Of a stretch of DNA of 64,000 bases, positions 1-64,000 are shown piece after piece. The translations under genes were made by a program, and so were the position numbers. The notes beneath the pieces were generated by a model. The model ran no database searches, had not been told where the DNA came from, and saw only the letters and a program-made list of their open reading frames with translations. Origin of the DNA: an uncultured archaeon (lineage in GTDB: Archaea; Asgardarchaeota; Heimdallarchaeia; Heimdallarchaeales; Heimdallarchaeaceae); the NCBI GenBank assembly GCA_964534625.1, contig CAZHRF010000013.1, positions 1,612-65,611 on the forward strand, in the 5' to 3' direction. Position 1 is the stretch's first letter, and each line of letters begins with the position of its first letter.

Positions 1-1767
1 TACACACCACAAAGAATCGTCTCGTTGATGGTACAACGTACTCTGGCATATTACTTGAAGTTGAATGTAAGAACCGAGTCGAAAAATATCTTACCTGTCC
101 TTCTAAGAATGAAAATTCTTGATCCTTGTATCGGGACGGGGAACTATATATTGGGACTTTTGAACTATCTGAAGAAGGTAGGTAAAAAAGATAATCAATA
201 CTCAGAGTATTATAATAGTTTAACTAGTTTAAGTTCTAGTTTTCTTAAAAATAATCTTTATGGTCTAGAATTGAATAGAGAGACTCTAATCTCATTCAAA
301 AAAACAATAGGGGATTTGTATAAAACTAATATCTCGAAATGCAGGTTTTATCATGGCAATTTCATAGTGGAGGAAGATGTTTATTCATTCATAGAGAAAC
401 AAGAAGCTGATGTTCTATTACCTTTTTCATGGGAAAAAAATGGTTTACCTACTTCATATGATATAATAATTGGGAATCCTCCATATTATAATTTAAAGAA
501 AACAAAACTTATTGATGAGCAAGTTGAACAATTACGAATATATTTGTCTCAGTCCAGTAAATGGAGTGAGTATTATAGATCAGATTCAGATATATGCTAT
601 TATTTTATTATTAAATCACTTAAATTGCTCAAAAAGGGCGGTATTCTGTCATTTATCGTACCAAATTATTGGATACAAAACAAATATGCAGATAAATTGA
701 GAGCATATCTTTCGCAATATAATGTTCTTGAAATTATTAATTTTAAAGATCTAAAGCTATTTCAAGATGGCGTAAAAAAGTTGAATGTAAATAATTGTAT
801 TCTTACTGTGCAAAAAGAAGAGCCTAGCAAAAAAACAGATGTCTATGAGTATAATATCAAAAAAAACAAACAATTTGAGAGCCTTTGTCTAAACGAATAT
901 TTTGATCATTATACAATTCCTCAAACCACTTTTGGTCAATCCAAATGGAGACTTACTCCCCATCTTAATTTAATAAAAGAACTAGAGCAAAACAAACATT
1001 TGGTTCCTCTTGATACGTTGGCATATATAGCACAAGGTGTATCTCCTGGAGCAAAGGATATCTTTGTATTAACAAAAAAAGAAGTGGATCAATATCAGAT
1101 AGAACAGGCGATATTAAAACCTTTTATCACAAATAAGAACATAAATCGGTGGATTATAGAAGAGACAGACAAATTAGGTATATTTCCATATAAAAAAAAT
1201 CTATCAGACTTTCCTAATGCTAAAAAATATTTGGAAGAACATAGAACAAAACTCATACAAGGCTCAGACAGGCGTAAGTTACTAGCGAAAAACAAGATAC
1301 GTTGGTATGATTATAGCGTTTATAGAAACATTGAGTTGTTATTAGAAAACAGAAGTAAGATCCTTTGTCCTTATAGAAGTAAAAAACCTTCTTTTGGATT
1401 AGATGAAAAGAATTATCTAGGAGCAACCGATATTTACGCCATTGTACCAGAAGATAATAATCTCTTATATTATATACTCGGAATATTAAATAGCTCATCG
1501 TACTATTTTTGGTTTAGCGTAGCAGGAAAAAGAAAAGGAAACATGTTAGAATTCTTTAGTACGCCCTTAAAAAAATCTCTTATTCCATTGGCGTGTGATG
1601 AAAAAACAGCTGAAATAGTGGATATAACGAAAAGAATTATTGAAGCAAAACAAAACCAGAACTGTTCATACTATCTGGAACTTGAAGAAGAATTGAATAA
1701 AATAGTTGCACGATTGTATGAGCTCGATTTTGCGTTTGTAACTCAATATGAAAAAAGAGCCTATTAA
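1..1767 (+). CDS. N6-adenine DNA methyltransferase, Eco57I/TaqI-like; 5' end runs off the window
   Basis: Frame is open from nt 1 (YTPQRIVSLMV, FxTP-type motif). SAM-binding motif I is DPCIGTGNY and catalytic motif IV is IIGNPPYY. The C-terminal half resembles a TaqI_C-type target recognition domain (AYIAQGVSPGAKDIF). Confidence 0.8.
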   Translation, partial: YTPQRIVSLMVQRTLAYYLKLNVRTESKNILPVLLRMKILDPCIGTGNYILGLLNYLKKVGKKDNQYSEYYNSLTSLSSSFLKNNLYGLELNRETLISFKKTIGDLYKTNISKCRFYHGNFIVEEDVYSFIEKQEADVLLPFSWEKNGLPTSYDIIIGNPPYYNLKKTKLIDEQVEQLRIYLSQSSKWSEYYRSDSDICYYFIIKSLKLLKKGGILSFIVPNYWIQNKYADKLRAYLSQYNVLEIINFKDLKLFQDGVKKLNVNNCILTVQKEEPSKKTDVYEYNIKKNKQFESLCLNEYFDHYTIPQTTFGQSKWRLTPHLNLIKELEQNKHLVPLDTLAYIAQGVSPGAKDIFVLTKKEVDQYQIEQAILKPFITNKNINRWIIEETDKLGIFPYKKNLSDFPNAKKYLEEHRTKLIQGSDRRKLLAKNKIRWYDYSVYRNIELLLENRSKILCPYRSKKPSFGLDEKNYLGATDIYAIVPEDNNLLYYILGILNSSSYYFWFSVAGKRKGNMLEFFSTPLKKSLIPLACDEKTAEIVDITKRIIEAKQNQNCSYYLELEEELNKIVARLYELDFAFVTQYEKRAY

Positions 1768-1785
1768 ATCGCATTGAAGAAACAA

Positions 1786-2646
1786 TTAGAACATATTAGC
1801 ACATGTTTGACGCCATTCTTCATATCCCGCAAGATATAATTTTGTGTGGGGATAATTGAGATCATAGAGGAGGAGATACACTAGAGCAGATTGAGGAGCC
1901 TGCTCGCAATAAAGCACTATATGTTCGGATTTTTTAATACCTAGAGACACTAAATTTTTTTCTAAGACATCAAGAGGTTTCAAAATGAAATAATCTTCTT
2001 CAGTTTCGATGAATAAATCCATCCACCAAAGATGAATAGCTTTTGGTAAATACCCGCCTTGTGAATCGAGTTTCATGGCATATTCTGACCTATTATCAAC
2101 ATAAATCCAATTTCGATCTGTTGTCAAATTATAAAGAATCTGATCTTTAGTAACTAAGATATCATCATTTTTTCCGGTAAATTGAATATTTCCTCGCTTT
2201 ACTTCTGTTTTTTTACTGGTCATAGGTAGGTTTTCTACTTCCCATTTGGCTAACGCCCCATCAATAATCTTGAGTTTAGTATAATCAAAGTAATGCAAAG
2301 TCCAAGCTGCCATAGAACAGCTAAGATTGAAAACGTCATCGACAAGAATTAGTTCATCGCCATTATTGATACCTTTTGCCTGTAAGGTGGCTTCTAAATC
2401 GCTTTTTTGTATAATGGAATTATATCCTTGAGAATTTTTACTGATAAAGGCAGAAGATTCAATATGAACAGCCCCTGGGATGTGCCCCTTTTTAAATTTG
2501 GATTTATCTCGTAAATCCAATATCTTGAACGTATCCGTGTTTAAATGTTCATAAACTTGATTACATTGAACAAAAATCTTTGGGGCATTACTATTCATTA
2601 TAAATAGGAAAGACCCTATGATTAATAATAGTTTTGCAATAGTCAA
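1786..2646 (-). CDS. Rhodanese-domain sulfurtransferase (two rhodanese modules) with N-terminal hydrophobic anchor or signal
   Basis: ILDLRDKSKFKKGHIPGAVHI is typical of a rhodanese module. The second module has a candidate active-site Cys loop, LYCEQAPQS. The N-terminus is hydrophobic (LLLIIGSFLFIM). Confidence 0.7.
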   Translation of the reverse strand: MTIAKLLLIIGSFLFIMNSNAPKIFVQCNQVYEHLNTDTFKILDLRDKSKFKKGHIPGAVHIESSAFISKNSQGYNSIIQKSDLEATLQAKGINNGDELILVDDVFNLSCSMAAWTLHYFDYTKLKIIDGALAKWEVENLPMTSKKTEVKRGNIQFTGKNDDILVTKDQILYNLTTDRNWIYVDNRSEYAMKLDSQGGYLPKAIHLWWMDLFIETEEDYFILKPLDVLEKNLVSLGIKKSEHIVLYCEQAPQSALVYLLLYDLNYPHTKLYLAGYEEWRQTCANMF

Positions 2647-2692
2647 GTACTCAAGAATAAGGTAGAAAGAAGAAGGAAGGATAAGAACAATA

Positions 2693-3718
2693 TCAGTTTT
2701 TTTTATTTAAATTGTGAAGTGTTCCACTAACTATAAGCGGTAGAGCTATAGTAATATCTGAAACAACATTGACCATTTTGCTTTTAGAAGACGTTTTTCC
2801 CCAAGAGATAGATTCCTCAAGACTTGCGCCTGATAGTCCACCTGTTTCTACTCTATCCATTGTAATCTGGATAGCATAATTGAAGGATTTAGGAGACATT
2901 AAACGAGATTGAAAAATATAATTTTTAGGAACGCCTCCACCTAAAAAGAAAGTTCCAGCTTTATCAGCGTCTCGTGCAATCCTTTGTATCTCGGTTAAAT
3001 CTTCCATAATATCAATAAGAACAGTATTCATTTGAGAAAACAACCACATTTGAAGACCAGTTATACTATCACCAAATGCAGGAATAAAAACAGGGACATT
3101 ATTATCATAAGCAGCTTTAACAAAAGAGTCTTTATCAGCAATTTTAGCACCAATTAATTCCATTAATTTGTGTGTGGAAAGTATAAGTTGATTATGATTG
3201 TTTTTATGGGTATCATAAATCTCTTGAAAAATAGGTTGGATAGAATCTTCTAATATTCCAAAGGATTCGTCTGCAACAAAAGCATCATAAATACGATCAA
3301 TAGATTTTTCTCGCAATTCTGAATCTGATTGATACTGAACTTGGCGGATATGTTTCCCTCCAAAAGCTTCAATGAGGTCGTGAGTTACATTAGCACCAGT
3401 GGTTACTATAACATCAACTAAATTGTTATTTATCATGGTAACTAAAAGATCTCTCATTCCTCCCGGTACAAGTGCTCCAGCTAAACCTAAGAATATTGTT
3501 GCATTGTCTTTAACCATTTGAGTATAAATAGACGTGGCTCTTGCTATTCTACCCGGTCCAAATACGCCTGATTTAGCAAATTCTTCAAGTAAAGAAGAGA
3601 TAGTTTGATCTGCTGTAACTTTGATAGGATCAATTTTTGGATGAGAATGATTATGATTTTTACTTGATTTCATGATTATCAAATAGCTATTTTTCAAGGA
3701 GTTCTTTAGCTTTTTCAA
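2693..3718 (-). CDS. dys: Deoxyhypusine synthase
   Basis: Family motifs are present along the whole length: GLAGALVPGGMR, VDVIVTTGANVTHD, GGGVPKNY, SWGK. This enzyme is restricted to archaea and eukaryotes. Confidence 0.9.
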   Translation of the reverse strand: MKKLKNSLKNSYLIIMKSSKNHNHSHPKIDPIKVTADQTISSLLEEFAKSGVFGPGRIARATSIYTQMVKDNATIFLGLAGALVPGGMRDLLVTMINNNLVDVIVTTGANVTHDLIEAFGGKHIRQVQYQSDSELREKSIDRIYDAFVADESFGILEDSIQPIFQEIYDTHKNNHNQLILSTHKLMELIGAKIADKDSFVKAAYDNNVPVFIPAFGDSITGLQMWLFSQMNTVLIDIMEDLTEIQRIARDADKAGTFFLGGGVPKNYIFQSRLMSPKSFNYAIQITMDRVETGGLSGASLEESISWGKTSSKSKMVNVVSDITIALPLIVSGTLHNLNKKN

Positions 3719-3977
3719 TCAAGTTTTGAATCTCTTTGTGACGAAAAGGGTTTTCTTCTAGCTCAGTATGGTCAACTGGGCATAGATACTTGATTTCGTC
3801 ACCCACCTCAATTTTGCCAAGAGGTAAAGTACAAATGTAATAGGATCTACATGTTTTGCAATAAAATGAAGAACGTGTCGAACGCTCAAAAAGATCAATA
3901 TCTATATTGATGATACATTTAGGACAAGGAAATGAGCAATTAGACGGACGTAAAGACTTTTTGGGCATTTTTCTCAC
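3687..3977 (-). CDS. Small zinc-ribbon protein, function unknown
   Basis: Multiple Cys pairs (CSFPCPKC, CKTCRSYYIC, LCPVDH). It lies immediately upstream of dys and overlaps it by 32 nt on the same strand. Confidence 0.4.
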   Translation of the reverse strand: MRKMPKKSLRPSNCSFPCPKCIINIDIDLFERSTRSSFYCKTCRSYYICTLPLGKIEVGDEIKYLCPVDHTELEENPFRHKEIQNLIEKAKELLEK

Positions 3978-4094
3978 TTAAAGATAGTAATGCTTACTGT
4001 ATACTCGAAATGATATTTAAGACTATTTATTTGAAATAATATTATTATTAATAAAAAAGATGGTAAATGACTAAACTAAATTAAACCCGTTAAG

Positions 4095-4874
4095 TTATTT
4101 GTTTTCGTACCATTCTTTCAGAGGAGGAAAAGCAAAAACTTGATTGGAGCTGAGCACATATAATTCAGCATTACTAATATCGGTTTCTTGTCTTAAAATT
4201 GGTGAAAGAAAATTATCGTTTTTCGGTGTGATTGGTGTGCCAACACTATATTGGGTAAATGCAGGTATGATAATGATTTTGGCTGGATGATTCTTTAGAG
4301 GACAAACCGCAAAACATGGACCTTGAACTTTCTGCAATTTTCCTGTAACTATAGAAAATATTGGGTGTTCATGACCAATAAAAACATGAGAAACTGATTT
4401 ATCTAGATCTCCTGGAAGTTCTAGATGTCCATGTGTAAATAGATAATTATTAATTCTCATGTCTGGATCGAAAAGTTCGACATTGGAAATATCACGAGTA
4501 ACCCAAGTGATAAATTTGTCGTGATTACCTTTAATGATTTTTATGTGAGGGACATGAGATGATATTGAAGAAAGAAATTGGGTAACCTCCCTATTTTCTA
4601 TTTTAGTAGGTTCACTAAAACTATGCTTAGCATCGCCATTTATGATAAGCAAATCAGGATTGATAGAATCAAGATATTTTACTAACTTTCTGACTACCTT
4701 ATCAGTTAACGAATTAGGAGTAAATGATCCTTCTTCAGCCATGACGTGTTCAATACCTAAATGAAGATCAGCTATCACTAAGGCATTGATGGAAGACAAA
4801 AACAAAATAGGTTCACCATCCACAATAGCAATATCGCTGGAGATAGAATGGAGGTTAACCATAGTAATATACAA
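4095..4874 (-). CDS. Calcineurin-like metallophosphoesterase (COG1407/PdeM-like)
   Basis: The ordered metallophosphoesterase motifs DLHLG, GDAKH, GNHD, THGH and GHEH are all present. Confidence 0.75.
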   Translation of the reverse strand: MYITMVNLHSISSDIAIVDGEPILFLSSINALVIADLHLGIEHVMAEEGSFTPNSLTDKVVRKLVKYLDSINPDLLIINGDAKHSFSEPTKIENREVTQFLSSISSHVPHIKIIKGNHDKFITWVTRDISNVELFDPDMRINNYLFTHGHLELPGDLDKSVSHVFIGHEHPIFSIVTGKLQKVQGPCFAVCPLKNHPAKIIIIPAFTQYSVGTPITPKNDNFLSPILRQETDISNAELYVLSSNQVFAFPPLKEWYENK

Positions 4875-4892
4875 AAAGCGACCAAAAATAAA

Positions 4893-5756
4893 TTAGTTGT
4901 CATCTTGCCAAATTTTCTTTTGAAGAAATTCATGCATATATTCAACAAGTTCAGATTCGCGCCCTTCAATAAATTTATGTTCTCCACCCGTAATAAATTT
5001 GGATTCATTTAGTGGATTAGCCATAACGTATTGTTTTACAACTTCTGGGGGAGAATAAGCATCATCACTACTAGCTATCAAAAAAAGAGGATAGTTATTA
5101 TCTTGTTCTTTACCTTTTAGATTGGTTTTAGCTATGCATTCAATGGCAATTCGACGTTGAACCCATCCGTCAAGTTCATTCATACGTCTGATTGCATATT
5201 TTGTATCTTTCTGAGATTCTTTACCCCGAGTAAGAAGAAGAAAAGGAAAGACAATTAATTTTTGAAAGCCTACAATCAGCCAATCGGGTAACCAACCTAT
5301 ATAGTTAAAAAAATTGGCACCAGGAAAATGCGAACTAGCTGAAACCATTAACATAGCAGCTGGTTCAGGTTTTGTGTCTGTTAAATATGCACCATAATAT
5401 TGCATTGGTACAGTCCCTAAAGATGAGCCAAAGATAGCAAATTTATTGTCTTGAAGTTTAAAATGCTCTAGTACTTGTTTAAGTTCATACGCATAATCAT
5501 TAATTCCATAGATGCCTTTTCTATGTGGTTTTGATGAACCTCCATAGCCACGAGGTTCATAAATAATTACATTAAAGTACTTATTGAACTCTTCAATTAG
5601 TGGGATACGTTCTTCAATAGACCCTAAATACCCTGGGAAGAGTACAATCGTTTTATCAGATGTTTCATGTTCAAGAAAAACATAGCGTAATTCAATTTCA
5701 GGGTCTGTTTGGGTTTTCAAGAATTCAGCATGGATTTCTTTAGTCTTATCTGTCAT
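4893..5756 (-). CDS. Alpha/beta-fold hydrolase
   Basis: Nucleophile elbow GSSLG; the size and secondary pattern are typical of the alpha/beta hydrolase fold. Confidence 0.65.
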   Translation of the reverse strand: MTDKTKEIHAEFLKTQTDPEIELRYVFLEHETSDKTIVLFPGYLGSIEERIPLIEEFNKYFNVIIYEPRGYGGSSKPHRKGIYGINDYAYELKQVLEHFKLQDNKFAIFGSSLGTVPMQYYGAYLTDTKPEPAAMLMVSASSHFPGANFFNYIGWLPDWLIVGFQKLIVFPFLLLTRGKESQKDTKYAIRRMNELDGWVQRRIAIECIAKTNLKGKEQDNNYPLFLIASSDDAYSPPEVVKQYVMANPLNESKFITGGEHKFIEGRESELVEYMHEFLQKKIWQDDN

Positions 5757-5935
5757 TCAGTTGCATATTCAATAGGTTGTTTAAAAACAATTAGCCACTA
5801 CTCAAGAATTCTTAGTCTTAGAAAAGATGTAAGGTGAAGAGAAGAACTAGTTTAATGCAATAAAATTAAAAAATGAGCATTATAGTTGAAAAATTTGCAA
5901 AAAATTATTTATAGTATTACTACCAATGCAGTTTA

Positions 5936-6424
5936 ATGAAACGAAAAGCACTTATTTGTGGATTATTCTTTTTTGTTATACTTAGCTTGTCTGGAACTTC
6001 AAGCGTAAAAGCATATTCTACAACCTCAGTTACAAATGATCCTAGCTTATTTGTACATATAGAAACAGCCTATTACACAGATTTAGAAGGCAAAGGTATA
6101 GAAGATGATATTTACTCAGAGGTTTATATATACTATGATACGCCAGATTATTATACATATATTGATATGTATATTGATTTGGAATTACCATCAGGAAATT
6201 ATTATACTTATCTTGTACAACTAACTATAGCTGGTGGTAACTGGATACTACTGCCCATAAGATTCTATAATCATGCAACTGAAAGTGGCGATTATATACT
6301 CTTTATAGCATGTTGGTTTACCTACTCTTATTCTTATGATTCAATTCTAGCGATGTCAGAATGTATATTTGATCCACCAGGACATCATGATGAAGGAGAT
6401 CCACCTAGAATAGAAATAGGTTGA
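5936..6424 (+). CDS. Secreted or membrane-anchored hypothetical protein
   Basis: N-terminal signal-like sequence MKRKALICGLFFFVILSLSGTSSVKA, followed by a Tyr/Asp-rich body. No family recognised. Confidence 0.4.
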   Translation: MKRKALICGLFFFVILSLSGTSSVKAYSTTSVTNDPSLFVHIETAYYTDLEGKGIEDDIYSEVYIYYDTPDYYTYIDMYIDLELPSGNYYTYLVQLTIAGGNWILLPIRFYNHATESGDYILFIACWFTYSYSYDSILAMSECIFDPPGHHDEGDPPRIEIG

Positions 6425-6562
6425 TTATACAGACAAAAAAAGCAATTGCTATAAACGCAAAAAGCACACACATATAAACCCCTTTGGAAAGTATTGAATG
6501 ACACAGGTATACCATACTCTGGATTAAGCTTGTGTTAAAAGAAGATGGATAAGTGAACTTAC

Positions 6563-7696
6563 GTGTATTTAGGTTATAAAGAGTATAAAGTTTTATTGGC
6601 ATTACAACAAACGCCACTAGCAAATATATCCCAATTAGCACGTAACCTTGATCTATCATACTATGAAACAAAAAAGAGCTTACAAAATCTAGAAAAAAAT
6701 GAGGTAGTTAAAGGGTATTCTGCGACAATAGAGCCAGAATTAATGAAACTTGAAAAAAGAGCCTATTTGTACAAAATAACTAATTTTGCAAATTTAAATG
6801 AATTAGAAAAACTATTAGACGCACATAATTTTACTACTTATAGAACGAGATATACGTCAGGGGAATCAAGAGGTTTATATGCAGAATTTGCATTTCCAGA
6901 AAAAGTGGAAGAATATCAAGAAGAGCTCCATAAACTGCTGATAGAAGAAGAAAAGATTGATTTGATCCATAGATTCAATGGAGAAATAGAAAAAATAGAC
7001 ACAAATGTTGATTTAAAAAAAATAAATCAAGAAACATTGAATTGGCAATTTTCAATGGAAAATTGGAAAAATGAAGAAACAAAACAACACCAGAAAAAAA
7101 GAAAGAACAATAATAAAAAAAAGAGAGGTGAAACCGTACCTACCGATAAAATAATAGAAACAGATTTATGGCTATTAAGAGCTCTTTCGATCGATCCTAG
7201 AAAACTAAATAAGGAAATTGCGAAAACAATAGAAAAAGAAAGAAAAAAAATGCATTTGAAGCCATTAAATAAAGATCTATCAACGATCTCAAGGAGACTA
7301 AAACATGTAAAAGACAATTACATCGGTGATTGTCAAGTGTTGATAAACAAGACTTTGTTTAATCTTGATTCACAATTAATATACGAAGTGGAAATAACGA
7401 AAGAAAAGACAAGAGAAGTAAAAGAAAAACTAGTGTGTCACCCAATACCGTTTAAATCAAATTTTATTGAAACAAGAAGGGGCTTTAGATGGTATATATA
7501 TCGATGTCCACCTGAAGTAAGTTCTGCAATAAATAATTATCTTTGGGAACTTGAACCAAAAAAAATGCGGAAAATTGATTTGTTTTTACCACGCGGATTG
7601 TATTACTTTTATCCCCTAAATTATGACACAGAAGCAAATAAGTGGAAAGATGATCGAACCTATTTCTATCACCCAATAGAAAAATGGATAAATTAA
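6563..7696 (+). CDS. Winged-helix (Lrp/AsnC- or TrmB-like N-terminus) putative transcription regulator
   Basis: GTG start. The N-terminal segment YKVLLALQQTPLANISQLARNLDLSYYETKKSLQNLEKNEVV looks like an HTH. A second HTH-like segment sits after a K/E-rich linker. Confidence 0.5.
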   Translation: MYLGYKEYKVLLALQQTPLANISQLARNLDLSYYETKKSLQNLEKNEVVKGYSATIEPELMKLEKRAYLYKITNFANLNELEKLLDAHNFTTYRTRYTSGESRGLYAEFAFPEKVEEYQEELHKLLIEEEKIDLIHRFNGEIEKIDTNVDLKKINQETLNWQFSMENWKNEETKQHQKKRKNNNKKKRGETVPTDKIIETDLWLLRALSIDPRKLNKEIAKTIEKERKKMHLKPLNKDLSTISRRLKHVKDNYIGDCQVLINKTLFNLDSQLIYEVEITKEKTREVKEKLVCHPIPFKSNFIETRRGFRWYIYRCPPEVSSAINNYLWELEPKKMRKIDLFLPRGLYYFYPLNYDTEANKWKDDRTYFYHPIEKWIN

Positions 7697-7828
7697 AGAG
7701 TAAATTAAGAAACAGATACTCATCTAAATTTTTGACTTCAACAATAATGAAAGAACGCATAAAAGCTACTTCTAAGGTAGGTACTGCCATTTTTTAGTTC
7801 GTTCCTAACTAATTTGATCCCTTTATTT

Positions 7829-9625
7829 TTATTTTTGCTTTTGTTCTTCTATGCTTCTTTCCCATAGCCATTGCATTTCTTCGCATTCTCCTAATAATGT
7901 TTTTAATTTTCCTTTAGCTAAAAGTTTTCCTTCTTTTAGTACTAATATTTGATCTGCTTTTTCTAATACTATAGGTCTATGAGATACTGCAATACAGGTC
8001 ATTCTTTCTTGTTCAAACAATCGTTTCCACATTTTAGATTCTGTTTCTACGTCCAATGCACTCGACAAATCATCAAAAACTAGTAATTCGGGTTCTCTTA
8101 CAAACATTCTTGCTGCAGCCAACCTTTGTTTTTGTCCCCCTGAAAGTTTTACTCCTTTTGGGCCTACTTTAGTTTCTAAACCTTCTTCTAATGTTTGAGT
8201 ATCTTTTTCAAATACAGCTAAATATAATGATTTTTCTATTTGAGCTGATTGTTCTGGTAATCCACTTAAAATATTATCTTTTATACTTTCACTGAATAAC
8301 GCAGGTATTTGAGGTGTATATGCTGAATGTGGTGGTGCAAAGAAATCGGTTAAATTCTTTATCTCTTTTTCATTCCATGTAATTTTCCCTTCTTGTTTTT
8401 CTAACAAACCCAAAAATGTACGTAAGAGGGTGGTTTTCCCCGCACCTATTCTCCCTGTTATTACCGTTAATGATCCTCTAGGTATGGAAAAAGAAATATT
8501 TTCTATCCCCTTTCCATTTTTTGAATATTTACAAGTTAATTTTTCTATATTTATATTTTTTAATTTCATACTTGATGCAATTTGTTTACGATTCATCTGT
8601 GGATATATTTGTTTCAAATATGTTGGTTGTTTCTTTATTAATACGTTTTTCAGATCTTTCTTTGTATCTCCTTCTATCATTTCGAAAATTCTCTGCCACG
8701 AAACTTTTGTTCTAAAGTAGACAGGAGTAAAATCAGCCAGAATATATACGAACCACCCAAACCAAGCAAAAATGGTATAGAAGAATGTAAAGTCTCCTAT
8801 TGAGAATCCTCCAGTAGTCATTAACTGACCTACTACAAGCAACACAATTCCTATCGCTATTCTAACTGTCATATAGCGTATACCTAACATTGCAGAATTT
8901 AACATTTCATCTTTCAAAACTTTCTTTTTTCGCTCTGTATTTATTTTTTCAAAATTTTCTTGGACATTTGCTTCTGCTATATTCACTTTTATTGCTTGGA
9001 TCGACTTAAAAATCTCATTTATAACTGATGTAACTTTTCCAGTAGCTCTTCTCCTTTGTTCTCTATATTCTTGTACTTTTGTTCGTAAGAAAAACATCAC
9101 TCCTAATAAGGCTACAAAAGGTATAAACGCATATAGGGTTACCATTCTATTGATACTAGCCATTAATACTATGGATATAACTGCAAATGAGAAATAAGCT
9201 AATCTATATACCACTACTATCGCAAATGCTATGGCTGCGTTTACATCTCCCCTAAACCTTGATACTGCCTCTCCTGTAGAATGGGGTAATGCTTCTAGTG
9301 CAGGTTTACTATATAGTTCTTCTAAGATGTTTTTCCTCAATATAATCCTTGTTGGATAGGTGTATAGTATCCATATGTGATTTTGGCATATCTCAAAAAA
9401 TATTTGGAATACATACATTATAGGTATTAAACCTATCAATAACCAGATATTTGCAAACGCAGGTAAGCCTTCCAATGAATTAAATACTTCCCGGATGAGC
9501 AAGGATACCCCAATTGGTGTTAGAAGGAACAGAAATTCCACAATATATAATAGTAATAGTACAGGAGATAATTTAATTAATTGCCAACTGAGGAGAATGG
9601 GGTTTACTTTTGTTTTTTGCTTCAT
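7829..9625 (-). CDS. ABC transporter, fused permease/ATPase (exporter half-transporter)
   Basis: Six N-terminal TM helices. Walker A GRIGAGKTT, signature LSGGQKQR, Walker B LLVFDDLSSALD. Its start overlaps the upstream partner gene by 4 nt. Confidence 0.85.
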   Translation of the reverse strand: MKQKTKVNPILLSWQLIKLSPVLLLLYIVEFLFLLTPIGVSLLIREVFNSLEGLPAFANIWLLIGLIPIMYVFQIFFEICQNHIWILYTYPTRIILRKNILEELYSKPALEALPHSTGEAVSRFRGDVNAAIAFAIVVVYRLAYFSFAVISIVLMASINRMVTLYAFIPFVALLGVMFFLRTKVQEYREQRRRATGKVTSVINEIFKSIQAIKVNIAEANVQENFEKINTERKKKVLKDEMLNSAMLGIRYMTVRIAIGIVLLVVGQLMTTGGFSIGDFTFFYTIFAWFGWFVYILADFTPVYFRTKVSWQRIFEMIEGDTKKDLKNVLIKKQPTYLKQIYPQMNRKQIASSMKLKNINIEKLTCKYSKNGKGIENISFSIPRGSLTVITGRIGAGKTTLLRTFLGLLEKQEGKITWNEKEIKNLTDFFAPPHSAYTPQIPALFSESIKDNILSGLPEQSAQIEKSLYLAVFEKDTQTLEEGLETKVGPKGVKLSGGQKQRLAAARMFVREPELLVFDDLSSALDVETESKMWKRLFEQERMTCIAVSHRPIVLEKADQILVLKEGKLLAKGKLKTLLGECEEMQWLWERSIEEQKQK

Positions 9626-11376
9626 TTTAAAACCTCCAGTATGGATTTTGTTCTCATTAATTCGCTATACTTTGAAGTTTCATCTTTTTGCAAAGCCTTT
9701 CTTGAACCATATTCAATTACTGAACCCCTTTCCAATATTAATATATGATCTACTTTTTTCAACGTATCTAATCTATGTGCAATAATGATTCCTATTTTGT
9801 TTTCTAGTAATTTTTCTACAGTTTTACTAAGTAGTTTTTCTGTTGCAGGATCTATCCTTGATGATGCTTCATCTAATACAACTATTTTAGGTTCTTTTAG
9901 AAAAGCTCGCGTTAAAGCTAATAATTGTGCCTCTCCTGCTGACAGTCCTGTTTCTTCAGAGACAATCTTTGTATCTAATCCATTTGGTAATTGTTCAAAC
10001 CATTCTTGTAAGCCTATACTTTCTATGACCCTAAACAAATCTTCATCTGGGATATTTTTATTGAAAAAAGTTATATTTTCTCTCAGATTGCCTTCAAATA
10101 ATTCTACATCTTGTGTTACATAGGCAATTGAACTACGCAATTCATTTAATTTGTAATTACGTATGTCCTCTTCATTGATTTTAATTGACCCTTCATCTAT
10201 TTCATATAAACGAAATAATAAACGAGAGAGAGTGGTTTTTCCAGAACCTGTCCTTCCTATCAACCCTAATACGTTTCCTCTAGTTAAATTAAAAGAAATG
10301 TTTTTTAGAACTTCTTCTTCCGGAGTATATGAAAAAGATAAATTTTCAAAAGTTAAGGAATTGATCTCTTTTGGCATTTCTTCCGGTTTTTTGGCTGTTT
10401 TTATCACTGATTCTGTTTCAAACAGCTCTTCTATTCTTTGTATTGATGCATTAGCAGCTTGAAAGTCTTGGATCTGTCTTAAAGCAACGGATATCGGATT
10501 TAAGATCATTCCAGTATAAATATGAATTAAGAAGATTGTTCCAATAGATATGATACCAGCATTGTATAGTGGTACGCTGATCAAAAATACAATGAATGTT
10601 GAAATACCTCGTAATAATCTCCAGGTTATTGTATAAGTAAGTGATTTCAGTATGGCAGATTTAGATGTTTCATATTCGGATTTGGAAGCATCATAAAATT
10701 TCTTGTAAATATACTCTACAAACCCATTTGCTTTTGTATCTTCTATTGCAGCAATACTTTCTTCAATTTGACCATATAATATCATAGATTTGCCTCTGGC
10801 TTCTTTCCAATTCTTTACAGATATGTCGCGGAGAAGATACATTAGAATAATTGATATAATTGTATATACTAAGAAAACTATTCCCAATAAAGTATTCTCA
10901 ACAAAAACAACTGTGACTGTACCTATTAGAATTAAGAGTACAGATAGTATTCTCAAAACAAACTGTGAGAAAAAGTTAGAAAGTGTTCCTACATCGCCGT
11001 CTATTCTTTCTATCATCTCTCCTGGTTTGTATTGATTATGAAAACTCATATCTAACCCGATACAATGTTTGATCAAATCACTCCTCAAGTCATTGGTACT
11101 TGTCCAACTTAAATCTTGGATAAGGTACGATTGTAGCATATCTATAAATGATTTTATGATAGAAAAAATCAAATAAAGCAAACCAGCAAAAATTAACCTG
11201 TTAATGATTTGGCTTGTCTGGACGACATCAATATAATAACGAATAACTTGGGGTAATAACAAATCTAAACTAGTGAAAATTAAAAGTGAGATAGCCAAAG
11301 CAAGAATTTTAAGTTTATATGGACCAACATATTGCAATTGTAGATCCCAATATTTTTTAACAGATAAGGTGGGCAT
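9622..11376 (-). CDS. ABC transporter, fused permease/ATPase (partner half-transporter)
   Basis: TM domain plus Walker A GRTGSGKTT, a degenerate signature LSAGEAQ, and Walker B IVVLDEASSRID. This suggests a heterodimeric exporter with one degenerate site. Confidence 0.85.
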   Translation of the reverse strand: MPTLSVKKYWDLQLQYVGPYKLKILALAISLLIFTSLDLLLPQVIRYYIDVVQTSQIINRLIFAGLLYLIFSIIKSFIDMLQSYLIQDLSWTSTNDLRSDLIKHCIGLDMSFHNQYKPGEMIERIDGDVGTLSNFFSQFVLRILSVLLILIGTVTVVFVENTLLGIVFLVYTIISIILMYLLRDISVKNWKEARGKSMILYGQIEESIAAIEDTKANGFVEYIYKKFYDASKSEYETSKSAILKSLTYTITWRLLRGISTFIVFLISVPLYNAGIISIGTIFLIHIYTGMILNPISVALRQIQDFQAANASIQRIEELFETESVIKTAKKPEEMPKEINSLTFENLSFSYTPEEEVLKNISFNLTRGNVLGLIGRTGSGKTTLSRLLFRLYEIDEGSIKINEEDIRNYKLNELRSSIAYVTQDVELFEGNLRENITFFNKNIPDEDLFRVIESIGLQEWFEQLPNGLDTKIVSEETGLSAGEAQLLALTRAFLKEPKIVVLDEASSRIDPATEKLLSKTVEKLLENKIGIIIAHRLDTLKKVDHILILERGSVIEYGSRKALQKDETSKYSELMRTKSILEVLK

Positions 11377-11492
11377 TAGAGTTCAACCTATAAGTAATAT
11401 GATTAAAACTATATTAACTCCTTATATTAACCTACTGAGTTTAACTCAAAAGTGTAAAAAACAGCTTAATTTTTATAATATATAATCTTATT

Positions 11493-12182
11493 TTATTGAT
11501 TTGTTGTATGGTTTTCTATTGGTCCCAGATGCTTCTCTTTTGAAAAAAGTTCTATTTCTTTTTCTTTACTCTTGGACACATATTTATTATTTATCAGAAA
11601 ATATCTTAACTTCCAATCTGTAGCTTTTGATATGCCTATTCTGGTTGATACACCTATTCTTTCTTCTATCTCCAATCTCTTTAACGAGTTTGCACGTATT
11701 GTTAAATCACTAGTTATAAATGAATGTTTATTGAAATCTGTATTAATTTGTAATGCTTGGCATAATTTGCTTGGCCCATTGGTTAATTCTTTTCCTTTTT
11801 TTCCTTTCCTATTTTGCATCATTTTTTCTTTTCTTTGTATTGGTTCTATAGCCCTAAATAGTACACACCCTTTTCTATCCCCATCTTCGGTTATAGCATT
11901 TAAGCAGTAATAAATACCATAAATTAGATATACATAAATAGTAGACGGCCCTTCAAGAAACACAGCATTTCTTTTGGTTCTGTTGCCATAAAAATGGCAG
12001 GCGGGATCCTTACTCCCCAAATAAGCTTCAGTTTCAACAATTTTTCCTACAAGATAATCGCCATTTTCTGCGTTTCTTACAAGATTTTTTCCCAATAAAT
12101 CCACTGCAACTTCTCTGCAATCTCTACAATAAAACGATAATGGAAGAATTTTTTCTTTTTCTAATGAAAAGGAATTAGTCAT
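11493..12182 (-). CDS. mpg: DNA-3-methyladenine glycosylase (AAG/Mpg family)
   Basis: FYCRDCREVAVDLLGKNLVR and GKIVETEAYLGSKDPACHFYGNRTKRNAVF, followed by IYVYLIYGIYYCLN, are characteristic of the Mpg/AAG family. Confidence 0.85.
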   Translation of the reverse strand: MTNSFSLEKEKILPLSFYCRDCREVAVDLLGKNLVRNAENGDYLVGKIVETEAYLGSKDPACHFYGNRTKRNAVFLEGPSTIYVYLIYGIYYCLNAITEDGDRKGCVLFRAIEPIQRKEKMMQNRKGKKGKELTNGPSKLCQALQINTDFNKHSFITSDLTIRANSLKRLEIEERIGVSTRIGISKATDWKLRYFLINNKYVSKSKEKEIELFSKEKHLGPIENHTTNQ

Positions 12183-12188
12183 CTTTTA

Positions 12189-12374
12189 TCATGTTAGATT
12201 CAAGATTAATATTTCTTTTCCAATCAAGCAGAAATATATTATGACGACAAGAAGAATAAAAGCAATTTTTAAAAAGTTGTGACTCATGAAAGTACCAACC
12301 CATACGACCTCTTTAGCGATAACAGAAGAGGAATTAGTGAAAAAAGGATAGCTGGATCCATATTTTTTTGACAT
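12189..12374 (-). CDS. Small hydrophobic protein, hypothetical
   Basis: 61-aa ORF with one clear TM segment (IAFILLVVIIYFCLIG), ending 6 nt upstream of mpg on the same strand. Confidence 0.25.
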   Translation of the reverse strand: MSKKYGSSYPFFTNSSSVIAKEVVWVGTFMSHNFLKIAFILLVVIIYFCLIGKEILILNLT

Positions 12375-12740
12375 AAAACCAATTCAATATATTAAATTAA
12401 AATAAAATAAAATAAAAAAATCAGTAACCTATCAAGTGGAATTTGGCTACTAATGTTAACTCTTTCGATCTTGAATGCTTTTCAACTGGTTTTTCTTGGA
12501 AATATTTTCCTTGGGGTTTTTTTTGTACTTTTTCTGCCATTTTGTTTCACCAAGTAATAAGACTCAGTCATATATAATAAGGAGTTTTAAAATTTAGTCT
12601 TTAAACATCTAAAAATTCCCTTTTATTCGATTGTTTGGGTGGTTGAAAGTTTGTTATTTCTATTTTAGCTAATAATTGCAAAAGTTAAACGTTTTAACCA
12701 AACAGTTTAATCTGCTTTTTTCGTTTAGTAGGGGCATGAC

Positions 12741-13355
12741 TTGGCATATTCAAGTCAAATGAATCAAAATATCTGTTTTTCCAAAAAGTATAAAATGGGA
12801 AACATAAAAGTGGTAATAGTGATACAATTGGAAAATAAAACGCTTATAGCATATGATACCCGATATGGTGCCACAGAGGAAGTTGCTGCTGTTATACAGA
12901 AAGTATTAGAAAAGAAATTTAATATGGATGTTGAAATTTTTAGATTAAAGGAAGGTAGAGTAAGACCTGATCTTAACAAATTTAATAACGTAGTGATCGG
13001 TAGTGGAATCAAGTATGGAAAATGGTGTCCTGAAGTACTAGAATACTTGAAGAATGACTTTTCAGATAAAAAATTAGCCGTATATATCTGTTCTGGTTAT
13101 GCTGGCGAGGAAGATCTTTATGATCAAGCATATAATAACTTTCTAAAAGCTGTAGTTGATGAAAATAACTTAGAACCAGTGAAGATGGAAGCTTTTGGTG
13201 GTCGAGTACCCATGACACAAATTCCTGGGCTTTATATCATGCGTATTCTACGTAGATTACCTGAATTTCAAAAAGATGGCAGAGATTGGGACAAAATTGA
13301 AAAATGGGCTGAAAACTTAGGTCAAGAATTTATTGAAGAAAAAGAAGAACAGTAA
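12741..13355 (+). CDS. Flavodoxin-like fold protein (HemG/Flavodoxin_5-like)
   Basis: KTLIAYDTRYGATEEVAAVI is a flavodoxin-type N-terminal phosphate-binding pattern, followed by VVIGSGIKYGKW. The true start is probably the internal Met at MGNIKVV. Confidence 0.55.
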   Translation: MAYSSQMNQNICFSKKYKMGNIKVVIVIQLENKTLIAYDTRYGATEEVAAVIQKVLEKKFNMDVEIFRLKEGRVRPDLNKFNNVVIGSGIKYGKWCPEVLEYLKNDFSDKKLAVYICSGYAGEEDLYDQAYNNFLKAVVDENNLEPVKMEAFGGRVPMTQIPGLYIMRILRRLPEFQKDGRDWDKIEKWAENLGQEFIEEKEEQ

Positions 13356-13444
13356 GTTATTTTATTTCTCTTTAACTCTTTTTTAGAAAGAAAAGAAAAG
13401 GAAGCAATTGATTAAATGATAGAATTACCTTTTTATCGTTGTTT

Positions 13445-13756
13445 TTAAACCAGAAGAACAATTAAAGCAGTTGCAACAAGAGAAATAAAAGCTAAGACGG
13501 CCTCAAAATCTATGGAGCTGTTTTTTATCTTTGATTCTTTTTCCTTAAATATTTCTTCTGAAGGTCTATGATCAATAATATATTTAGTCTCTGTAACGTT
13601 TTTAGTTTCAGTAACGTTTTTAGTTTCAGTAACGTTTTTAGTTGCCATTAAAATAAGAAAAATTGAGGCACTTATATATGTTATTTTGTAACGTTTTTCT
13701 CTATCTGTACTGATTTTTATTGATATTGGGATCATTTGGTAAGATGATACGGGCAC
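13445..13756 (-). CDS. Small tail-anchored protein with TKNVTE x3 repeat; start uncertain (alternative Met at 13648)
   Basis: C-terminal TM segment VLAFISLVATALIVLLV. The internal hexapeptide repeat is encoded by an 18-bp tandem repeat. Confidence 0.3.
   Translation of the reverse strand: MPVSSYQMIPISIKISTDREKRYKITYISASIFLILMATKNVTETKNVTETKNVTETKYIIDHRPSEEIFKEKESKIKNSSIDFEAVLAFISLVATALIVLLV
13593..13646. repeat. 18-bp tandem repeat, about 3 copies (gtaacgtttttagtttca)
   Basis: Direct reading: unit at 13593-13610 and 13611-13628, and a slightly diverged third unit at 13629-13646. Confidence 0.9.
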
Positions 13757-13856
13757 AATACAGAGGCGAGAAGTTTTTGTTTTATATATTTTCTTTAATT
13801 ATTAGTTAACCAATTCTTTTTTATATGTTAAATGATAAATATATTATTTAGAGAGG

Positions 13857-14507
13857 ATGCATATGCTTCGAAAAAGAAAAAAGGTTAATGAAATCACCAA
13901 ATCTCTTTGGAATTCAGCTATTATAATAGTTGGTACTATCGAACAGATGATTGAATTATTTAAGGATTCATTATTATTTGAACCTGGCATTGAGGGGAGG
14001 AATAACAAGATTCAGTTAATGAGAGATAACATTGTAGTTTTCATTGAACAAATAGAACAGCTTCTCGTTGAAAGAGATGAAGAAATCAAAGAGAAGGGTA
14101 TAGCTTTAATCTATTCGAGTATTTTTAATGATTTGCGCCTGATAGCAGAATTTATTCGAGATACTAGTGGAATTGTCAGTTCTGAATTTAAAGAATTACA
14201 AATTGGGCTTATAGATGAACTGGTTTCACTACAAACGCATACGACCAATGCAATTCATGTGCTTAGTAGGCTTTTACATAGTTTCCATTTGAAAAAAGAA
14301 TTACCCGTCAAATATCAGATAGATGAACTTGAATATGCAGCGTATGAGCACAATAAAATGATCATTACCAAATTACATAATGAAGCTGAAGACTGGAAAA
14401 CAGCTCTATTTGTTAAGATAATTGCAGAACAAATGCTAAGAATAATTTATCTAAGTTTAGATTCAGCAAGTAAAATCGTAATGGTTAAAAAAATTACCAG
14501 TAAATGA
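13857..14507 (+). CDS. Hypothetical all-helical protein
   Basis: 216-aa ORF with a helical heptad-like composition. No family recognised. Confidence 0.35.
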   Translation: MHMLRKRKKVNEITKSLWNSAIIIVGTIEQMIELFKDSLLFEPGIEGRNNKIQLMRDNIVVFIEQIEQLLVERDEEIKEKGIALIYSSIFNDLRLIAEFIRDTSGIVSSEFKELQIGLIDELVSLQTHTTNAIHVLSRLLHSFHLKKELPVKYQIDELEYAAYEHNKMIITKLHNEAEDWKTALFVKIIAEQMLRIIYLSLDSASKIVMVKKITSK

Positions 14508-14705
14508 AAATTACTGTCTCATCCTTTATTCTGCCATTTTGAGATAATGGGTCGATTTTTTCTCTTAACTAAGAGTGTAAATCAGAGATTAAAAATTAAA
14601 TGAATATCTGTAGAAAAACGAATTGTTGTTAAATTTGTTTTTAAAATCTCAAGATAATAAACAGCAATAAAATAAAAAAAAGAAGGAAGGTTAAAGATCT
14701 ATAGA

Positions 14706-16898
14706 TCAATTCAAATAGAAGTAACTTCCAGTGTTTCCATCATATTGTTCGGGTGTGTCTCCTCCAGAATACGGATAAGCGTTCAGAGCGTATGAAAAAA
14801 CATCCTCTAAAGCTACATTGGAAGAACCACCATAATGATCAATCCACGCATATTCTAGGAAGTAATGAGTCCATGCACCGTTTTCTGCTGAGGGGTAATC
14901 ATATCCATAGCCGTTATCGCTACATGTCGTTGTAAGATAGACTTTATCACTATTTGACATACCCATTAATTCTGGTCCAAATCCTCCAGAATAACAGTGA
15001 TCAATGAAAACAAAGATCTTTTCTGCAACAGATTGTTCAAGAATTGCTTGTAACTCCGTATCGTAAAGATTACCATCTTCACCACTTTCTCCAGAATTAC
15101 TATCCCAAGCACATAGGAAACTTGAACCATATCCGTCCCCGCTACCATGTCCCGATGTTGTGAAAGTTATCACATCATCTTCATCTGCAGTATTTACCAA
15201 CCAATTTAGGTAATATTTCATATTGTATTCGGTTGCTTTAGCATCGTATTTAGGATAATTAGTTGTATGACCATCACCTAGAACCTTAACATTGGAACTA
15301 CTCCAACCAAGATTATTAGTGAAATGATGATACCAATCGGTAGCATCTTCATCGCAGTAAGATAAATCGCTAATGGCTTTATAGTCAGAAATACCAACTA
15401 TTACAGCATAATAATTAGTGATACCATCGCCACCACTGCTACCACCGCCACCATCATCAGGTGTAACAGTAACAGTGATTGAATAAGAACCGCTACCAGA
15501 ATAAGCGAAACTACCTACATACCATGTACCAAATACAGCAGGGGGTTCAACAGTCATTGTTTCAGGACTAGTTGAATATCCAGAATACTGTGCATTGGCT
15601 ATCTCGTCGCTGGTTGACGATTCAGTTGACGTCCAACCACCAGTTCGAGCACCATTTGAATCCCAAACAGACAAATCATAATCTGCACCAGAAGGCATGC
15701 TCATTGATACTTCAATTAATGCCGTATCAGAAGGTACGTCAAACGCATGTTGGGTGCTTTGTTCTTTTTCAGCTAAAGAGTCTGAAAATGTATATGTGAC
15801 AGGTTCATCTGCAGTACTGGTATCAATAGTAAATGAAACGGAATCAGTAGCTGAATTACCCGCGTTATCATAAGCACGGACAGTAACACTATGACTTCCA
15901 TCAGCTAAACCAGTATAAGAATGACTTGTACTTGTGCCTTTGTTGACCCATGAACCAGAGTTCAATTGGATTTCATAATAGTCAATACCGCTATCTGCGT
16001 CAGATCCCGACCATTCAATAGTTACATCTCCGGTTGTAAAACTAGCACCATCAGAAGGTGAAGTTATGCTTATTGTTGGAGGTGTCGTGTCAGGGTCAGT
16101 CGTGCTTCCTTCATCGGGTGTAACAGTAACAGTGATTGAATAAGAACCGCTACCAGAATAAGCGAAACAACCTACATACCATGTACCAAATACAGCAGGG
16201 GGTTCAACAGTCATTGTCTCAGGACTAGTTGAATATCCAGAATACTGTGCATTGGCTATCTCGTCGCTGGTTGACGATTCAGTTGACGTCCAACCACCAG
16301 TTCGAGCACCATTTGAATCCCAAACAGACAAATCATAATCTGCACCAGAAGGCATGCTCATTGATACTTCAATTAATGCCGTATCAGAAGGTACGTCAAA
16401 CGCATGTTGGGTGCTTTGTTCTTTTTCAGCTAAAGAGTCTGAAAATGTATATGTGACAGGTTCATCGCTTCCCCCACCACTTCCACCTTCATACTCTATA
16501 TAATCGATGGCAAAACCCCATTCGGTGACAGAATAATCGGTTTGCAAACGGACACTAATTGTATCGCCATAACTCCATGCAGTCCATCCACCACTTGAAT
16601 ATGTACCAGTGAGTTTATGCAGTTGTGAACCACTATAATCATAGACATATAAGAAGTCATAATCTTTTTCTACTTCTATTTTACTGAAATGTACACGTAT
16701 TTGTGTAGCGTCAGTTTTTTGAATATGCCACGTATAGTCGAAATCATTTTCATACGGATGAGCACTTTCAAGAGAATAGGGTTCTTGAGTTGATCTTGCT
16801 ACCATTCCTTCTTTTGCATTGGCAAAAGGTACCATTGCTAGAAATAGTAGGACAATCGCTAGTCCTACAAATATTTTTTTGGTTTTCATATTAATCAA
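14706..16898 (-). CDS. Secreted multidomain protein: signal peptide, CUB-like domain, two duplicated beta-sandwich (PPC-like) domains flanking an Ig-like domain, and a C-terminal caspase-like (C14-type) domain
   Basis: Signal peptide KKIFVGLAIVLLFLAMVPFANA. The CUB-like segment runs from HPYENDFDYTWHIQ to VRLQTDYSVTEWGFAIDYIEY. The caspase-like block contains YAVIVGISDY, TTSGHGSG (catalytic His) and FIDHCYSGGFG (catalytic Cys). Confidence 0.7.
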   Translation of the reverse strand: MINMKTKKIFVGLAIVLLFLAMVPFANAKEGMVARSTQEPYSLESAHPYENDFDYTWHIQKTDATQIRVHFSKIEVEKDYDFLYVYDYSGSQLHKLTGTYSSGGWTAWSYGDTISVRLQTDYSVTEWGFAIDYIEYEGGSGGGSDEPVTYTFSDSLAEKEQSTQHAFDVPSDTALIEVSMSMPSGADYDLSVWDSNGARTGGWTSTESSTSDEIANAQYSGYSTSPETMTVEPPAVFGTWYVGCFAYSGSGSYSITVTVTPDEGSTTDPDTTPPTISITSPSDGASFTTGDVTIEWSGSDADSGIDYYEIQLNSGSWVNKGTSTSHSYTGLADGSHSVTVRAYDNAGNSATDSVSFTIDTSTADEPVTYTFSDSLAEKEQSTQHAFDVPSDTALIEVSMSMPSGADYDLSVWDSNGARTGGWTSTESSTSDEIANAQYSGYSTSPETMTVEPPAVFGTWYVGSFAYSGSGSYSITVTVTPDDGGGGSSGGDGITNYYAVIVGISDYKAISDLSYCDEDATDWYHHFTNNLGWSSSNVKVLGDGHTTNYPKYDAKATEYNMKYYLNWLVNTADEDDVITFTTSGHGSGDGYGSSFLCAWDSNSGESGEDGNLYDTELQAILEQSVAEKIFVFIDHCYSGGFGPELMGMSNSDKVYLTTTCSDNGYGYDYPSAENGAWTHYFLEYAWIDHYGGSSNVALEDVFSYALNAYPYSGGDTPEQYDGNTGSYFYLN
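15454..15809. repeat. Copy 2 of a 356-bp intragenic direct repeat (period 657 bp)
   Basis: Manual alignment to 16111-16466 shows 3 mismatches in 356 bp. It encodes DEPVTYTFSDSLAEKEQ...SITVTVTPD. Confidence 0.95.
16111..16466. repeat. Copy 1 of a 356-bp intragenic direct repeat
   Basis: See 15454-15809. The identical 75-aa shadow ORFs at 15572-15799 and 16229-16456 in the ORF track are a by-product of this repeat. Confidence 0.95.
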
Positions 16899-17149
16899 AT
16901 TGTTATTTTTTATGTGGAGATGTTAGACACCATCCACACACGCATAAATTCAAAATAATATATTTAAGTGTTTGTAAAAAATTGCAAAATTGAAGACTCA
17001 CTCGATGAAAGGGGGGTACACTAAAACTTCAGAAACTCCTTTCTGCCTTACATGAACCTACGTTAAAACATTTTTTAGAACAGCTGAAAGTAGTTTGCAT
17101 GTTGTTAATCAAAATCAATAGTCTTAATGTGTAGTAACAGGAAAAATGT

Positions 17150-18754
17150 TTATCCAAATAATTGCTTAAAGCAGTTATCAAAATCTGATGAAGTTATATC
17201 AGTGTAACAAGCAAGCAAGTTGGATCTTAAATCATTTATATCCATTTCTTTAGTCAGCTTAGTTATATCTAATTTTTCTAAGAGACTTTTGGTAATAGGT
17301 CGTTTGTTATCCCAAAAAATGAAACTTTTGTAAAATTCATTGGCAATAGAACTATTAAGACAGTGGGATAAAATCAAGCCTTCTAATTTAGTTTTAACAG
17401 GGATGAAATAGACTGTATCGTCTACCATAACAGGTTTGGTATCACAAGGACTCACTAATTCGAAGTTAAGGAAATTATACATAGCAGCAATAGCAACTTT
17501 GTAAGGTGTAAAACTATATGAACCAATACCAAAAATAGAAAAAAGAGGTTTGTTAAAATAGATAGAACTTTTACGAGAATCAAGGTGATTTTTGTACCTA
17601 GTGAGATAATCCCACGTAAGAGGAGCTTGTTCTTTAATAAGTGAAGTATCTTGACCAATGAATTGCTGAGTGACAATAACATACCTAGAAGGAGAATCAG
17701 TTCGACCATTGGCAATATCGGAACTTTTTAACAGTGGATAAAGAAATGTATCTTCTAATTGAAAAATATCGTGAAAACCATTCTTGTAGAAGTGATCTTT
17801 GACCTTAGTTAATACCATGACTTTTGTAGCATCATGTTTAAGACCAGAACGCCACTCAAAATGGTTTTTTCCTTGTAAATGTTTCCATTTGTAATAAAAA
17901 GAACTATTGGCAATTAATTGCCCATCAGAATAAATGAGTTCATTTATTGGTGAAGGATTTGCAAGATTAGCATAAACCAAACATTTAGATGAAGAATCAT
18001 CAAGGATAGATCCTGCAGAAGGAAATGAAGCATAAAATAAACAAGCATCAACAGTGACATCAAAATATTTTTTGGCGTCAATTGGAAAAATCTTAGAAAT
18101 AGAAGAAATGTGCTGAAAATGCAAATAGTCAAAAACTTTTCGGGCAACACTCGATTTACAAAGAAAAGCAAGTGTACTTTGGTGCATGTACATAGAATCA
18201 ATAAGAGAAATAAGCATAGATTCAGAAATATCAAAATTACCTTGACCTGTGGTTACGTCTATTCCTCTCAAGTTACGAAAATTAGACTTAACAGGAAGGT
18301 TGGAGCCTTCAATAGCACTAAGAGTAGAGGAAGTGACCCAAGGGAGATTACCAATAACTAAAAAAGGCTGATCGATTGAGGTAAAAAAATTTATCCAATC
18401 AAAAGAAAAGAAGTCGTGGATGGAAAAATGGACATTTGGATGAGCAAAAAACCGTTCTTTGGTAGTTTTAATATATTGGGCATTGATATCCATGGCATAT
18501 ATAGAAGAATCAGGAAAAAAGGTAACCGCTGCATCAATGAACGAGCCCAAACCACAAGTAGGCTCAATTATTGTTTCAGGGGGAGAAATTAAAGAACTAT
18601 GTAAGAACTCTAGAACTCTTTCAGCTAAATCTAAAGGTGTCTGGAAGTCTCCATATTCTTTTTTTCTTTTATTCATTGTGATCCCCATTGGATTATGTTG
18701 TGTGAAATAATTTTTTGCTGAATATGTATGTTTCGATAACTCGCGAAGATTCAA
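17150..18754 (-). CDS. SAM-dependent N6-adenine-type DNA methyltransferase, no adjacent nuclease (orphan)
   Basis: GDFQTPLDLAERVLEFL (FxTP motif), EPTCGLGSFI (motif I) and VIGNLPWV (NPPY-variant motif IV), with a long C-terminal target-recognition-like region. Confidence 0.65.
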   Translation of the reverse strand: MNLRELSKHTYSAKNYFTQHNPMGITMNKRKKEYGDFQTPLDLAERVLEFLHSSLISPPETIIEPTCGLGSFIDAAVTFFPDSSIYAMDINAQYIKTTKERFFAHPNVHFSIHDFFSFDWINFFTSIDQPFLVIGNLPWVTSSTLSAIEGSNLPVKSNFRNLRGIDVTTGQGNFDISESMLISLIDSMYMHQSTLAFLCKSSVARKVFDYLHFQHISSISKIFPIDAKKYFDVTVDACLFYASFPSAGSILDDSSSKCLVYANLANPSPINELIYSDGQLIANSSFYYKWKHLQGKNHFEWRSGLKHDATKVMVLTKVKDHFYKNGFHDIFQLEDTFLYPLLKSSDIANGRTDSPSRYVIVTQQFIGQDTSLIKEQAPLTWDYLTRYKNHLDSRKSSIYFNKPLFSIFGIGSYSFTPYKVAIAAMYNFLNFELVSPCDTKPVMVDDTVYFIPVKTKLEGLILSHCLNSSIANEFYKSFIFWDNKRPITKSLLEKLDITKLTKEMDINDLRSNLLACYTDITSSDFDNCFKQLFG

Positions 18755-18864
18755 TTAATAATTACACGTGCAGAATAAAAGGTATACTGCAGACAAAAAT
18801 CGCGTTGTAAATGAGATATAATGTAACCACTATTTTTATTAATTGATTAGAAGAAAGGGATTTA

Positions 18865-20073
18865 ATGGCAGTTTTTGATGCTGAAAAGAAACCATTAGGA
18901 ACGGTAATCTTTCTGGGCTATTTGTCACTATTAACAGTAACATCAACAGCTATATTGTATGCCAATGAGAAAGAGTTTGTGTTTGATAGATTTGATATAA
19001 GTTCGTTTGAGCTTTCACTTTATGACACGACACTATATGTGGCGTATTTCATAGCAGGAATAATAATAGCAATATTATCAGATAAATTGGCTAAAAGAAA
19101 ACTATTCGTGATAATTGGGAGTATGGGGGCATCGATAATGTTTACAGTAATGACAGTAACAGAAAATTATCTGATGTTGTTATTATTGCGTTTTATTCAA
19201 GGCTGTTTTTCGATAATGGTTTGGCAACTGCTGGTAACTATAGTATTGGATGTATCAGATAGTCAAACACGGGGAAGAAATATGGGGATATATGGTGTTC
19301 TTCTCGCTATAGGTATGGGTTTGGGGCCAATGATGGGCGGTTTTCTAGCAGAAAGAGGCGTATTTGTTCCTTATTATATGGCTACAGGATTAATGTTATC
19401 TGTTCTAATGTTGATTTTGCTTCTAAAAGAACCATTAACAATAAAACAAAGATCAACTGTTAAAGAAAGTTTGATGATCCTTGAAGAACACCCTAAGTTG
19501 ATACTACCATGTATTTTCAATTTCATAGATAGATTGCATATGGGATTTTTATTGTTCGCTCTTCCTTTGCTGATAGGATTGGATGAAGGATTGGGACTTG
19601 ATACAAAATATAGAGGGATAGCATTTGGGATATTTGCATTGCCATTTATATTGTTTCAATATCCATTTGGGGTGCTATCGGATAAAATAGGGCGGTACTC
19701 ACTATTAATAGCAGGTAGTTGCTGTTATGGAATAATATTAAGTATAATGGGGTATCATAGTACAAAATCTTTTGGCATATTGCTGATATTTTTAGTATTA
19801 TTGGGATTTTTTTCGAGTGTAACAGCACCAACATCAATGGCATTAGTGGGAGATAATATACATAGCCAAAAAAAACATGGCGCGGGAATGGGTGTATTTA
19901 CGCTATTTGGGAATATAGGAATAACTATTGGACCACCTATTGCAGGAATAGCACTGAGTTATGGATTTGGGGTAGCATTTTTAATAGCAGGATTAATAGA
20001 ATTGGGAAGTCTAGGTATAAATGTATTAATACTTCGAGTGAAGTTTAAAGAAAGATTATTGAGTATTTCTTGA
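18865..20073 (+). CDS. MFS transporter
   Basis: About 12 TM helices. MFS motif-A-like loops occur in both halves (LSDKLAKRKLFVIIG and LSDKIGRYSLLIAG). Confidence 0.8.
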   Translation: MAVFDAEKKPLGTVIFLGYLSLLTVTSTAILYANEKEFVFDRFDISSFELSLYDTTLYVAYFIAGIIIAILSDKLAKRKLFVIIGSMGASIMFTVMTVTENYLMLLLLRFIQGCFSIMVWQLLVTIVLDVSDSQTRGRNMGIYGVLLAIGMGLGPMMGGFLAERGVFVPYYMATGLMLSVLMLILLLKEPLTIKQRSTVKESLMILEEHPKLILPCIFNFIDRLHMGFLLFALPLLIGLDEGLGLDTKYRGIAFGIFALPFILFQYPFGVLSDKIGRYSLLIAGSCCYGIILSIMGYHSTKSFGILLIFLVLLGFFSSVTAPTSMALVGDNIHSQKKHGAGMGVFTLFGNIGITIGPPIAGIALSYGFGVAFLIAGLIELGSLGINVLILRVKFKERLLSIS

Positions 20074-20787
20074 ATTAGATTGAATATATTCAATAATTTC
20101 TCTTGTTTCAGTATTTTGAGCCAGTTCTATTATTGTTTGATTTTTTGCATTTCTGATTTTTAACACTGGTTCTGTTATTGGAAATAATTTTATTGCATCC
20201 ATATGGTGATTAATTATTGCATAGGCTAAAGGAATGTTTCCCCTATCGTCTTGAAGATGTGGATTTGCTCCTTTAGAGAGTAAATAGGAAATTGGTTGAG
20301 TGTAACCATTAAATGCAGCAAAATGTAATGGAGTACGGAATCCTTTATCCGTAATATTTACATTTGCACCATTTTCAAGGAGTAATCTGCAGCTTTCTGT
20401 TTGATTATCATATGCTGCTAAATGTAAAGGAGTTAAACCATCATTTGTTTGAGGTTCAATTGGAAGATTTTGACTAAATAAGTAAGTGACTATTTCGCAA
20501 TGACCATGGCAAGCTGCATAATGAAGAGGTACTTTATGATCTGCATTGGGGGTAGAAAGATTCCATCCTGCTTTTATTAAAACCCATGCAATCTCCGAAG
20601 ATGGAAGAAAGAGAGAGAGATGCAATGCAGTATTCCCAAGATCATCAGTACAAGTCTTATCTAATTGATTTTCCTGATCTTTATCTTGAAGAATTTGTAG
20701 AACTTTTACAATTTCGTTCTGTCTCACAAAATCCAAGAATTGGTGATTAATCTGGTTCTTCATATCCACAATTATTTGTAAATTCAT
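20056..20787 (-). CDS. Ankyrin-repeat protein
   Basis: At least four ANK repeats (GNTALHLS, VPLHYAACHGHCEIVTYL, GLTPLHLAAYDNQTESCRLLLENGANVN, RTPLHFAAFNGYTQPISYLLSKGANP). Confidence 0.85.
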   Translation of the reverse strand: MNLQIIVDMKNQINHQFLDFVRQNEIVKVLQILQDKDQENQLDKTCTDDLGNTALHLSLFLPSSEIAWVLIKAGWNLSTPNADHKVPLHYAACHGHCEIVTYLFSQNLPIEPQTNDGLTPLHLAAYDNQTESCRLLLENGANVNITDKGFRTPLHFAAFNGYTQPISYLLSKGANPHLQDDRGNIPLAYAIINHHMDAIKLFPITEPVLKIRNAKNQTIIELAQNTETREIIEYIQSNSRNTQ

Positions 20788-21073
20788 CAGATTTATAAAT
20801 TCATCTCAAAGAAAAGGGAATTAACCTTCTATTACCAAAATAACAAACAATAAGAAAGGAATGAATAAGGATACAAAGATTTGAATGTTTTTTATAATAC
20901 CTTGTATGATGCAAAAATTGATTAGATAAAAAATTTTAGTTTTTTCGTTTAATTCTGTAAAGATTGAAGTGGTTCAATTGATTAGAATCCAGGAAATTAT
21001 TAAAGAAATATTTAAAGGAGAGAGAAAAAGATGTACACATTAAAAAGAAGAGATTGGATTGGATTGAATTATC

Positions 21074-21871
21074 TTGAATATCAAACCTATAGATTATGAA
21101 AACCTTGTTTCTGTATCTTTGTGCTGTCTAAATGACAAACTTTTACAGAATCCGTTAATTCAAAAAGGAGTAGAATTAAAGCAAAACTGGATAAAAACGC
21201 AATTAGATAGATTTGGAGAAATAGGTTATGTAGCAACAACCAATGAAAAAGAAGAAACAATAGGGTTCATACAATTTCTACCTGATCCAACAAAACAACT
21301 GCTTTTTATTCAGTGTATCTTCATACCTGATGAAAAATATAGGGGAAAAGGAGTAGGAAAAAGGCTCGTACAGCGACTAATTGAGGATAGTAAAAAGGAA
21401 AAAACTTATTTTGATAATAATATACCAAATGCACTAGTTACCTATGCGTTCGAAGTACCTGAATTTTATCCTCAAGATAAATTTTTTAGAAAAATGGAGT
21501 TTATAGAGTTTGATAGGAAAGATCCATATTGGCTCTATTATCCAATTAAAGAGAAATTCCGGGTGAAAGCGTCAGATTATCAATTTTTTCCCCAACATGA
21601 AGATAAAAGCAAGGCACTAGTTCTTTTTGATACTTCTTGCCCGTTTTGTGTGGCATTTAAAGAGAAATATGAGGAACTGTTAAAAACAGTTCATAAAGAA
21701 TTAGACATAAAAATATTAGATGTGTTGAAAGAACCACACGAAATCGCTCTAAGAGGAAAAGTACCTCTCTGTAGTGTATATGGAGAAGAGGTTAAAGCAT
21801 TTGTCTTGGAAGAAGAAACATTCAAAGACGAAGTGAAAAAAATCCTTAACAGAAAAAATAGTAGTAGATGA
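21074..21871 (+). CDS. GNAT-family N-acetyltransferase fused to a thioredoxin-fold (CPFC) C-terminal domain
   Basis: GNAT motif A is YRGKGVGKRLVQRLIE. The C-terminal ALVLFDTSCPFCVAFKEKYEELL is a CxxC redox-fold pattern. Confidence 0.55.
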   Translation: MNIKPIDYENLVSVSLCCLNDKLLQNPLIQKGVELKQNWIKTQLDRFGEIGYVATTNEKEETIGFIQFLPDPTKQLLFIQCIFIPDEKYRGKGVGKRLVQRLIEDSKKEKTYFDNNIPNALVTYAFEVPEFYPQDKFFRKMEFIEFDRKDPYWLYYPIKEKFRVKASDYQFFPQHEDKSKALVLFDTSCPFCVAFKEKYEELLKTVHKELDIKILDVLKEPHEIALRGKVPLCSVYGEEVKAFVLEEETFKDEVKKILNRKNSSR

Positions 21872-22579
21872 TAAGAGAGTAATACAGCGTAAATATAAAC
21901 ATCTTTTAAAAATAGAACAAAACTAATTAAAATGGCAGAAAAAATAAAAGATTATAGTATAGTTTTTTATCGAGAATAACTTGAGCTATAGCGCCCGCAA
22001 CTACAAGAAATATTGCAAGTATTAACAAAAATGAAACACTCGAAAGAGCTATATCTAAAATAAAAAACAATAATACGAACAATAAAAACAATACTAATCA
22101 AACAATGATCATATAATGAGGAATAGTTCGTGGGGGAAAAATATTAATTCTGATTTCTTCACTCATAAGAGCTCTGAAATTAGATGTATTATAAATGTAT
22201 CTAATGGAATAGTACTTCCAAATTAAGGAAAAATATGGTTAAAACATAGTAGATGATGTTATAGTCTTCTTTTTATTGAACTAGAAGAATATAACTGCTA
22301 TTTCGGAAGTACTAATAGATGTGTTTCAGTTAAACGCTTTTATCGACTTGGATGTGTTGAAACATAGGCTATTCATACTATCATCGTCTGGATTTCAATC
22401 CGCAATTTATCAGTCAAATCGGAAGTACCACTATTGATACTTGTTTACTGATACGAAAAGAAAAAGATGTTTGAAGATAACAAATATCAGTTATATATTT
22501 TAACAAGAAAAAATCCTAGGAAAAACTATTATATTTAAATATGGAAAACGTTTTTAAAATATAAGAAGGTGATTTATGT

Positions 22580-22981
22580 TTGTCTCACTTCACGAAAATT
22601 AAAACAGTACTTAAAGATAAAGAATGTCTATTAGAATCTCTCAAGAACCTAGATTATAAAGTGGAAGTTAACACATCAATAAAAGGCTATCAAGGTAAAA
22701 CAACACATGGTGATATAGTAATTAAAACTAACTCTAGTTATGATGTGGGATTTGTAAAAAATGCTACTGACACTTATGATATTGTAGCTGATTGGTATGG
22801 GGCTAGAAGAGCTATAGGTAAAAGCAAAAAAGTTTTCACCGAAGAAGTTCAAAAAGAATATACAATTAATAAGACGATAAAGACGGTAAGAAAAAAAGGT
22901 TACAGGATTCAATCAAGAAAAAATATAGCTGAAACTGAAGAAGTAAAATTGATTGTAGTAAAAAGAGGATGGCAAAGATGA
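22580..22981 (+). CDS. DUF1257 (Ycf35-like) protein, first gene of a six-gene operon
   Basis: TTG start 7 nt after SD aggtga (22567-22572). The MSHFTKIKTVLKDKECLLESLKNLDY N-terminus is typical of DUF1257. Confidence 0.6.
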   Translation: MSHFTKIKTVLKDKECLLESLKNLDYKVEVNTSIKGYQGKTTHGDIVIKTNSSYDVGFVKNATDTYDIVADWYGARRAIGKSKKVFTEEVQKEYTINKTIKTVRKKGYRIQSRKNIAETEEVKLIVVKRGWQR

Positions 22982-23184
22982 GTGTAAAGGATATTAGTTT
23001 AGAAATAACGATTGATAAAGAAGGAAACATCTCTTACAAGGTTATAGGTGTAAAAGGTAAGGATTGTGTTAAAGAAACAAAGTTTTTAGATGACGCATTG
23101 GGAGTAGTTGAAGAACGAAAATTTACTCGGGATTATTATCAACAAGGAGTGAAGAGTAATAGAAGAGTGACAACGAGGAGATAA
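22978..23184 (+). CDS. DUF2997-like small protein (preferred start 22978; the ORF track gives 22969)
   Basis: ATGA start/stop overlap with the upstream gene at 22978-22981, with SD agagga 8 nt upstream. The pattern ITIDKEGNISYKVIGVKGKDCVKETKFLDDALG matches the DUF2997 style. Confidence 0.55.
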   Translation: MSVKDISLEITIDKEGNISYKVIGVKGKDCVKETKFLDDALGVVEERKFTRDYYQQGVKSNRRVTTRR

Positions 23185-23186
23185 AG

Positions 23187-24719
23187 GTGAGAAAAGATAG
23201 TTCTGAATTAAGAGAAGAAATAAATATTTTAATCAAAGCAAGATATCCGATTCTTTATCTTGTGACACATGAAGAAGAAAGAGTAAGTCTGATGATTAAT
23301 AATATTGCGTCAGAAGCAGAAAAAAAAATAATTATCTGGACAACAACAGAGGGATTCAAAGATTTTAATGGTCAAGTAATAGATTCAGAAACAGTTGACC
23401 CTTTTGCGGCATTAAATTTTATAATAGATTACTCAAGACCTGCACTATTTCTTTTAAAGGACTTTCATCCATTTATGAAGGATGCCCTGATTATTAGAAG
23501 ATTGAGAGATCTAAAACCATATTTGAATAAATATAGAAAAACTTGCATAATTGTTTCTCCAATATTAATCATACCACCAGAATTAGAAAAAATGATAACA
23601 GTAGTAGATGTTGATTATCCAGAACTGGAGTTGCTGGGTGCGGTTCTAGAAGGGATAATTGAGCCACTAAAAGATAATCCAAAAGTGGATGTAACGCTAT
23701 CTGAAGAAGAGAGAGAACATGTGTTGAAATCAGCTTTGGGTTTAACAATAGAAGAAACAGAAAATGTTTTTGCAAAAAGTTTAGTTAAGGCAAAAAAATT
23801 CGACCCTAAAGTGATAATCAAAGAAAAAGAACATATTATTAGAAAAAGTGGTATCTTGGAATATTATCAATCAATAGAACAAATGGAAAATATAGGCGGC
23901 TTGGAAAATTTAAAACTGTGGTTGAAAAAAAGAACAAAAGGATTTACTGAGAAAGCTCAAAAATTTGGACTTCCTTTTCCTAAAGGATTAATGTTAATTG
24001 GTATAGCGGGATGTGGGAAAAGCCTTACAGCAAAGGCAGTTGCATCATTGTGGAATTTACCTTTGCTCAGATTGGATGTAGGGTCATTGTTTGGAGGTAT
24101 AGTGGGAGAATCAGAGAGAAATATCAGACAAGCAATTAAGTTAGCAGAATCGGTAAGTCCATCTATTTTGTGGATTGATGAAATAGAAAAAGGCTTTAGT
24201 GGGGTTCAATCAAGTAGCCAATTGGACGCAGGTACAACTGCAAGAGTTTTTGGCACTTTGATAACATGGTTACAAGAAAAAGAAGACCCTGTATTTGTCA
24301 TTGCCACAGCTAATAACATTAGTCAATTGCCACCAGAATTGCTTAGGAAAGGAAGATTCGATGAAATATTTTTCGTAGATTTACCTTCATCAAAAGAAAG
24401 AAAAGAAATCTTCAAGATTCACTTGAAAACAAGGGATAGAGATCCAAAAATATTTGATGTGCAAAAACTGGTGAGATTATCAAAAGGTCTATCAGGAGCT
24501 GAAATAGAACAAGCAATTATAGAGGGGATGTTTGAAGCATTTGCTGATGGGCGTGATGTGGAAACAACAGACATTATTGAAGCAATAGATAGTACTGTAC
24601 CATTATCGACATTGATGAAAAATGAAATAGCAGAACTGAGATCTTGGGCACAATCAAGAGCGAGACACGCATCAGTGGCAGAAGTAGAAGAAACAACAGA
24701 GTTGGACATAGAATTATAG
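23187..24719 (+). CDS. Classical-clade AAA+ ATPase, Ycf46-like, single AAA module with N-terminal domain
   Basis: GTG start 6 nt after SD gaggag (23175-23180). Walker [16 protein letters not shown], Walker [10 protein letters not shown], sensor-1/second region of homology [22 protein letters not shown]. Confidence 0.85.
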
Positions 24720-24748
24720 ACACATGTAAAAACGTAATTGTGTGAAAG

Positions 24749-25996
24749 TTGAGAGGAATGAATAGACAAGAACTACATTTTTGTCATATCTCCGATTCTC
24801 ACCTCGGAAATAGACAATATGGGTTAGTAGATAGATTTGATGACTTTGCAAAAGCATTAATGCATTCAGTAAATGAATGTATAAAAAGAAAACCAGATTT
24901 TGTTATCTATACTGGTGATCTGTTTGAAATATCAAAACCAAGAGCACCTGAATTGAGACAAGCTGTAAGAATAATAAAAAAATTACAGAAAGCAGAGATA
25001 CCATTGCTAATGTCTCAAGGGAATCATGACGTTTCGTATTCAAGATTTAGAAAATATGGCGGAGATATACTGTCTTTCTTAAGCGATTTAGATATCGGAG
25101 CAACATATATACAAGATGAATTATATACAATAGAAAAAGAGACAAAACACCCAGTAAAGATTCTTGCTGTAAACTATTATGGGAAGAGAACAAATTCAAT
25201 TTTAAGACAATTAATAGAAAAATACAAAGAAGAACTGGATGCCTTTAAAGAGCCAAAGATTCTCATGTTACATGCGTTTGTACAAGGGATGCCAGGAACA
25301 GTAGATGTGAAAACGGAAACAATAAACAAAGGAAATTTTGATTATGTTGGAGTGGGACATCTGCATGAAAGATGGGAAGATACTGAAAATAGGATTTACT
25401 GCCCAGGATCAACCGAACACACATCGGTGTCAGAATGGAACCAAGCAGAAAGAGGATTTTATGATGTCTACATGAAATTAATAAATGGCAAATGGAGACC
25501 ACAAGTAGAATATATTACTATACCAGTAAGAAAAAAACATCTAGTAGAACATGCATTTGAAAGTATTAGTGTCATAGATATTAGAGAAGAAGCGGAAATA
25601 ATATTAAATAAGAATGATATTGAAGATGCTGTAGTGATGTGTAAGTTCTATGGAGGATATGAAGGAAAAGAACATCCGTTCATAAATCTAGAGAAGTTTA
25701 GGTTAATTCCAAAAAAAGCTTTACATTGCATAATAAGAACACAATTTCTAGAAGCACATAAAGAAGAAGAAAGAAAACCAATTCTGACAGAGAGAGAAGC
25801 GTATGAAGGGATTTTAAAGCAATTATTTAAGATCCCAGAAACAGAAGTGGATGAATATATCTCGTTAATAGAAGAATCACTAAAAATAGTAGATGGGGAT
25901 TATACGATTTCAGAGCAAGAAGAAATTTTGCAAAAAAACTTTTCAACATTTGCAAAAAGAATGATAAAAGATAGTTCAGAGGGAGTTGTAGAATAA
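24749..25996 (+). CDS. mre11: Mre11/SbcD-type nuclease (the ATG at 24758 is an alternative start)
   Basis: Phosphoesterase motifs are present in order: HISDSHLG, TGDLFE, GNHD, MLHAFVQG, GVGHLHE. Confidence 0.85.
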   Translation: MRGMNRQELHFCHISDSHLGNRQYGLVDRFDDFAKALMHSVNECIKRKPDFVIYTGDLFEISKPRAPELRQAVRIIKKLQKAEIPLLMSQGNHDVSYSRFRKYGGDILSFLSDLDIGATYIQDELYTIEKETKHPVKILAVNYYGKRTNSILRQLIEKYKEELDAFKEPKILMLHAFVQGMPGTVDVKTETINKGNFDYVGVGHLHERWEDTENRIYCPGSTEHTSVSEWNQAERGFYDVYMKLINGKWRPQVEYITIPVRKKHLVEHAFESISVIDIREEAEIILNKNDIEDAVVMCKFYGGYEGKEHPFINLEKFRLIPKKALHCIIRTQFLEAHKEEERKPILTEREAYEGILKQLFKIPETEVDEYISLIEESLKIVDGDYTISEQEEILQKNFSTFAKRMIKDSSEGVVE

Positions 25997-28834
25997 ATGG
26001 TACTATTATTAAAGAAATTAATCCTAAAAAATTTTAAGACCTATGAAAGAGGAGAATTTAATTTCACAAAAGGGCATAATGTAGTTATAGGAGAAAATGG
26101 TGCAGGTAAATCTTCAATATTTGAAGCTATATCATATTGCCTATTTGGAAGTGTACCTGGAAAAACTAGCTATAGTTTGATACAACATGGAAAAAGAAAA
26201 ATGGAGTTAAGTTTAGATTTCAGTATAAACGATGAAAACTTGAGAGTAGAATGTTCAGCAACACAGAGTACATCTAATTTCATCTTGATGAAAGATGGAG
26301 AAATAATTGCAGAAAAAATAACTATAGTAAGAGAAATCATTCAACAAAAAATGGGATTGGGGAAACGAGTTTTCAATAATGCTATTTACATTCAACAAGG
26401 GCAAATAGCAGCAATAGCATCAGAAAGACCATCAGAAAGAAGAGATCTGTTTGATAGGATTTTAGGATACCATTTATACAGAAAGACAAATACAAGACTG
26501 AGAACGATAGAAAAACTAACAAGAGAAAAAAATGAGAGTACAAAAAAAAGACTACAAGATTATGAATATGATGTAAAAAAGAAGAGTGAAATAGAAAAAC
26601 AGTTAAAAGAGTTTAAAGAAAAAAAAGTTGAGCTAGAAAAGGAACTAAAAGCATTGTTGCCTGAATTAAAAGCAAAAGAAGAAAAATATAATAATATGAA
26701 TGAAAAACGAGAGAAAATAAACCAGATAGAAGAACGAATAAAAACACAAAAGATAGAAATAGAGAAGAGAGAAAAAGAAATAGATGAAATAAAATATGAA
26801 CTTCAAACAAGATTTGAAGAAGAGATAACGAGTACTAAACCAGAGAAAATTATAGAAATACAAGATAAACTAAAAAAACAACTTTTAGAATTGGAAAGAA
26901 ACTTAAAAGAAATAGAAAAAAAAGAAAATAGGGGAAGGGAAATTGAGAATAATATAAAATCTCTAGATAAACAAACAAGGAATATTGAAAATCAAATTAC
27001 AAAATTGTCTAAAAAAATAGAACAAGAAGAGATAGAATTAGAAAATATTGATCAAATTATTGCTGAGATTGATAAGAAAAAAGAAAAAAAAGAACAAACA
27101 AAACACAGAGAAACAGAACAGCTCCAAGAATTGATTGAAAAAGACAAACAACATAGTATTCTTACAGAAAACATAAAGCAAAAAAAAGTAGAACTAAAAA
27201 AATTGCAGAAAAAAGCAAAAAATATAATGAAAAAGTTGGAAGATAACTTTCCTGATTGGAAAACTATACTTGAAAGAGAATTGGAAAGAGACATTACCGA
27301 AGATAAAAAAGACTATTCTAAAAAATTGGTAAGGGAAAGAAATGAACTTACTAGAATAGAAAGAAGGATTTCTAGTTTAGAAACACTAATTGAAGAAGAA
27401 GAAAAGATAATAAAACTAGTAAAAGATAAAAAAGAAGAAGGAAAGTGTCCGCGGTGTGAATCACCGTTAACAGAAACACATGCAAAAAAAATAGTCAAAG
27501 AAAGCAAAGAAGTAATAAAGAAAAATGATGTGAAAAAGGAAACACTCGCAAAAAAAAGAGAGAATATAAAGAATAATATTAATGAATTGGAAAAAAGAAT
27601 AGTAATATTATATGAAGAAGAGAAGAAAACGATTTATCTGAAGAATTTGGTTGCTGAAAAAAAGAATACAAAGACCCAACTTAAAAAGGTTAAAGAAGAA
27701 ATAGTAAATAATCAAGAAGAACTAAAAAATGTAGGGGACACTGAAAAACAGCTAAATGAGAAAAGAGTAAAAATAAAAAAATTGGATGAGAATATTAGTG
27801 ATCTCAATGATGAATTAAAAAAAATAGAAAGTGTGAAAATATATGGAGCACAACTTTATTCTTTGAATGATCAACTTGACAAACTAAAAGAAGAAAGGAT
27901 TTCAAGCACTAAAGAACCAGAGTACAAAAAACTGGCTGAAAATACTAAAAAATTAACAAAAAAGAAGGAAGATCAGCGAATGTATATCGCAATTATTCCT
28001 AAAGTAGAGTCGCTGATAAAGAATATGCAAAGCCTAGAAGAGAATAGGAAAAAGAGGGAAGAAGAAACAGACGAATTGAAATGTTTAAAGCAAGCCTATG
28101 ATGAAAAACTTTTTTCTGAATACCAAGCTCAAGTCGACAAGATAAAAGCAAAAAAAGTAAAGTATGAAACCCAATTGAATAGCTATTCAAAAGATTTAAT
28201 CCCGGATAAGCAAAAACAGTATGAAGATGTATTAGAAAAAGAAAAAAAATTAATCGAAATTCAAAAAGAGTTGCAAGTGGATGAAAAAAAACTTTCAAGT
28301 ATTACGTTAGTGAGAGATTTCTTAATACAAACTATACCAATACTAAGAAGACAACATGTTAGGGCCATATCAGAATACTCAACAGAGATATTCTTACACC
28401 TGATCAATAGTGATGAATATAATGGGATAGAAATAACAGAAAATTATGACTTGAAAATAATTCAGTCGGGAAGAAAACATGATTTAATAATACTTTCAGG
28501 AGGCGAACAAGTAATTACTTGTTTGGCTATAAGACTGGCGATTGCAAAGTTATTAGCTAACCATGATATATTATTGCTGGATGAGCCAACTGTTATGTTA
28601 GATACACAAAGAAGAAGGGAATTGGTTGAAGTGTTTGATAAAACGAAACCCGTACAACAAACAATAATAGTTACACATGATTATGAGTTTGAAAGAATAG
28701 CAGATACAACATTTACAATTATAAAAAAAGCTGGAAAAGCAAACGTGCTAGCAGAAGAAATTGACAGTATAGTAATTAAACAGAAAGAATACAGAATGCT
28801 GACACAAGAAAGATTTGAGAAATTAGAAATATAG
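25997..28834 (+). CDS. rad50: Rad50/SbcC-type SMC-like ATPase with zinc hook
   Basis: Walker A GENGAGKSS, a long K/E-rich coiled coil with central hook CPRC (GKCPRCESPL), signature LSGGEQ, Walker B LLLDEPT, H-loop VTHD. Its ATG abuts the mre11 stop. Confidence 0.9.
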   Translation: MVLLLKKLILKNFKTYERGEFNFTKGHNVVIGENGAGKSSIFEAISYCLFGSVPGKTSYSLIQHGKRKMELSLDFSINDENLRVECSATQSTSNFILMKDGEIIAEKITIVREIIQQKMGLGKRVFNNAIYIQQGQIAAIASERPSERRDLFDRILGYHLYRKTNTRLRTIEKLTREKNESTKKRLQDYEYDVKKKSEIEKQLKEFKEKKVELEKELKALLPELKAKEEKYNNMNEKREKINQIEERIKTQKIEIEKREKEIDEIKYELQTRFEEEITSTKPEKIIEIQDKLKKQLLELERNLKEIEKKENRGREIENNIKSLDKQTRNIENQITKLSKKIEQEEIELENIDQIIAEIDKKKEKKEQTKHRETEQLQELIEKDKQHSILTENIKQKKVELKKLQKKAKNIMKKLEDNFPDWKTILERELERDITEDKKDYSKKLVRERNELTRIERRISSLETLIEEEEKIIKLVKDKKEEGKCPRCESPLTETHAKKIVKESKEVIKKNDVKKETLAKKRENIKNNINELEKRIVILYEEEKKTIYLKNLVAEKKNTKTQLKKVKEEIVNNQEELKNVGDTEKQLNEKRVKIKKLDENISDLNDELKKIESVKIYGAQLYSLNDQLDKLKEERISSTKEPEYKKLAENTKKLTKKKEDQRMYIAIIPKVESLIKNMQSLEENRKKREEETDELKCLKQAYDEKLFSEYQAQVDKIKAKKVKYETQLNSYSKDLIPDKQKQYEDVLEKEKKLIEIQKELQVDEKKLSSITLVRDFLIQTIPILRRQHVRAISEYSTEIFLHLINSDEYNGIEITENYDLKIIQSGRKHDLIILSGGEQVITCLAIRLAIAKLLANHDILLLDEPTVMLDTQRRRELVEVFDKTKPVQQTIIVTHDYEFERIADTTFTIIKKAGKANVLAEEIDSIVIKQKEYRMLTQERFEKLEI

Positions 28835-28846
28835 AAGGAGAAAAAA

Positions 28847-29419
28847 ATGAGTGTAAAACTGGCAAAAATAATAAAAAACTCAGAATCAAATGGACCAGGC
28901 ATACATTATACAATATGGTTTCAAGGGTGTAATTTAAACTGTCCAGAATGCTTTAATCCCCATACACATAATAGAAAGGGGGGTTTCAGAAAAAGAATAA
29001 ATCAGATAGTAAAGGAGATTAAACACGAAAAAGAAGTAAATAAAATAAAAGGAGTTACATTAACGGGAGGAGAACCCTTACAACAACTAGAGGGTGTTTT
29101 TAAGTTGGTAAAAGAAATAAAAACAAAAGTATCAGATATTGGTATAATTATCCTTACTGGATACGAACCTGAAGAATTGGAAAAAATGGAAATGTTCAAA
29201 CGAATAAGTACATATGTGGATGTGTTTATTGCGGGTAGGTATAGAAAAGAAAGGAAAATACAAAAGGGAATAAGAGGATCAGATAATAAAAAATACCTTT
29301 TTCTTACAGAATACTATGCAAGAAGAGATTTTGATAAAGTACCACAGCTAGAAGTAATAGTGGGAAAAACAGGTTCGATAGTGCTATCGGGAATAGAACC
29401 TGAAATAATGAATGATTAA
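28847..29419 (+). CDS. NrdG-like radical-SAM activase (anaerobic RNR-activating-enzyme family), no NrdD partner in the window
   Basis: SD aaggag (28835-28840) lies 6 nt before the ATG. ESNGPGIHYTIWFQGCNLNCPECFNPHTH (CxxxCxxC cluster) and GVTLTGGEPL are present. Confidence 0.7.
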   Translation: MSVKLAKIIKNSESNGPGIHYTIWFQGCNLNCPECFNPHTHNRKGGFRKRINQIVKEIKHEKEVNKIKGVTLTGGEPLQQLEGVFKLVKEIKTKVSDIGIIILTGYEPEELEKMEMFKRISTYVDVFIAGRYRKERKIQKGIRGSDNKKYLFLTEYYARRDFDKVPQLEVIVGKTGSIVLSGIEPEIMND

Positions 29420-29514
29420 GAAATTAAGAGATATTTAATCAAAAAAGAAAAGTGACATGAAAATAACGGGGTTTCAAACATTGATTAGTTTAAATTGGAG
29501 TTCCATTGTGAGTA

Positions 29515-30003
29515 TTAATTCTGTATGTTATCATCTTCTCTTATAATTCTCTTAGTATTTTTTCCTCGCTTTAGTGTATTGATTATTGCAACAATATAAA
29601 AGACGAGCCCAGCTATAAGTTGAATGAAAACAGTTCCATCATAGATAAAAGAATCTATAAATTCATCAGATGGACGGAAAAACGTGAAAAACCAATAAAC
29701 ACCGCTAGCAAGAAAAGGCATAATAGAAAAGATTAATACGGCTTTAAACTCGACGCGCCCTTCTAATTGTTCTAATATTGTTGGATTATCAGAATTGTTG
29801 TTTTTAGAATAATATAGTAAGGGAAATATTATAATACACAAATGGGCTAAAAGGAGGAAAATCAAAAAGGAAAAAGAAAGAAATTGTAAGAATAAGAAAA
29901 ATAAAAGTATAATCAAAATAATAGCATCTTCAAATTTTGAAGGGGAAAATGTATGTTGCCACACATTCTTTCTTCCCAGTAAATAATGAGAACCAATATA
30001 CAA
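29515..30003 (-). CDS. Integral membrane protein, hypothetical
   Basis: About 4 hydrophobic helices. No family recognised. Confidence 0.4.
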   Translation of the reverse strand: MYIGSHYLLGRKNVWQHTFSPSKFEDAIILIILLFFLFLQFLSFSFLIFLLLAHLCIIIFPLLYYSKNNNSDNPTILEQLEGRVEFKAVLIFSIMPFLASGVYWFFTFFRPSDEFIDSFIYDGTVFIQLIAGLVFYIVAIINTLKRGKNTKRIIREDDNIQN

Positions 30004-30045
30004 AGTAATAAGGAAAAGGGAAAGGAAAAAGAATTCGTGAACTGG

Positions 30046-30582
30046 TCATTGACCGACTTTAAAAGCATCTTGAAAGTCAGGATCATTTATTTGACGAGGT
30101 GTCCAATAAATAATTGACCACACACCCCAAAAAAGACCAATGAAGATGGATGAAAGCCAAAGTTTACCATATTCGCGCTTTATTAACCATTTACGATGGA
30201 AGTACCAACCCATTATGACGGAAAGAAGTATATGCCAACCGATAAAGTAGGAAAGCATAACAAGAAAAGTGATGTCAGCTACAACAATACCTGTAAAAAA
30301 ACCTTCAACATAAAGAGGGTAGATTACAGCAGCTAAAAGAAAAGGCCAAAAATCAGTAATATGGAAAAAGTCAACCAAACGGAACAGGAGATAAACACCA
30401 ACAATATATACCAAAAGAAGTATAAACAGACTATAGCCTTGGATATACCAGTAAACTTTTTCAGAATAAAACACAACTATTACTGTACATAGAATTAAAA
30501 ACAACCAACGATAGAGAAAGGACATGATTTTACCTTGGTTTTCTTTTTCTGAAGAAATAGGTTCATCAAGATCAGCTAGCAT
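30046..30582 (-). CDS. Integral membrane protein, hypothetical
   Basis: About 5 hydrophobic, Trp/Tyr-rich helices. No family recognised. Confidence 0.45.
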   Translation of the reverse strand: MLADLDEPISSEKENQGKIMSFLYRWLFLILCTVIVVFYSEKVYWYIQGYSLFILLLVYIVGVYLLFRLVDFFHITDFWPFLLAAVIYPLYVEGFFTGIVVADITFLVMLSYFIGWHILLSVIMGWYFHRKWLIKREYGKLWLSSIFIGLFWGVWSIIYWTPRQINDPDFQDAFKVGQ

Positions 30583-30641
30583 ATGGAAAGGTCGGAAATT
30601 GAATATAAAAAAGTAGCTAAAAATAGTTATTATTGGACTAT

Positions 30642-30694
30642 TAGTTGCACGATCGTATGAGCTCGATTTTGTGTTTGTAACTCAATATGAAAAG
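30642..30694 (+). repeat. Detached copy of the 3' end of the methyltransferase gene at 1703-1755
   Basis: tagttgcacgatcgtatgagctcgattttgtgtttgtaactcaatatgaaaa compared with 1703-1754 shows 2 mismatches in 52 nt, in the same orientation. Confidence 0.9.
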
Positions 30695-30741
30695 AAGAAG
30701 ATATATAGTGGAATAGTTTTTAAGGAATAGGCGACAAAGAA

Positions 30742-31623
30742 ATGGTTGGAATTAGAACAAGAATGGCTTTCTGGCTTTTGAAAGTACTTAAACCACTGAG
30801 TAAAGATAATCTTACTGTTGAACAGCAGAGAGAAGAAATGGAAAAGGCAATGGAGCGATTTAAAGTCGCTGAAGGAATGGCAGTGGAGAAAATAATTATG
30901 GGAAATAGACCAGCAGAAAAGATTGAGTGCCAAAAAAGTGAAACAAAAAAAATTCTGTTTTATCTTCATGGAGGAGCATACAATAAAGGATCACCAAAAA
31001 CCCATCGAGCATTTGTATCTCAGATATGTAATAAAGCAAAAATTTCAGCGTATGTCTTAGATTATCGACTGGCTCCAGAAGATCCTTTTCCTGCAGCGTT
31101 AGATGATTCAATAATGGGTTATCAATACTTGTTGAATAAAGGAATAAACCCTAAAAACATTATAATTGCCGGTGATTCAGCAGGAGGAGGGTTAACAGTA
31201 GCCACATTACTAAAATTAAGAGAGTTAGATCTAAACATGCCCAGAAAAGCAATACTTATCTCACCCTGGGTGGATTTAACAACTTCAACAAGTTCTTATG
31301 AAAAAAACAAAAAGAAAGATTTTATGCTGGATATAGAAGATTTAAAGCAAGCAGCAAAACAATATGCGGATAAAAACGAATTAAGTCATCCTCTAATATC
31401 GCCAGTATACGCGGATTTGAAAGGATTACCACCACTATTTATTCAAGTAGGAACACATGAACAATTATATGATGAAGCAATAAAATTGAAAGAAAAGGCA
31501 GAAGAAAAACAAGTAGAGGTGCATTTAGATGAATATGAGAAGATGATTCATGCATTTCAGTTAATGGATAAATTGATACCAGAAAGTAAAAAAGCAGTAG
31601 AAAAAATCAGTCAATTTATTTAG
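30742..31623 (+). CDS. Esterase/lipase, hormone-sensitive-lipase (alpha/beta hydrolase fold-3) family
   Basis: Oxyanion-hole motif LHGGAY, nucleophile motif GDSAGG, and a late His in IHAF. Confidence 0.8.
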   Translation: MVGIRTRMAFWLLKVLKPLSKDNLTVEQQREEMEKAMERFKVAEGMAVEKIIMGNRPAEKIECQKSETKKILFYLHGGAYNKGSPKTHRAFVSQICNKAKISAYVLDYRLAPEDPFPAALDDSIMGYQYLLNKGINPKNIIIAGDSAGGGLTVATLLKLRELDLNMPRKAILISPWVDLTTSTSSYEKNKKKDFMLDIEDLKQAAKQYADKNELSHPLISPVYADLKGLPPLFIQVGTHEQLYDEAIKLKEKAEEKQVEVHLDEYEKMIHAFQLMDKLIPESKKAVEKISQFI

Positions 31624-31749
31624 ACCAATTCTCAATTTTGAGTTGTGTAACGTGATGGAAATGTTTGACATTTCGAGTAATACGAACCTCTTTTCTATTC
31701 AAAACAATACTTGAAATAAGTTCAGATTTGACCGATATGAAAAAAGAAT

Positions 31750-32064
31750 CTATTGTACTATGTGTTTTTGGCATTCTTTAACCAAATCCATTAAACGTTC
31801 TTTTTTGATATAAAATTTTTGTAAGAAATCATACTCGCCCGCCCAAATCATGAAATCTTTAGTATCACCTAAATCACCAGGGGTATATTTCTGATTAAAT
31901 TCCTCACTAGACATGTGATATTCTTGTTCATACTTTTTGATCTTGTTTTCAATTTTTTGGATTTCCCACTCAAGTAATTCCTTTTCTCTTCTAATAGCAG
32001 AGATAATAAGCTCCAAATCCTCTTGACTATTTAATGCCAAGTCAATAGTTGCCATTTTCTTCAC
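31750..32064 (-). CDS. Helical antitoxin-like protein, paralog of the 34345-34617 product; no cognate toxin downstream
   Basis: Shares a coiled N-terminus and an acidic/aromatic C-terminus (EEF..Y...W..Y) with the 90-aa protein. Its upstream region (32066-32130) is repeated at 34689-34755. Confidence 0.4.
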   Translation of the reverse strand: MKKMATIDLALNSQEDLELIISAIRREKELLEWEIQKIENKIKKYEQEYHMSSEEFNQKYTPGDLGDTKDFMIWAGEYDFLQKFYIKKERLMDLVKECQKHIVQ

Positions 32065-32175
32065 TTATCAAGTATGAATTCCTATAGATGAATAAAAAGG
32101 TTATTACTACTAATAGAATTCAATTAGAGAATGAATCAAGAGTGGATTTTAGAATTAAATTAATGTGTATGAGGT

Positions 32176-32362
32176 TTAAGTAATTTTAATGTCTTTTGCA
32201 TTTTCTAACTCATCCATTTTCTTTTCTAGGGTAGACTTTTTTTCTCTATAGGCTTTCCATTCGATATAATCATCCCATTCTTCAAAATGTTCTTCTGTGG
32301 TATGTTGCAAATGTTGTTCGAACTCTTCAAATGTACAATTATAGAGTTGCTCAAAAAGATCC
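32176..32362 (-). pseudogene. 5'-truncated copy of the 34345-34617 gene
   Basis: The 187 bp align to 34345-34531 with 9 mismatches by eye. It encodes DLFEQLYNCTFEEFEQ...ENAKDIKIT-stop and has no in-frame start. Homology ends abruptly at 32362. Confidence 0.7.
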
Positions 32363-32598
32363 CTCGGCCCTTTTTTGCTTCTCCTGTCCTTAGCTCACCA
32401 GTACAACTTTGCCTAAGGTTTCTTGCCTCAGTTGTCCATGGTTGAGGCGATACCAAAAGATTCTTCAAAATTCTTTGAGAAAATTCAAAAAACAAAAAAT
32501 GAAGAAACTTTGGGATAATGATGAAAATGAGGATAACAAATATACCACAAAAAGAATTATTTTGAACTTTATTATAAAGATCAAGATAAATTTTCAGG

Positions 32599-32799
32599 TT
32601 ATGTGTTCCTTTCTTTTTCAATCTCTTCTACGATGTCATCAATTTCCATATTGTCTAACCATTTTTGTCTTTCTTTAGTATAATCTCCTTCACCAGTAGC
32701 ATATTGCTCAAGAAATTTCACCATACCACTGGGGCCTAAGGCCTTAAAAAGAGCTTCAAGACCCTTTTTTCTAATTTCTTCGGGACTCATACTTGTCAT
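32599..32799 (-). CDS. Small helical protein coupled to the PIN gene (putative antitoxin)
   Basis: Its start codon directly abuts the PIN stop. It is 66 aa, acidic and helical. Confidence 0.45.
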   Translation of the reverse strand: MTSMSPEEIRKKGLEALFKALGPSGMVKFLEQYATGEGDYTKERQKWLDNMEIDDIVEEIEKERNT

Positions 32800-33240
32800 T
32801 TAAATCACCTCATCTATCCAATCTAATGGATTGGAAACAAGAATATTAAATTTTTCAATATGTTTTTTATACAAATATATAATATCTCTATCTGTCGTTA
32901 AAAATACATTAGCTCTTGCTTCTATAGCACACGAAATATGTAAAGCATCAAAATTTTTTACTCCAAATGAATGAAATATCTTTGCCTTTTGAATAATTGC
33001 ATCATTAAGATGGATTTTCTCGTCAAAAAACCTACTTAATGTTTTAACTTTCCTTTTTCGATAAAAATCAGGTATCTTGTCTATTTCAAAATCAATTACA
33101 TCACTACTAATTAATACCCAATCGGTAGTTTCTATCTTTTCAAGGATGATTTTAATAGATTCTGTTTCAAGATGAATCCTGTTATCTAATTGGTTATCGA
33201 AAGGACGATTAAGACAACAAACATCCATATAAATACGCAT
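32800..33240 (-). CDS. PIN-domain ribonuclease (VapC-like toxin)
   Basis: The acidic PIN residues are in the expected spacing: YMDVCCLNRPFD, then E in HLETES, then FDALHISCA, then FLTTDRD. Confidence 0.75.
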   Translation of the reverse strand: MRIYMDVCCLNRPFDNQLDNRIHLETESIKIILEKIETTDWVLISSDVIDFEIDKIPDFYRKRKVKTLSRFFDEKIHLNDAIIQKAKIFHSFGVKNFDALHISCAIEARANVFLTTDRDIIYLYKKHIEKFNILVSNPLDWIDEVI

Positions 33241-33450
33241 TAACCTTCATAAGATAATTGTAGAGTATCTAATTAAATTTTTGTATCCATTTCATAACTT
33301 TGCAAGTAGTTGACGATTTTATTCTTTGTTATTCTGATTTTCCACTCAAACAATTCATTTTCTCTTCTCCACATTAAAAATTTAAAATAAGTTTGAACAC
33401 TTTGACTAGTTTACTTTGACTAGTTTTGAACATTAATCATAACAGATAAG

Positions 33451-33778
33451 TTAAAAACGAAAATCTTTGTCTTTCAATTTTTCTTCTTTGATCAAATCGC
33501 ATAATATAACCATATCTTCTAAAGGCTTCCCAGTCATAGGACTTTCAAATCCATTTTTAGAAAATCTTGGGTGAAAATGGTGGGTCTGTGTTTCAACATT
33601 CCAATTTATCCATAGAATCAAATCGTATCCTGTCTAAAGGTAAATATGAAAAAATAAGTTGATAAGAATATTCTTCATAGTTATTATAATAGATATAAAG
33701 AACAGAGTCATCTGCGAATATAATCTTTGATCGTCCAAGGTCTATGTCAATTTCAAGGTCTAAAATATGTTCATTCAA
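33451..33778 (-). pseudogene. Frameshifted DUF6516/TumE-like toxin gene remnant
   Basis: ORF 33593-33778 ends at ...RIRFDSMDKLEC-stop. The neighbouring frame continues WNVETQTHHFHPRFSKNGF... to a stop at 33451. Together they mimic the RWDNAPHH...HKH core of the intact paralog at 33966-34370. Confidence 0.45.
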
Positions 33779-33965
33779 TCAATGTAGGATCTGTTTGGAT
33801 ACAATTCTCAATTTTGAATATATATGTGGCATAAAATCAATTCTCATAGAACCATATACTAATTGTTGATTTTTTCCAGTACTTCATCAAGTTCCTTAAC
33901 CTTATCAAGAAGATTGGTTAATGCAATTGCATCATTTTCAGCTTCAGGTAGTTTACCTTCTCTTG

Positions 33966-34370
33966 TCAGTTCAAGCATTCGACCTGCTGTTGGTTGATTC
34001 CATCTGTCCAATATCTCTTGAATTTTATTAAATAGTAGTCTCTTTTTTCTATAGCTCTTAAAACTTCTTCTAATGAAACTTCCTTTGATTCTTCTAGATC
34101 TGGGGAATGTTTATGATATGGAAAAGTTTTAAGTTTTTTATGATGAGGAGCATTATCCCATCGAATAATTAGGTTTCCTTGCGTATTTTGCCAATGATAG
34201 GAATAGTGTCTATCATCTTCCGAAATAAATTCTCTGATATGAAGTTCTGTGTCATTTAAAAGAAAAATTGTAGTTTTTAAAAAATAAAAGTTTTCACCAG
34301 ATTGATAATCATTTATATCATAGGGTCTTATAATGGGATGTGATTTAAGTAATTCTAATGTCTTTTGCAT
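33966..34370 (-). CDS. DUF6516/TumE-like toxin-antitoxin system protein
   Basis: The core YSYHWQNTQGNLIIRWDNAPHHKKLKTFPYHKH is present. The gene overlaps its upstream partner by 26 nt. Confidence 0.55.
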   Translation of the reverse strand: MQKTLELLKSHPIIRPYDINDYQSGENFYFLKTTIFLLNDTELHIREFISEDDRHYSYHWQNTQGNLIIRWDNAPHHKKLKTFPYHKHSPDLEESKEVSLEEVLRAIEKRDYYLIKFKRYWTDGINQQQVECLN

Positions 34371-34617
34371 TTTTCAACTCATCCATTTTCTTTTCTAGGG
34401 TAGTCTTTTTTTCTCTATACGCTTTCCATTCGATATAATCATCCCATTCTTCAAAATGTTCCTCTGTGGTATGTTGAAAATGTTGTTCGAACTCTTCAAA
34501 TGTACAATTATAGAGCTTCTCAAAAAGATCCAATTTGACCTTGACCAAAGATAATTCAGAGATGAGTTTGAGTTTTTCATATTGCTTAATCTCATCAAAC
34601 GATGATGATATTGACAT
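34345..34617 (-). CDS. Helical partner (putative antitoxin) of the TumE-like gene
   Basis: 90 aa, located upstream of and overlapping the toxin-like gene. A truncated copy lies at 32176-32362. Confidence 0.5.
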   Translation of the reverse strand: MSISSSFDEIKQYEKLKLISELSLVKVKLDLFEKLYNCTFEEFEQHFQHTTEEHFEEWDDYIEWKAYREKKTTLEKKMDELKNAKDIRIT

Positions 34618-34890
34618 TTTATCCTCTATCTAGTAGTATATATTACAGAATATAAATACTCTCCCGTAGATTGCTTTTCAAGAAATGAATATAAATTCAT
34701 CAAGTATAAATTATTACATATGAATAAAAGTAATTATCACTAATAATAGAATTCAACCTGATAGGTTTTTTTCATCATCAAGCAAACTCTAAATAAACAA
34801 ACAATGCCTATAGATACCTTCTTGAAGAGATTTAATGGGTGGTAAAAGGTGACTAACTTAAGGTATCTGGATATTTGATATCTAAAAATT

Positions 34891-35100
34891 TCAGCGCATG
34901 TTTTTTGAAATCTCCTCTAATTCAGCTTCAAAACCCGTTTCTTCTAATGCGTCCAATAATAATTCAACCCTTTTTTCGACATTTTTTTGGATAAGAGAGT
35001 TGATTACTTCATCAAAGGTTCTGTAACCCTTTAATCGGATGAGATTATCATAAATTTCATCGGATATAGTTATAGTTTTCATATATACTATAGAATACAT
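34891..35100 (-). CDS. VapB-type archaeal antitoxin (PF02697-like), orphan; likely start at the MKTITISDE Met (35082)
   Basis: MKTITISDEIYDNLIRLKGYRTFDEVINSLI matches the common archaeal putative-antitoxin N-terminus. There is no PIN gene downstream. Confidence 0.5.
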   Translation of the reverse strand: MYSIVYMKTITISDEIYDNLIRLKGYRTFDEVINSLIQKNVEKRVELLLDALEETGFEAELEEISKNMR

Positions 35101-35299
35101 GAAATTGCAAATAAATAGTTCTTAGATAGTCTTAGACTCTTGACTTATGTTATTGTTAAAAAATGGATTGTAATAATAGATCTGCTGTAAATACAAACAT
35201 ATTACTTCTAATAGCTGCATTATACCATAATCTTCTAATAAGGTATGTATTTTGTGTTTCTACGGCTTTTCCTCATATTTTTTGAAGAGAGTATCTTAT

Positions 35300-35395
35300 T
35301 AGACGTTACCGTCTCGAACCCATTGCTTGATAGGGTTTTGACAATAAGGTAGGTTGTTGTAACGACCAAGAAATGAGAAAAGGGGATATGAAAAC
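35300..35395 (+). mobile_element. Relic 3' half of an older MITE copy, interrupted by insertion of copy A
   Basis: cccattgcttgat...aagaaatgagaaaaggggatatgaaaac resembles the element body and right end (cccttgcttctg...ctaaatgaggggatgaaacac). The remainder, ctatac, follows the downstream target-site duplication at 35559-35564. Confidence 0.4.
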
Positions 35396-35550
35396 GTACG
35401 TTTTTCACCTCTATGAAACAATTGAAGGTTGACTGTTGGAGTGGTGTTCCATGAAATCTTTGTTTTTTTCTGAAATTACATTTTTCTTGTAAACACCCTT
35501 GCTTCTGTTTCTTTACTAGTTTAACCTAAATGAGGGGATGAAACACTTAC
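35396..35550 (+). mobile_element. MITE-like non-autonomous element, copy A (155 bp)
   Basis: Starts gtacgtttttcacc and ends ggggatgaaacacttac. The termini are imperfect inverted repeats. It is flanked by the identical 8-bp direct repeat atgaaaac at 35388-35395 and 35551-35558. Confidence 0.75.
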
Positions 35551-35608
35551 ATGAAAACCTATACTTATTTTGACAAAAAATCTTGAAAAAGAAAAGAAAG
35601 AGTTTTAT

Positions 35609-35929
35609 CTATCCTAGGCAAGGGAAGTATCTTTCTCTTTCAAACCTGTCTCCCAAAACTTCATTACGTATGAACATATAAATCTTATCTAAGTTTCCAT
35701 CTTTTTGTTCAATGAAATTCTTGGTGGAGGTATACTCACTTTGTGGTTCTTCGGCATATTGTTTAACTGCTTTAGGAATTAAGCTTGCCAATGATGCCAT
35801 CCATAACGATATTTCTTTGAGTTTAGGATGATTAGTGGGGTTTGTATTATTTACCAAGTCATCCGTCATTAGGTTTTGATCTTCATTTATTAGTCCTTTT
35901 ACTTCGTTAAGACTATTTTGCATAACCAT
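35609..35929 (-). CDS. Hypothetical protein downstream of the AIPR gene
   Basis: 106-aa ORF lying 33 nt after the AIPR stop on the same strand. No family recognised. Confidence 0.35.
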   Translation of the reverse strand: MVMQNSLNEVKGLINEDQNLMTDDLVNNTNPTNHPKLKEISLWMASLASLIPKAVKQYAEEPQSEYTSTKNFIEQKDGNLDKIYMFIRNEVLGDRFERERYFPCLG

Positions 35930-35962
35930 ATTAACAAGGTCTTCATCTGTAAAGTCGAATAT

Positions 35963-37660
35963 TTAGGTAAATATCTCCCTAACATTGCATGTTTTGTTAT
36001 AATGATTACAATATGCATCTATAATTTTCTTAATTAGGGCGATTAAAATATAATTCCAATATCTTACAGAATCTTTGTATTCAACAAATATGGATCTTGC
36101 TCTTTTATATTCATCAATCGTTCTATATTCTGAATTTTCATTGCGTATCGCTTCTTTTATATCATAATCTTTTTTTGTATAAAAGGATTTTACGACTTCT
36201 GCTATGCTTTTAATAGCTTTGGCAAATAGTATTGATTCAATCCATGAAATAGTGTTTCCTCTTATTTCCACATTCATCTTATTTATGTCAAATGCATCTT
36301 CATATAGTTCATCTTTATCAAATATGTCTTTGGTGTATGATCTTGCAATATTTTGTTTTCCTTGAAAAGCCATACTTAATTGTCCAAATTCCTTCATAGT
36401 CAGAATACGATAATTTTTTGGCAGACCTTTAAATTTTTCCACAGATCCAGACCTTGACTTTGTAGAATCCCAACCTCCTCTTTTATGTTCATAAAATATT
36501 GATATCGAATGATCCCCAAGCATGTTTTTAATTGGAAGATGTATGTACTCATCAGCCGATCTCATATCTAGTTTGTTAATAGGGTTTTGTGTGTTTGTAG
36601 CTTGGGCAATTTTCTGTTTCTGTTTTTCATCTTCTATAGGGATGATTTTTGCCCAAACGTTTATTCCCTCTTGTTTAATATCATTTAAAGCCATTTTGTT
36701 TTCTCTCATAAAATCTCTTACAGCATCGTGAATTGCCCAACAAGTTTGACATCCATTAACTATTTGTGGTTTTACTAATATAAATTCGCCATTAAATACT
36801 TCTTGCTCTTCAATAATAACTAGGTCACAAATGATGTTCAATCCATTGTTCAGTGTTTCTAGTTCGTAATTAATGTCACCATTAGCTTTATCTAATAATT
36901 CTTTAACTTCATCTTTAATCATTTTTCCAATTTTCGACCCTCTACTAGGTGGTAATCTGAATCTTAAATTTTTGAGAAATAGTGCATCATTATGGGACTT
37001 AAGTAAATCATATATTTGAGTGACATTAATTGGACTTAATACCAGTTTTATTTCCTCTTCATTGTTTTTTCTAAGTATCAGCGCCTCTTTTTCCGATTTT
37101 ATCTTAATCTCATCTGGTGGTTGTAAAAAATATGATTCTTGATACCTTATGATTTCTATTATATCCTCTTTATCGTAAATTTCGACATCATTTTGTTTTG
37201 CATTTAATATTGCATCATCATTTAATCTTCCAGTAACACATACGACTTTACGAATAAGTTTTAGGTCTTTTAACCTTTTATAATCGCCCCTTAAATCTCT
37301 AAAATCATTGTTGAGAACATCTTCATCACTCTCTAGCATTCTTATTCCATTTAGGAGTTGATCTATAGGTTCATTGTCAAATGTTGTGTCTGACGAGAGA
37401 TCAGAGTATTTGCATTGTACTAGTAAAATTGTGTCTTTTTCATCATCGATTACTCCAATATCTATTCCATGATCACCTGTTTGACCAAAAAAAATCCTTT
37501 CATTAGGGTCAATGCCAAATATGTTTTTTGTGGCCCATTTTTCAAAAATAAATCCTTTTTTCTCATTTGATAGGATTTCTTCATTGGGATAATACTCTTT
37601 ACCTAAATTATTAATAGATTCTTCAAAATCTTGTATTATTTGTTCATTAAAATTACTCAT
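35963..37660 (-). CDS. AIPR-family abortive-infection protein with N-terminal PD-(D/E)XK (Mrr-like) nuclease domain
   Basis: The N-terminus has GDHGIDIGVIDDEKDTILLVQCKY (D...QxK nuclease core). The central PQIVNGCQT is the AIPR hallmark. Confidence 0.7.
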   Translation of the reverse strand: MSNFNEQIIQDFEESINNLGKEYYPNEEILSNEKKGFIFEKWATKNIFGIDPNERIFFGQTGDHGIDIGVIDDEKDTILLVQCKYSDLSSDTTFDNEPIDQLLNGIRMLESDEDVLNNDFRDLRGDYKRLKDLKLIRKVVCVTGRLNDDAILNAKQNDVEIYDKEDIIEIIRYQESYFLQPPDEIKIKSEKEALILRKNNEEEIKLVLSPINVTQIYDLLKSHNDALFLKNLRFRLPPSRGSKIGKMIKDEVKELLDKANGDINYELETLNNGLNIICDLVIIEEQEVFNGEFILVKPQIVNGCQTCWAIHDAVRDFMRENKMALNDIKQEGINVWAKIIPIEDEKQKQKIAQATNTQNPINKLDMRSADEYIHLPIKNMLGDHSISIFYEHKRGGWDSTKSRSGSVEKFKGLPKNYRILTMKEFGQLSMAFQGKQNIARSYTKDIFDKDELYEDAFDINKMNVEIRGNTISWIESILFAKAIKSIAEVVKSFYTKKDYDIKEAIRNENSEYRTIDEYKRARSIFVEYKDSVRYWNYILIALIKKIIDAYCNHYNKTCNVREIFT

Positions 37661-37707
37661 TTGTCTGTTAGTTATTATTATATATATAAGTATTTTGTAT
37701 TAAACAT

Positions 37708-37771
37708 GTGCTACGTTTATTCCCTCTCCCTACTGTCTTTCAAGTCCTTTGAGCGGGGATGAAACACTTAC
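37708..37771 (+). mobile_element. Short or internally deleted MITE copy B (about 64 bp)
   Basis: gtgctacgtttattccctc...gagcggggatgaaacacttac keeps both end motifs of copies A and C. No clear target-site duplication. Confidence 0.5.
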
Positions 37772-37865
37772 CTTATTTGATGCATTGAAATATGTTCGTG
37801 ATTTTGCTTTTATTATTATTACTATTATCGTATAAATAAATACGAAAATGAAGATGAGGTTTGCC

Positions 37866-38780
37866 TTAATTTTTCTTGTTTTCTTTTCTAAATATCAAGC
37901 AATACTGGTGATGTCTATTACCAACCCAAGCATTGTAAATTCCTAAAGGTAGTAAACTTTTATCATCTTGGCACCAGATTTTCTCATCTTTAAGTACCCA
38001 TTTACATTTATCAGTTCTAGATAGTGAGATTGCTGTATCATAAGCTAGGGGATAGACTTCACCATTATAAAAAACATTATTAGTTATAACAACCAAGTAT
38101 CCTTTATTTTTCATAACTTTCCATACTTGATCAAATATTTTCTTTTGTTCTTCTATAAACTCAAGATAATCATCAATATTTCCAATGTCATCCTCATTAT
38201 CTTCTGAGTAAATTGTATCAAGATTCTTCTCTTTTCTTTCTTTTTGTCTGATGTGGTTTCTTTTTAGTTGATTCCAATAAGGTGGACTGGTAATACAGAA
38301 ATCAACTTCTTCGATACCTTCTTTCTCAAGTAATGATACTAAATTCCGGGAATCTCCTGTGATTATTTTGTGTTCTGAAGTCATAATTTTTTCTTCAGAT
38401 ACTGAAACTTTATTCAAAATTTGTGATAATTCAGGTTGATCTTTTAGTCTTTCTTTAGCAATTTTGGAGTATTTTTTGTTAATCTCTATACCTACCCCAT
38501 TACGAATTAATTCTCTGCAAGCTACTAATGTGCTACCTGTGCCTAGAAAAGGATCTATTACCCACTCTCCTTTTTTAGTAAAAAAAGCTATAAATTCACT
38601 TACAAGGGATTCGGGATAACTAGCGGGATGCATTACCTTTTTATCCCCTCTCGATTTTGGTCTGTGAATAAACCATGATTTTGTAAATTTAATCCATTCC
38701 TTGCCTGAAAGTTCGTTTAATCGGTTTTCTGGTTTTTTTCTTTTGTTTTTTGTCAAGTAAATCAAGCCTTTTTCTGTCAA
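37866..38780 (-). CDS. SAM-dependent DNA methyltransferase (N6A/N4C type)
   Basis: Motif I is VIDPFLGTGSTLVA and catalytic motif IV is CITSPPYWN. The size is typical of a type II methyltransferase. Confidence 0.8.
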   Translation of the reverse strand: MTEKGLIYLTKNKRKKPENRLNELSGKEWIKFTKSWFIHRPKSRGDKKVMHPASYPESLVSEFIAFFTKKGEWVIDPFLGTGSTLVACRELIRNGVGIEINKKYSKIAKERLKDQPELSQILNKVSVSEEKIMTSEHKIITGDSRNLVSLLEKEGIEEVDFCITSPPYWNQLKRNHIRQKERKEKNLDTIYSEDNEDDIGNIDDYLEFIEEQKKIFDQVWKVMKNKGYLVVITNNVFYNGEVYPLAYDTAISLSRTDKCKWVLKDEKIWCQDDKSLLPLGIYNAWVGNRHHQYCLIFRKENKKN

Positions 38781-38998
38781 ATGAAATAGTGTTATTTTAT
38801 GGGTTTAAAGAACCTTTTATTACAGATATTTCAGTACTATTATATTTTTTATCATATACTATCTTCAACGAAAGTATTTGAAGACAACAATTTTGTTAAA
38901 AATAACTTTAAGAATTATAGTAATACCTAATTATTTTTAAAAGAAAAATAAGCGGATAGGGTGATTTTAGGAGTATACTAAAACTATAAAATAGACTT

Positions 38999-40024
38999 TT
39001 AGTCTTGTGGTGGCCAAGGATCATATGGTTTTATAAGGGCAATTTTTCTTATAGTAACCCTCTTGATAATACCTAGATCATCCATTAAACCTATGTAATT
39101 TGATATTCTCTGATGATTGTTCAAGAAACGTATACCTAAGAAGTTGCTTTCGTCAAATCCTTCTTCTATATATACTTCTTTGATTTTTTCTACTATGTCC
39201 TTGTTGGAAATAACTTGATCATCACAAGGATTGAGATTCTTATCTAAGCAATGTTTGAAAATTGCTCTCCAGATAATTTCTATAGGTTTTTTGAATATTT
39301 CATAGATAGTTTTCTTCATTCCCCACATATTTTGTTCATGTTTTAAAGCTAGGATTCTTTTAGAGAGATTTGTAAGTCTATTTTCAAAATCGATGAAACC
39401 ATATTGATATAAAGTTAAAAGAAAATTAACTCTTATGTGTTTTTCATTAAATTTAGTTCCATCATCCTTAAGCACCCCATTTTGAATACGTTCCGTTATA
39501 TAATGTGTTTCTAGTTCTTCTTCAGATTTTTCAAACTCTTCTTCCTTAATTACTTCTAAAATCTCTAATAATCTATCAATAGAGTTAATACCTTCATTAA
39601 AGAACACCCCTTGAACCATTATTTCTTTTTCTTCTTCTAAATTTTTAAGTTCCTTTTTTGCATCTTCTAGCGTTAATTCTCCGCCTTTCTTGTCTAGATA
39701 GAATATGTCTATTTCATCTGGTAAAGCTAACTTTGTTAAAGATACTAAACTATCTTGTGGTATTAAAAACACTACCTTTCCCTTTTTCAATTTGTCATTC
39801 TTATTTCTAAGGTGTTGATATTGATAACATTGTCCGATACCCCGAACAATATCAGTAAGACCAACTGAACCTTTGCACTCAATAAGAAAATCTGCTTGAT
39901 CATTTTTAAAGGCAACAACATCAATTATTGGACCTTGATATATGACAGGATATTCTTCATGAATATCATAGCCTTTTTTCTTATAATATTTTATGGCGGC
40001 ATTTTTTACGGTTTTTTCAATCAT
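38999..40024 (-). CDS. PD-(D/E)XK nuclease-like N-terminal domain fused to a helical/wHTH-like C-terminal region (candidate restriction or reader component)
   Basis: GPIIDVVAFKNDQADFLIECKG provides the D...ExK core. The gene lies between the DpdA-like genes and the methyltransferase on the same strand. Confidence 0.45.
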   Translation of the reverse strand: MIEKTVKNAAIKYYKKKGYDIHEEYPVIYQGPIIDVVAFKNDQADFLIECKGSVGLTDIVRGIGQCYQYQHLRNKNDKLKKGKVVFLIPQDSLVSLTKLALPDEIDIFYLDKKGGELTLEDAKKELKNLEEEKEIMVQGVFFNEGINSIDRLLEILEVIKEEEFEKSEEELETHYITERIQNGVLKDDGTKFNEKHIRVNFLLTLYQYGFIDFENRLTNLSKRILALKHEQNMWGMKKTIYEIFKKPIEIIWRAIFKHCLDKNLNPCDDQVISNKDIVEKIKEVYIEEGFDESNFLGIRFLNNHQRISNYIGLMDDLGIIKRVTIRKIALIKPYDPWPPQD

Positions 40025-40077
40025 AAGAAGAATGGTGTGAAAATTTATTAAAATATTATGGCAATAAAATATACCAT

Positions 40078-41256
40078 TTATAAATATTGTAATATTTTAC
40101 TCTGTCTAAACTTCCTTTTTCGTTGTCCATATTTAAATAAAGAAAAGTATTGACTGTTCTTTAGATTTATTTCCAAGAATTCTGCATACTGTTTATTGGC
40201 TATTTTATTTAATGCCCGATGATTTTCTTTCATGAATACATAAGCATTATGTATTGCTCTTAACTTAAAGCTGTCATTTATTTTTTTTAAAGAATTATTT
40301 TCATGAATGCCACAATTACATTTCTTGAATTGTTCTATTTCCAATTTTGATAATTTTGGTCTATTTTTTCTTGCAGGACTAGGTAGAATAAATCTGTCTC
40401 CAGTCTTTGGCAACTGTATTGCACCAAATGCTGCTTTTAATCTCCAGCCCATGGAATCAATTGAATCGACTCCCAAGGCAAACATCAGATGCATCGTTGA
40501 GGAGCTTCCAATTCCAAAAACATGGAGAAATTTATCAGGAAATCTTTTTCGAACATATTTGATTGAATCTATGATAAATTGTTGAGTAGTATATTCATTG
40601 GATATTGCAAAACCGCTTTCAATTCCTATTTTTTTCGTTTTTTTTGCTGATCTTATTAGAGGTACTAAACTTCCTATACCTATAACAGGTGTGTCATAAC
40701 AAGCTAAACAATCACAAAAATGTTTTATTTCTTCCTTTGTATAACCATGGATAATGGGCATTATATTATTAAATTCTTGACTCATTAATCCCCAATTGTC
40801 CAATGATTTTTTGATATTAAACTTTCTTTGAGTTTTATTTTGATTCGGACCTAATGGTAAATCTAAACTAGCTAGTAAATCTGGTGAGGTTTTCTTATAG
40901 ATTTCTACAACTTCTTCCAAATTGATTTCAAAGTCTTGATTTTTCTGGATCAAATACCCACCAGAATCCATAAATACAATTCCATCAAAATTTAAAAAAG
41001 CATGAATATTTGAATCAAAGATTTTTTGTTTATGCTTTATTGATTTAATTATTTCATAAGCATTAATCATTAAACCTTGGATGTTTTTTTCTTTACCTTG
41101 TTCTCTAAAATAAACCCAAGGTTCAGGTTTTCCATTAAGTATTGTACCATGGAACATGATGGGAGTTTTTACTATTTTTGATCCAATTTTGAGTTTGCCT
41201 GTTCTAGCTTCTGTTTTTTTATCCTCATTATTTACAGTAAAACTAATTTTTGTCAA
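40078..41256 (-). CDS. TGT-family transglycosylase without PUA/tRNA-binding domains (DpdA-like), paralog 1; TTG start
   Basis: Collinear with the ArcTGT catalytic core: GKLKIGSKIVKTPIMF, GIVFMDSGGYLI, IIHGYT, GIGSLVPL, LHVFGIGSSSTMHLMFALGVDSIDS, and zinc site CNCGIH...IHNAY. Confidence 0.75.
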   Translation of the reverse strand: MTKISFTVNNEDKKTEARTGKLKIGSKIVKTPIMFHGTILNGKPEPWVYFREQGKEKNIQGLMINAYEIIKSIKHKQKIFDSNIHAFLNFDGIVFMDSGGYLIQKNQDFEINLEEVVEIYKKTSPDLLASLDLPLGPNQNKTQRKFNIKKSLDNWGLMSQEFNNIMPIIHGYTKEEIKHFCDCLACYDTPVIGIGSLVPLIRSAKKTKKIGIESGFAISNEYTTQQFIIDSIKYVRKRFPDKFLHVFGIGSSSTMHLMFALGVDSIDSMGWRLKAAFGAIQLPKTGDRFILPSPARKNRPKLSKLEIEQFKKCNCGIHENNSLKKINDSFKLRAIHNAYVFMKENHRALNKIANKQYAEFLEINLKNSQYFSLFKYGQRKRKFRQSKILQYL

Positions 41257-41322
41257 TATTCTTTCCTAGCTACATAAAAGATATTAATAAAGCAAAAAGA
41301 AAAAATGTGCAAAAATAGTTTG

Positions 41323-42492
41323 TTAGACATAGCTTATAAGTTTAGTCTGTTTTTGAGATTGATTTAGACTATATTTAAAGAGTTTTTTGTAAATAGTTCG
41401 TTCCAATCTTTTATTAACAAAACTTTTGTAGTTTTCGTTAGTAATTGCTTCTATTGCTTTGATGTTTTCCTGTAGAAATATATATGCATTATGTATTGCC
41501 TTAGGTTCAAAAGTTACATCAATATAATCATAATCATATTCTTGATGAATGCCACAATTACAATCATTGAACCTTCTTTTTTGTTCATTAGAGAATATGG
41601 GCCTATTACCTCTTTTCCCATCTAAGTCGGAAAGAAACCTGTCAGCTGTAAAAGGGAGCTGTACTGCGCCATAAGCTGCTTTTAATCTCCAGCCCATGGA
41701 ATCGATGGAATCTACTCCCAAAGCAAACATCAAATGCATTGTTGAAGCACTCCCAATACCAAAAACGTGAAGCATCCGTTCAGGAAATCTCTTCCTTACA
41801 TAATTAATAGAATCAACGACAAAATGTTTACTTTTATACCACTTCTCATCTGAAAATCCACTATTCTTACCAATATGTTTTGTACCATTGGTTGATCTCA
41901 TTAGAGGAACAAGACTTCCTATCCCTATAACAGGACATTCATAAGATTCTAAGATGTCACAAGCATTTTTTAATTGTTTTTTAGTATAGCCATGAACGAC
42001 AGGAACTATGTTTGGAAAAATTTCGTGCATTTCTTCATAATTTTTCATGGTATTTTTCCAATTTTTTTGGTTCTCTTGATAACTTTTTTCAGGAGAAAAT
42101 GGATGATCCAAGGAAACAAAAAGATCTGGATCTGACTTTCTATAAACCTCTAAAACATCTTCGACTTCAATCTCAAAATCTTGTTTTTTTTGGATTAAAT
42201 ATCCACCTGAGTCCATAAATACAATTCCATCAAAATTTAGAAAATCATGTATATTGTTTTCAAAAATAGTTTTTTTATGCTTAACAGATTTGATTATTTC
42301 ATATGCATTTAACATTAAACCGCGTATATTTTGCTTTTTACCGTGTTTTTTGAAATATATCCATGGTTCGGGTTTTCCATTAAGTATTGTGCCATGGAAC
42401 ATGATTGGGGTTTGAATTCTTTTATTACCAATTTTTAAAGTTCCCTTTCTAGCAGCAGTATCGTCGCATTCTTTATCAATCTTGAAAGACAT
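41323..42492 (-). CDS. TGT-family transglycosylase without PUA/tRNA-binding domains (DpdA-like), paralog 2
   Basis: Has the same motif set as paralog 1 (GTLKIGNKRIQTPIMF, FMDSGGYLI, VVHGYT, LHVFGIGSASTMHLMFALGVDSIDS, CNCGIH...IHNAY). Confidence 0.75.
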   Translation of the reverse strand: MSFKIDKECDDTAARKGTLKIGNKRIQTPIMFHGTILNGKPEPWIYFKKHGKKQNIRGLMLNAYEIIKSVKHKKTIFENNIHDFLNFDGIVFMDSGGYLIQKKQDFEIEVEDVLEVYRKSDPDLFVSLDHPFSPEKSYQENQKNWKNTMKNYEEMHEIFPNIVPVVHGYTKKQLKNACDILESYECPVIGIGSLVPLMRSTNGTKHIGKNSGFSDEKWYKSKHFVVDSINYVRKRFPERMLHVFGIGSASTMHLMFALGVDSIDSMGWRLKAAYGAVQLPFTADRFLSDLDGKRGNRPIFSNEQKRRFNDCNCGIHQEYDYDYIDVTFEPKAIHNAYIFLQENIKAIEAITNENYKSFVNKRLERTIYKKLFKYSLNQSQKQTKLISYV

Positions 42493-42578
42493 TGAATATC
42501 TTTTCCTCTTTTCAAGAGAATATAATTTATCCCATATATAAGGATAACATTTATTTTGTTAAAAATTATTAAAAAATC
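42493..42578. promoter_or_regulatory. Divergent promoter spacer between the DpdA-like and PLD genes
   Basis: 86-bp AT-rich spacer. TATA-like tataatttat (42521-42530) and catatataagg (42533-42543) each lie about 30-40 nt from the respective start codon. A small palindrome ctctt-ttc-aagag sits at 42506-42518. Confidence 0.35.
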
Positions 42579-43925
42579 ATGCATCCAATCATTTTGTTTA
42601 ATAACATACATAATGAATATAACTTAAATGAGAAAACTAAAGATTTGAAAGATACTTTATCAAGGAAAATTAAGGAAGGAGCGAAGGAGGATGGAAGTGA
42701 GTTACTTTTTGGAGTTGCATATATTAAAAATTCAGGCATAAATCCCTATCTAAACAATTTTGAACAAATATTAAGTCAGAATGGAAGAATCAAAATATTA
42801 ACTTGTTTTGATTTTGGATTAACCGATCCACTTGCATTGAAAAAACTTATCCAATTGAAAAAATTTGGGGATATCGAAGTTCATTTCTATCAAAATACAA
42901 AAGGTAATTATCATCCTAAATTTTACTTATTTAATACAAATAATAAAAGAGGGGGTATAATAGGTTCAAATAATTTTACATATTCTGCTCTCAATGATAA
43001 TATAGAATTAGCTGTTTTAATTAATGACCAAGAAAGTATTAAAAATTTGGAGAGTTATTTTTATTCACTATGGCAAAAATCAGTTAATATCAATGCTGAA
43101 ATTATTGATGAGTATTCAACAAAATATAACAAGCTACAAATAGAACGAGAAAAAACAGAGAAAGAAATGAAACAATTAGCTGAAAGTTTTGAAGAAAGAG
43201 TAATAAGTGACCCCATAGATGAAGAAGAAATAGAAACCATAATATCACAAATCAAAGCTTATTTTAATATTCCCTCTGGCTTGCTTTTTTGGAGAGATGT
43301 GGCTCCTGATGAAGTAGGTACATTATTGTATTATTCTTCAAAAGAAGAAGATTTTGATGCAAGAGAATTTGTAATAGATTTGATAAGAAATGACTGTCTT
43401 CATTATAAAAGTGAGTCATCAATTGGAGCATGGTTAAATTATCGCTTATTTATGGAAACCATAGGTTATTGGGATGATTATGGACTAACAAAATGGGGAA
43501 AAATTGCTCTTGATGAATATAGAAAATCAGGACAAGGTTTTTTAGCATTTTTGCAATTCAGCATATTAGTTTCGGGTGAAATTTACAGATTAATTAGTGT
43601 ATTAAATCAAGCAAACAGTGAAATTAAGCACATAATTAATTCTGAAAGTAGATTATTAAAGGGTGAATGGATTGATCTTGTTTATCCAATAATATGTGAA
43701 AAACTGGCAAAATATGGTGCGGATTATGAATTGGGAGAGGAAAGTTTCAAACGATATCTTCCAAGTCTATTTAATAAATTTGGACTGGGGTCATATATCT
43801 ATACAATAATACCAACTGTCTACGAAATCAAAATACATGAAATCTCTCACCAAATTCTCAATTATGGTCAGAAATTCAAATTGAAATCATCGGAAACGCA
43901 AAATGATTTTATTGGCGATCTCTGA
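42579..43925 (+). CDS. PLD-superfamily (single HKD-like motif) nuclease-like protein with a large uncharacterised C-terminal domain
   Basis: NYHPKFYLFNTNNKRGGIIGSNNFTYSAL is an HxK...GSxN motif. The C-terminal ~280 aa are unassigned. Confidence 0.65.
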   Translation: MHPIILFNNIHNEYNLNEKTKDLKDTLSRKIKEGAKEDGSELLFGVAYIKNSGINPYLNNFEQILSQNGRIKILTCFDFGLTDPLALKKLIQLKKFGDIEVHFYQNTKGNYHPKFYLFNTNNKRGGIIGSNNFTYSALNDNIELAVLINDQESIKNLESYFYSLWQKSVNINAEIIDEYSTKYNKLQIEREKTEKEMKQLAESFEERVISDPIDEEEIETIISQIKAYFNIPSGLLFWRDVAPDEVGTLLYYSSKEEDFDAREFVIDLIRNDCLHYKSESSIGAWLNYRLFMETIGYWDDYGLTKWGKIALDEYRKSGQGFLAFLQFSILVSGEIYRLISVLNQANSEIKHIINSESRLLKGEWIDLVYPIICEKLAKYGADYELGEESFKRYLPSLFNKFGLGSYIYTIIPTVYEIKIHEISHQILNYGQKFKLKSSETQNDFIGDL

Positions 43926-44552
43926 GTCACTCAAGTCCTCAATAATGTCATTAATATCGGATAAAGTAATATTCTGACCTTTTTGTGTCTTTGTATAATA
44001 TAAATTTACAAATCTTGATATTGCATCAGAATCGCTGATATTTTCAATATCTATTTGATTATTTTGCATCTGCTCAATGTGTTCATCAAACTGATTTTGA
44101 TATGTTTCTGCATCCAAATTTCTGCTTATTCTAGAATTTGTTAATTTCTTAATTTCCTTGTAAATTCCTTTTAAATTTTTAGCTTTTTTGGTTTTTTCTT
44201 TATCTATTTTGATTTGAATTAAGAAATCTAAGAAAGCTATTTTGTCATCTATAGCTTTAATTATCTCAAACTTAAATGAATTCATTAATCCTTCGGCGTT
44301 TTTAAAGAGATCTTCTACATTTGTAATAAGATCGTCATGTTCTATTTTTTGATGGGATTTCAATGACTCATAATTTTCATATAAATTCTTGAGACTTGTT
44401 TTTTTCCCTATTGCAATTAAAAATTTGGAGTAACATAGACATTTCACTAAAGATTCGTTTAAATCTTGAAATTTTTCTTCTATCTCTCTGGTTTTCTCTC
44501 TATTTAATGACTTTTCAAGTGCTTTAACTAATGACATCATGTATCTCTCCAA
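43887..44552 (-). CDS. Hypothetical helical protein, last gene of the helicase operon
   Basis: Overlaps the upstream gene by 29 nt. Its 3' end overlaps the convergent PLD gene by 39 nt. Confidence 0.4.
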   Translation of the reverse strand: MERYMMSLVKALEKSLNREKTREIEEKFQDLNESLVKCLCYSKFLIAIGKKTSLKNLYENYESLKSHQKIEHDDLITNVEDLFKNAEGLMNSFKFEIIKAIDDKIAFLDFLIQIKIDKEKTKKAKNLKGIYKEIKKLTNSRISRNLDAETYQNQFDEHIEQMQNNQIDIENISDSDAISRFVNLYYTKTQKGQNITLSDINDIIEDLSDSEIANKIILRFR

Positions 44553-47481
44553 TCATTTGTAAGATGTTTTTAGCTTGATTTTGAAGGTTGTCTGATAAAT
44601 CTTCAAAATTTCTATTTATTAGATTAATAATCTCTTTTTTCTCTTCCAGGTTTGTAAACCATTTCCAGAAAATGTAATATTCCATTTCTAAATTGTCTAT
44701 AGAAATTGATACATCTTCTTCAAAATCGTTAAATCCTAAATATTTAAGGTTAGTCTTTAGGTTTTTGAGTTTATTTCTTATCTCTGAAATATTGTCATTT
44801 TTTAAGAATTGTCCGATTTTTACTATTCTTCTGCGAATATCATAGTCCAAGTTCTCTACTAAATTCTTATTTTTGTTATAAATTTCAAGATATTGATTTA
44901 TTTCACCCGGTTCAAGATTTTGGATAATAATATTCATATCTTTAAAATTAAACTTATTTACTTTTTTCATCCTCTCTAATTCAAGATGTAAATCTTTTAT
45001 TGTAAGTAAAAATTCACTTAGAGGTCGATCTGCAAATCGCACTTTATTATCTAAGTTATTTATATTATTTTTTGTAATATCGTAACCAATATTGATTTTA
45101 TTTTGTGCTTGTTCTCTTATATAAGAAAAATCTTCTTCTGATAGTATATTTGCATCGGAAGAAATCTGCTCTAGATAAAGATTAAGTAGAGATTGTACAT
45201 CATCTTTAATGTTATTTCGTAGACTCTTTTTTACTCCTACTATTTTACAGTTTTTAGTTAAATTATTGATGAAATCTTCTTTTTGTTCATCTTCTACAAG
45301 AATAGAGTAAATATCCATGTCTTCAATTTCTTTATGTGGGTAGCTGATTTTAAGAAGAAGATTTAGAAATAAAGATAATGCTTTGTTAATAATATTTGTT
45401 TCCTTTTTATTGGATCTTTTCAAAATGCTAGAAAATTGTTTGTAGTAATAATCTATAAAATCTTGCCGCCAGAATTGGGCATAGGAAAGAAATAAAGGAA
45501 TACCCTCTTCACAAAGTTGCAACTTTTCTTCAAAACTTATAGAACTTTTATCGTCAATTGCACAACCAATAAGGATTATCTTTCTCAGTAAACTCATGGG
45601 GAGAGATTTTTGATCTATAGTGATTTGTAATAAGTCCTTATCTGATTTCTTGTCATTTTCGTGAATTATAGGATATTCATTTTTTCCATATCGATAAGTG
45701 AGAGAGGGTAAGTTTTTTAGTGAATATCCATTAGTAAAAATACCCATGATTTCTTTCATGCCTATTTTAAAATAAGAATTGATGTCTTGATATTTTGTCT
45801 TTAGTTCATTTTGTGTGCTCTCAGACCAAGGAGATATCAATTCAAGAACGTTAACATATTTCTTCTCTAGTTTTTCGATATTGGTTAACTCTTCTTCAAT
45901 TGTTGAAAAATCTGTCTTTTCAGTTCTCTGAGTTATAGTGTCTGATTTGTATCTTGTCTTACCTTTTTCTGGAATTAGTACTTGGTGATCTCTTCTCTTA
46001 AATTCTTCAATGGATTCTAGATCTAAATTAAAGAAATTGAAATAGTCTTTTTCCAAGGAGAAAAATGTGTTCCCGTTGATGTTATTTTTAGTATAATAGA
46101 AAGAAATGAATCTGCGTAATTTTTCATCATATATTGGTTTTTGAAATTCTAAATAATCCATTTTTAGATTTCTAACTTCCGAAGATTCTGTTGGGGGTTC
46201 TTCAAATTCTAGATAATGTAAAATTGATCTATATATATTCTGTATGAATGTTCTGGGCTTTTTCTCGTCCATCTTGTCAAATAATCTTTTTATAAATGCT
46301 TCATTAGCTGGAAAAAGAACTTTAAATTTATCTGAGGGGCACTTCTGACAATTTTTACAAATATTACCAAACATATCTTGAATGAATTCAAAATATTTTT
46401 TAGCAAAATTAAAGGATGTGTCAGAATTCAAAAATAGAACATTTGTATTTTCTTGTTCATTTGTTCTGAAGAAATGAAACCTATCTCTTCTTGTTGCTTC
46501 TTCTTTAACAATACTAATTATATCTGTAGTACCTGCAATTAAAAAATCCCATCTGTCATCAGGGACATCTCTTTCCATATATTTGAGCAATCTATTCAAA
46601 TCTAATGTTGCAATTTTAAGATCTTCCATAATCATGGCAACTCTTTTATCGATTGAGTTCATATGCTCACTTATTGCATTCATGATTTCCTCAAAACTAG
46701 GAGCACCAAAATGTTCATTTAGATTACTCCACAAATTACTATTAATTTCCTTCAGATATTCTTCATCATTCATCCAATTTTTTGTAGTATGATTATCTTT
46801 CAAAATTTGAATTACTGATTTTAAACTGTTAAACTGATTAATGTCTGAGGATGTGAAAAAATTAGCTTCATAATCAGTAATATAAAGACTACTATCTGTC
46901 CTTATGATATTTCCGATTTTAGTTCCAAATGCTTTTTCAAAAGCATCTATTATTCCTTGTTTGTTTTCGTTTATATCTTCGAGAAAAACATATTCTTCAA
47001 AAAACCTACCAACTATTTGTTTTGCAATGGCGTGTCGTTTATTTGTTTTTTTAAGCTCCTTTTGCAATTTTAAGGCATTGTCACTTTTAGGAAAGCTTGT
47101 TCCAGTTTTTTCTTTATAAAACTCTAGAAGGTGTATTTTCATAGTAGTTAAATCCATATTTTTAGGAATATGAACAACTTCCCATCCCCTGTCTTCTAAA
47201 TCATACACTAATTTAACGCACAACTCAGATTTTCCAGTTCCTGTTTCTCCCTCTATAACAATACATTGATTCCCGGGATGATTATAATTAAAAATGCTAG
47301 CTATCTCGTCTTCGGATACTTTATTCATGTTGTTATCATAAACATATACTTTTGTATGGGTCTTTTCAAACATTTCTCGCAGTTTAGATCGGTTCCCTGC
47401 TGCAACATTGAAAATAGAAACCAAGCTATATTTATTATGTTTTTTCGCTTCTAATAATTTTGGACATTTGAAATTACTCAT
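44524..47481 (-). CDS. Large P-loop NTPase, family unassigned
   Basis: Walker A VIEGETGTGKSELCVKL lies near residue 80 and the remaining ~900 aa are helical. The gene overlaps the upstream gene by 8 nt. Confidence 0.55.
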   Translation of the reverse strand: MSNFKCPKLLEAKKHNKYSLVSIFNVAAGNRSKLREMFEKTHTKVYVYDNNMNKVSEDEIASIFNYNHPGNQCIVIEGETGTGKSELCVKLVYDLEDRGWEVVHIPKNMDLTTMKIHLLEFYKEKTGTSFPKSDNALKLQKELKKTNKRHAIAKQIVGRFFEEYVFLEDINENKQGIIDAFEKAFGTKIGNIIRTDSSLYITDYEANFFTSSDINQFNSLKSVIQILKDNHTTKNWMNDEEYLKEINSNLWSNLNEHFGAPSFEEIMNAISEHMNSIDKRVAMIMEDLKIATLDLNRLLKYMERDVPDDRWDFLIAGTTDIISIVKEEATRRDRFHFFRTNEQENTNVLFLNSDTSFNFAKKYFEFIQDMFGNICKNCQKCPSDKFKVLFPANEAFIKRLFDKMDEKKPRTFIQNIYRSILHYLEFEEPPTESSEVRNLKMDYLEFQKPIYDEKLRRFISFYYTKNNINGNTFFSLEKDYFNFFNLDLESIEEFKRRDHQVLIPEKGKTRYKSDTITQRTEKTDFSTIEEELTNIEKLEKKYVNVLELISPWSESTQNELKTKYQDINSYFKIGMKEIMGIFTNGYSLKNLPSLTYRYGKNEYPIIHENDKKSDKDLLQITIDQKSLPMSLLRKIILIGCAIDDKSSISFEEKLQLCEEGIPLFLSYAQFWRQDFIDYYYKQFSSILKRSNKKETNIINKALSLFLNLLLKISYPHKEIEDMDIYSILVEDEQKEDFINNLTKNCKIVGVKKSLRNNIKDDVQSLLNLYLEQISSDANILSEEDFSYIREQAQNKINIGYDITKNNINNLDNKVRFADRPLSEFLLTIKDLHLELERMKKVNKFNFKDMNIIIQNLEPGEINQYLEIYNKNKNLVENLDYDIRRRIVKIGQFLKNDNISEIRNKLKNLKTNLKYLGFNDFEEDVSISIDNLEMEYYIFWKWFTNLEEKKEIINLINRNFEDLSDNLQNQAKNILQMIGEIHDVIS

Positions 47482-48454
47482 TTTTATCGCCTCGATTTAT
47501 TATCTCAATCCAGTTAACTTTATCGCCAAATTTTGCTTTGATGAATGTAGGTTTCGGTGATACAATAGGGAAATCACCTCTGTTTAACAAATTAATATGA
47601 TCTCTCGAATATAGTAGCCAAAGGGCACTACCCATTGATTTTGTGATAAATGCTTGATATTTATCATCTTGTTGTGTTATTGGAAGAAATTTCTTAGCTA
47701 TTGTATCAATTAAGTTCTTTAGGGGCATTCCTTTGGTTTCTGTTTTGGAATATTTTGAAATTAATGGTCTTAATAAGTACATTATATAGTAAGGATTGAG
47801 TTTTGAAAAGTAATATTTATCCCTTCCATGTTTTACTTCCTCACATAACTCCAGATCTTTTAATATTTCTAATGCATTCCTTAGTTTGTTGTCATTCATT
47901 TCTATTAGTTTCCCTCGACTAGACTCAGGCTTATAACCAATATTATTAAAATATGTGTTAACATCATTAACTGTTTTTTGACTTCTTTTTAAGCCATACT
48001 TTGTATCTTGACTAATTTCCATAAAACTGTAAACTAAAAGAATTGCAGCTTGTTTGTAAAATACATATTTGGAAGTCGGTTCCATTTTAAAAGATATATT
48101 GGCTAAATTTTTAATAATTTCAAAATTTAGTTTATAATCAATATAGCGTTGTAAAGTATCTGTATCCAGTTTTCCCCTTTTTTTTTCTATGATTGTATAA
48201 ATGTCGGAAACTGTTTTTAAAAGATCTTTAGCTAAGCATATTTTGTCATGTTTTTTTTCTGTCATACCCAGTACTCTTAAAAATTCGAGTTTTTCATCAA
48301 TATTTCTTTCTTTATTAGAATGAAACTTTTCTAGAATGCTAGTATGCTCAAAACCGTTTGATTCTCTTCCAAGGAGCATAATAACTTTCCTTATTCCGCT
48401 TACATTGTTTACTTGGTTTAAGAGATATGGTTGATCAAATTCTTCCATGGACAT
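47474..48454 (-). CDS. Hypothetical protein (possible wHTH repeats), helicase operon
   Basis: 326-aa ORF with overlapping ends on both sides. No family recognised. Confidence 0.45.
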   Translation of the reverse strand: MSMEEFDQPYLLNQVNNVSGIRKVIMLLGRESNGFEHTSILEKFHSNKERNIDEKLEFLRVLGMTEKKHDKICLAKDLLKTVSDIYTIIEKKRGKLDTDTLQRYIDYKLNFEIIKNLANISFKMEPTSKYVFYKQAAILLVYSFMEISQDTKYGLKRSQKTVNDVNTYFNNIGYKPESSRGKLIEMNDNKLRNALEILKDLELCEEVKHGRDKYYFSKLNPYYIMYLLRPLISKYSKTETKGMPLKNLIDTIAKKFLPITQQDDKYQAFITKSMGSALWLLYSRDHINLLNRGDFPIVSPKPTFIKAKFGDKVNWIEIINRGDKNE

Positions 48455-49353
48455 ATTAAATTCTTCCTTATTTTTTCTGGTAAAACATTAAAAATTCTCA
48501 CTATTTCATCTACTATGGATTTCTTATTTGGATGTTTATATTCCCAATATATACTTTCGAAATCATTATCTTGATACTTTCTGAGAATTAAATTTGTTAT
48601 TTCTTTATTCTCTTCATTATTTAACTCAAATTGATATTTGAAATTTCTAGCTATTGCAGTTATGATATTTCCCTTGTTTTTTACTTTTTCTCTATCTAAA
48701 CTATTAATATATTCCATAATATTGTAGAAAATTGGATTCATTTCCTCTTTAATAGCATATATTATCAATTCTTTAACTGTATCGAACTTTTTATTGTCAA
48801 TTTCATTAAAAATATATGCCAGATTATTCAAGAATAAATTTTGTGTTTGAGTGAAATCTAATTTCCAGTTGTAATTTTCTTTAAGCGTTTTAACTATTCT
48901 CTGATACATTTCAGTGTAATAAGTAAAGTAATTTTCATGAAATAACTCTGTTTCTTTCACTGGTCGTACAAATCCCGATAAGGTTTTTTTACACGCATCT
49001 TGTTCATTCAGAACAAATAGGTAATCATGTTTTGCTGATATTAAGATTTTATGTATTGCATAATCAAAAGAATAATCGCCATATCTTGATTTTGAAATCA
49101 TACAATATTTCTGTTCTGATCCTTTATTTTCTTCCAGAATTTGATCAATATGAACAAATTCGTGTGGAATTGGAGTGAACTGTTTGTATTTCTTAGAAAT
49201 TTTTCTCCATCCTATAGGATAGGTGAAATCTTTAACTCCGAGTAGTTGTAAGATGGGTATTGATCTTAGAAGAGATCCAATGTTTTCTTCAATTATTAGA
49301 ATATATTTATTTGACTTAATCTTGTTTGTGTAATAATCAATGAAATCAGTCAT
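48418..49353 (-). CDS. Hypothetical protein, helicase operon
   Basis: 311-aa ORF that overlaps the helicase gene by 8 nt. No family recognised. Confidence 0.45.
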   Translation of the reverse strand: MTDFIDYYTNKIKSNKYILIIEENIGSLLRSIPILQLLGVKDFTYPIGWRKISKKYKQFTPIPHEFVHIDQILEENKGSEQKYCMISKSRYGDYSFDYAIHKILISAKHDYLFVLNEQDACKKTLSGFVRPVKETELFHENYFTYYTEMYQRIVKTLKENYNWKLDFTQTQNLFLNNLAYIFNEIDNKKFDTVKELIIYAIKEEMNPIFYNIMEYINSLDREKVKNKGNIITAIARNFKYQFELNNEENKEITNLILRKYQDNDFESIYWEYKHPNKKSIVDEIVRIFNVLPEKIRKNLICPWKNLINHIS

Positions 49354-52300
49354 AATATGTTTTCTCCAATACTCTTTTGACTACTTTACGATCTAACAAG
49401 TCATTTTTTATTATAGAAACAGGTGTTCTCTCTATTAAGACACACCTTTTGCAAAACTTATCACAATTATCACAATTAACAACAGAATTAACATTAGCTA
49501 GAATTTCATCAATATTCTTATTAACAGAATCCGCTATCCCATTCCCACCTTCACAATTGTCAACTATAGAGAGTCTGATAGATTTCTTTGTGTGTGTGGA
49601 AACAATAGTAAAATCATTGAGATCACAACCAAGGATAACTGAGATTGATTTCTTTAAAGCTTGTTCAAATGTAGATTCAAATATAGCTAATTTTCTTTTA
49701 TCTGTTGCATCTCTCTCTTCTTTTGGCTTATTGATGATTTCATTTATTGGAAAATCGAAAGTAAACGATTTGGTATATACATTGGTTCCTACTGGAACAT
49801 ATGTTCTTTTTAGTTGTTTGGTTCCACCTTCAAGAGCTTCTAACAAATTATCTAAATCTTCTTCTGGTTCAAGTTCTTCTTCTAATGTTTCAGAGGCTAT
49901 ATCTTCATGTATTTCGGCTTGGGAAGGTGAATCTGTCCAATCACTAGAAGCTCTGAATCTATAAGAAAACGATGGTACAAATGTAACCAGATTAGCAGTG
50001 GAAACAAATTTTGAAGAACTTATGTTGTTGCCAATCTTTAGCTCCTCTTTTTGAGGTTTCTCATAACTAATGTCTTCTATTATGAAAGGTGAAGATTTGT
50101 AGCCGAGATTCGATGGTAATCTTTTAATTTCAATACTTTCAGGTGCGTAAACATTTAATTCTGTGAGTTCATTATCACATAGTACACACTTATCAAGATG
50201 TTTTTCAGCTTTCAATTGATAAAAGTCACATTCTTTATTATCGCATATTTTTGTTTGAAGAATCTTTTTAGATGCGTATACTTTATTTGTAATATATGGA
50301 GTCATAGAAATGAGTTGAGAACCACCACTATACCGTCTCCCCGTTTTTTCGTAATTGTTATTCATATAACCAGGATAATTTTCTTTAATAGCATCCAGTA
50401 TTGATTTTTCATCAAATATCTCATTTTTCATTTTTATTGGTATATTTTGTACAAATCCTCTATAATTGGCTAAATAGCCTATTTTATTTAATATATTACT
50501 GAAAAACCTATAGTCTTCTGCTAATTTGTTTTGAGAGCTTTTAGAAAGTCCTCTCATCTTTGCATAATAAGAGAAGAAATTGTTTGTTCGTTTTAGAATT
50601 GAATAATCATTGTTTTTGTCAAGTATTCTTAGAAGAAGATTTTTAGCTGTATCTCCAAAACATTCAGAAATAGTTTGCTCGATTTCCTTCATCTTTTTAT
50701 CTTCGATTAATTTAGTGAATGCTTTGACCCTGATTTGGTTTTGACTTATAAATTTCCTCAGAGAAACATTGGCAAAAGGAGTATCCCATATTTTTTTGTA
50801 GATGTCTTTAAGATCATAATTTCTTGCTAAGTAGGTAGCTATTAAGGTAATTATATGGGAAGCATAAACTACCTCTACATCCTCTTTTTCTGGGATTCCA
50901 ATTTTTGGTATAGAGTCAAAATATCTTTCTTCTAATCTATCAAAATAATAATCATCGATGGCATTACCAGCCTTAATAAATGTTACAATAATTGATGATT
51001 TTCCTCCACTTCTTCCTGCTCTACCAGCTCTTTGAATATAATTTGCAATACCTGGTGGAAGTCCCACTAAAAAGATTGTATCTAAGTCCCCAATATCAAT
51101 TCCCAGCTCAAATGTAGTTGTTGCGGATATGGCGTTCACATCAGGTTTTGTACTTTTGAAATTATCTTCTATTACACTTCTAAGTTCCAAAGGTATACCC
51201 GCTCTGTGCACATTAATAGCCAAAGTATTTTCAGCCTCTGTGGTGGCATTGATTTGCTTCGCCCAATAGTCATTAACAACATTTGCTGGTGTTTTCTGGC
51301 CTAAAAATCCCCCATTTTTGGATCGATTTCCAGAAATGAATTCACCTTTACACAAAGGACAAATCTTGGTTAAAAAATTTATGGCGGGAAAAGCTTTCTT
51401 GCAAACTTCACAAAGATTAACTTTAGAAACTTTCTTCAAGGTGAAATCGTGTTTTTTTGCCTTAATTTTTCCCTCTCCTTTGTATCTCGTTGTAATTATA
51501 CCATAACAATCCTTAGGGATTTGAAATTCTATGGGGTCAAACAATTCTTGTAAACTTTTAGTTTGAATCTCAAAATAATCCTTTAGTGGGGCTCTGTCTT
51601 TTTCATGGGCATTAGACTCTATATTTGTGTTTATAATAGTCCTCTTGATAAAGGTTATAACATTATTTTCATAAAGGTATTTGATTACATATGGGAGTTC
51701 TTTATCAAGTATGTGACGCTTAATTTTTAGATTAAATTCTCTTATTTTTTCTAAAGTAAAGCCATCAAATTTGACTTTATGTCTGCTGAATTTACCCCCT
51801 TTTAATAACCTTTTCAGTATAGTATGACCAATTATAGCTTGGATATCATTTTCACTTTCTGTTAAAATACATTCTGCTGTGATTAGACTGCCATCAAACA
51901 ATATGGTAGCCGAATTTAAATTTGGAAGATGTTTTAACTCCGACTCTCTAAATTCTTTCCATTGCTTTCTACTAGCATAATCTCTTAAGGAATCCAAAAT
52001 TGGTTTATAGTATTTTTTATCAACAAATTGGATTGCTTTACCCCATAGATCATATGATAATAAAGGTTCTTCTAGGAGCTCAACCATTTTCCTTTGTGTT
52101 GAAATTTGATAGTCATTAGAAACAAAATCATGTCCAATTCTTTCAGCTAAATTTCTACTGTCTGCGAATATTAAAACTTTCTTTGAAGGAACTTTTCTTC
52201 CATAGACGGACAAGAATTGACTTAATAACTGGGGATGATATATTGTACCATCCTTTGTTTGATAAAATCTATTTAGACCACTTCCACATCGAGGACAATC

Positions 52301-54091
52301 TTTACTTACGGGTTCATCAGTTTTGAAATCATATCTAAGAGATGTATCTGTTTCCTCTTCTAGAAAGAAGTGTGAAGTGTAGAAAATATTATGACAAGTT
52401 GAACAAAAAACCAATTGTTTATCTATGTTATTGTTACATTTTGGGCAAATTTTCTTACTTGTTATACTTTTACAATTATCACAATAATATATTCCATCAT
52501 TTCCTCTTATGAAATAATGAAGCCTGTCTTGCAGTAAGCCTGCAATGCGTCCTATTGTTAATAAGGACAATAAAAGAGTTGTTTTATCTTCAAGAGAGAA
52601 AGAAGAAGGAAAACCAATTTGTTTATCAAATTGTTTTATTAGATCATCTAACAGTGTAAATTTGATTGGTTTTTCATCATAAGAAGATAAAATATCCCTT
52701 AAGTTAATTATTACTGGAATATTCATCTCAACATTTTTTCTAAAAAGATTTTTTAACCAAGGTGAACTCATAAACTCTTCATACGAAAGATCTGGAGCAT
52801 TTTTGTTTATATTAAGGATAATTTTTTGTTTATCGGTGTTAAAATTGCATAAGGAAAGAATTTCTAATAGTGAAAATTTATTCTTGTTCTTCTGAATGAA
52901 ATTAACATCTGTAATTCTTTCTTTCTTTTCTGTTACTAATTTATGATAAAATTTCAAAGCTTCTTCAGGTTTAATTATTGGAAATCTATCGATATTGACT
53001 TCTTTTGAACCTCTATATTCGATTTTTTCTGGTTCAAAGCTAATTGAGATGTTTTTTCTTTGAGTAATTTTCTCTCCAAATGAAGCAGGTTCTTTTAAAG
53101 TTGCAGATACGATAAAAGTTTTCATATCTCGACCAAAAAAATACCTTAATCTTTGACAAAGTAAACTTATTGCTGTACCTGAAGCTCCTGTCCAGTAATG
53201 AGCTTCATCAAAAACAACATATTTTACATTATCATTCAACATTTCTTTGCCTATAATCTTCTTTTTGTATTCTATAGGATCTATAGTTAGATAGTCAAAA
53301 GCTTCAGGATTTGTTAGAAGTATATTAACTCCAGTAGTTATGGCTTTTCTAGTTGCTTTAATCCAGAGAGAAACAAAATCACATTCAGAGCAGTATATTT
53401 GTTCCCCGAAAGAAATTCTTAGTTTGGATCCACATTCGGGACATTTAATACCTCTAATTATACTATCCGCTTTAATAGTATTTCTATCTTCATTGGACCC
53501 TACTTTATATTTTGTGTCCCCATCCCATATACCTATAGTGATGGGGTTTTGAGGGAGTTCGTTGTTTATTTCGTTAACGTAACGTATGATTCTGTTAAAC
53601 TGATCTACTGCTAATGTTTTAGTTGGATAAAAAATAAGGGACTTCAAATCTTTATTGTCTGCTTTAACACATTCATCCAAAATAGGTAACAAAAAAGCTT
53701 CTGTTTTACCTGAGGCAGTAGGTACAGATAAAGTGAAATCGCAATTATTATTCTTGAAAACCTCTTCAACAAATCCACTCTGGTGTTTATATAGACGTCT
53801 GTTTCTTATTCCTTTAAATAATGTTCGTTCATATGCTTTTTTAACTGAAGTATGAATATCCTGTTTTTCGCAAAAAATATCAAAATCATCTTTACACAAG
53901 GCGGATTTTGCAACATATTCTATATATGGACCTTTAATCTCAAAAAGCTCTTCTTTTAGAAAATCCCTTGCATTTGTTATATCTTCTCCACCTAATCTGG
54001 ATAAGGCTCGGTTCCAAATAAAAATCTCCCTAAGTTCATCCAATGAATTGTTGAATACTTCTATTGTTGAATAATTTCCCATTTTAGTCAA
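49346..54091 (-). CDS. Giant SF2 DEAD/DEAH-box helicase with multiple inserted zinc ribbons and a C-terminal DUF1998/MZB-type domain (DruE/DrmAB/MrfA-like)
   Basis: Motif I VPTASGKTEAF, motif II VVFDEAHYW, motifs V-VI ATTTFELGIDIGDLD...QRAGRAGRSG. CxxC ribbons include CPECGSKL...CSECDF, CDNCKS...CPKCNN, CPRCGS and CEVC...CPLCKG. The C-terminus reads VDNCEGGNGIADS...CDNCDKFCKRC. Confidence 0.8.
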   Translation of the reverse strand: MTKMGNYSTIEVFNNSLDELREIFIWNRALSRLGGEDITNARDFLKEELFEIKGPYIEYVAKSALCKDDFDIFCEKQDIHTSVKKAYERTLFKGIRNRRLYKHQSGFVEEVFKNNNCDFTLSVPTASGKTEAFLLPILDECVKADNKDLKSLIFYPTKTLAVDQFNRIIRYVNEINNELPQNPITIGIWDGDTKYKVGSNEDRNTIKADSIIRGIKCPECGSKLRISFGEQIYCSECDFVSLWIKATRKAITTGVNILLTNPEAFDYLTIDPIEYKKKIIGKEMLNDNVKYVVFDEAHYWTGASGTAISLLCQRLRYFFGRDMKTFIVSATLKEPASFGEKITQRKNISISFEPEKIEYRGSKEVNIDRFPIIKPEEALKFYHKLVTEKKERITDVNFIQKNKNKFSLLEILSLCNFNTDKQKIILNINKNAPDLSYEEFMSSPWLKNLFRKNVEMNIPVIINLRDILSSYDEKPIKFTLLDDLIKQFDKQIGFPSSFSLEDKTTLLLSLLTIGRIAGLLQDRLHYFIRGNDGIYYCDNCKSITSKKICPKCNNNIDKQLVFCSTCHNIFYTSHFFLEEETDTSLRYDFKTDEPVSKDCPRCGSGLNRFYQTKDGTIYHPQLLSQFLSVYGRKVPSKKVLIFADSRNLAERIGHDFVSNDYQISTQRKMVELLEEPLLSYDLWGKAIQFVDKKYYKPILDSLRDYASRKQWKEFRESELKHLPNLNSATILFDGSLITAECILTESENDIQAIIGHTILKRLLKGGKFSRHKVKFDGFTLEKIREFNLKIKRHILDKELPYVIKYLYENNVITFIKRTIINTNIESNAHEKDRAPLKDYFEIQTKSLQELFDPIEFQIPKDCYGIITTRYKGEGKIKAKKHDFTLKKVSKVNLCEVCKKAFPAINFLTKICPLCKGEFISGNRSKNGGFLGQKTPANVVNDYWAKQINATTEAENTLAINVHRAGIPLELRSVIEDNFKSTKPDVNAISATTTFELGIDIGDLDTIFLVGLPPGIANYIQRAGRAGRSGGKSSIIVTFIKAGNAIDDYYFDRLEERYFDSIPKIGIPEKEDVEVVYASHIITLIATYLARNYDLKDIYKKIWDTPFANVSLRKFISQNQIRVKAFTKLIEDKKMKEIEQTISECFGDTAKNLLLRILDKNNDYSILKRTNNFFSYYAKMRGLSKSSQNKLAEDYRFFSNILNKIGYLANYRGFVQNIPIKMKNEIFDEKSILDAIKENYPGYMNNNYEKTGRRYSGGSQLISMTPYITNKVYASKKILQTKICDNKECDFYQLKAEKHLDKCVLCDNELTELNVYAPESIEIKRLPSNLGYKSSPFIIEDISYEKPQKEELKIGNNISSSKFVSTANLVTFVPSFSYRFRASSDWTDSPSQAEIHEDIASETLEEELEPEEDLDNLLEALEGGTKQLKRTYVPVGTNVYTKSFTFDFPINEIINKPKEERDATDKRKLAIFESTFEQALKKSISVILGCDLNDFTIVSTHTKKSIRLSIVDNCEGGNGIADSVNKNIDEILANVNSVVNCDNCDKFCKRCVLIERTPVSIIKNDLLDRKVVKRVLEKTYYD

Positions 54092-54578
54092 TCTCTGGAT
54101 TCTATTAATTTTTTAATATTGTATTATTAAAAGATTTCTCAAGCTGTATATATCTTTAAAATAATTATTTCAACTATTGAAGAAACTCTATCGGTATCTT
54201 GTTATAATAAAATTAATGCATCAATAAAAATTTAAGTTAACAAATGTTATTATTTAATGGAATGGACTTATGACTAATAGTTTTAAATTGCATAAAATAA
54301 AGATTGGTTCATACTTTCCCTTCTTCAATCTTCGATTTATTTATAATAATTACCAATAATAAAAAGGGGTTTATACGATTTATAAATCTCATCTTTTTTT
54401 TAATGATTTTTATCTTCTGTAGTATTTTGATAACTTATTATCCTCTAATTAAATACAATATATTTGCTTTTATTCTGCTCTGTGGAATAATTTTATGGTC
54501 TTTTGTTTTTTACTTTTTAGAGGGGGCGATTTCTGTTTTGTTTTATCCTTTATTCTTTCTAACATCTCAAATAGGGGA

Positions 54579-55193
54579 TTAAATGAAAACCTCTTTACCT
54601 GTTTTTTCTTTTCTAAGTGTATAGAACTTATCCTTGAGTGTTTGATTTTTCGTTGGATTTTTAATGCATTTCTGTTCTTCTTCCAAGTCCTCTTTTACTT
54701 TTGATAAAATATTTTTGATTTGGAACCCTTTATCCTTGAGATCTTTGAAAATTTCTTCCATCAACATGATATTTTCCCATTCGTCTTTTTCTAAGTTATC
54801 CATGGTGGCTTTGGGTGGTGGAACTAATAAAACGAGCCGTGCATTAAATTTATCAGCTAACTTAAATTCTTTTTTTTCATCTTCAATATATTGTCTAATA
54901 ATTTTTTCAAATTTGTTTTTTTTATTCCATAGAGCTATTAATGCATCATTGAACGAATGTTTTTTTAGACCATAATCCTGTGTTTTAACTTCATAGACTG
55001 CCACTACTTTGTCATCCCTTACAACACCAAAATCCAAATAATTTCCTCCTTGTTTGAGATGTTTTTGGGGAACAACTTCTTCTATTATAAAATAACCTTT
55101 CTCCTTTGGATATTTTTGTTCTAACCAATATTCAACTATTCTTTCTCCTAAATAACCTCTAATTCCTATACTTCTTCTAACCATATTATTCAC
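54579..55193 (-). CDS. PD-(D/E)XK-like nuclease, hypothetical
   Basis: GYLGERIVEYWL followed by YLDFGVVRDDKVVAVYEVKTQ (D...EVK core). The gene starts 5 nt after the upstream ORF. Confidence 0.45.
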   Translation of the reverse strand: MNNMVRRSIGIRGYLGERIVEYWLEQKYPKEKGYFIIEEVVPQKHLKQGGNYLDFGVVRDDKVVAVYEVKTQDYGLKKHSFNDALIALWNKKNKFEKIIRQYIEDEKKEFKLADKFNARLVLLVPPPKATMDNLEKDEWENIMLMEEIFKDLKDKGFQIKNILSKVKEDLEEEQKCIKNPTKNQTLKDKFYTLRKEKTGKEVFI

Positions 55194-55198
55194 CTATT

Positions 55199-55600
55199 CT
55201 ATATCTCTTTTGAATCTCTTCTTTCTATAAGTTCTAGCACTGAATCTATTATTTCTTCTAGCACTGACGGATCTATAGTTACCAGTCCTGCTTCCCAACT
55301 TTGTCCTGAAGACGAGCTAGGGATAAAATTCATGGACGATACAATAGCTAATGCTCGGTCTATAACTATTATTTTTGCATCAATATAATTATTTTGGTAG
55401 ATTTTAATCCCTTCTTCTCTTAGGTAATTATGATACGCAGTATCATCCTTATTGTCTGGTGGTCTCATAACTAAAATTACCGAAGCACCGTTTGTTACTG
55501 CATCTCCTAACGTTTCACTTAAATCTATTTTTCTAATCCAAGGGTTGGCAACGATCCCTTGAGCTTTTGCATTTGCTATAACTTCTAATAACTAAATGGA
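55199..55600 (-). pseudogene. PLD/Nuc-like nuclease remnant (the intact ATG ORF is only 55199-55468)
   Basis: The in-frame extension upstream of the Met reads LLEVIANAKAQGIVANPW...GASVILVMRPPD. The HKD position reads IDAKIIVID...SSMNF (His replaced by Asp). Stop codons precede LLEV, so no N-terminus or start is present. Confidence 0.4.
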
Positions 55601-55674
55601 TTAGAATACGATGTATAGTACCTAATTGAAGTATGAACAATATTTTCGATAGTCTTTAAAAGTTAAAATTTAGA

Positions 55675-58600
55675 TTAGAGTTTACTCAAAATTTCCTCTC
55701 TTATATCTTCTAGTTTTGGTTTACATCTAATATTGTTTAGTAAATTACTATCAAAATTTACAGCTTTTACAATAGAAGAAACACAATCGTCTTTTCTTTC
55801 TGCCTCCATTTCTATAACTCCTTTAAAAAACCAAGCTATACCACTTTTTGGATATCTCTCTGTAACTTGATCAATCATTTTTAATGATTTAGACATATTT
55901 TTCGATACCTCTGTTATTGCTTTAGCAATAAGTGCATTTTCATTTTCAGGATCCATTTCTAATATCTTATCTAGAAAAGGCTTTATTTCTGATTTATTTT
56001 CAGATGTAATGATTAAACCATAATAGATCTCTGTATCTTGTAACTCAAAATAGAGATTTACTGCATCATCTATTTGACCCAGACCAATATAGCAGAGTAT
56101 TCGAGGAACAAGAATCAAAGGAAATTCATTTGCTATATCAGATTTTTTTCTATTAAGAAATTTCAGACATTGTTTATCTTTCTCTATCCTTGTCAAAGCT
56201 ATTGCCTTATGATAGAAAGATCTGTAATTCTGAGGATCTTCTTTCATAATCTCATTGAATAATTTCACGGCTTTTTTAGTATTATTCTTATCTTTCTTAT
56301 ACAAAGCTACTCCCTTTTGGCCTTTAAGAAAAAGAATTTCACTCTCATTATATTCATATTTTTTTTCAAGTATATCGATCAATTCCAAAGCTTCAGTATA
56401 TTTACACAAGTTAACATAATTTGCTACTTTTTGAAGCTCTATATCCTTATGAGTCTTAAACAAGTTTTCATACAATTCACATACTTTCATTGAATCTTCA
56501 ATTTGAAAAGATCCACCTAATGCTTTAGCTTTTAATCTATAAGCTGGTTCATAACTAGGATCAAGTTCTAGCATTTTTGTTGTTAAATTTATTAACTCTT
56601 CATATTGTTTAGATTTTAGTAGCTCTAATGCATTCTTTATTAGATGTACTTCCTCTTCTTCAATTATTCTGAACCCAAAAATTTCCATTTTTCGTAATAA
56701 ATCTTTGAAAGAACTTAACCAATTATTTAGTCTCTCTTCATTTTTGAAAACATATTTTAAACTAAAACCACTTCTAAATTTATTTATTTTGATTCTAAAT
56801 CTTTTAAATAAGGGATTATCAAAATAGAACCCCTCATTTATGTTGAAAGTATATGTCTTAATTTTTTCTTCTGGGGTTAAAATAACTGTAGGCATTAGTG
56901 AACTATAAGTTGATATGGGTTTACCATTTGCAAAGAAATTAAATTTTATATCGACTTTTTCATATCCCTTTCCTTCAAAGAAATCTAAAATCGTGTCACT
57001 AATCCACGTTAAATGATTAAGTTTTAGTTCATTCTCATATTCCGATTTAGAAATTATTAAATTATTAAATTCCTTTGTTTTCTGTTTTTCAAAAGGTTGA
57101 AGAATAAATCTACTAGGTTCAAATTGAAAAGAGTTTCTATTTAGTGATTTATTTAGAAACGAAATTGTAATAGATAACTCTTTGATAGAGATTCTTTTCA
57201 CATTATCTAGCCCTATTTCTGAAAAAATCTTTCTAATAAACTCTTCATTCTTGATTTTTAATTTCTCTATCTGATCTATAGGATTCTTTAGTAAATGTCT
57301 GAAATTATAAAAATCTAAGAATTTTTCGAGGGGAAGTTCATGTAAAGTTATTATGGCGTCAATTAGATCGTAACTTATTTCATCCTTAATAAACATCTCA
57401 ACTATGGTAGATTCTAATACTAATTCATTGTCTTTTAATGCTGATTTAAGATAGTATTCAAAGTTATTTTTGTTTTTGGCAGAAAGATTTTTCAATAATT
57501 GATTTAATGGTGCAATTTGCTTTGATTGGATTTTGAAAATTCTTTGAAATTTGTTAATATCACTGAAGATAATATTAACTATTAATCTTTCTTGATCTTC
57601 ATTCAAATTGGGGATTAAAGCTTGCAATTCAATTATTGCGGTTGCCCAAATATATTCGCTTTTAGATTCAAGAGCGGAAATCAGAAATTTTTTACATCTA
57701 GTTACTTGTTCTTCATTTACACTACTTTTTTGTGCAATTCTTCTTAACAAATAGTTATTTGGAGTTTTTAATTTTTCTAAGATGTTTAAAAGTAAAATTG
57801 TATACTCGTTTGCCATCTTTCTGGATATTTCATCTAGAGATTCAACAATTAGATGACAAATCTCCCACCAGTGATTCTTATTAACTTTTTCTTGTATTAA
57901 GCACTCAAACTTCTGTTTATTTTCAAGATACAGCCTTCTCATGTATAAAGTTGCATAATAATCTAAAAACGATTGATGCCAGAAAACAAAATTTTCTCCA
58001 CTGGGTACTAAAATCAAAGGTCGTTTAATAAATTCTTCAAAAATTTCCTTTGCTTTATTCAAAGCCTGCAGTTTTTCATAATTAAATTCTCTCTCATAAA
58101 AATTTTTTATAGTTTTAATAAGATAATTTCTGTTAAAGAATGTAGGTTTTTGAGAATTATCTATCATAACAAGCATATTGAAAGCTATTTCAGACAATAT
58201 CTGTTCTAAATACTCAAAAGGTATAATAGATGAAATCTCTTTTACTTCTTCTCTAGTAACTGCTAAAGTCTTTGACAAATTAGTATATAGGTCAAATTTT
58301 TGAGATGGGATAGCTGCTCCTACTTCCAATGTTAGACACAAAAGAGTTAGAATTAACGGATTTGATGCTAGCTGCAAGAGTGTTATATTTTCACTAATTT
58401 TTGTAGAAAGATATTTGGTTTTTTCTTCTCTTACGCTTTTATCTAATTCAGTAAGTAAAAACCATTTTTTAATAAAATCTTTAATAAAATGTGGTTTTAA
58501 AGGTGAAATATATGCATGAATGAATTCATCATCAGGAAAAGAATAGAGGTTATAATCCAAAGTTCTGGATGTAATTAGAAATCTTGCATTACGGTTTTCC

Positions 58601-59781
58601 GCTGAAAAAGATTGAATTATTGAAACAAGTTCTTTCTGAAGAGATACAATAGAAATTTCATCCAATGCATCTATCAAAATTAAAGCTTCTCCAGTAAAAA
58701 GTAATACTTCAATTTGCTTTCTTAATTGACTTTTACTAATATTAAAAGAAAAACTATTTCGAAGCTCATAAACTAGATAATCTAGAAGAGAATAGGAGTT
58801 ACCATCTCTCTTTTTAGTTTCTATGTAACTAGCATATTTTTTAGCTTCAATATAGAATGGTACCAGTTCCAATTTTACATCAAACAAAACTTTATTTTTA
58901 GATGAGAAATATTGCGAAATAAAACTCATTAAAGTACTTTTTCCAGCTCCTGGAAAACCTAAGACAACTAATTTTTGATATGATCTTAGAAGATAACCAA
59001 TATATTTAAATTGCAGATCAATATCACTAAATTCATAAATTTCTCTAGATAGTTGTTGCATATTTGTTTTAGAAAAATCTTCAATAAATGGAAATATATT
59101 ACTTATATATTTTAAAAAAGCATCGTTTTGGTTTTGTATTTCATAATCTTTGTTTAAAACTAGAGGAATAGGAATAAAAATATCTGATATAGATAATGAA
59201 CTGGTTTGGGCTAGGATTTCAATAGGGAAACCGTAGAAATGTATTTTTGAGTGTTTATTTTTGAGTTTTAATAAATAATCTTCTCTGAAACTCTCTATTT
59301 TGTTAGAGAAGTTTTCAGGATGATTTTTCTTCCATTCTGCTATTTCCAACTCGCTTAAAAGATGATTAGATGAATCTCCTTGTCTTATGAAGAAACGACC
59401 TTTTGATAAGTACCATGTATCTTCTTTTCTTGAGAACTTATACACTACTATAACCTTGTTTTCCATTTCAGGAATATCAATAATGTCTGCTTGAATATTT
59501 ATTTGGGGGCGGATACTATCTTTTAATTGTTGATTGATATATGAAATTTCCTTTCTTTCAATTCCAGTTATTTCTGTTGGGAATTCATTCTCTTCTTTTA
59601 CTCCAAGTACTAAGTGTCCTCCAATAGTGTTTAAAAAGGAAGAGGCGATTTTTGGAAGATCTTTAGAAACTTGTTGTTTGTAATCAATTTTATCATCTTC
59701 ACTAATCTTATTTGAAATCAAGCTCTGAACATTTTCAAAAGTATTTTTCTCTTTCATTAACAAATGATATTGATATCTCAT
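55675..59781 (-). CDS. STAND NTPase: N-terminal AlbA_2/Schlafen-like domain, NACHT module, C-terminal TPR-like repeats (NLR/Avs-like)
   Basis: The AlbA_2-like segment is IDYKQQVSKDLPKIASSFLNTIGGHLVLGVKEE. The NACHT module has Walker A VVLGFPGAGKSTL and Walker B ALILIDALDE. The C-terminal ~400 aa are TPR-like helical repeats. Confidence 0.75.
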   Translation of the reverse strand: MRYQYHLLMKEKNTFENVQSLISNKISEDDKIDYKQQVSKDLPKIASSFLNTIGGHLVLGVKEENEFPTEITGIERKEISYINQQLKDSIRPQINIQADIIDIPEMENKVIVVYKFSRKEDTWYLSKGRFFIRQGDSSNHLLSELEIAEWKKNHPENFSNKIESFREDYLLKLKNKHSKIHFYGFPIEILAQTSSLSISDIFIPIPLVLNKDYEIQNQNDAFLKYISNIFPFIEDFSKTNMQQLSREIYEFSDIDLQFKYIGYLLRSYQKLVVLGFPGAGKSTLMSFISQYFSSKNKVLFDVKLELVPFYIEAKKYASYIETKKRDGNSYSLLDYLVYELRNSFSFNISKSQLRKQIEVLLFTGEALILIDALDEISIVSLQKELVSIIQSFSAENRNARFLITSRTLDYNLYSFPDDEFIHAYISPLKPHFIKDFIKKWFLLTELDKSVREEKTKYLSTKISENITLLQLASNPLILTLLCLTLEVGAAIPSQKFDLYTNLSKTLAVTREEVKEISSIIPFEYLEQILSEIAFNMLVMIDNSQKPTFFNRNYLIKTIKNFYEREFNYEKLQALNKAKEIFEEFIKRPLILVPSGENFVFWHQSFLDYYATLYMRRLYLENKQKFECLIQEKVNKNHWWEICHLIVESLDEISRKMANEYTILLLNILEKLKTPNNYLLRRIAQKSSVNEEQVTRCKKFLISALESKSEYIWATAIIELQALIPNLNEDQERLIVNIIFSDINKFQRIFKIQSKQIAPLNQLLKNLSAKNKNNFEYYLKSALKDNELVLESTIVEMFIKDEISYDLIDAIITLHELPLEKFLDFYNFRHLLKNPIDQIEKLKIKNEEFIRKIFSEIGLDNVKRISIKELSITISFLNKSLNRNSFQFEPSRFILQPFEKQKTKEFNNLIISKSEYENELKLNHLTWISDTILDFFEGKGYEKVDIKFNFFANGKPISTYSSLMPTVILTPEEKIKTYTFNINEGFYFDNPLFKRFRIKINKFRSGFSLKYVFKNEERLNNWLSSFKDLLRKMEIFGFRIIEEEEVHLIKNALELLKSKQYEELINLTTKMLELDPSYEPAYRLKAKALGGSFQIEDSMKVCELYENLFKTHKDIELQKVANYVNLCKYTEALELIDILEKKYEYNESEILFLKGQKGVALYKKDKNNTKKAVKLFNEIMKEDPQNYRSFYHKAIALTRIEKDKQCLKFLNRKKSDIANEFPLILVPRILCYIGLGQIDDAVNLYFELQDTEIYYGLIITSENKSEIKPFLDKILEMDPENENALIAKAITEVSKNMSKSLKMIDQVTERYPKSGIAWFFKGVIEMEAERKDDCVSSIVKAVNFDSNLLNNIRCKPKLEDIREEILSKL

Positions 59782-59842
59782 AATCCCTCAGGAGAATATA
59801 CATTTATCTCTTAAATATTTATTGCCAAGTTATTTAAAAAAT

Positions 59843-59995
59843 GTACGTTTTTCACCCCCCTAAGAAACAGATGAAGGGGCACTGTAGTGTGGTGTTTCAG
59901 AAAACTTGATTTTGTTTATTCTTGCTTATTATCCGTACATAACCGTGTCTCGGTTTCATTCCTAGTCTCATCTAAGTAGGGGATGAAACACTTAC
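59843..59995 (+). mobile_element. MITE-like non-autonomous element, copy C (153 bp)
   Basis: Same ends as copy A, with 14 of 18 terminal positions inverted-complementary. It is flanked by the identical 8-bp direct repeat taaaaaat at 59835-59842 and 59996-60003, and lies 61 nt upstream of the NACHT start. Confidence 0.8.
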
Positions 59996-60079
59996 TAAAA
60001 AATCAAGATAAATCATTTGTTATTTCTTCTTTCAAATGTAAATTTGTATGAAGAAGACAGGATAATGATGAATCTTGGG

Positions 60080-60100
60080 AGGGGATTGAATCTTTATTTA
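60080..60100 (+). mobile_element. Possible solo MITE end relic
   Basis: cttgggaggggattgaatc resembles the right end ctaagtaggggatgaaac (about 14 of 19 positions on the complementary reading). Confidence 0.25.
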
Positions 60101-60132
60101 TAAATACATAGAAATCAATAAAGGATCTCTTA

Positions 60133-61230
60133 TCAAAGAATTTTATCCTTTTTTGAAAATTTAGAGAAAATCTCTATGATTTCCTTTTTACGATTTTTCT
60201 TTTCGCTATTTTTACTATACTCTTTTAATAAATTATCTATGAGATTGGGGATGTCATCTGGTTGACTGAACTTCAGTACTTGTGACATTTCATCATATTT
60301 TCCCAATTTCGGTTCTTTTCTTAAAACAAAGTTCAAAGCTTCTTCTGTATCTTCTTGTTTTAATTCAGTTAATTCTGATAATCTTGGTAAAAACACAGGA
60401 AATTCGGGATCCATTTGATTAAGAACTTTTAAGGTCTTTTCAGCATTTCCAGTTATTTTTCCATATTTTATTACTTTTGTATTTAAGTCAGTAATCTGTG
60501 ATACGACATCATAGACTGGTTTTACTATCTCCTCTATTTTTATTGTTGCTGTACTTCCTTGTGTATTTGTATTTCTAAGGCTATACTTAAAATATCCTTC
60601 ATTAGCTCTGTACATATTCAAGCTAAAAGGGAATCGTGATCTTTTCTGGGGGTCACAGTAAAAATACACTTCTGCTAATATCTTACCCATTTCAATGTAG
60701 TGAGACTCTATTTCTTTTATTTCTCCTGGTGTGGTTCTATTCAGAAATTTTTCTATTTCTTCTTTTTTTACACTTAGCTTTCTTGCTTTCTCTTTCATTT
60801 TTTGCTTGAGTTCATTTTCAATCTTTTTGTTTATATCATCCATTTCTTCTTTTACTTTCAATACCATGTCTGCTGTTTTTTTGCTATTCTTCAATATTTT
60901 ATCCTTTAACTGTAAAAATGGATCTTTTTCATCAAATTCTTGTTGTAATAAATATTCTAGTATTTCTGTAAAACTTTGGAAAGTTGTCCATTTATCCCCT
61001 AGTGTCGTTCTAAGTATTTTATTTCCTTTTTCCATCCCATCCATAATTAAGCTTTTAAGGGATTTTTCATATTTTGGAAATTCTCTGATCGTTTCAAATA
61101 GATTGAAATATTCAAGAATTTTTACTTGAATATTTTTTTCCGTATTCTTAACAATATTATAGCTTCTCTGTATTCTATTATAGTAATATTCTAATGTTTC
61201 ATCAAATACCTTTAATTCTTCCATGAGCAT
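60133..61230 (-). CDS. Hypothetical helical protein
   Basis: 365-aa ORF, K/E-rich and helical. No family recognised. Confidence 0.4.
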   Translation of the reverse strand: MLMEELKVFDETLEYYYNRIQRSYNIVKNTEKNIQVKILEYFNLFETIREFPKYEKSLKSLIMDGMEKGNKILRTTLGDKWTTFQSFTEILEYLLQQEFDEKDPFLQLKDKILKNSKKTADMVLKVKEEMDDINKKIENELKQKMKEKARKLSVKKEEIEKFLNRTTPGEIKEIESHYIEMGKILAEVYFYCDPQKRSRFPFSLNMYRANEGYFKYSLRNTNTQGSTATIKIEEIVKPVYDVVSQITDLNTKVIKYGKITGNAEKTLKVLNQMDPEFPVFLPRLSELTELKQEDTEEALNFVLRKEPKLGKYDEMSQVLKFSQPDDIPNLIDNLLKEYSKNSEKKNRKKEIIEIFSKFSKKDKIL

Positions 61231-61547
61231 TATTGTGTTTTAACATTTAAATAGTTTCTTCAATCAATTTTACATTTGTTTTATAACATTTCATCTTTAG
61301 CAACTCTTTAATACTTGTTTTATCAATTTACTCTGTGCCTTATTATGTATGTAGCTTTTTTATGTCCTCTTAAATATTTAGTACCTAGGTTAACGAATTA
61401 ATATTGAATGACTATCATATCATATTGTTGGAAAATATGCTATGATCTTTCTCAAAGATATTTCTTTATACTGTTTTAATTATTCCTTTTTTTGAGACAT
61501 ATTCAATTTTTGAATAAGGTTGAAATAGTGTAATCAATATTTTATTT

Positions 61548-62201
61548 TCAATTAAAGATGTTTTGTATTTGCTTTTTTATGTCTTCATATTCTTTCATTT
61601 TATCCTTAATCAAAGCAAAATTTGACACTTTTAGTGTTTCTGTAAACTTTTTTAATTTTTTATCTATTTTTGGTGTCATTAGATGAACAAACATCTCTTT
61701 ATCCGATCGATGATTAATAAATGCAGAATCTGACTTTCGGTATTTTCTCCATGTTTCTGTCCAATTTTCTTCATCAATTATTTGCATAGACTTTAGTTCA
61801 ATTTTTGGGTCTTTAAGCCAGATCTTGAAAGCTACTTCACTAATTTGTGAACGGAATGCATAATACACATCATCCCATTCTACTTCTGGTGCATATGTAA
61901 GACAAAATAGTTGTATTTCAATGCCTGATTTTTCAAATTCTACCAATTTTATAGGATTGGGAAAATGAATAGTCCTTCCTTGATCGTCAAATGTAAAATC
62001 AAATATATTATCAAATAAAAGTAAAGAAATACCCTTTGGAGATTTTTGTGATGTATCATCTTTGATTGTGTCATTCATTCTTATGGTTTGTTTTTCTTGA
62101 AAAGGATATGTTACAGTATCTTCTAATTCCGTTTCTATTTCAGCCATTTTTTGTTTAAATATAATGAAACTATTGTTTTTGTCCATACTAAATCTAAACA
62201 A
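61548..62201 (-). CDS. Hypothetical protein
   Basis: 217-aa ORF. No family recognised. Confidence 0.4.
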   Translation of the reverse strand: MFRFSMDKNNSFIIFKQKMAEIETELEDTVTYPFQEKQTIRMNDTIKDDTSQKSPKGISLLLFDNIFDFTFDDQGRTIHFPNPIKLVEFEKSGIEIQLFCLTYAPEVEWDDVYYAFRSQISEVAFKIWLKDPKIELKSMQIIDEENWTETWRKYRKSDSAFINHRSDKEMFVHLMTPKIDKKLKKFTETLKVSNFALIKDKMKEYEDIKKQIQNIFN

Positions 62202-62293
62202 TATTTGCTTATAAATTTTTTAGTCTTTATAGCCAGTCTATTAATTCAGTATGTTTGGAAAAATTAAAATATCATTGAATAATCGATAAAACT

Positions 62294-62539
62294 ATGAAAA
62301 TATTGGTTTCAAATAAAAATGAAAAACGGATATTAAAGGAAATGCTTAATCTCTTTGATACTTGGCCTGATTTTATGGACTTTTTATACATGAATGAAGA
62401 AATGAATAGCGTTTTTTCAGATCTTATAAAGAAGAAAAAGATAGATGTTGATGACGATATAAATGAAGTTATAGAGGATATCGCCTATCAGTTGCTAAAA
62501 GCTGAAATAGTTGTAAAGCAGGTTGGCGATAACAAATAA
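62294..62539 (+). CDS. Small acidic hypothetical protein
   Basis: 81-aa ORF. No family recognised. Confidence 0.3.
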   Translation: MKILVSNKNEKRILKEMLNLFDTWPDFMDFLYMNEEMNSVFSDLIKKKKIDVDDDINEVIEDIAYQLLKAEIVVKQVGDNK

Positions 62540-62693
62540 GACAAGTCAAGGAAAGTTTACTTTTTTGTCCCATTTAATATTAATCCTCTCATTTCATTAA
62601 ATGATGTTTTATATTTCCTAAATAATGTGTATCTTTGCAATACTTTATTTCTTATGAAACTATCAACTGTATTTTTTTCTAAATTTTGGATCA

Positions 62694-62825
62694 ATGGGTA
62701 AAAAATCCAAAATGACTAAAGAAGACGCTAGACGTATTCAAAGCCATGTTGATAAAACAGGTAAGAACCAAGATTTTAAGGCAAGAGCGATGAGTGCAGC
62801 AGATAAGAATGAAGAAAAGGATTAA
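62694..62825 (+). CDS. 43-aa basic protein (MGKKSKMTKEDARRIQSHVDKTGKNQDFKARAMSAADKNEEKD), below the ORF-track size cut-off
   Basis: Translated by hand. The duplicated motif (ARRIQS / ARAMSAA) recalls small stress-protein-like peptides. No SD is evident. Confidence 0.3.
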   Translation: MGKKSKMTKEDARRIQSHVDKTGKNQDFKARAMSAADKNEEKD

Positions 62826-62845
62826 TTATAATCCTCATCTTTTTG

Positions 62846-62992
62846 TTATTTTCCTAAGTTACTTTTTTCCCATTTAGCGAAAGAATCGAGCAAAAGGTCA
62901 ATATGATCTGATATATTTACACCATGATCAAATTCTACTTCATTTTTAGTTATCGTAAAGTTAAATTCATCTGATAAATCAAACAACCACAT
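62846..62992 (-). CDS. 48-aa ORF following the nucleotidyltransferase gene
   Basis: Hand translation gives MWLFDLSDEFNFTITKNEVEFDHGVNISDHIDLLLDSFAKWEKSNLGK. Its ATG begins 1 nt after the upstream TGA (tgatatg). Confidence 0.3.
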   Translation of the reverse strand: MWLFDLSDEFNFTITKNEVEFDHGVNISDHIDLLLDSFAKWEKSNLGK

Positions 62993-62993
62993 A

Positions 62994-63827
62994 TCAAGCT
63001 TTTTTACCGAATCTTTCTCCCACTATTTTCTTCCACTCTAATATTGCCTCTTGAGGGTTTTTGATCTTATTGACATTCTTAATTCTCTCATTTAGAATTC
63101 TTATTCGTTCTTTTAACTTGGTGTTTATGGTGTCATATACTTCTAAATCTGGTCCTACTCCTGCTGGCTCTTTAAGTGGTTTATCAATATATTTGGGTAA
63201 TTTTTGAGAGATTTTAGCAAATATTTGCTCCCATGTCTTTTTGTATAAATTTTGGTCTTCATTAAAGCAATCCATTACTATTGCTTCAACATGAAAAGAC
63301 TTGAATCTTGTCTTTTTATCTTGATAATTCCAGTATTTGAAAAGACGTATAAAAGGAGTAACTTTACTTTTGTTTGCTTTATTAGCTTCTTTTAAGACTT
63401 CTATATTTTTTTTGGGGTTCGTAGTCTCCCATTTGTTTCTCTTATAATTAGCAATATACCAATGATCTTGTCTTTTTCCATAAGCAAAAACGAGATCAAC
63501 ATGAATAGTACTATATTCAAATTTAATAGCACGAACTTGCTTTGATACATTTTGGGCTGCTTTAGCTACTTTTTTCCAATTATTTTCGTATGTTTCTTTT
63601 GCTGACCCAGGCTTTCTTTGATTTACAAGAACAAGAACATCAATGTCTGATTCAAAGGGAACGCGGGTTTTTCTACGGTAAGAACCGCTAGGGAAGATCT
63701 CATCCTTTTTGATGCTGAGATTAGAATCAAGAAAGTTGACTACACTTTGATATTTCTCTTTATTATAGTCTTGAAACTTTGCAATGTAATTATTTAGCTC
63801 GTGAAAAGCATTGTTGACAGAGTTCAT
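62994..63827 (-). CDS. SMODS/CD-NTase-like nucleotidyltransferase
   Basis: Pol-beta NTase core FPSGSYRRKTRVPFESDIDVLVLV (GS...DxD), a third acidic residue in IHVDLV, and the downstream FIRLFKYWN...FKSFHVEAIV pattern typical of cGAS/DncV-like and SMODS enzymes. Confidence 0.6.
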   Translation of the reverse strand: MNSVNNAFHELNNYIAKFQDYNKEKYQSVVNFLDSNLSIKKDEIFPSGSYRRKTRVPFESDIDVLVLVNQRKPGSAKETYENNWKKVAKAAQNVSKQVRAIKFEYSTIHVDLVFAYGKRQDHWYIANYKRNKWETTNPKKNIEVLKEANKANKSKVTPFIRLFKYWNYQDKKTRFKSFHVEAIVMDCFNEDQNLYKKTWEQIFAKISQKLPKYIDKPLKEPAGVGPDLEVYDTINTKLKERIRILNERIKNVNKIKNPQEAILEWKKIVGERFGKKA

Positions 63828-64000
63828 TCTTATCTCACACGTTATTATGTTATCTAAAGCATATTGAAAAACTCTTAGGTGCTTTTCAAATTCATATTTA
63901 AGTAGAGAAGAAATTTATAATGGAAGAAATACCTGATAAAACGTTTGCATTTTTGAATCGGTAGGCGTTTCTATAGAGGTGCAAATCCTATTTAATGTAG

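Follow-up and report, generated by a model that had tools for sequence, protein, structure and literature searches.

An mre11-rad50 pair nested within a four-gene AAA+/radical-SAM module in an Asgard lineage

We found that in an Asgard lineage the DNA-break repair genes mre11 and rad50 are nested in a gene module that bacteria and phages have as well, at the place where related archaea have herA and nurA. The whole stretch of DNA analysed here, 64 kb in length, is called the window, and within it a block of six tightly spaced genes on the + strand (22580-29419) encodes DUF1257, DUF2997 and Ycf46-type AAA+ proteins, Mre11, Rad50 and an NrdG/PflA-like radical-SAM (rSAM) protein. This block consists of two units, namely the four-gene module and the lineage's own mre11-rad50 set, the latter lying between the AAA+ and rSAM genes and at the nurA-herA site. 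No prior description of Mre11-Rad50 within an AAA+/rSAM module was found in the searchable literature. An earlier reading made from the sequence only had proposed the six genes and their families, and all of its open reading frames and domain assignments could be confirmed, as follows:

22567..22572, + strand: SD-like aggtga, read from the sequence, 7 nt 5' of the TTG start of the DUF1257 gene
22580..22981, + strand: DUF1257/Ycf35-like small protein, 133 aa, TTG start; PF06868 E 2e-19, phrog_20456 E 5e-21
22978..23184, + strand: DUF2997 small protein, 68 aa (71 aa from the alternative start 22969); PF11211 E 8e-15, phrog_23133 E 5e-12
23187..24719, + strand: Ycf46-type AAA+ ATPase, 510 aa, GTG start; PF00004 AAA E 3.5e-30
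24758..25996, + strand: Mre11 nuclease, 412 aa from ATG 24758 (415 aa from TTG 24749); PF00149 Metallophos
25997..28834, + strand: Rad50 ATPase, 945 aa; NCBIfam PRK03918 over residues 4-918, 236 bits; Pfam AAA_23 and SMC_N
28847..29419, + strand: NrdG/PflA-like radical-SAM activase, 190 aa; PF13353 (Fer4_12) E 3e-30 and PF04055 (Radical_SAM)

The genes were packed just as the sequence-only reading had described, with an ATGA overlap between the DUF1257 and DUF2997 genes (22978-22981), a 2-nt gap between the TAA of the latter (23182-84) and the GTG of the AAA+ gene (23187), direct abutment of the mre11 TAA (25994-96) on the rad50 ATG (25997), and 12 nt between the rad50 TAG (28832-34) and the rSAM ATG (28847). 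Its three SD motifs were also present, these being aggtga (22567-22572), gaggag (23175-23180) and, within the 12-nt gap, aaggag (28835-28840), and an A/T-rich, TATA-like stretch just 5' of the first of them, tttaaaatataa, is a putative promoter. Two of the starts that it had found less clear were indeed ambiguous, with 22969 or 22978 for DUF2997 and TTG 24749 or ATG 24758 for Mre11; gene callers had chosen 22978 and 24758 on a public contig identical to the window. The Mre11-Rad50 pair is thus placed inside the module, with neighbouring genes overlapping or lying 0-38 nt apart, so that its expression is almost certainly shared with that of the flanking genes.

The same six-gene order was found at loci L088 (identities to the window of 58% for Mre11, 44% for Rad50 and 71% for AAA+) and L257 (53% for Mre11), with different flanking genes in each of these and in the window. 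Five of the six genes were conserved in L006, a Hodarchaeota MAG, and in L003, where the rSAM gene is missing, Mre11 is 45% identical and the block lies among ribosomal genes on a 964-kb contig. The notion of a non-canonical operon, syntenic in related genomes, was upheld. Among Mre11 relatives at 45-100% identity, all 10 that could be paired, the window's own included, matched an AAA+ homologue on a contig of equal size. The arrangement exceeds chance, since separate contigs whose flanks are unrelated share it.

The closest outgroup Mre11-Rad50 pairs adjoin NurA and/or HerA genes, as nurA-herA-mre11-rad50 (L004, L174), as herA-mre11-rad50 (L005) or with divergent nurA/herA (L007), and the trio of DUF1257, DUF2997 and AAA+ genes hence holds the HerA/NurA position. 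Neighbour-joining (NJ) analysis placed the trio-linked Mre11 proteins in a monophyletic group, sister to NurA-HerA-linked Asgard Mre11, with a branching order that paralleled the AAA+ tree for loci common to both and with L003 as basal. Judged from this topology, the positional replacement of nurA-herA is real and old. Searching the whole 64-kb window by tblastn, with HerA and NurA of Asgard archaea as queries, gave no match to either protein, and neither was found less than 10 kb from the block in L003, L088 or L257.

The Mre11-Rad50 pair of this lineage was inherited vertically. In Mre11 the phosphoesterase motifs are intact (DSH aa 13-15, GDL 53-55, GNHD 88-91, GHLH 200-203), its top NCBIfam matches are archaeal Mre11 models, with scores far under their equivalog cut-offs, and archaeal Mre11 in the PDB is matched at E 4e-19. 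Rad50 carries Walker A (aa 32-39), the signature LSGGE (833-837), Walker B (859-864) and the H-loop THD (893-895), together with a long coiled coil and the zinc hook CPRC (aa 484-487, nt 27446-27457). The locus thereby resembles the canonical archaeal herA-mre11-rad50-nurA operon in its adjacent and translationally coupled mre11-rad50 pair, in that the zinc hook and the motifs of both nuclease and ABC ATPase are intact, in having an oligomeric ATPase gene immediately 5', and in that its Mre11 has the Asgard Mre11 of operons of this kind as sister group. It differs in lacking NurA and HerA, the FtsK/HerA-type ATPase, and in having instead an AAA+ of the classical clade, the small DUF1257 and DUF2997 proteins, and a downstream rSAM enzyme.

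In AAA+-anchored surveys of bacteria, phages and Asgard archaea, DUF1257, DUF2997, AAA+ and rSAM genes formed a recurrent same-strand module of variable order. The metagenome survey comprised 27 mostly bacterial loci in which AAA+ was flanked on either side by 3 kb or more; DUF1257 and/or DUF2997 were found in 15 of these and rSAM in nine, and partner genes shared the AAA+ strand in 68/69 cases. A small partner accompanied rSAM at all nine rSAM-bearing loci, eight of which had all three partners and none of which had Mre11. AAA+ and rSAM occurred together on 12 of 80 viral contigs. It was clear that the rSAM gene, which the sequence-only reading had regarded as an orphan, is no such thing, as it recurs beside AAA+, DUF1257 and DUF2997 in bacteria, phages and Asgard relatives without nearby Mre11-Rad50. 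Mre11/Rad50 beside the module was seen in this Asgard clade alone, being absent at every bacterial and phage locus surveyed, and two further Asgard loci (L172, L090) had DUF1257-DUF2997-AAA-rSAM without Mre11-Rad50.

The AAA+ protein is 55-58% identical over its full length to bacterial proteins named SpoVK, Ycf46 or Vps4 in the sources, which suggests horizontal acquisition, the gene being probably of bacterial or phage origin. Residues ~233-510 form an active, classical-clade AAA tier (Walker A aa 272-279, pore loop GIVGE 304-308, Walker B WIDE 329-332, GRFD arginines 389-392). The top NCBIfam and PDB matches were PAN, CDC48, FtsH and VCP-like ATPase, with the D2 domains of VCP-like ATPase, p97 and Cdc48 as closest solved relatives (E 1e-49 to 1e-45). 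Residues 1-~232 constitute a degenerate, AAA-like N-tier without a Walker A motif, the model of which (pLDDT 91) matched AAA+ modules of RFC, Pex1/6, Rpt and FtsH in Foldseek (E ~1e-7).

In the DUF1257 protein the N-terminal M-S-H-F is invariant and (R/K)GYxG is conserved at a hairpin tip (aa 36-39). Its AF2 model (pLDDT 91.5) found no PDB fold at better than E 0.23, nor did the structure search match a nuclease fold, whether RNase H-like, PD-(D/E)xK or another. The DUF2997 protein has a GxxGxxC motif (aa 24-30) invariant in an alignment of 26 homologues. The two are fused naturally in L169, and in L145, L159 and L162 the DUF2997 gene shares 4-8 nt with the rSAM gene. Cyanobacterial and plastid Ycf46 (AAA+) and Ycf35 (DUF1257) belong to the same families (PF06868 with invariant N-terminal MSH, PF11211, full-length Ycf46-type AAA+), whereas the window genes are archaeal and share an operon with Mre11-Rad50 and the rSAM activase. 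The Ycf46, Ycf35 and DUF2997 families are still called uncharacterised in function (PMC13060386; PMC4284462). For cyanobacteria, which have a DUF2997-ycf35-fed7 cluster, a ferredoxin is reported as partner, and the phenotypes described relate to stress, circadian timing and CO2 (PMC4284462; 10.1101/2025.07.21.665879); for ycf46 these comprise induction in severe stress and the stringent response, KaiC interaction and carbon-concentration phenotypes, not DNA repair (10.1101/2025.07.21.665879).

The rSAM protein resembles NrdG and PFL-activating enzyme in sequence and shares with the glycyl-radical-enzyme activases NrdG and PflA the small Fer4_12/Radical_SAM build, an N-terminal GPGI (aa 16-19) and a CX3CX2C cluster motif (aa 28-35), with matches to phrog_626 (E 4e-36) and to PFL-activating enzyme in the PDB (E 1e-8). 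It differs from them in that its conserved neighbours are AAA+ and the two small proteins, with no glycyl-radical enzyme nearby.

As our preferred reading, which we give about an even chance, the module would form an accessory machine that remodels proteins under radical-SAM control and is coupled to DNA-end processing. The AAA+ protein would be a hexameric protein unfoldase or remodeller rather than a DNA motor, and the DUF1257 and DUF2997 proteins, to judge from their natural fusion, its adaptor/substrate pair. The rSAM enzyme would activate or modify one of these through radical chemistry, DUF2997 being the likelier target as translational coupling often links its gene with that of rSAM. 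Co-expressed with Mre11-Rad50 in this Asgard clade, the machine would work with that complex at broken DNA ends without performing HerA-NurA-type resection, and might clear protein-DNA complexes, recycle them or control Mre11-Rad50 itself. Such a role is modelled on Cdc48/p97, which acts in eukaryotic double-strand-break repair. By that functional analogy the window AAA+ is likewise a two-tier classical AAA protein, here genetically linked to Mre11-Rad50, although only one of its tiers is active, it lacks the Cdc48 N-domain and the locus encodes no ubiquitin system. The aliphatic rather than aromatic pore-loop position (GIVGE), the missing rSAM gene in L003 and the cyanobacterial ycf46 phenotypes, which lie outside DNA repair, weigh against the preferred reading, and since the module lacks adjacent Mre11-Rad50 at all bacterial and phage loci and in two Asgard relatives, the link may not be obligatory.

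The sequence-only reading had suggested that the trio substitutes for HerA-NurA, and this held with regard to position: the trio lies exactly at the site of nurA-herA in sister Asgard lineages, neither HerA nor NurA was found in the window or near the block in L003, L088 or L257, and the linkage to mre11-rad50 is old. As a mechanism, with AAA+ as end-resection motor and one small protein as nuclease, it appears unlikely. Characterised classical-clade AAA members thread proteins, while HerA is an FtsK/HerA-type DNA translocase, and the ATPase belongs to the classical clade with PAN, CDC48, FtsH and Vps4-type matches. Its modelled N-tier is a degenerate AAA module rather than a DNA-binding or nuclease domain, the confident DUF1257 model matched no nuclease fold, and the module is widespread without any Mre11-Rad50. 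Another reading is a neutral juxtaposition, in which a mobile module derived from bacteria or phages met mre11-rad50 once and the layout was inherited without functional coupling; the module is self-sufficient in other lineages, the bacterial likeness of AAA+ fits such a transfer, and the loci lacking either Mre11-Rad50 (L172, L090) or rSAM (L003) show that the parts can come apart. We nevertheless regard pure juxtaposition as rather improbable, because order and tight spacing persist down to identities of 45% for Mre11 and 34% for Rad50 with all flanking genes differing, and persistence of gene order through such divergence usually means co-function. The nesting with almost certainly shared expression argues against it as well, as do independent DNA-repair or replication neighbours of AAA+, with or without its partners, in other lineages. 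Upstream and on the same strand in L090 were genes for a LigD 3'-phosphoesterase and an SSB-like OB-fold protein, along with a weak match to LigD PrimPol; the trio of Rhizobium phage L338C lies ~4 kb upstream of helicase and Pol I genes; five bacterial modules contain a ComEA-like HhH protein; and on large viral contigs a solo AAA+ lies within a replication module (metallophosphoesterase, DnaC-like, DnaB, DnaG, Pol III alpha).

The six genes could alternatively be an anti-phage or anti-plasmid defence system, with an SbcCD/Lamassu-like nuclease and an IetA-like AAA+. The patchy, phage-borne distribution of the module, a defence-island-like stretch at about 33 to 60 kb of the window, and PADLOC matches of the Rad50-like protein to LmuB (E 1e-33) and of AAA+ to IetA (E 2e-25) would agree with this, and the block does share an Mre11/SbcD-type phosphoesterase and an SMC-like ABC ATPase with SbcCD, Lamassu LmuB and IetAS. 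Those matches reflect generic SMC/ABC and AAA similarity, however, and gave this idea, also raised in the sequence-only reading, no specific support. DUF1257, DUF2997 and Mre11 matched no defence model in PADLOC, and LmuA- or IetS-type effector and partner genes are missing from the block. The best matches are to archaeal Mre11 and Rad50 rather than SbcCD, and a vertically inherited Mre11, sister to the canonical herA/nurA-linked Asgard Mre11, along with a full-length, zinc-hook Rad50, has the look of a housekeeping pair. The block, moreover, is surrounded by core genes, ribosomal ones included, in L003 and by metabolic genes in L088 and L257, and we consider a defence role improbable. We are equally doubtful that the rSAM gene is an ordinary nrdG, placed here incidentally and serving an anaerobic ribonucleotide reductase from another locus. 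Its best family matches are to NrdG (TIGR02491 E 2e-31, phrog_626), but the score of 108.8 bits falls short of the 126.1-bit equivalog cut-off, and scanning the rSAM-bearing loci gave no open reading frame with a glycyl-radical enzyme fingerprint near any module. Where the flanks suffice, rSAM joined AAA+ only when DUF1257 or DUF2997 was also present, and this association is kept across bacteria, phages and archaea although the gene order changes.

At 22580–29419, in a window with a G+C content of about 30%, six plus-strand ORFs follow one another with overlaps or gaps of 0–38 nt, and direct reading of the sequence together with family scans recovered the six packed genes, their Shine-Dalgarno-like motifs and the junction coordinates exactly as the sequence-only reading had placed them. 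In order along the plus strand, the genes encode:

DUF1257 (Ycf35-like) protein: PF06868, E 2e-19, 70 bits against a gathering cut-off of 22.2
DUF2997 protein: PF11211, E 8e-15, 54.8 bits against a gathering cut-off of 24.1
AAA ATPase of 510 aa, identified in the family scans
Mre11-type phosphoesterase: PF00149
Rad50 of 945 aa: NCBIfam PRK03918 aligned over residues 4–918
Fer4_12/Radical_SAM protein (rSAM) of 190 aa: PF13353, E 3e-30, with NrdG as nearest family

All catalytic motifs were complete, including those of Mre11, the Walker motifs and CPRC zinc hook of Rad50, Walker A, Walker B and the arginine fingers of the AAA ATPase and the CX3CX2C motif of the rSAM protein. A locus identical to this block was found in Logan public contigs and, among the matches listed, the named nearest relatives were Asgard MAGs carrying the labels Hodarchaeota, Borrarchaeum, Thorarchaeota and Promethearchaeota.

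Both Mre11 and Rad50 belong to their families as judged by motifs and architecture. The Mre11 protein carries phosphoesterase motifs I–V, with DxH, GDL, GNHD and GHxH present, and matched archaeal Mre11 in the PDB at E 4e-19, while the Rad50 protein has a split ABC ATPase head and a long coiled coil with a CxxC zinc hook within its 945 aa (Walker A at aa 32–39, CPRC at 484–487, LSGGE at 833–837 and Walker B at 859–864). Scores fell below the NCBIfam equivalog cut-offs (Mre11_Sulfo, 100.8 bits versus 500; PRK03918, 235.8 versus 700) and, since these models are lineage-specific, this shows divergence rather than non-membership.

In the canonical archaeal herA-mre11-rad50-nurA arrangement, HerA (a DUF87 ATPase of the FtsK/HerA type) and NurA adjoin mre11-rad50, whereas the block in the window has neither. 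Using tblastn with two Asgard HerA queries and one Asgard NurA query, we obtained zero matches over all 64 kb of the window, in agreement with the absence claimed from sequence alone, and likewise zero matches in the related Asgard loci L003, L006 and L088; the gene table of a further relative, L257, also lacked HerA. With both defining neighbours searched for and absent, the operon is not of the canonical type. The next-closest Mre11 proteins (28–39% identity) came from MAGs of Helarchaeota, Heimdallarchaeota, Sifarchaeum and relatives. Two such Asgard loci, L004 (5068–21019) and L174 (7205–17141), have the order nurA-herA-mre11-rad50 and after it an AAA_5 gene of the MoxR type, with a CobT_C-type gene also following in L004, the corresponding L174 gene being cut off and unannotated. 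These AAA_5-type additions indicate that the ATPase modules added to Asgard Mre11-Rad50 operons are of more than one kind. Upstream in L004 are also HNH and metallo-beta-lactamase/RMMBL nuclease genes, and nurA-herA occurs a second time downstream. Of two other Asgard loci, L005 has herA-mre11-rad50, and L007 has divergent nurA and herA genes adjoining mre11-rad50. The trio of DUF1257, DUF2997 and AAA+ genes thus sits in the HerA/NurA position of the sister Asgard operons.

Conservation of the block was assessed over about ten Asgard contigs, from which the phyletic pattern is drawn. As the sequence-only reading required of related genomes, synteny was recovered: all six genes occur in the same order in L088 (identities of 71% for AAA+, 58% for Mre11, 44% for Rad50 and 52% for rSAM) and again in L257 (Mre11, 53%), and five are syntenic in L003, a contig of 964 kb from an assembly labelled Borrarchaeum, with rSAM missing (Mre11, 45%; Rad50, 34%), as well as in L006, a Hodarchaeota MAG contig that ends after the first five genes. 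The flanking genes were different at every recurrence, those of L003 being ribosomal and other core genes. For all ten Mre11 proteins that could be paired (45–100% identity, including that of the window) we inferred, from contigs of equal length, co-location with an AAA+ gene of the archaeal clade, and verified it directly for three pairs; scanning a genome collection with the Mre11 alignment gave at least two Asgard loci. In neighbour-joining trees calculated without support values, the trio-linked Mre11 proteins formed one clade, whose sister was the NurA-HerA-linked Asgard group, the Heimdall group branching outside both, and the archaeal AAA+ clade showed the same branching for loci present in both trees, with L003 basal. 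This agreement indicates that mre11-rad50 is the lineage's own and that its link to the AAA+ gene dates to the base of the clade.

With the radical-SAM activase counted as a member, the trio is in fact a set of four genes. The activase gene had been described as an orphan, a description that does not hold, because rSAM regularly accompanies the AAA+, DUF1257 and DUF2997 genes in Asgard relatives, bacteria and phages. Two Asgard relatives (L090/L091, AAA+ 63% identical; L172, DUF1257 58% identical) have DUF1257-DUF2997-AAA-rSAM with Mre11-Rad50 neither inside nor nearby. We surveyed other loci with AAA+ as the anchor and searched their flanks with profiles built for this analysis. Among the matches listed, 79 mostly bacterial metagenome loci had DUF1257 within 4 kb in 30 cases, DUF2997 in 24 and rSAM in 15, and none contained Mre11. 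Of the listed loci whose AAA+ gene had 3 kb or more of flank in both directions (n = 27), 15 had a small partner, nine had rSAM and 12 had a solo AAA+ gene; a small partner was found at all nine rSAM loci and all three partners at eight of them. In the loci listed, partner genes lay on the AAA+ strand in 68 of 69 cases. The orders seen included rSAM-AAA-DUF1257-DUF2997, AAA-rSAM-DUF1257-DUF2997 and AAA-DUF1257-HhH-x-DUF2997-rSAM, and such constant gene content with variable order argues for a functional module. The DUF2997 and rSAM genes overlapped by 4–8 nt in several loci, and a natural fusion was found in L169 (1735–2313), where a single ORF of 192 aa matched both the DUF1257 and the DUF2997 profile, suggesting that the two small proteins may act as one unit. 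The AAA+ gene was also solo in L086 and L087, Mb-size contigs with the closest bacterial AAA+ homologues, showing that the gene has a solo form as well as the module form. Five bacterial rSAM-type modules (L141, L145, L155, L159 and L161; e.g. L141 897–1565) enclosed a gene for a protein of about 222 aa with a ComEA-like helix-hairpin-helix (HhH; PF12836, E 5e-10), and a DUF3150 protein recurred in three bacterial module loci (L100, L113 and L170; e.g. L100 7304–8371).

We assigned the AAA+ protein to the Ycf46 type on the basis of 55–58% identity over 95–100% of its length to bacterial proteins that carry the JGI name SpoVK/Ycf46/Vps4, together with intact Walker A and B motifs and arginine fingers. 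Its C-terminal half is a classical-clade AAA domain, the nearest solved structures being a VCP-like ATPase, p97 and Cdc48 D2 (E 1e-49 to 1e-45). The N-terminal 232 residues (model pLDDT 91) lack a Walker A motif and matched AAA+ modules of RFC, Pex1/6, Rpt and FtsH in Foldseek (E about 1e-7, TM 0.5–0.6), which argues for a two-tier AAA protein with an inactive first tier. A separate DNA-binding or substrate domain in this region was ruled out, the model giving a degenerate AAA module. Characterized members of the classical clade remodel proteins, whereas HerA is a DNA translocase of the FtsK/HerA type.

For DUF1257, residues M1, S2, H3 and F4 were invariant across 39 homologues, and an (R/K)GYxG motif at a hairpin tip is a further invariant feature; an N-terminal MSH motif has been independently described for Ycf35 (PMC13060386). 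A NurA-like nuclease was rejected for this protein, the AF2 model (pLDDT 91.5) having no nuclease fold and a best Foldseek match in the PDB at E 0.23 with TM ≤0.37; a sequence search of the PDB gave nothing below E 0.09. One DUF1257 homologue, P0207, is named by JGI as a predicted DNA-binding WGR domain protein, an annotation that we dropped because DUF1257 was the sole Pfam match even with E values up to 10 allowed. In DUF2997, GxxGxxC was invariant across 26 homologues. The rSAM protein, with GPGI at aa 16–19 and CNLNCPEC at aa 28–35, was most similar to glycyl-radical activases, with the PFL-activating enzyme as PDB match. It shares the cluster motif and N-terminus of NrdG and PflA, but scored below the equivalog cut-off of NrdG (TIGR02491, E 2e-31, 108.8 versus 126.1 bits) and has no adjacent glycyl-radical enzyme. 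The roughly 7 kb flanking the block on each side contain no gene for NrdD, PFL or a similar enzyme, and searching all ORFs of 166 AAA+-anchored loci, including 12–40 kb of the window, we found no glycyl-radical fingerprint (R[IVTLM][CSATG]GY) beside rSAM-bearing modules; a nearby glycyl-radical enzyme was hence discarded as partner of the rSAM protein.

The four-gene set is also common in phages. PHROG counterparts exist for each of the three trio families, the AAA+ protein matching phrog_8638 over its full length (E 1e-148), and AAA+ is encoded in 57 GenBank phage records. Within 4 kb of the AAA+ gene, 80 IMG/VR loci had DUF1257 in 23 cases, DUF2997 in 21 and rSAM in 10. Phage AAA+ genes lie in or near replication modules, both with the small-protein genes and alone. 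In Rhizobium phage L338C the AAA+ gene, one unassigned gene, DUF1257 and DUF2997 are consecutive, about 4 kb upstream of a replicative helicase and Pol I, and in a family of large viral contigs (L193, L195, L203, L204, L217 and L244; IMG/VR, up to 479 kb) a solo Ycf46-like AAA+ gene lies within the replication module. In those contigs the gene was seen between that of a 330-aa metallophosphoesterase, which resembles Mre11 weakly, and genes for DnaC/IstB-like, DnaB, DnaG zinc ribbon and Pol III alpha proteins. A full-length homologue with 32% identity over 96–98% of the query is encoded by Mycobacterium phage Corndog (gp96, L175) and in 33 other Mycobacterium phage records; profile searches detected neither DUF1257 nor DUF2997 near this type of AAA-ATPase. 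Corndog is a Ku-encoding phage exploiting host NHEJ. The archaeal AAA+ clade is monophyletic with 55–58% identity to bacterial proteins, suggesting that its gene was acquired from bacteria or from their viruses.

The block is, taken together, a four-gene module with the lineage's own mre11-rad50 inside it, in an old linkage. As a mechanism, we propose that the AAA+ protein would be a protein unfoldase having DUF1257 and DUF2997 as its adaptor/substrate pair, and that the rSAM protein would place a radical or another modification on one of the small proteins, DUF2997 being the favoured target because of the coupling of its gene with rSAM. In the trio-linked Asgard clade this machine may work with Mre11-Rad50 at DNA ends, and we consider functional coupling of the two to be about as probable as its absence. 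Contexts independent of Mre11-Rad50 give circumstantial support for a DNA-related role, namely the LigD- and SSB-like genes upstream of the module on the same strand in Asgard-like L090 (the same genes being found in L091), the HhH protein in five bacterial modules and the replication contexts in phages. Against this stands the little that is known of cyanobacterial Ycf46, which concerns its induction by stress and the stringent response, its interaction with KaiC and phenotypes related to CO2 (10.1101/2025.07.21.665879). In most hosts, moreover, the module evidently does its work without Mre11-Rad50. A neutral juxtaposition of the module and mre11-rad50, favoured by the independent occurrence of the module elsewhere and disfavoured by their shared gene order in relatives, is a possibility that we find rather doubtful.

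Two further explanations had been offered from sequence alone and both lost ground. That the trio mechanistically replaces the HerA motor and NurA nuclease would fit its position in the operon, but the AAA+ protein belongs to the classical clade, whose characterized members remodel proteins, and nothing like a nuclease fold was seen in the DUF1257 model, so that we regard such replacement as improbable. An anti-phage or anti-plasmid defence system of the Lamassu or IetAS type was addressed using PADLOC for the six block proteins and Pfam for the neighbouring genes; similarity to LmuB and IetA was found but was generic, and models of the LmuA or LmuC effectors or the IetS protease were absent among the six proteins, making a defence function quite unlikely. 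Returning to a module coupled with Mre11-Rad50, its significance lies in the variation of resection partners between the domains of life around a universal Mre11-Rad50, the accepted archaeal partners being HerA and NurA. A conserved Asgard clade, from a group including a MAG labelled Hodarchaeota, whose mre11-rad50 is embedded in another ATPase module, one that probably stems from bacteria or phages, would represent a third kind of partner set.

To our knowledge, the function of Ycf46 and Ycf35, encoded by conserved cyanobacterial and plastid genes, has been unsettled for decades. The Ycf46, Ycf35 and DUF2997 families are still termed uncharacterized (PMC4284462, PMC13060386, 10.1101/2025.07.21.665879). 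The new leads are rSAM as a regular fourth member and the recurrence of the gene set beside DNA-end and replication genes, which together make the question of Ycf46/Ycf35 function testable. We tentatively suggest, as a bold reading with the chances rather against it, that DUF1257/Ycf35, DUF2997, Ycf46 AAA+ and rSAM could constitute an unrecognized, widespread machine of bacteria, phages, plastid-bearing lineages and Asgard archaea, in which radical chemistry on a small protein and an unfoldase would act on protein–DNA complexes at DNA ends or forks, and which in one Asgard lineage near Hodarchaeota would have become a dedicated partner in the Mre11-Rad50 operon, replacing HerA-NurA. If true, this would assign a DNA-maintenance function to the long-orphan ycf35 and ycf46. 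A literature search that left most subscription journals outside, and in which the link of Ycf46 to radical-SAM enzymes was judged partly on titles and abstracts, gave no paper tying DUF1257, DUF2997 or Ycf46 to such enzymes or to Mre11-Rad50; the Mre11-Rad50 operon with its accessory module may be new, and may also have been described earlier.

In L090 the region directly upstream of the module (5173–9430) codes for a protein of 504 aa that matches LigD PrimPol weakly, for a LigD_N 3'-phosphoesterase (E 1.5e-22) and for three proteins without assignment; genes for an SSB-like OB-fold protein and for Cdc6 are located further upstream. According to a 2026 review, archaeal NHEJ is known from Methanocella alone (PMC12993045); against that record, a set of NHEJ-like genes in an Asgard archaeon would deserve attention.

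Scans of the window for tRNA genes and Rfam families returned nothing, and a scan for sigma-70 promoters and terminators, which leaves out archaeal promoter types, gave counts at or below the shuffle expectation. Ahead of the operon lie about 700 nt without long ORFs (21872–22579), in which the motif TCGGAAGTAC occurs twice at a distance of 116 nt (22303–22312 and 22419–22428), its 8-nt core GGAAGTAC having one further, inverted copy at 22212–22219; GTT[AG]AAACATAG is also repeated there with a spacing of 118 nt. The two units of about 118 nt share just about 47% identity overall, and the repeated motifs may be regulator-binding sites. Further upstream, two minus-strand genes encode a protein of 730 aa that combines CUB and bacterial Ig-like domains (14706–16898) and an ankyrin-repeat protein of 243 aa (20056–20787), CUB and ankyrin being domain types commoner in eukaryotes. 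Downstream, the region at 32800–59781, mostly on the minus strand, resembles a defence island:

32800–33240, PIN domain, weak and below the Pfam cut-off
35963–37660, AIPR abortive-infection protein
37866–38780, N6/N4 DNA methylase
40078–41256 and 41323–42492, tandem pair of TGT-like paralogues
42579–43925, PLD/NgoFVII-type nuclease
44524–47481, STAND-like NTPase, with matches below Pfam cut-offs
49346–54091, unannotated ORF of 1581 aa
55675–59781, protein with Schlafen AlbA_2, NPHP3-type NTPase and TPR domains

The paired TGT genes, with a nuclease gene as neighbour, suggest DNA modification by a DpdA-like 7-deazaguanine system.

Follow-up and report, generated by a model that had tools for sequence, protein, structure and literature searches.

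Whether the genes between positions 37,866 and 54,091 of the window (the whole 64,000-nucleotide stretch of Heimdallarchaeaceae DNA that was analysed) form one new DNA modification and restriction system is the question raised by this locus. The original prediction had described them as a single supercluster that mixes themes of Dpd, DISARM and Druantia and matches none of them. All of its 11 open reading frames (11/11) were found in the window sequence where it had placed them (Table 1), and the predicted geometry was also borne out: the five operon genes overlap successively by 8, 37, 8 and 29 nt, the last of them converges on the PLD gene with an overlap of 39 nt, and an AT-rich spacer, a putative promoter region, separates the divergent TGT_A and PLD genes. 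The locus is best read as two defence units rather than one supercluster. We estimate a probability of roughly 60% that Unit 1 (40,078–54,091) is a Dpd/BRIGADE-like modification-dependent restriction system and Unit 2 (37,866–40,024) a conventional type II restriction-modification (R-M) pair. Unit 1 is best described as two tandem stand-alone TGT-family transglycosylases (TGTs), a PLD nuclease and a five-gene helicase operon; these parts of the predicted supercluster cohere, while the methyltransferase and the PD-(D/E)xK gene are separable from them.

Table 1. Features of the locus and its flank (positions in the window)
Feature	Position	Strand	Length	Evidence
AIPR gene with one in-frame stop (outside the locus)	35609..37660	-		PF10592 (6.8e-24)
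N6A/N4C DNA methyltransferase	37866..38780	-	304 aa	PF01555 (6.5e-29); PADLOC MTase_II (7.6e-38)
PD-(D/E)xK restriction endonuclease (unk341), winged-helix-type C-terminal part	38999..40024	-	341 aa	Relatives; AF2/Foldseek
TGT_B, divergent tandem paralogue	40078..41256	-	392 aa	PF01702, residues 16-363
TGT_A, stand-alone arcTGT-derived transglycosylase, predicted DpdA-like	41323..42492	-	389 aa	PF01702, residues 13-365
Divergent intergenic region TGT_A/PLD gene	42493..42578	.	86 bp (exact)	Direct sequence reading
PLD nuclease with C11 C-terminal domain	42579..43925	+		PLDc_2 (3e-13); NgoFVII (1e-11)
Last operon gene, DpdI position	43887..44552	-	221 aa	Mainly size and order
P-loop ATPase, tentatively DpdH-like (f985)	44524..47481	-	985 aa	Walker A; hhalign
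DpdG-like protein (f326)	47474..48454	-	326 aa	hhalign to the Paenibacillus pART37 DpdG-position protein
Helicase partner (f311)	48418..49353	-	311 aa	Conserved neighbour, no counterpart
YprA/DUF1998-family SF2 helicase, DpdJ-like, operon head	49346..54091	-	1581 aa	DEAD, Helicase_C, MZB/DUF1998

PF01702 was the only domain match in both TGTs, and the domain search found no PUA, C1/C2 or C-terminal extension in either, as had been predicted. In TGT_A, the residues D94, D129, D264, C311, C313, H316 and H334 are conserved; TGT_B is 56% identical at the protein level and retains every catalytic and zinc-site column, so that the three aspartates and the zinc ligands are kept in both proteins. At the DNA level the two genes are recognisable as a tandem duplication: two stretches, of 300 and 207 nt, are 76% identical at a spacing of 1245 nt. 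TGT_A is 61–66% identical to the TGTs of three loci that have the same helicase operon alongside (L003, L055 and L059). In a neighbour-joining tree of TGTs, TGT_B was basal to the Heimdall clade and had no orthologue elsewhere; in L059 its position is taken by the gene of a PF03883 (YaaA/DpdC-like) protein, which follows the TGT. The description of the pair as DpdA paralogs holds as far as two TGTs without PUA are concerned, but both resemble arcTGT more than bacterial DpdA. With NCBIfam models, TGT_A scored 104 bits for arcTGT (cut-off 350), 31 for DpdA (cut-off 200) and 72 for tgt_general (cut-off 47.6), and the window TGTs reached 21–31 bits against the bacterial DpdA model (cut-off 200); in the structural-sequence comparison, arcTGT led by a wide margin (137 bits).

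This affinity for arcTGT would fit TGTs that do not mark host DNA at all, namely tRNA enzymes (a split arcTGT), effectors acting on invader DNA by base excision or exchange, or enzymes that attach deazaguanine to protein. The TGT-like Cap10 of type IV CBASS attaches deazaguanine to protein, and a weak match to Cap10 (22.6 bits) was obtained. The window also contains no DpdB, DpdC-like, ArcS-like, preQ0 pathway or transporter gene in domain, PADLOC and NCBIfam searches, which agrees with the predicted absence of DpdB and DpdC. We nevertheless regard a non-marking role as improbable: the C1/C2/PUA domains are missing, the score is far under the TgtA cut-off, neither a QueC-like Cap9 nor a CD-NTase partner is adjacent, the family stands in defence contexts in nearly all of 49 genome loci, and the DpdC-like and ArcS-core partners of its relatives point to DNA-bound deazaguanine. 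Without tRNA-binding domains, the TGTs do not fit the picture of tRNA-modifying ArcTGTs with retained tRNA-binding features. TGT_A is predicted to be a DNA-guanine transglycosylase.

Domain and motif searches confirmed the proposed identities of the DUF1998/MZB helicase, the single-HKD PLD protein and the N6_N4 methyltransferase. The helicase carries the motifs GKT, DEAH and QRAGRAGR, eleven CxxC motifs and an MZB/DUF1998 domain at residues 1475–1551, and has no fused nuclease. Its best PADLOC model was DruE1 (2e-54), DpdJ gave 9e-24, and it scored 80 bits against NCBIfam DpdJ (cut-off 800). Full-length relatives are very few: they occur in Heimdallarchaeia (50–55% identity) and Promethearchaeota (32%), and the nearest ones outside the Asgard clade are helicases of haloarchaeal megaplasmids (26–28% identity over 99% of the length). 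A TGT was present in 8/8 other inspected loci with a full-length helicase relative (L003, L055, L059, L052, L053, L054, L057 and L027), which derive from Heimdallarchaeia, Promethearchaeota, a Poribacteria bacterium, haloarchaea and unassigned metagenome contigs. The TGT is fused to DUF6884 in L053 and to DUF5591 in L054, and L057 has two TGTs.

This conserved co-occurrence indicates that more than chance brings the TGTs, the PLD gene and the helicase operon together. The opposite view, in which unrelated genes form a mosaic in a defence island and the helicase operon is a Druantia-type system of its own, could draw on the DruE1 match, on the density of the island and on the pairing of the TGT family with quite different modules, mainly HerA/NurA. 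However, helicase and TGT stay together in rearranged order across Asgard, haloarchaeal and bacterial loci, PADLOC found no DruA–D matches, and the partner proteins resemble DpdG/H/I, unlike Druantia proteins. The mosaic reading is therefore largely refuted by the co-occurrence data, and we assign it very little probability. Like Druantia type I (DruA–E), the locus has a giant YprA/DUF1998 helicase rich in zinc-binding CxxC modules, but it differs in having no DruA–D homologues, no nuclease fused to the helicase, and TGT and PLD partners.

Four operon proteins had been regarded as unassignable; three of them match DpdG-, DpdH- and DpdI-like Paenibacillus proteins in the same order, in pair-specific fashion (hhalign, PADLOC). 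The f326 family alignment matched the DpdG-position protein of pART37 (hhalign E 7.7e-5, probability 62%, 193 columns; cross-comparisons with other Dpd proteins E ≥ 0.06), and its homologue in L052 matched PADLOC DpdG weakly (E 0.015). The protein is conserved in L003, L055, L052, L053, L054 and L057, and its resemblance to DpdG is moderate. The f985 protein has a Walker A motif (GETGTGKS at residue 78) and weak STAND/AAA_22 and mad8 matches. Its homologues in L052 and L053 match PADLOC DpdH (6e-5 and 2e-3; model length 1009), and it aligned with the single sequence of the Paenibacillus DpdH-position protein over 359 columns (hhalign E 2.6e-3; cross-comparisons E ≥ 0.26), which suggests a weak resemblance to DpdH. 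The 221-aa protein matched by sequence only a protein of L055, and L059, L052, L053 and L057 have counterparts that agree with it in size and position. Its match to the single sequence of the DpdI-position protein was weak, though the best among all cross-comparisons (hhalign E 0.029), so that the tentative DpdI-like assignment draws mainly on size and order. The f311 protein had no match in Pfam, PADLOC or PDB and no hhalign match to Dpd proteins; its homologues adjoin the helicase operon in all eight loci. By sequence, f311, f326 and f985 accompany the helicase, and the small last gene is kept in size and position.

The PLD protein has a single HKD with an HxK...GSxN motif (HPK...GSNN) in its PLDc_2/NgoFVII N-domain (residues 54–174) and matches DrmC models (best 1.5e-9, PADLOC). 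Residues ~230–403 can be aligned to the C-terminal domain found in the C11 restriction-endonuclease family, whose N-terminal nuclease is PD-(D/E)xK instead of PLD; the AF2 model of the PLD protein was poor (pLDDT 51). In L055 and L059, PLD orthologues with this C-terminal domain separate the helicase operon from the TGT. The protein is likely the DNA-cleaving effector, in the role of DpdK, and its C-terminal domain probably supplies DNA or sequence recognition.

A link to 7-deazaguanine is seen across the helicase/TGT family because its relatives carry DpdC-like, ArcS-core, QueC/D/E/FolE and YhhQ genes. QueC/QueD/QueE genes lie beside the operon in L054 and L057, with FolE and YhhQ also in L054; YhhQ and QueC adjoin the TGT in six loci. 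DpdC-like YaaA/DUF6884 genes adjoin it in L059, L052, L027, L016, L030 and L060, and DUF5591 adjoins TGT-family members in many loci. DpdC is DUF328/PF03883 (PMC12839542), and DUF5591 is the ArcS catalytic core, which makes dG+ in DNA (PMC10516641). With these genes in relatives and a TGT in every other helicase locus inspected, the proposed deazaguanine-type self/non-self system is supported for the TGTs, the PLD protein and the helicase operon.

The remaining two genes behave differently. The methyltransferase has an FxGxG motif at residue 78 and SPPY at 165. For unk341, the guess of a PD-(D/E)XK/wHTH protein gained support: it has no HMM match, its family being without a Pfam or PADLOC model, but D35, E49, K51 and GIGQ..Y are invariant among 22 relatives, and the AF2 model (mean pLDDT 88) gave the type IIS enzyme PaqCI as the only significant Foldseek match (E 1.4e-5 to 3.9e-4). 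Typical R-M arrangements, with a neighbouring N6_N4 or C5 methyltransferase, are seen for relatives of unk341. Among the 80 closest metagenome relatives of the methyltransferase (47–63% identity), none (0/80) had a TGT, helicase or DUF6884 nearby, and 19 had an adjacent C11 or unk341-family nuclease. The methyltransferase and unk341 are a separable, free-standing type II R-M pair. Since such pairs are widespread without TGT or helicase, the proposed DISARM-like role of the methyltransferase is unsupported. The locus shares with DISARM the helicase/DUF1998 theme, the DrmC-matching PLD protein and a nearby methyltransferase. It departs from DISARM in its fusion of helicase and DUF1998, in helicase scores that are much poorer for DrmA than for DruE models, in the absence of DrmD and DrmE, and in its small type II methyltransferase, which belongs to an independent R-M pair.

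The two-unit split may nonetheless understate a real functional coupling, because the TGT of most non-halophile relatives is accompanied by the methyltransferase and a C11 nuclease, and because the C11 domain recurs in the PLD protein. Methyltransferase copies 51–75% identical lie near a TGT in L003, L016, L027 and L030, and the family also occurs in L052, L055, L059 and L060. One could envisage a single integrated system in which, as in DISARM, BREX and ARMADA, self is marked chiefly by the methyltransferase, the TGT contributes a second mark, and the domain common to the PLD-CTD and PD-(D/E)xK-CTD nucleases lets both read identical sites. In the window, L003, L055, L059, L052 and L027, TGT and helicase are joined by a member of the methyltransferase family and a C11-type nuclease despite shuffled gene order, the C11 C-terminal domain is present in the PLD protein, and unk341 is a distant C11 homologue (hhalign E 3.4e-5, probability 72%). 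Against such integration stand the 80 metagenome loci, 19 of them simple methyltransferase–nuclease pairs, the textbook R-M operons that hold unk341 relatives, and three loci (L053, L054 and L057) with helicase operon and TGT but without this methyltransferase. We consider it unlikely; the best explanation is a self-sufficient R-M pair that accompanies Unit 1 in genomes of Asgard archaea and Poribacteria.

The AIPR gene next to the methyltransferase consists of 565-aa and 106-aa open reading frames in the same frame, split by a single stop. In L016 and L060, an intact AIPR of ~711 aa adjoins DUF6884, a CTD-only protein, a TGT and methyltransferases, and AIPR may serve the R-M/TGT module as an accessory. 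The surrounding region is a dense defence island with AIPR, TumE/PIN, SLFN-STAND and SMODS genes.

The claim that the locus matches no known system stands in that no canonical PADLOC or NCBIfam system was matched, but the same operon content and order recur in haloarchaeal loci that fit BRIGADE, the closest described system. BRIGADE is a Dpd-like, YprA-centred system predicted by computation and reported only from haloarchaea (Bell et al. 2025 preprint, PMC12458937); its listed components include DpdG, DpdHI, YprA and PLD, and it usually has two helicases. Judging from gene content, the haloarchaeal loci would be BRIGADE. Shared features are a YprA helicase without fused nuclease, a separate PLD or PD-(D/E)xK nuclease, DpdG- and DpdH/I-like partners, TGT genes and the helicase relationship described above. 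The operon of L057, on a Natronosalvus plasmid, is arranged in the same way (helicase-310-[227, opposite strand]-287-970-230 aa), and this locus carries two TGTs plus a DUF6884-like gene. The leading position of the helicase, which had been considered distinctive, is common to the haloarchaeal loci, and the gene order is reversed in a Promethearchaeota relative. Unlike BRIGADE, the locus has one helicase, no 7-deazaguanine biosynthesis cluster, an arcTGT-derived TGT subfamily (~22% identity to the haloarchaeal TGT), a PLD fused to a restriction-enzyme domain, an attached type II R-M pair and an Asgard-type host, with relatives in Poribacteria.

With bacterial Dpd, dpdA–K (Thiaville 2016, Yuan 2018, Gedara 2023 PMC10164549), the locus shares a TGT-superfamily enzyme, a DpdJ-type YprA helicase, DpdG/H/I-like proteins and a PLD nuclease, and its G-H-I order and sizes fit the Paenibacillus pART37 cluster (287, 1078, 217 and 1490 aa). 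[quoted passage not shown] Among viruses, the STSV1/2 DpdA proteins come closest to the window TGT (29% identity), and the cellular TGT family is often paired with a stand-alone ArcS core, as are the viral DpdA + ArcS2 pairs of Sulfolobus virus STSV2, whose DNA contains dCDG, and Vibrio phage nt-1 (PMC10516641). The viral enzymes guard the viral genome, whereas the window TGT is part of a cellular defence locus that includes a restriction module, and its family is nearly missing from viral contigs (1 match). Unit 2 resembles type II R-M systems in that a small N6_N4 methyltransferase adjoins a PaqCI-like endonuclease and the same pairings stand alone in metagenomes; it differs in that its endonuclease belongs to a family without a Pfam or PADLOC model, whose C-terminal domain is common to the PLD effector next door.

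In the Dpd/BRIGADE-like reading of Unit 1, the TGTs would swap guanine in host DNA for a 7-deazaguanine base, post-replicatively and without DpdB, and the inserted base would most likely be preQ0 from the archaeosine pathway. By analogy with Dpd, the DpdJ-like helicase, the DpdG/H/I-like proteins and f311 may form an ATP-driven complex that translocates on unmarked DNA, which the PLD nuclease would then cut, its C-terminal domain probably recognising DNA or sequence. The Unit 2 enzymes, an m4C/m6A methyltransferase and a PD-(D/E)xK endonuclease, would act as their own R-M pair.

The open reading frames (ORFs) found in the window agreed exactly with the map of the original prediction, and its domain calls (transglycosylase, methyltransferase, PLD and helicase) were the same in Pfam, PADLOC and NCBIfam searches. 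Its interpretation was supported in part: a predicted system of the Dpd/BRIGADE type lies at 40078-54091, whereas the case for the methyltransferase as an integral part of it was weakened. TGT_A, one of the two tandem transglycosylases (TGTs), is separated from the PLD gene by an AT-rich spacer of 86 bp. The genes of the operon, which encode the helicase and four proteins named by their length in aa (f311, f326, f985 and f221), overlap by 8, 37, 8 and 29 nt, and the final gene of the operon shares 39 nt with the PLD gene at the 3' end of the latter. The tandem duplication of TGT_A and TGT_B is still detectable at the DNA level (76% identity, 1245-nt register).

Table. Genes of the locus and its surroundings
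Feature	Position	Strand	Description
Mre11-like (Metallophos) and Rad50-like (AAA_23/SMC_N/SbcC) genes, then radical-SAM/Fer4_12 gene	24749-29419	+	Mre11/Rad50-like: host genes
PIN and TumE toxin genes	32800-34617	-	Defence island
AIPR gene	35609-37660	-	Defence island; single in-frame stop (35963-35965), giving ORFs of 565 and 106 aa
Methyltransferase gene	37866-38780	-	N6_N4 enzyme; FxGxG, then SPPY
unk341 gene	38999-40024	-	341 aa
TGT_B gene	40078-41256	-	392 aa; PF01702 full-length, no other domain
TGT_A gene	41323-42492	-	389 aa; PF01702 full-length, no other domain
PLD gene	42579-43925	+	Single HxK...GSxN motif
Five-gene operon	54091 down to 43887	-	Helicase first
Helicase gene product			DEAD/Helicase_C/MZB; GKT, DEAH, QRAGRAGR, eleven CxxC motifs
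PLD gene fragment	54579-55468	-	89 aa, PLDc_2 7.6e-8; then 204-aa ORF in another frame; defence island
SLFN/AlbA_2-STAND(NACHT-like)-TPR giant protein	55675-59781	-	1368 aa; defence island
SMODS nucleotidyltransferase (CBASS-like)	62994-63827	-	Defence island

The defence island spans from approximately 32.8 kb to the window end, and the Mre11/Rad50-like host genes lie upstream of it. The GC content is approximately 30% along the entire window, a search of which found no tRNA genes, and the source contig (67.9 kb) is from a metagenome assembly. The closest relatives of all locus genes are from Heimdallarchaeia (50-75% identity). The PLD gene fragment directly upstream of the helicase probably represents what is left of a second PLD gene after a frameshift; its 89-aa product matches part of a protein from L014 with 47% identity, L014 being one of the loci of relatives (designated by L numbers) in other genomes and metagenome contigs. 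An intact AIPR (~711 aa) is found in L016 and L060 beside DUF6884, a protein made up only of the C-terminal domain (CTD) of the nuclease family C11, a TGT and two methyltransferases. A UvrD-helicase and PDDEXK_1 pair, which the window does not contain, recurs beside the system in several Asgard loci, namely in L003 (6629-9834), L052 (18866-23500) and L059 (12929-16133), and the PDDEXK_1 gene alone is visible at the contig end of L055 (2-844).

Both TGTs passed the superfamily model (tgt_general, 60-72 bits; cut-off 47.6) and consist of the catalytic domain alone, without C1, C2 and PUA, consistent with the claim that they have no PUA or tRNA-binding extension. The full-length tRNA enzyme TgtA was ruled out by equivalog scores of 98.6 and 103.6 bits (cut-off 350) along with the missing C1/C2/PUA domains, and these features, taken with the DpdA scores given next, make the family neither canonical arcTGT nor bDpdA. 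The NCBIfam DpdA equivalog gave 21 and 31 bits (cut-off 200), and the PADLOC DpdA model matched one paralogue only (4e-7). The family profile scored 137 bits against arcTGT (1iq8), and the scores were approximately 40 bits for bacterial TGT and 36.5 bits for the DpdA structure 7ui4; judged from sequence, the family is closer by far to arcTGT than to other TGTs. TGT_A and TGT_B retain the family-invariant columns D94, D129, D261, D264, C311, C313 and H334, among which D94, within DSGG, aligns with the general acid/base of arcTGT, and D261 and D264, within GVDSxDS, form the nucleophile region. The Heimdall-clade TGTs (8 of 40 sequences) have His at alignment column A1 316, and thus CxCxxH instead of the CxCxxC that the rest of the family shares with arcTGT, indicating that the third zinc ligand changed from Cys to His in this clade.

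The search with TGT_A gave 272 relatives at E <= 1e-5. Of the 120 listed, nearly all stand alone and measure 340-425 aa, and those named by organism among the matches listed are mostly from archaea and a few from bacteria. The family hardly occurs in viral contigs; the only relatives in phage or virus genomes are the TGT/DpdA of Sulfolobus viruses (STSV1/2, 29% identity; SIRVs) and one from a Thermocrinis virus. STSV2 has genes for DpdA and an ArcS core, and dCDG occurs in its DNA (PMC10516641). In the bathyarchaeial locus L023 (9977-12432), two TGT genes are also adjacent, in convergent orientation and with much greater mutual divergence than in the window, which indicates that paired TGTs are not confined to the window. 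TGT_B occupies the site of a DpdC-like gene in relatives; it may pair with TGT_A as a heterodimer or confer a second specificity.

The helicase ends with MZB (residues 1475-1551 of 1581) and carries no fused nuclease; its best PADLOC model was DruE1 (2e-54), and NCBIfam DpdJ matched it partially (80 bits; cut-off 800). In a collection of 5.8 billion proteins, full-length relatives were very rare: Heimdallarchaeia supplied a few (50-55% identity) and Promethearchaeota one (32%), two were unassigned, and the others were haloarchaeal proteins with 26-28% identity over 99% of the length. A TGT was present in all eight other inspectable loci with a full-length helicase relative. f311, f326 and f985 accompany the helicase across loci in iterative searches, and the size and position of the small last gene of the operon are conserved.

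Table. Other loci with a full-length helicase relative
Locus	Source	Content
L003	Ca. Heimdallarchaeum endolithica	TGT, methyltransferase, C11, helicase operon
L055	Heimdallarchaeaceae	Gene order of the window; PLD-CTD gene between operon and TGT
L059	Unassigned	Like L055; YaaA-like gene after TGT
L052	Promethearchaeota	TGT and DUF6884, divergent from 295-281-986-230-helicase operon
L053	Unassigned	Helicase-PLD-290-287-938-232 and TGT-DUF6884 fusion
L027	Poribacteria	TGT, C11, methyltransferase, DUF6884, helicase, PLD, f311
L054	Haloarchaeal	YhhQ, QueC, FolE, QueE, QueD, TGT-DUF5591 fusion, helicase, f311, f326
L057	Natronosalvus plasmid	QueD/E/C, helicase-310-[227]-287-970-230, two TGTs, DUF6884-like gene

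Family alignments of the partner proteins were compared by hhalign with the annotated Dpd cluster of Paenibacillus pART37 (dpdF-287-1078-217-dpdJ). f326 matched the protein at the DpdG position (E 7.7e-5, probability 62%, 193 columns), f985 that at the DpdH position (E 2.6e-3, 359 columns) and f221 that at the DpdI position (E 0.029), each match being specific to its pair, as the corresponding cross-comparisons gave E values of at least 0.06, 0.26 and 0.58. The sizes and order of the three proteins also agree with G-H-I of Paenibacillus. PADLOC DpdH matched the ATPases of L052 and L053 (6e-5 and 2e-3), and PADLOC DpdG gave a weak match to the f326 protein of L052 (0.015). Thus, among the four proteins originally considered unassignable, three are DpdG/H/I-like with moderate to weak support. 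The fourth, f311, remained without assignment: it matched none of the DpdG/H/I-position proteins in hhalign, and its profile search against PDB sequences gave nothing usable.

The TGTs, the PLD gene and the helicase operon (Unit 1) adjoin a second unit, consisting of the methyltransferase and the 341-aa protein unk341. The methyltransferase matched PADLOC MTase_II (7.6e-38). In L003, L027, L030, L052 and L055, the TGT and methyltransferase are accompanied by C11 (~385 aa), in which a PD-(D/E)xK motif (PDF...FEVKP) at the N-terminus is combined with a conserved CTD; a profile search found at least four further C11 proteins. The PLD protein of the window carries a C11-type CTD after its PLD domain, indicating that the nuclease domain has been swapped, and CTD-only versions occur in L016, L030 and L060. 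The AF2 model of the PLD-CTD protein (pLDDT 51, built on a 4-sequence alignment) was too poor for a structure search. The 22 relatives of unk341 share an invariant D...ExK triad along with a GIGQ motif, and its family is distantly homologous to C11 (hhalign E 3.4e-5), a comparison that was insignificant with the single sequence and became significant only after the 22 relatives were gathered. Its family profile gave nothing usable against PDB sequences, and the only significant structural matches of its predicted fold (pLDDT 88) were to the type IIS enzyme PaqCI. Relatives of unk341 sit in textbook restriction-modification (R-M) operons.

The result that decided the reading of Unit 2 came from a reverse test with 80 metagenome loci containing the closest relatives of the methyltransferase (47-63% identity). 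TGT, helicase, DUF6884 and AIPR were found in none of them, and a nuclease was adjacent in 19 (C11 in 13 and an unk341-family protein in 6). Methyltransferase and unk341 relatives are also paired without TGT or helicase in L062 and L064-66. Some room for a functional coupling of the two units is nevertheless left by the PLD effector, which carries the recognition-type domain of the R-M endonuclease, and by the recurrence of the R-M pair alongside the Dpd-like system in genomes of Asgard archaea and Poribacteria. The absence of TGT and helicase from all 80 loci argues that the methyltransferase and endonuclease form an autonomous type II R-M unit and weakens the view of the methyltransferase as a DISARM-like integral part; on sequence grounds, Unit 2 is a free-standing predicted type II R-M pair.

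As the original prediction had held, PADLOC, Pfam and NCBIfam found no complete known system in the locus; they yielded a DruE-like helicase, a type II methyltransferase, a DrmC-like PLD and a weak DpdA. In Dpd, the ParB-like ATPase DpdB is needed for preQ0 insertion, and DpdC converts dPreQ0 to dADG. Their predicted absence was borne out in the same searches, with no DpdB/ParB match in the ten proteins of 37866-54091 and no DpdC (DUF328/YaaA) in the window. Dpd uses a bDpdA-type transglycosylase, whereas the window TGTs fall below the DpdA cut-off. The Dpd restriction half (DpdJ, G, H, I and the PLD protein DpdK) is partly echoed by the PLD protein, the weak-to-moderate G/H/I likeness and the partial DpdJ match, but DpdD, DpdE and DpdF are all missing from the window. 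Druantia type I and DISARM were rejected because their partner proteins are absent: the helicase matched DruE1, whereas none of the other proteins matched a DruA-D model at E <= 0.01, and the helicase, in which DUF1998 is fused instead of forming a separate DrmB, matched DrmA (5.6e-20) less well than DruE (2e-54). DrmC models matched the PLD domain only (1.5e-9), and in place of DrmMI/MII the window has a methyltransferase that matches type II models and belongs to the free-standing R-M pair.

According to Bell et al. (PMC12458937), BRIGADE has in common with Dpd the proteins DpdG and DpdHI/BrxC, a YprA helicase, nucleases of the PLD (or PD-(D/E)xK) type and a large part of the deazaguanine cluster, and it is reported only from halophilic archaea. 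The window has counterparts of the separate PLD/PD-(D/E)xK nuclease and of the DpdG and DpdH/I (BrxC-like) partners, and its partner families also occur in haloarchaeal L054 and L057. BRIGADE helicases belong to the ARMADA/BRIGADE/Druantia branch of YprA and have no nuclease fused at the C-terminus; the nearest outgroup of the window helicase consists of haloarchaeal helicases in BRIGADE-like loci. These loci fit the BRIGADE description and, judged by locus content and by the nearest haloarchaeal helicases, the window operon is probably the equivalent of theirs. BRIGADE differs in usually having two YprA helicases and in being reported only from halophiles, compared with a single helicase with Heimdallarchaeial relatives here. 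BRIGADE loci carry genes for deazaguanine biosynthesis as well as insertion; the window has two TGTs for insertion and no biosynthesis genes. tblastn of QueC/D/E, FolE and YhhQ on the 64-kb window found none, nor were DUF6884, DUF5591, QueC or YhhQ found in it. The sole QueE-like match (28847-29419) was spurious, this being a generic radical-SAM gene. We found no description of Dpd-like systems in Asgard archaea in the literature.

Clustering of neighbour genes across 49 genome loci of the TGT family revealed that its commonest context is a TGT with NurA, HerA, an uncharacterised protein of ~1400 aa and a small protein of the DUF5591 (ArcS core) or DUF6884 (YaaA-like) type. This operon is found in archaea and bacteria (L004-L011, L014, L015, L017, L019, L021 and L024), with the TGT at about 10001-11150 in most loci. 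DUF5591 is the catalytic C1 core of ArcS and goes by the name ArcS2 where it turns dPreQ0 into dG+ in DNA (PMC10516641), DUF6884 has a YaaA-like DNA-binding fold (PMC11701544), and DpdC is DUF328/PF03883 of the YaaA family (PMC12839542). Several of the small proteins also match PF03883, and YaaA/DUF6884 proteins adjoin the TGT in L059, L052, L027, L016, L030 and L060. In three loci the TGT has the precursor transporter YhhQ/Vut_1 as a neighbour, and in another three its neighbour is QueC. The DUF5591/DUF6884, YhhQ and QueC neighbours tie the family to 7-deazaguanine chemistry on DNA, and the family behaves as a modification module paired with differing restriction modules. A TGT operon with HerA/NurA was not found described in the literature; the BRC system also combines HerA and TGT, but with PglZ, DUF6079 and DUF4007 instead (PMC12839542). 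A bacterial variant in Acidobacteriota and Alphaproteobacteria (L026, L028, L033, L034, L037 and L049) combines the TGT with an uncharacterised protein of ~498 aa and a protein of ~310 aa with a C-terminal DUF5591. In L030 of Promethearchaeota (12108-18182), TGT, DUF6884, methyltransferase and C11 lie beside BrxL- and PglZ-like (BREX-type) genes, not a YprA operon.

The system most probably belongs with Dpd and BRIGADE, but it departs from all members described so far in its TGT lineage, single helicase, lack of biosynthesis genes, host, missing DpdB and DpdC, and the fusion of its PLD with a restriction-enzyme domain. Domain identities, intact catalytic motifs, cross-genome linkage and the family-level link to deazaguanine genes were observed directly, and the system may work as follows. 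In host DNA, the TGTs would replace G with a 7-deazaguanine, the inserted base probably being preQ0 from the archaeosine pathway, which is present in nearly all archaea. A complex of the YprA helicase and DpdG/H/I-like proteins, with f311, would sense unmarked DNA and translocate along it, and the PLD-CTD nuclease would cleave this DNA.

We consider it possible, with a probability of roughly 0.4, that the arcTGT-derived stand-alone TGTs are an unclassified DpdB-free subfamily of DNA-guanine transglycosylases that acts as a portable chromosome-marking module with interchangeable restriction modules. Such a subfamily may be distinct from bDpdA and DpdA1-4, may place 7-deazaguanine marks on cellular archaeal and bacterial chromosomes, and may be partnered with the YprA-DpdG/H/I-PLD set or with the far commoner NurA-HerA-~1400-aa set. 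A TGT heterodimer in the window might replace the absent DpdC-like partner or broaden site or base specificity, and the DNA-reading domain of the PLD effector may have been borrowed from a type II restriction enzyme.

To our knowledge, 7-deazaguanine in DNA has been chemically shown only for bacteria with Dpd islands, phages and archaeal viruses, and in cellular archaea we know only of its prediction via haloarchaeal BRIGADE. The window locus and roughly ten relatives carry this prediction into Asgard archaea, the prokaryotes most closely related to eukaryotes, and Poribacteria, a sponge-associated bacterial phylum, and the transglycosylase lineage in these loci is an offshoot of the tRNA enzyme arcTGT, not of bacterial DpdA. 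The locus supplies a compact candidate DNA base-exchange enzyme that would work without DpdB. It also shows clearly how a modification module can be re-paired with various restriction modules, and it is an example of a restriction-enzyme recognition domain grafted to a PLD effector.

Follow-up and report, generated by a model that had tools for sequence, protein, structure and literature searches.

A tandem pair of intact TGT-superfamily genes, here called TGT-A and TGT-B, lies in a defence island within a 64,000-nucleotide stretch of DNA from a Heimdall (Asgard) archaeon (hereafter the window). The interpretation that we consider probable, though far from secure, is that TGT-B would act as a Dpd-like, DNA-marking enzyme in a restriction-modification (R-M)-type cassette, with TGT-A as an extra specific to this genome. 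For both proteins, the DNA transglycosylase role proposed in an earlier sequence-only reading of this DNA appears to be the best reading, given their non-housekeeping scores, the patchy spread of their family, its defence context and a DUF328 gene in one orthologous locus (L001).

The two TGT-fold open reading frames of 392 and 389 residues described by the sequence-only reading are both present on the minus strand (Table 1), scoring well above the Pfam TGT cut-off of 26.3 bits. Full-length alignment gives 56% identity (E = 2e-168), and DNA repeats of 300 and 207 nt, 76% identical and at a constant offset of 1245 nt, confirm that they are a tandem pair; an independent Logan assembly (SRR7048228) contains the identical arrangement and gene calls. 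The two proteins were said to be alike in their first ~110 residues and diverged beyond, which is borne out by identities of 71% over residues 1–110, 48% over residues 111–240 and 34% over residues 286–388. Codon identity between the copies at conserved residues is flat (0.53–0.63), so any gene conversion between them is not recent. Both genes are intact and neither is a decaying pseudogene: the residues invariant in the family are kept, of the columns that at least 90% of the family share, each copy deviates in seven, and AF2 models reach a pLDDT of 95.1 for TGT-B and 94.1 for TGT-A. A direct reading of the spacer between the genes showed a purine-rich AGGAAAG closely preceding the TTG start of TGT-A.

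Among NCBIfam models, TGT-A and TGT-B pass only that of the TGT superfamily. An identity as housekeeping ArcTGT (TgtA) was rejected, both scoring 99–104 bits against an equivalog cut-off of 350, so that the copies do not belong with the tRNA ArcTGTs, a placement that would have counted against the sequence-only reading; bacterial DpdA and DpdA4 were likewise rejected, with 21–31 bits for the DpdA model against a cut-off of 200. The closest match in both sequence and fold is the catalytic domain of ArcTGT, which is covered in whole: with the family profile, 1iq8 reaches 139 bits and DpdA 7ui4 38 bits, and Foldseek gives 1iq8 as the best PDB match for TGT-B (TM 0.77), with QTRT1/2 structures also among the fold matches and viral DpdA-like models matching more poorly. 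The alignment spans residues 10–347 of the 582-residue P. horikoshii ArcTGT chain and ends there, so the C1/C2/PUA domains are absent. The earlier statement that the tRNA-binding C-terminal domains are missing thus holds, but its wording that the proteins stop right after the zinc-binding helix is loose, since ~55 residues follow the last zinc ligand, forming two short helices and then a long terminal helix. These comparisons place both proteins in a distinct clade derived from the ArcTGT catalytic domain.

The expected catalytic-core landmarks (the DSGG Asp, the GIGS segment and the zinc site) were found in both copies, which carry the motifs FMDSGGY, VIGIGSLVPL, HVFGIGS..TMHLMFALGVDSIDSMGW and CNCGIH and a downstream AIHNAY His. 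Across 157 family members D94, D129, H167, H242, D264, C311 and C313 are invariant, H334 is kept in all but one (156/157), and all of these residues occur in both copies; inspection of the catalytic residues showed all three Asp in TGT-A and in TGT-B, equivalent to Asp95, Asp130 and Asp249 of ArcTGT. The zinc site lies at the same place as in ArcTGT, the position of ArcTGT Gln169 is an invariant His in the family, and the pocket residues for the 7-deazaguanine/guanine base are strictly conserved. In both copies the zinc site reads CxCGxH…H, with the His previously noted as third ligand. As a marker of DNA enzymes, however, this motif fails, since 146 of the 157 members have CxCPxC (the other 11 have CxCxxH) and bacterial DpdA has CxCx2Cx22H; CxCxxH is a quirk within the clade that does not distinguish DNA from tRNA enzymes.

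The family has a patchy distribution that takes in many phyla of both archaea and bacteria; among 2.9 million viral contigs, a single one carries a member. At most loci with identifiable neighbours, the gene belongs to a defence operon that targets DNA. Some 18 loci with more distant members combine a TGT with HerA, NurA and a protein of ~1400 aa, and no homologue of the window's methylase was detected there.

Around the pair, a YprA/DruE-like helicase, a 985-aa ATPase, three small proteins, a PLD nuclease, a TGT and an N6/N4 methylase make up a cassette that recurs across Heimdall genomes, with one TGT in L001, L006–L008 and L012, and in permuted gene order in L002–L005 and L012. TGT-B orthologues, 61–66% identical, occupy the same cassette in L001–L008 and L012, and a Poribacteria MAG (L038) has a reduced version consisting of TGT, methylase, PLD-like gene and helicase. 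Every orthologous system found (L001–L008, L012, L038) contains a single TGT, and TGT-B is the resident TGT of the cassette. In L001, a DUF328 gene immediately follows the TGT, and DpdC is a DUF328 protein (PMC5699537, PMC12839542). The L001 protein has no match to PADLOC DpdC models, so its link to DpdC holds at the family level only, and it matches NCBIfam YaaA weakly (33 bits).

Table 1 Features of the tandem TGT locus and its surroundings in the window.
Feature	Position	Strand	Details
AIPR/AbiU-like protein	35963..37660	-	Pfam AIPR 85.5 bits; PADLOC AbiU; downstream of methylase
N6/N4 DNA methyltransferase	37866..38780	-	TSPPYW motif; Pfam N6_N4_Mtase 101.9 bits; PADLOC type II MTase
Candidate PD-(D/E)xK restriction nuclease	38999..40024	-	341 aa; paired with downstream methylase
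TGT-A	40078..41256	-	392 aa; TTG start; ORF; Pfam TGT PF01702 68.5 bits
Spacer between TGT-A and TGT-B	41257..41322	-	66 bp; AT-rich; sequence read directly
TGT-B	41323..42492	-	389 aa; ATG start; ORF; Pfam TGT PF01702 81.7 bits
TGT-B key residues			D94, D129, H167, D264; zinc ligands C311, C313, H316, H334
PLD-family nuclease (NgoFVII/DrmC-like)	42579..43925	+	Pfam PLDc_2, RE_NgoFVII; PADLOC DrmC 1.5e-9
Conserved cassette protein	43887..44552	-	221 aa; orthologues in L006-L008, 29% identity
P-loop ATPase	44524..47481	-	985 aa; weak Pfam STAND/AAA_22 matches
Conserved cassette protein	47474..48454	-	326 aa; sub-threshold DUF6035 match
Conserved cassette protein	48418..49353	-	311 aa; conserved in cassette loci
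YprA/DruE-like DEAD helicase	49346..54091	-	1581 aa; Pfam DEAD, Helicase_C, C-terminal MZB (DUF1998)

The helicase, which belongs to the signature class of DISARM, Dpd and Druantia-type systems, matches the PADLOC models DruE (2e-54), DpdJ (9e-24) and DrmA (6e-20) and has orthologues of 50–55% identity in L001–L003, L006, L007 and L012, and of 33% in L038. Orthologues of the ATPase, a possible energy or sensor component, are 39–51% identical (L001, L006–L008, L012), and L001 has a gene matching the 221-aa protein in size and position. The PLD nuclease, a candidate restriction effector, is transcribed divergently from TGT-B, and its orthologues in L001 and L006–L008 are placed alike. Methylase orthologues (51–75% identity) adjoin the TGT in L001–L005, L012, L025 and L038; the methylase is the 'hub' gene that neighbours the TGT in every related system. 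In the window, TGT-A lies directly upstream of the pair formed by the 341-aa nuclease candidate and the methylase. The 341-aa protein has no match in Pfam, PADLOC, NCBIfam or PHROG; an exhaustive phmmer search returned 21 distant relatives besides the query, the family conserves E23..D35..E49-C-K51-G, and in L059 and L061 the relative is immediately followed by a methylase 53–55% identical to that of the window. Exact copies of a 17-nt repeat bracket the AIPR/AbiU-like gene, which may belong to the TGT system; in L025 the gene order is AIPR, small PLD, TGT, MTase.

With the Schlafen-NACHT, CBASS-type cyclase and TumE/PIN toxin genes elsewhere in the window, the AIPR/AbiU, PLD and DruE-like helicase genes substantiate the defence island that had been proposed. 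Equally in line with the sequence-only reading, no preQ0 synthesis gene was found in the window among nearly all ORFs of at least 120 aa. The sole radical-SAM ORF (28847–29419) is NrdG-like (108.8 bits); a QueE identity was rejected for it, at 25–32 bits against cut-offs of 260–300.

In the scheme that we favour, Asp264 of TGT-B would serve as the nucleophile and Asp94 as the acid/base, and the enzyme would replace specific guanines of the host's double-stranded DNA by a 7-deazaguanine. The likeliest base is preQ0, which, with no genes for its synthesis nearby, the archaeosine pathway of the host would supply. A second mark would be set by the methylase, and incoming DNA without the marks would be restricted by the helicase, ATPase and PLD module. 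Two observations sit against this scheme: neither a preQ0 synthesis gene nor a DpdB-like gene was found in the window, and, with a methylase already present, a second mark is not strictly required.

TGT-A, judging from its sequence relationships, is a genome-specific mosaic extra paralogue. In region-specific NJ trees, it is sister to TGT-B over residues 1–110 (bootstrap 96–98%), and over residues 111–389 TGT-B and its orthologues exclude it (97%), a basal placement to which long-branch attraction after asymmetric acceleration could contribute in part. Over residues 281–340, TGT-A exceeds TGT-B in identity both to the sister clade (51% vs 39%) and to the remaining family clades (38% vs 27%), and its zinc subdomain looks family-typical rather than degenerate. 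Among 5.8 billion proteins, no relatives of TGT-A closer than TGT-B and its orthologues (54–57% identity) were found; TGT-A is known in one genome only. The first ~110 residues of TGT-A have probably been homogenised with TGT-B through old gene conversion or recombination, and the tandem is best taken as two related modification modules placed side by side. Because its zinc subdomain is sharply unlike that of TGT-B (basic rather than acidic/aromatic, with a net charge over residues 276–340 of +8 in TGT-A and −2 in TGT-B), we infer that TGT-A most likely adds a second DNA-recognition surface; a specificity of its own, or a heterodimer formed facultatively, is possible.

The obligate heterodimer suggested by the sequence-only reading is not supported, given the orthologous systems found, all of which run with one TGT, so that TGT-B-type enzymes function without an A-type partner, and the confinement of TGT-A to one genome. 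The accompanying analogy with QTRT1/QTRT2, two TGT paralogues per organism of which one is catalytic and one dead, likewise finds no support in two catalytically complete copies that are not co-conserved in related genomes. A facultative heterodimer of two catalytic subunits as the working DNA transglycosylase here is unlikely but deserves consideration: tRNA TGTs function as dimers, the eukaryotic TGT being a heterodimer, and in bacterial TGT the hot spot of the dimer interface lies in the zinc subdomain/C-terminal helix part. TGT-A and TGT-B differ mainly in the zinc subdomain and C-terminal helices, their opposite charges there could be complementary, their N-terminal thirds are kept alike, and QTRT1/2 appear among the fold matches. 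Another locus, L036, also has two TGT paralogues; because the nucleophile motif of its second copy is altered, it comes nearer to the QTRT1/QTRT2 model than the window pair does. Weighing against this arrangement, besides the single-TGT systems and the one-genome range of TGT-A, are the monomeric state of bacterial DpdA and the full catalytic sets of both copies, unlike QTRT2. Less likely still, TGT-A would be a redundant, drifting duplicate, kept by chance or recently juxtaposed, as its occurrence in one genome and the 15 changes that it shows where TGT-B and orthologues are invariant (6 in the reverse comparison) might suggest in a defence island, where spare parts frequently gather. Its open reading frame is nevertheless intact behind a plausible ribosome-binding site, every invariant family residue is kept, model confidence equals that of TGT-B, the divergent zinc subdomain looks family-typical, and DNA identity to TGT-B of only about 50–80% implies long retention.

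Two further alternatives concern the activity of both TGTs. The TGTs could be effectors, acting by base excision or DNA crosslinking on guanines of unmethylated foreign DNA, with the methylase protecting self. In L001–L005, L012 and L038 the TGT gene and the neighbouring methylase gene converge, as many type II R-M pairs do, the TGT mechanism includes a covalent enzyme-DNA intermediate, and restriction glycosylases exist as an enzyme class (PMC10273834). We regard this as improbable, since dedicated nucleases (PLD and the PD-(D/E)xK candidate) are already present, the TGT stands as the sole self-mark candidate detected at the NurA-HerA loci, which do have nucleases, the base-pocket residues are strictly conserved, and the L001 DUF328/DpdC-family gene suits a modification pathway. 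Least probable of all is that the pair are tRNA enzymes, whether housekeeping ArcTGTs in short or split form or abortive-infection effectors directed at tRNA, even though ArcTGT is the nearest solved structure and the best-matching sequence model, the N-terminal beta-strands that typify tRNA TGTs are retained, ArcTGTs without a PUA domain can still make archaeosine, and some family members are named 'tRNA-guanine transglycosylase' in public sources. TgtA scores far under the cut-off, a patchy distribution that includes many bacteria, the replacement of ArcTGT Gln169 and identifiable neighbours that are nearly all DNA helicases, nucleases or methylases (0 tRNA-related) argue against it; these features, with the missing C1/C2/PUA domains, also set the window TGTs apart from ArcTGT itself.

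In Dpd systems, DpdA is the transglycosylase, DpdB an ATPase and DpdC an amidohydrolase, and DpdD-K, including the DpdJ helicase and the PLD-type DpdK, carry out restriction. The window resembles them in placing a TGT-superfamily enzyme in an R-M-like island with a YprA-class DUF1998/MZB helicase and a PLD nuclease, in the conserved catalytic Asp triad and structural zinc site, and in the DUF328 gene of the orthologous L001. It differs in that its TGTs are not DpdA by sequence, keep N-terminal beta-strands absent from DpdA and have no space for the large Ins8 insertion, in the constant presence of an N6/N4 methylase and the lack of a DpdB/ParB-like gene, in its Asgard host, and in that the remaining cassette proteins match no Dpd model.

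YprA-type helicases and PLD nucleases are common to DISARM, Dpd, Druantia and BRIGADE. The last, Dpd-like systems reported from halophilic archaea only, has ARMADA/Druantia-like YprA helicases, PLD nucleases and predicted 7-deazaguanine base hypermodification (Bell et al. 2025 preprint, 10.1101/2025.09.15.676423); such a system usually encodes two YprA helicases together with DpdG/DpdHI and a gene cluster for 7-deazaguanine biosynthesis. The window shares with it an archaeal host, a YprA helicase, a PLD nuclease and, as predicted here, 7-deazaguanine modification, but has one helicase, a methylase, other accessory proteins and no biosynthesis genes. Its DUF1998 helicase, DrmC-like PLD nuclease and DNA methylase recall DISARM and Druantia, from which it differs in lacking DrmD/DrmE and DruA-D/DruH, in the TGT within the conserved set and, for DISARM, in a methylase that is a small PF01555 enzyme and not of the DrmMI/MII type. 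In BRC (BREX-related capture) systems with TGT/GNAT, which are HerA-centred and without DpdB and DpdC, a TGT homologue has been proposed as the self-marking module (NAR 2026, PMC12839542). The window has no HerA, PglZ, DUF6079 or DUF4007, but many distant members of its TGT family adjoin HerA (and NurA). The spread of the family resembles that of mobile defence genes.

The two transglycosylase open reading frames are real genes in tandem, as the sequence-only reading had proposed: TGT-A, the extra paralogue, and TGT-B, the resident TGT of the cassette, align over their full length at 56% identity (E = 2e-168), and at the DNA level they share stretches of 300 nt and 207 nt with 76% identity at a constant offset of 1245 nt. 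The same arrangement and gene calls are reproduced in an independent Logan assembly (SRR7048228), so the tandem is not an assembly artefact. AlphaFold2 monomer models (pLDDT 95.1 for TGT-B and 94.1 for TGT-A) show the same secondary-structure elements in both proteins, and the core motifs listed from the sequence alone were found in both copies alike. That reading was also borne out in holding that the C-terminal tRNA-binding domains (C1, C2 and PUA) are missing, since both proteins match residues 10–347 of the 582 residues of the P. horikoshii ArcTGT structure (1iq8) and the alignment ends there; the Foldseek TM-score against 1iq8, normalised to the target, reaches only 0.53. The window is archaeal, with a deoxyhypusine synthase gene and a GC content of about 30%, and the closest relatives come from Heimdallarchaeia.

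Window features of the TGT tandem, the cassette and the adjoining block
Feature	Position	Strand	Description	Identity to orthologues
N6/N4 methylase	37866-38780			64-75%
341-aa protein	38999-40024		no profile-library match	
TGT-A	40078-41256	minus	392 aa, TTG start	
Spacer TGT-A/TGT-B			66 bp	
TGT-B	41323-42492	minus	389 aa, ATG start	
PLD nuclease	42579-43925			33-36%
221-aa protein	43887-44552			29%
985-aa ATPase	44524-47481			39-51%
326-aa protein	47474-48454			31-36%
311-aa protein	48418-49353			33-40%
YprA/DruE-like helicase	49346-54091		with MZB domain	50-55%

Both proteins belong to the TGT superfamily, scoring 68.5 (TGT-A) and 81.7 bits (TGT-B) against the Pfam TGT family PF01702 (cut-off 26.3) and 60.3 and 72.2 bits against TIGR00449 (cut-off 47.6), the sole NCBIfam model that they pass. 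They stay below the cut-offs of the TgtA equivalog TIGR00432 (98.6 and 103.6 bits; cut-off 350) and of the DpdA equivalog NF041059 (21.4 and 30.6 bits; cut-off 200), and the PADLOC DpdA model matches TGT-B at residues 72–198 only (4e-7). A profile of 119 family members gave 139 bits against ArcTGT 1iq8, covering the entire catalytic domain, and 38 bits over a partial stretch of the bacterial DpdA structure 7ui4. The ArcTGT catalytic domain led the Foldseek ranking (TM 0.77), ahead of QTRT1 and bacterial TGT, with DpdA outside the top 50. Unlike bacterial DpdA, both predicted models show four N-terminal strands (residues 2–8, 15–21, 24–28 and 30–34) and only about 25 residues between the region of the last barrel strand and C311. 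DpdB, a ParB-like ATPase, had no PADLOC match among the window neighbours or the scanned proteins of two orthologous loci (L001 and L002). The DpdA4 enzymes of archaeal viruses are defined by DUF6610/PF20314 (PMC10516641); Pfam assigns PF01702 alone to TGT-A and TGT-B, with no match to PF20314. The phage families DpdA1–3 were not close in sequence or structure either, with DpdA-like viral models from BFVD reaching TM-scores of at most 0.61, worse than ArcTGT, and tblastn against phage records returning only TGTs of Sulfolobus viruses (24–30% identity, partial coverage) and one Thermocrinis virus. PHROG matched TGT-A weakly and TGT-B not at all, and a single family relative was found in 2.9 million viral contigs. 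Judged from the superfamily-only pass, the profile and fold rankings, the missing DUF6610 and the poorer viral matches, TGT-A and TGT-B belong to a clade that descends from the catalytic domain of ArcTGT and stands apart from TgtA, DpdA and DpdA4. This clade comprises at least 270 cluster representatives of 340–420 aa; a genome-contig search with the family alignment, where a single-protein query had recovered nothing, placed members in Heimdall, Archaeoglobales, Bathyarchaeia, Thermoplasmata, Nitrosopumilus, Bacteroidota, Chloroflexota, Bacillota and others. Hundreds of database entries labelled 'tRNA-guanine transglycosylase' are probably not tRNA enzymes.

Across 157 aligned members, D94, D129, H167, H242, D264, C311 and C313 (TGT-B numbering) show no variation, H334 is absent from a single member, and all of these residues are kept in both window copies. 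They include the catalytic acid/base Asp (D94), the substrate Asp (D129) and the nucleophile (D264) of the superfamily, together with its structural zinc site; by alignment, D94 and D129 are equivalent to ArcTGT D95 and D130. At the column of ArcTGT Gln169 the family carries the invariant His167. Bacterial DpdA reads its base with His181 and Asp130, and His167 may be the positional counterpart of this His181, which lies in a stretch of 7ui4 outside the PDB alignments. The third zinc ligand in both copies is His316, which the sequence-only reading had set against the CxCxxC of tRNA TGTs. It does not mark a DNA enzyme: CxCPxC is found in 146 of the 157 members and CxCxxH in the other 11, bacterial DpdA itself has the motif CxCx2Cx22H, and the histidine is thus a clade-level quirk and no signature of DNA over tRNA, with CxCGxH confined to an eight-member Heimdall clade. 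TGT-A is not a decaying copy: where at least 90% of the family agree on a residue, it departs from the consensus as often as TGT-B does (seven times each).

The suggestion of a pair resembling the QTRT proteins, with one catalytic and one dead subunit, fails on the same residues, every invariant one being retained in TGT-A and TGT-B. An obligate heterodimer is likewise contradicted by the orthologous systems, which carry one TGT (loci L001–L008, L012, L025 and L038); two occur only in the window and in a Bathyarchaeia locus (L036). A heterodimer that forms facultatively is unlikely in our estimate. The two TGT paralogues of L036 are convergent (9977-11179, plus strand; 11176-12432, minus strand) and share 25% identity, and in the second of them GVHSIET replaces GVDSxDS, changing the nucleophile from Asp to Glu. 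This substitution suggests a catalytic subunit paired with an altered one, a design nearer to the catalytic/non-catalytic arrangement than that of the window pair.

The nearest relatives of TGT-A are TGT-B and its orthologues (54–57% identity), with none closer among 5.8 billion proteins, and its history is mosaic. In trees built by neighbour joining from Kimura distances with bootstrapping, TGT-A and TGT-B are sisters over residues 1–110 (96–98% bootstrap), where they share 71% identity and each is 58–59% identical to the orthologues, whereas over residues 111–389 TGT-B clusters with its orthologues and TGT-A falls outside (97%). Identity between the two copies drops to 32% at residues 121–160 and 34% at residues 286–388, segments in which TGT-B still shares 53–65% with its own orthologues. 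The zinc subdomain (residues 281–340) of TGT-A is 51% identical to the sister clade and 38% to the remaining family, compared with 39% and 27% for TGT-B; it is basic and family-typical (net charge +8), whereas TGT-B and all its orthologues carry a derived acidic and aromatic motif, EYDYDY..FEPK (net −3 to +3).

Recent gene conversion was ruled out as the source of the alike N-termini because conserved residues show a level codon identity over all regions (0.53–0.63), and we favour an older conversion or recombination. The most economical history has two steps, in which an older paralogue or xenologue would have come to adjoin TGT-B and the 5′ third of that copy would then, long ago, have been made alike to TGT-B. 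The alternative to this history is asymmetric acceleration combined with long-branch effects.

Contigs from JGI metagenomes and the complete Ca. Heimdallarchaeum endolithica PR6 genome (CP084167, around 2.737–2.758 Mb) carry close orthologues of TGT-B (61–66% identity), with one TGT in each case, and the orthologous loci share a compact gene set (see table), although gene recovery is incomplete in some of them, partly owing to short contigs. The cassette genes occur in two orders, related to each other by circular permutation. A bacterial metagenome-assembled genome of Poribacteria (L038:2414-11507) carries a TGT, a PLD-like gene of about 385 aa, the methylase at 53% identity, and a helicase of YprA-like type, implying transfer between domains. 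At L003:4553-5593, L004:6482-7522 and L005:5300-6340, the ~385-aa gene between methylase and helicase was recovered only as several tblastn fragments, and there it may be frameshifted or decaying.

The slot between TGT and methylase is empty in L002–L005 and L012 and holds TGT-A and the 341-aa reading frame in the window. In L001 it is filled by a DUF328/YaaA (DpdC-family) gene directly after the TGT (L001:11197-11943), whose product has a C-terminal zinc-ribbon-like stretch, and in L008 the TGT is followed by a DUF2400 gene (L008:7156-7791), the contig ending before any methylase. DpdC is a DUF328 protein that converts dPreQ0-DNA to dADG-DNA (PMC5699537, PMC12839542); the L001 protein did not match the PADLOC DpdC models and matched YaaA weakly in NCBIfam, and we therefore keep the link to DpdC at the level of the Pfam family. 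Beyond the cassette, distant family members adjoin NurA, HerA and a protein of about 1400 aa at about 18 loci in both domains, and one Methanobacterium locus has DUF499 and an SNF2 helicase beside the family TGT. The pairing of TGT and methylase takes a third form in another Heimdall metagenome-assembled genome (L025:7004-12864), with co-directional genes for AIPR, a small PLD protein, TGT (37% identity to TGT-B), methylase (64% to that of the window) and a second methylase-like protein; from this order, the AIPR gene of the window (35963-37660) may belong to the system as well.

The 341-aa protein seemed to be an ORFan in a word-indexed search; an exhaustive search retrieved 21 distant relatives, giving a small, unannotated family of 22 representatives including the query. 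At two loci (L059:4467-6997 and L061:270-1959), such relatives are followed directly by a methylase 53–55% identical to that of the window, and the family conserves E..D..ECKG, typical of PD-(D/E)xK nucleases. Gene and methylase thus look like a classical nuclease-methylase pair, and the 22 representatives are candidates for a new restriction endonuclease family. This pairing also accounts for the orientation of the methylase, which is co-directional with the TGTs in the window and convergent to the TGT in most orthologous loci. The tandem sits where the helicase/PLD/TGT-B cassette meets a block of TGT-A, nuclease and methylase. We also considered whether the 341-aa protein had diverged from the ~385-aa methylase neighbour (L002, L012, L038) and rejected this for lack of similarity; the latter family is weakly PLD-like through L025.

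DISARM, Dpd and Druantia systems have in common PLD nucleases and helicases of the YprA class that carry DUF1998. To these systems a 2025 preprint added ARMADA, TALON and BRIGADE, the last being Dpd-like with predicted 7-deazaguanine hypermodification and reported from haloarchaea only (10.1101/2025.09.15.676423). In HerA-centred BREX-related systems lacking DpdB and DpdC, a TGT has been proposed as the self-marking module (2026; PMC12839542). The window helicase is of the YprA class (DEAD, Helicase_C and MZB in Pfam; DruE, DpdJ and DrmA in PADLOC), and nucleases are represented by the PLD protein (PLDc_2, RE_NgoFVII) and the PD-(D/E)xK-like 341-aa protein. The helicase-DUF1998 fusion and the PLD protein match the DrmA and DrmC models weakly; the window has no DrmD or DrmE, and its methylase is from a different family than DrmMI/MII. 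The 985-aa ATPase has weak P-loop/STAND matches and, checked for DpdG and DpdHI/BrxC-like proteins, matched no Dpd or Brx model. In contrast to Dpd and BRIGADE, no 7-deazaguanine biosynthesis cluster lies in or beside the system: as first read, preQ0-pathway genes (QueC, QueD, QueE, FolE) had no match among the scanned window reading frames of at least 120 aa, which are nearly all such frames. A radical-SAM frame (28847-29419) considered as QueE was rejected as NrdG-like. Neither the Heimdall cassette nor this TGT clade as such turned up in our literature search, which also returned nothing relevant on Dpd-like or TGT systems or archaeosine in Asgard archaea.

On balance, we lean slightly towards the cassette being a restriction-modification system resembling Dpd, DISARM and BRIGADE, in which the ArcTGT-derived transglycosylase would swap guanines of host DNA for a 7-deazaguanine made from a host precursor, the methylase would supply a second mark, and helicase, ATPase and PLD nuclease would restrict DNA without the marks. 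Homology and gene context are the grounds for proposing DNA as the substrate, for the inserted base and for the restriction logic. TGT-A would be an additional writer with a different recognition surface, its zinc subdomain differing in charge from that of TGT-B. Less likely are a redundant duplicate in the case of TGT-A, a TGT that serves as an effector by excising bases, and a tRNA role.

A wider reading, which we regard as quite improbable, holds that this unnamed, ArcTGT-derived cellular clade consists of DNA-guanine transglycosylases that write chromosomal 7-deazaguanine in Asgard and many other archaea and bacteria, where the base would label self DNA for several restriction machineries unrelated to one another (YprA-helicase/PLD, NurA-HerA and DUF499/SNF2). 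In the Heimdall genome of the window, two active paralogues with oppositely charged zinc subdomains would cooperate, either joined in a heterodimer or each writing at its own motif, beside an m4C/m6A methylase in a combinatorial epigenetic self-code. If the clade does modify DNA, the range of 7-deazaguanine DNA modification, which takes in bacteria, phages and haloarchaea, would widen to Asgard archaea and further phyla, and the catalytic domain of ArcTGT would have been recruited anew as the writer, independently of bDpdA and DpdA1–4. Helicase, ATPase, PLD nuclease, TGT and methylase are now defined as a compact conserved cassette, and its single- and double-TGT versions are a natural experiment that could show how writers gain new specificities.

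Several further features were observed in the island. An exact 17-nt repeat, GGGGATGAAACACTTAC, occurs on the plus strand at 35534-35550, 37755-37771 and 59979-59995, with a three-mismatch copy on the minus strand at 59843-59859 (0.10 matches expected from shuffles). Every copy is intergenic, two flanking the AIPR/AbiU gene and two lying upstream of a Schlafen-NACHT-TPR gene, and the repeat could either mark the edge of a cassette or act as a regulatory element common to these genes. A co-directional run on the plus strand (22580-29419) encodes DUF1257, an AAA+ ATPase (510 aa), an Mre11/SbcD-like phosphoesterase (415 aa), a Rad50/SbcC-like ATPase (945 aa) and an NrdG-like radical-SAM activase (190 aa); a glycyl-radical-type activase beside an SbcCD-like pair is an unusual combination, and the run may be another defence module. 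On the minus strand, a 1368-aa protein (55675-59781) combines Schlafen AlbA_2, NACHT-like and TPR domains, and shares its island with a CBASS-type SMODS cyclase (62994-63827, minus strand) and the unannotated neighbours of the latter (60133-61230 and 61548-62201).
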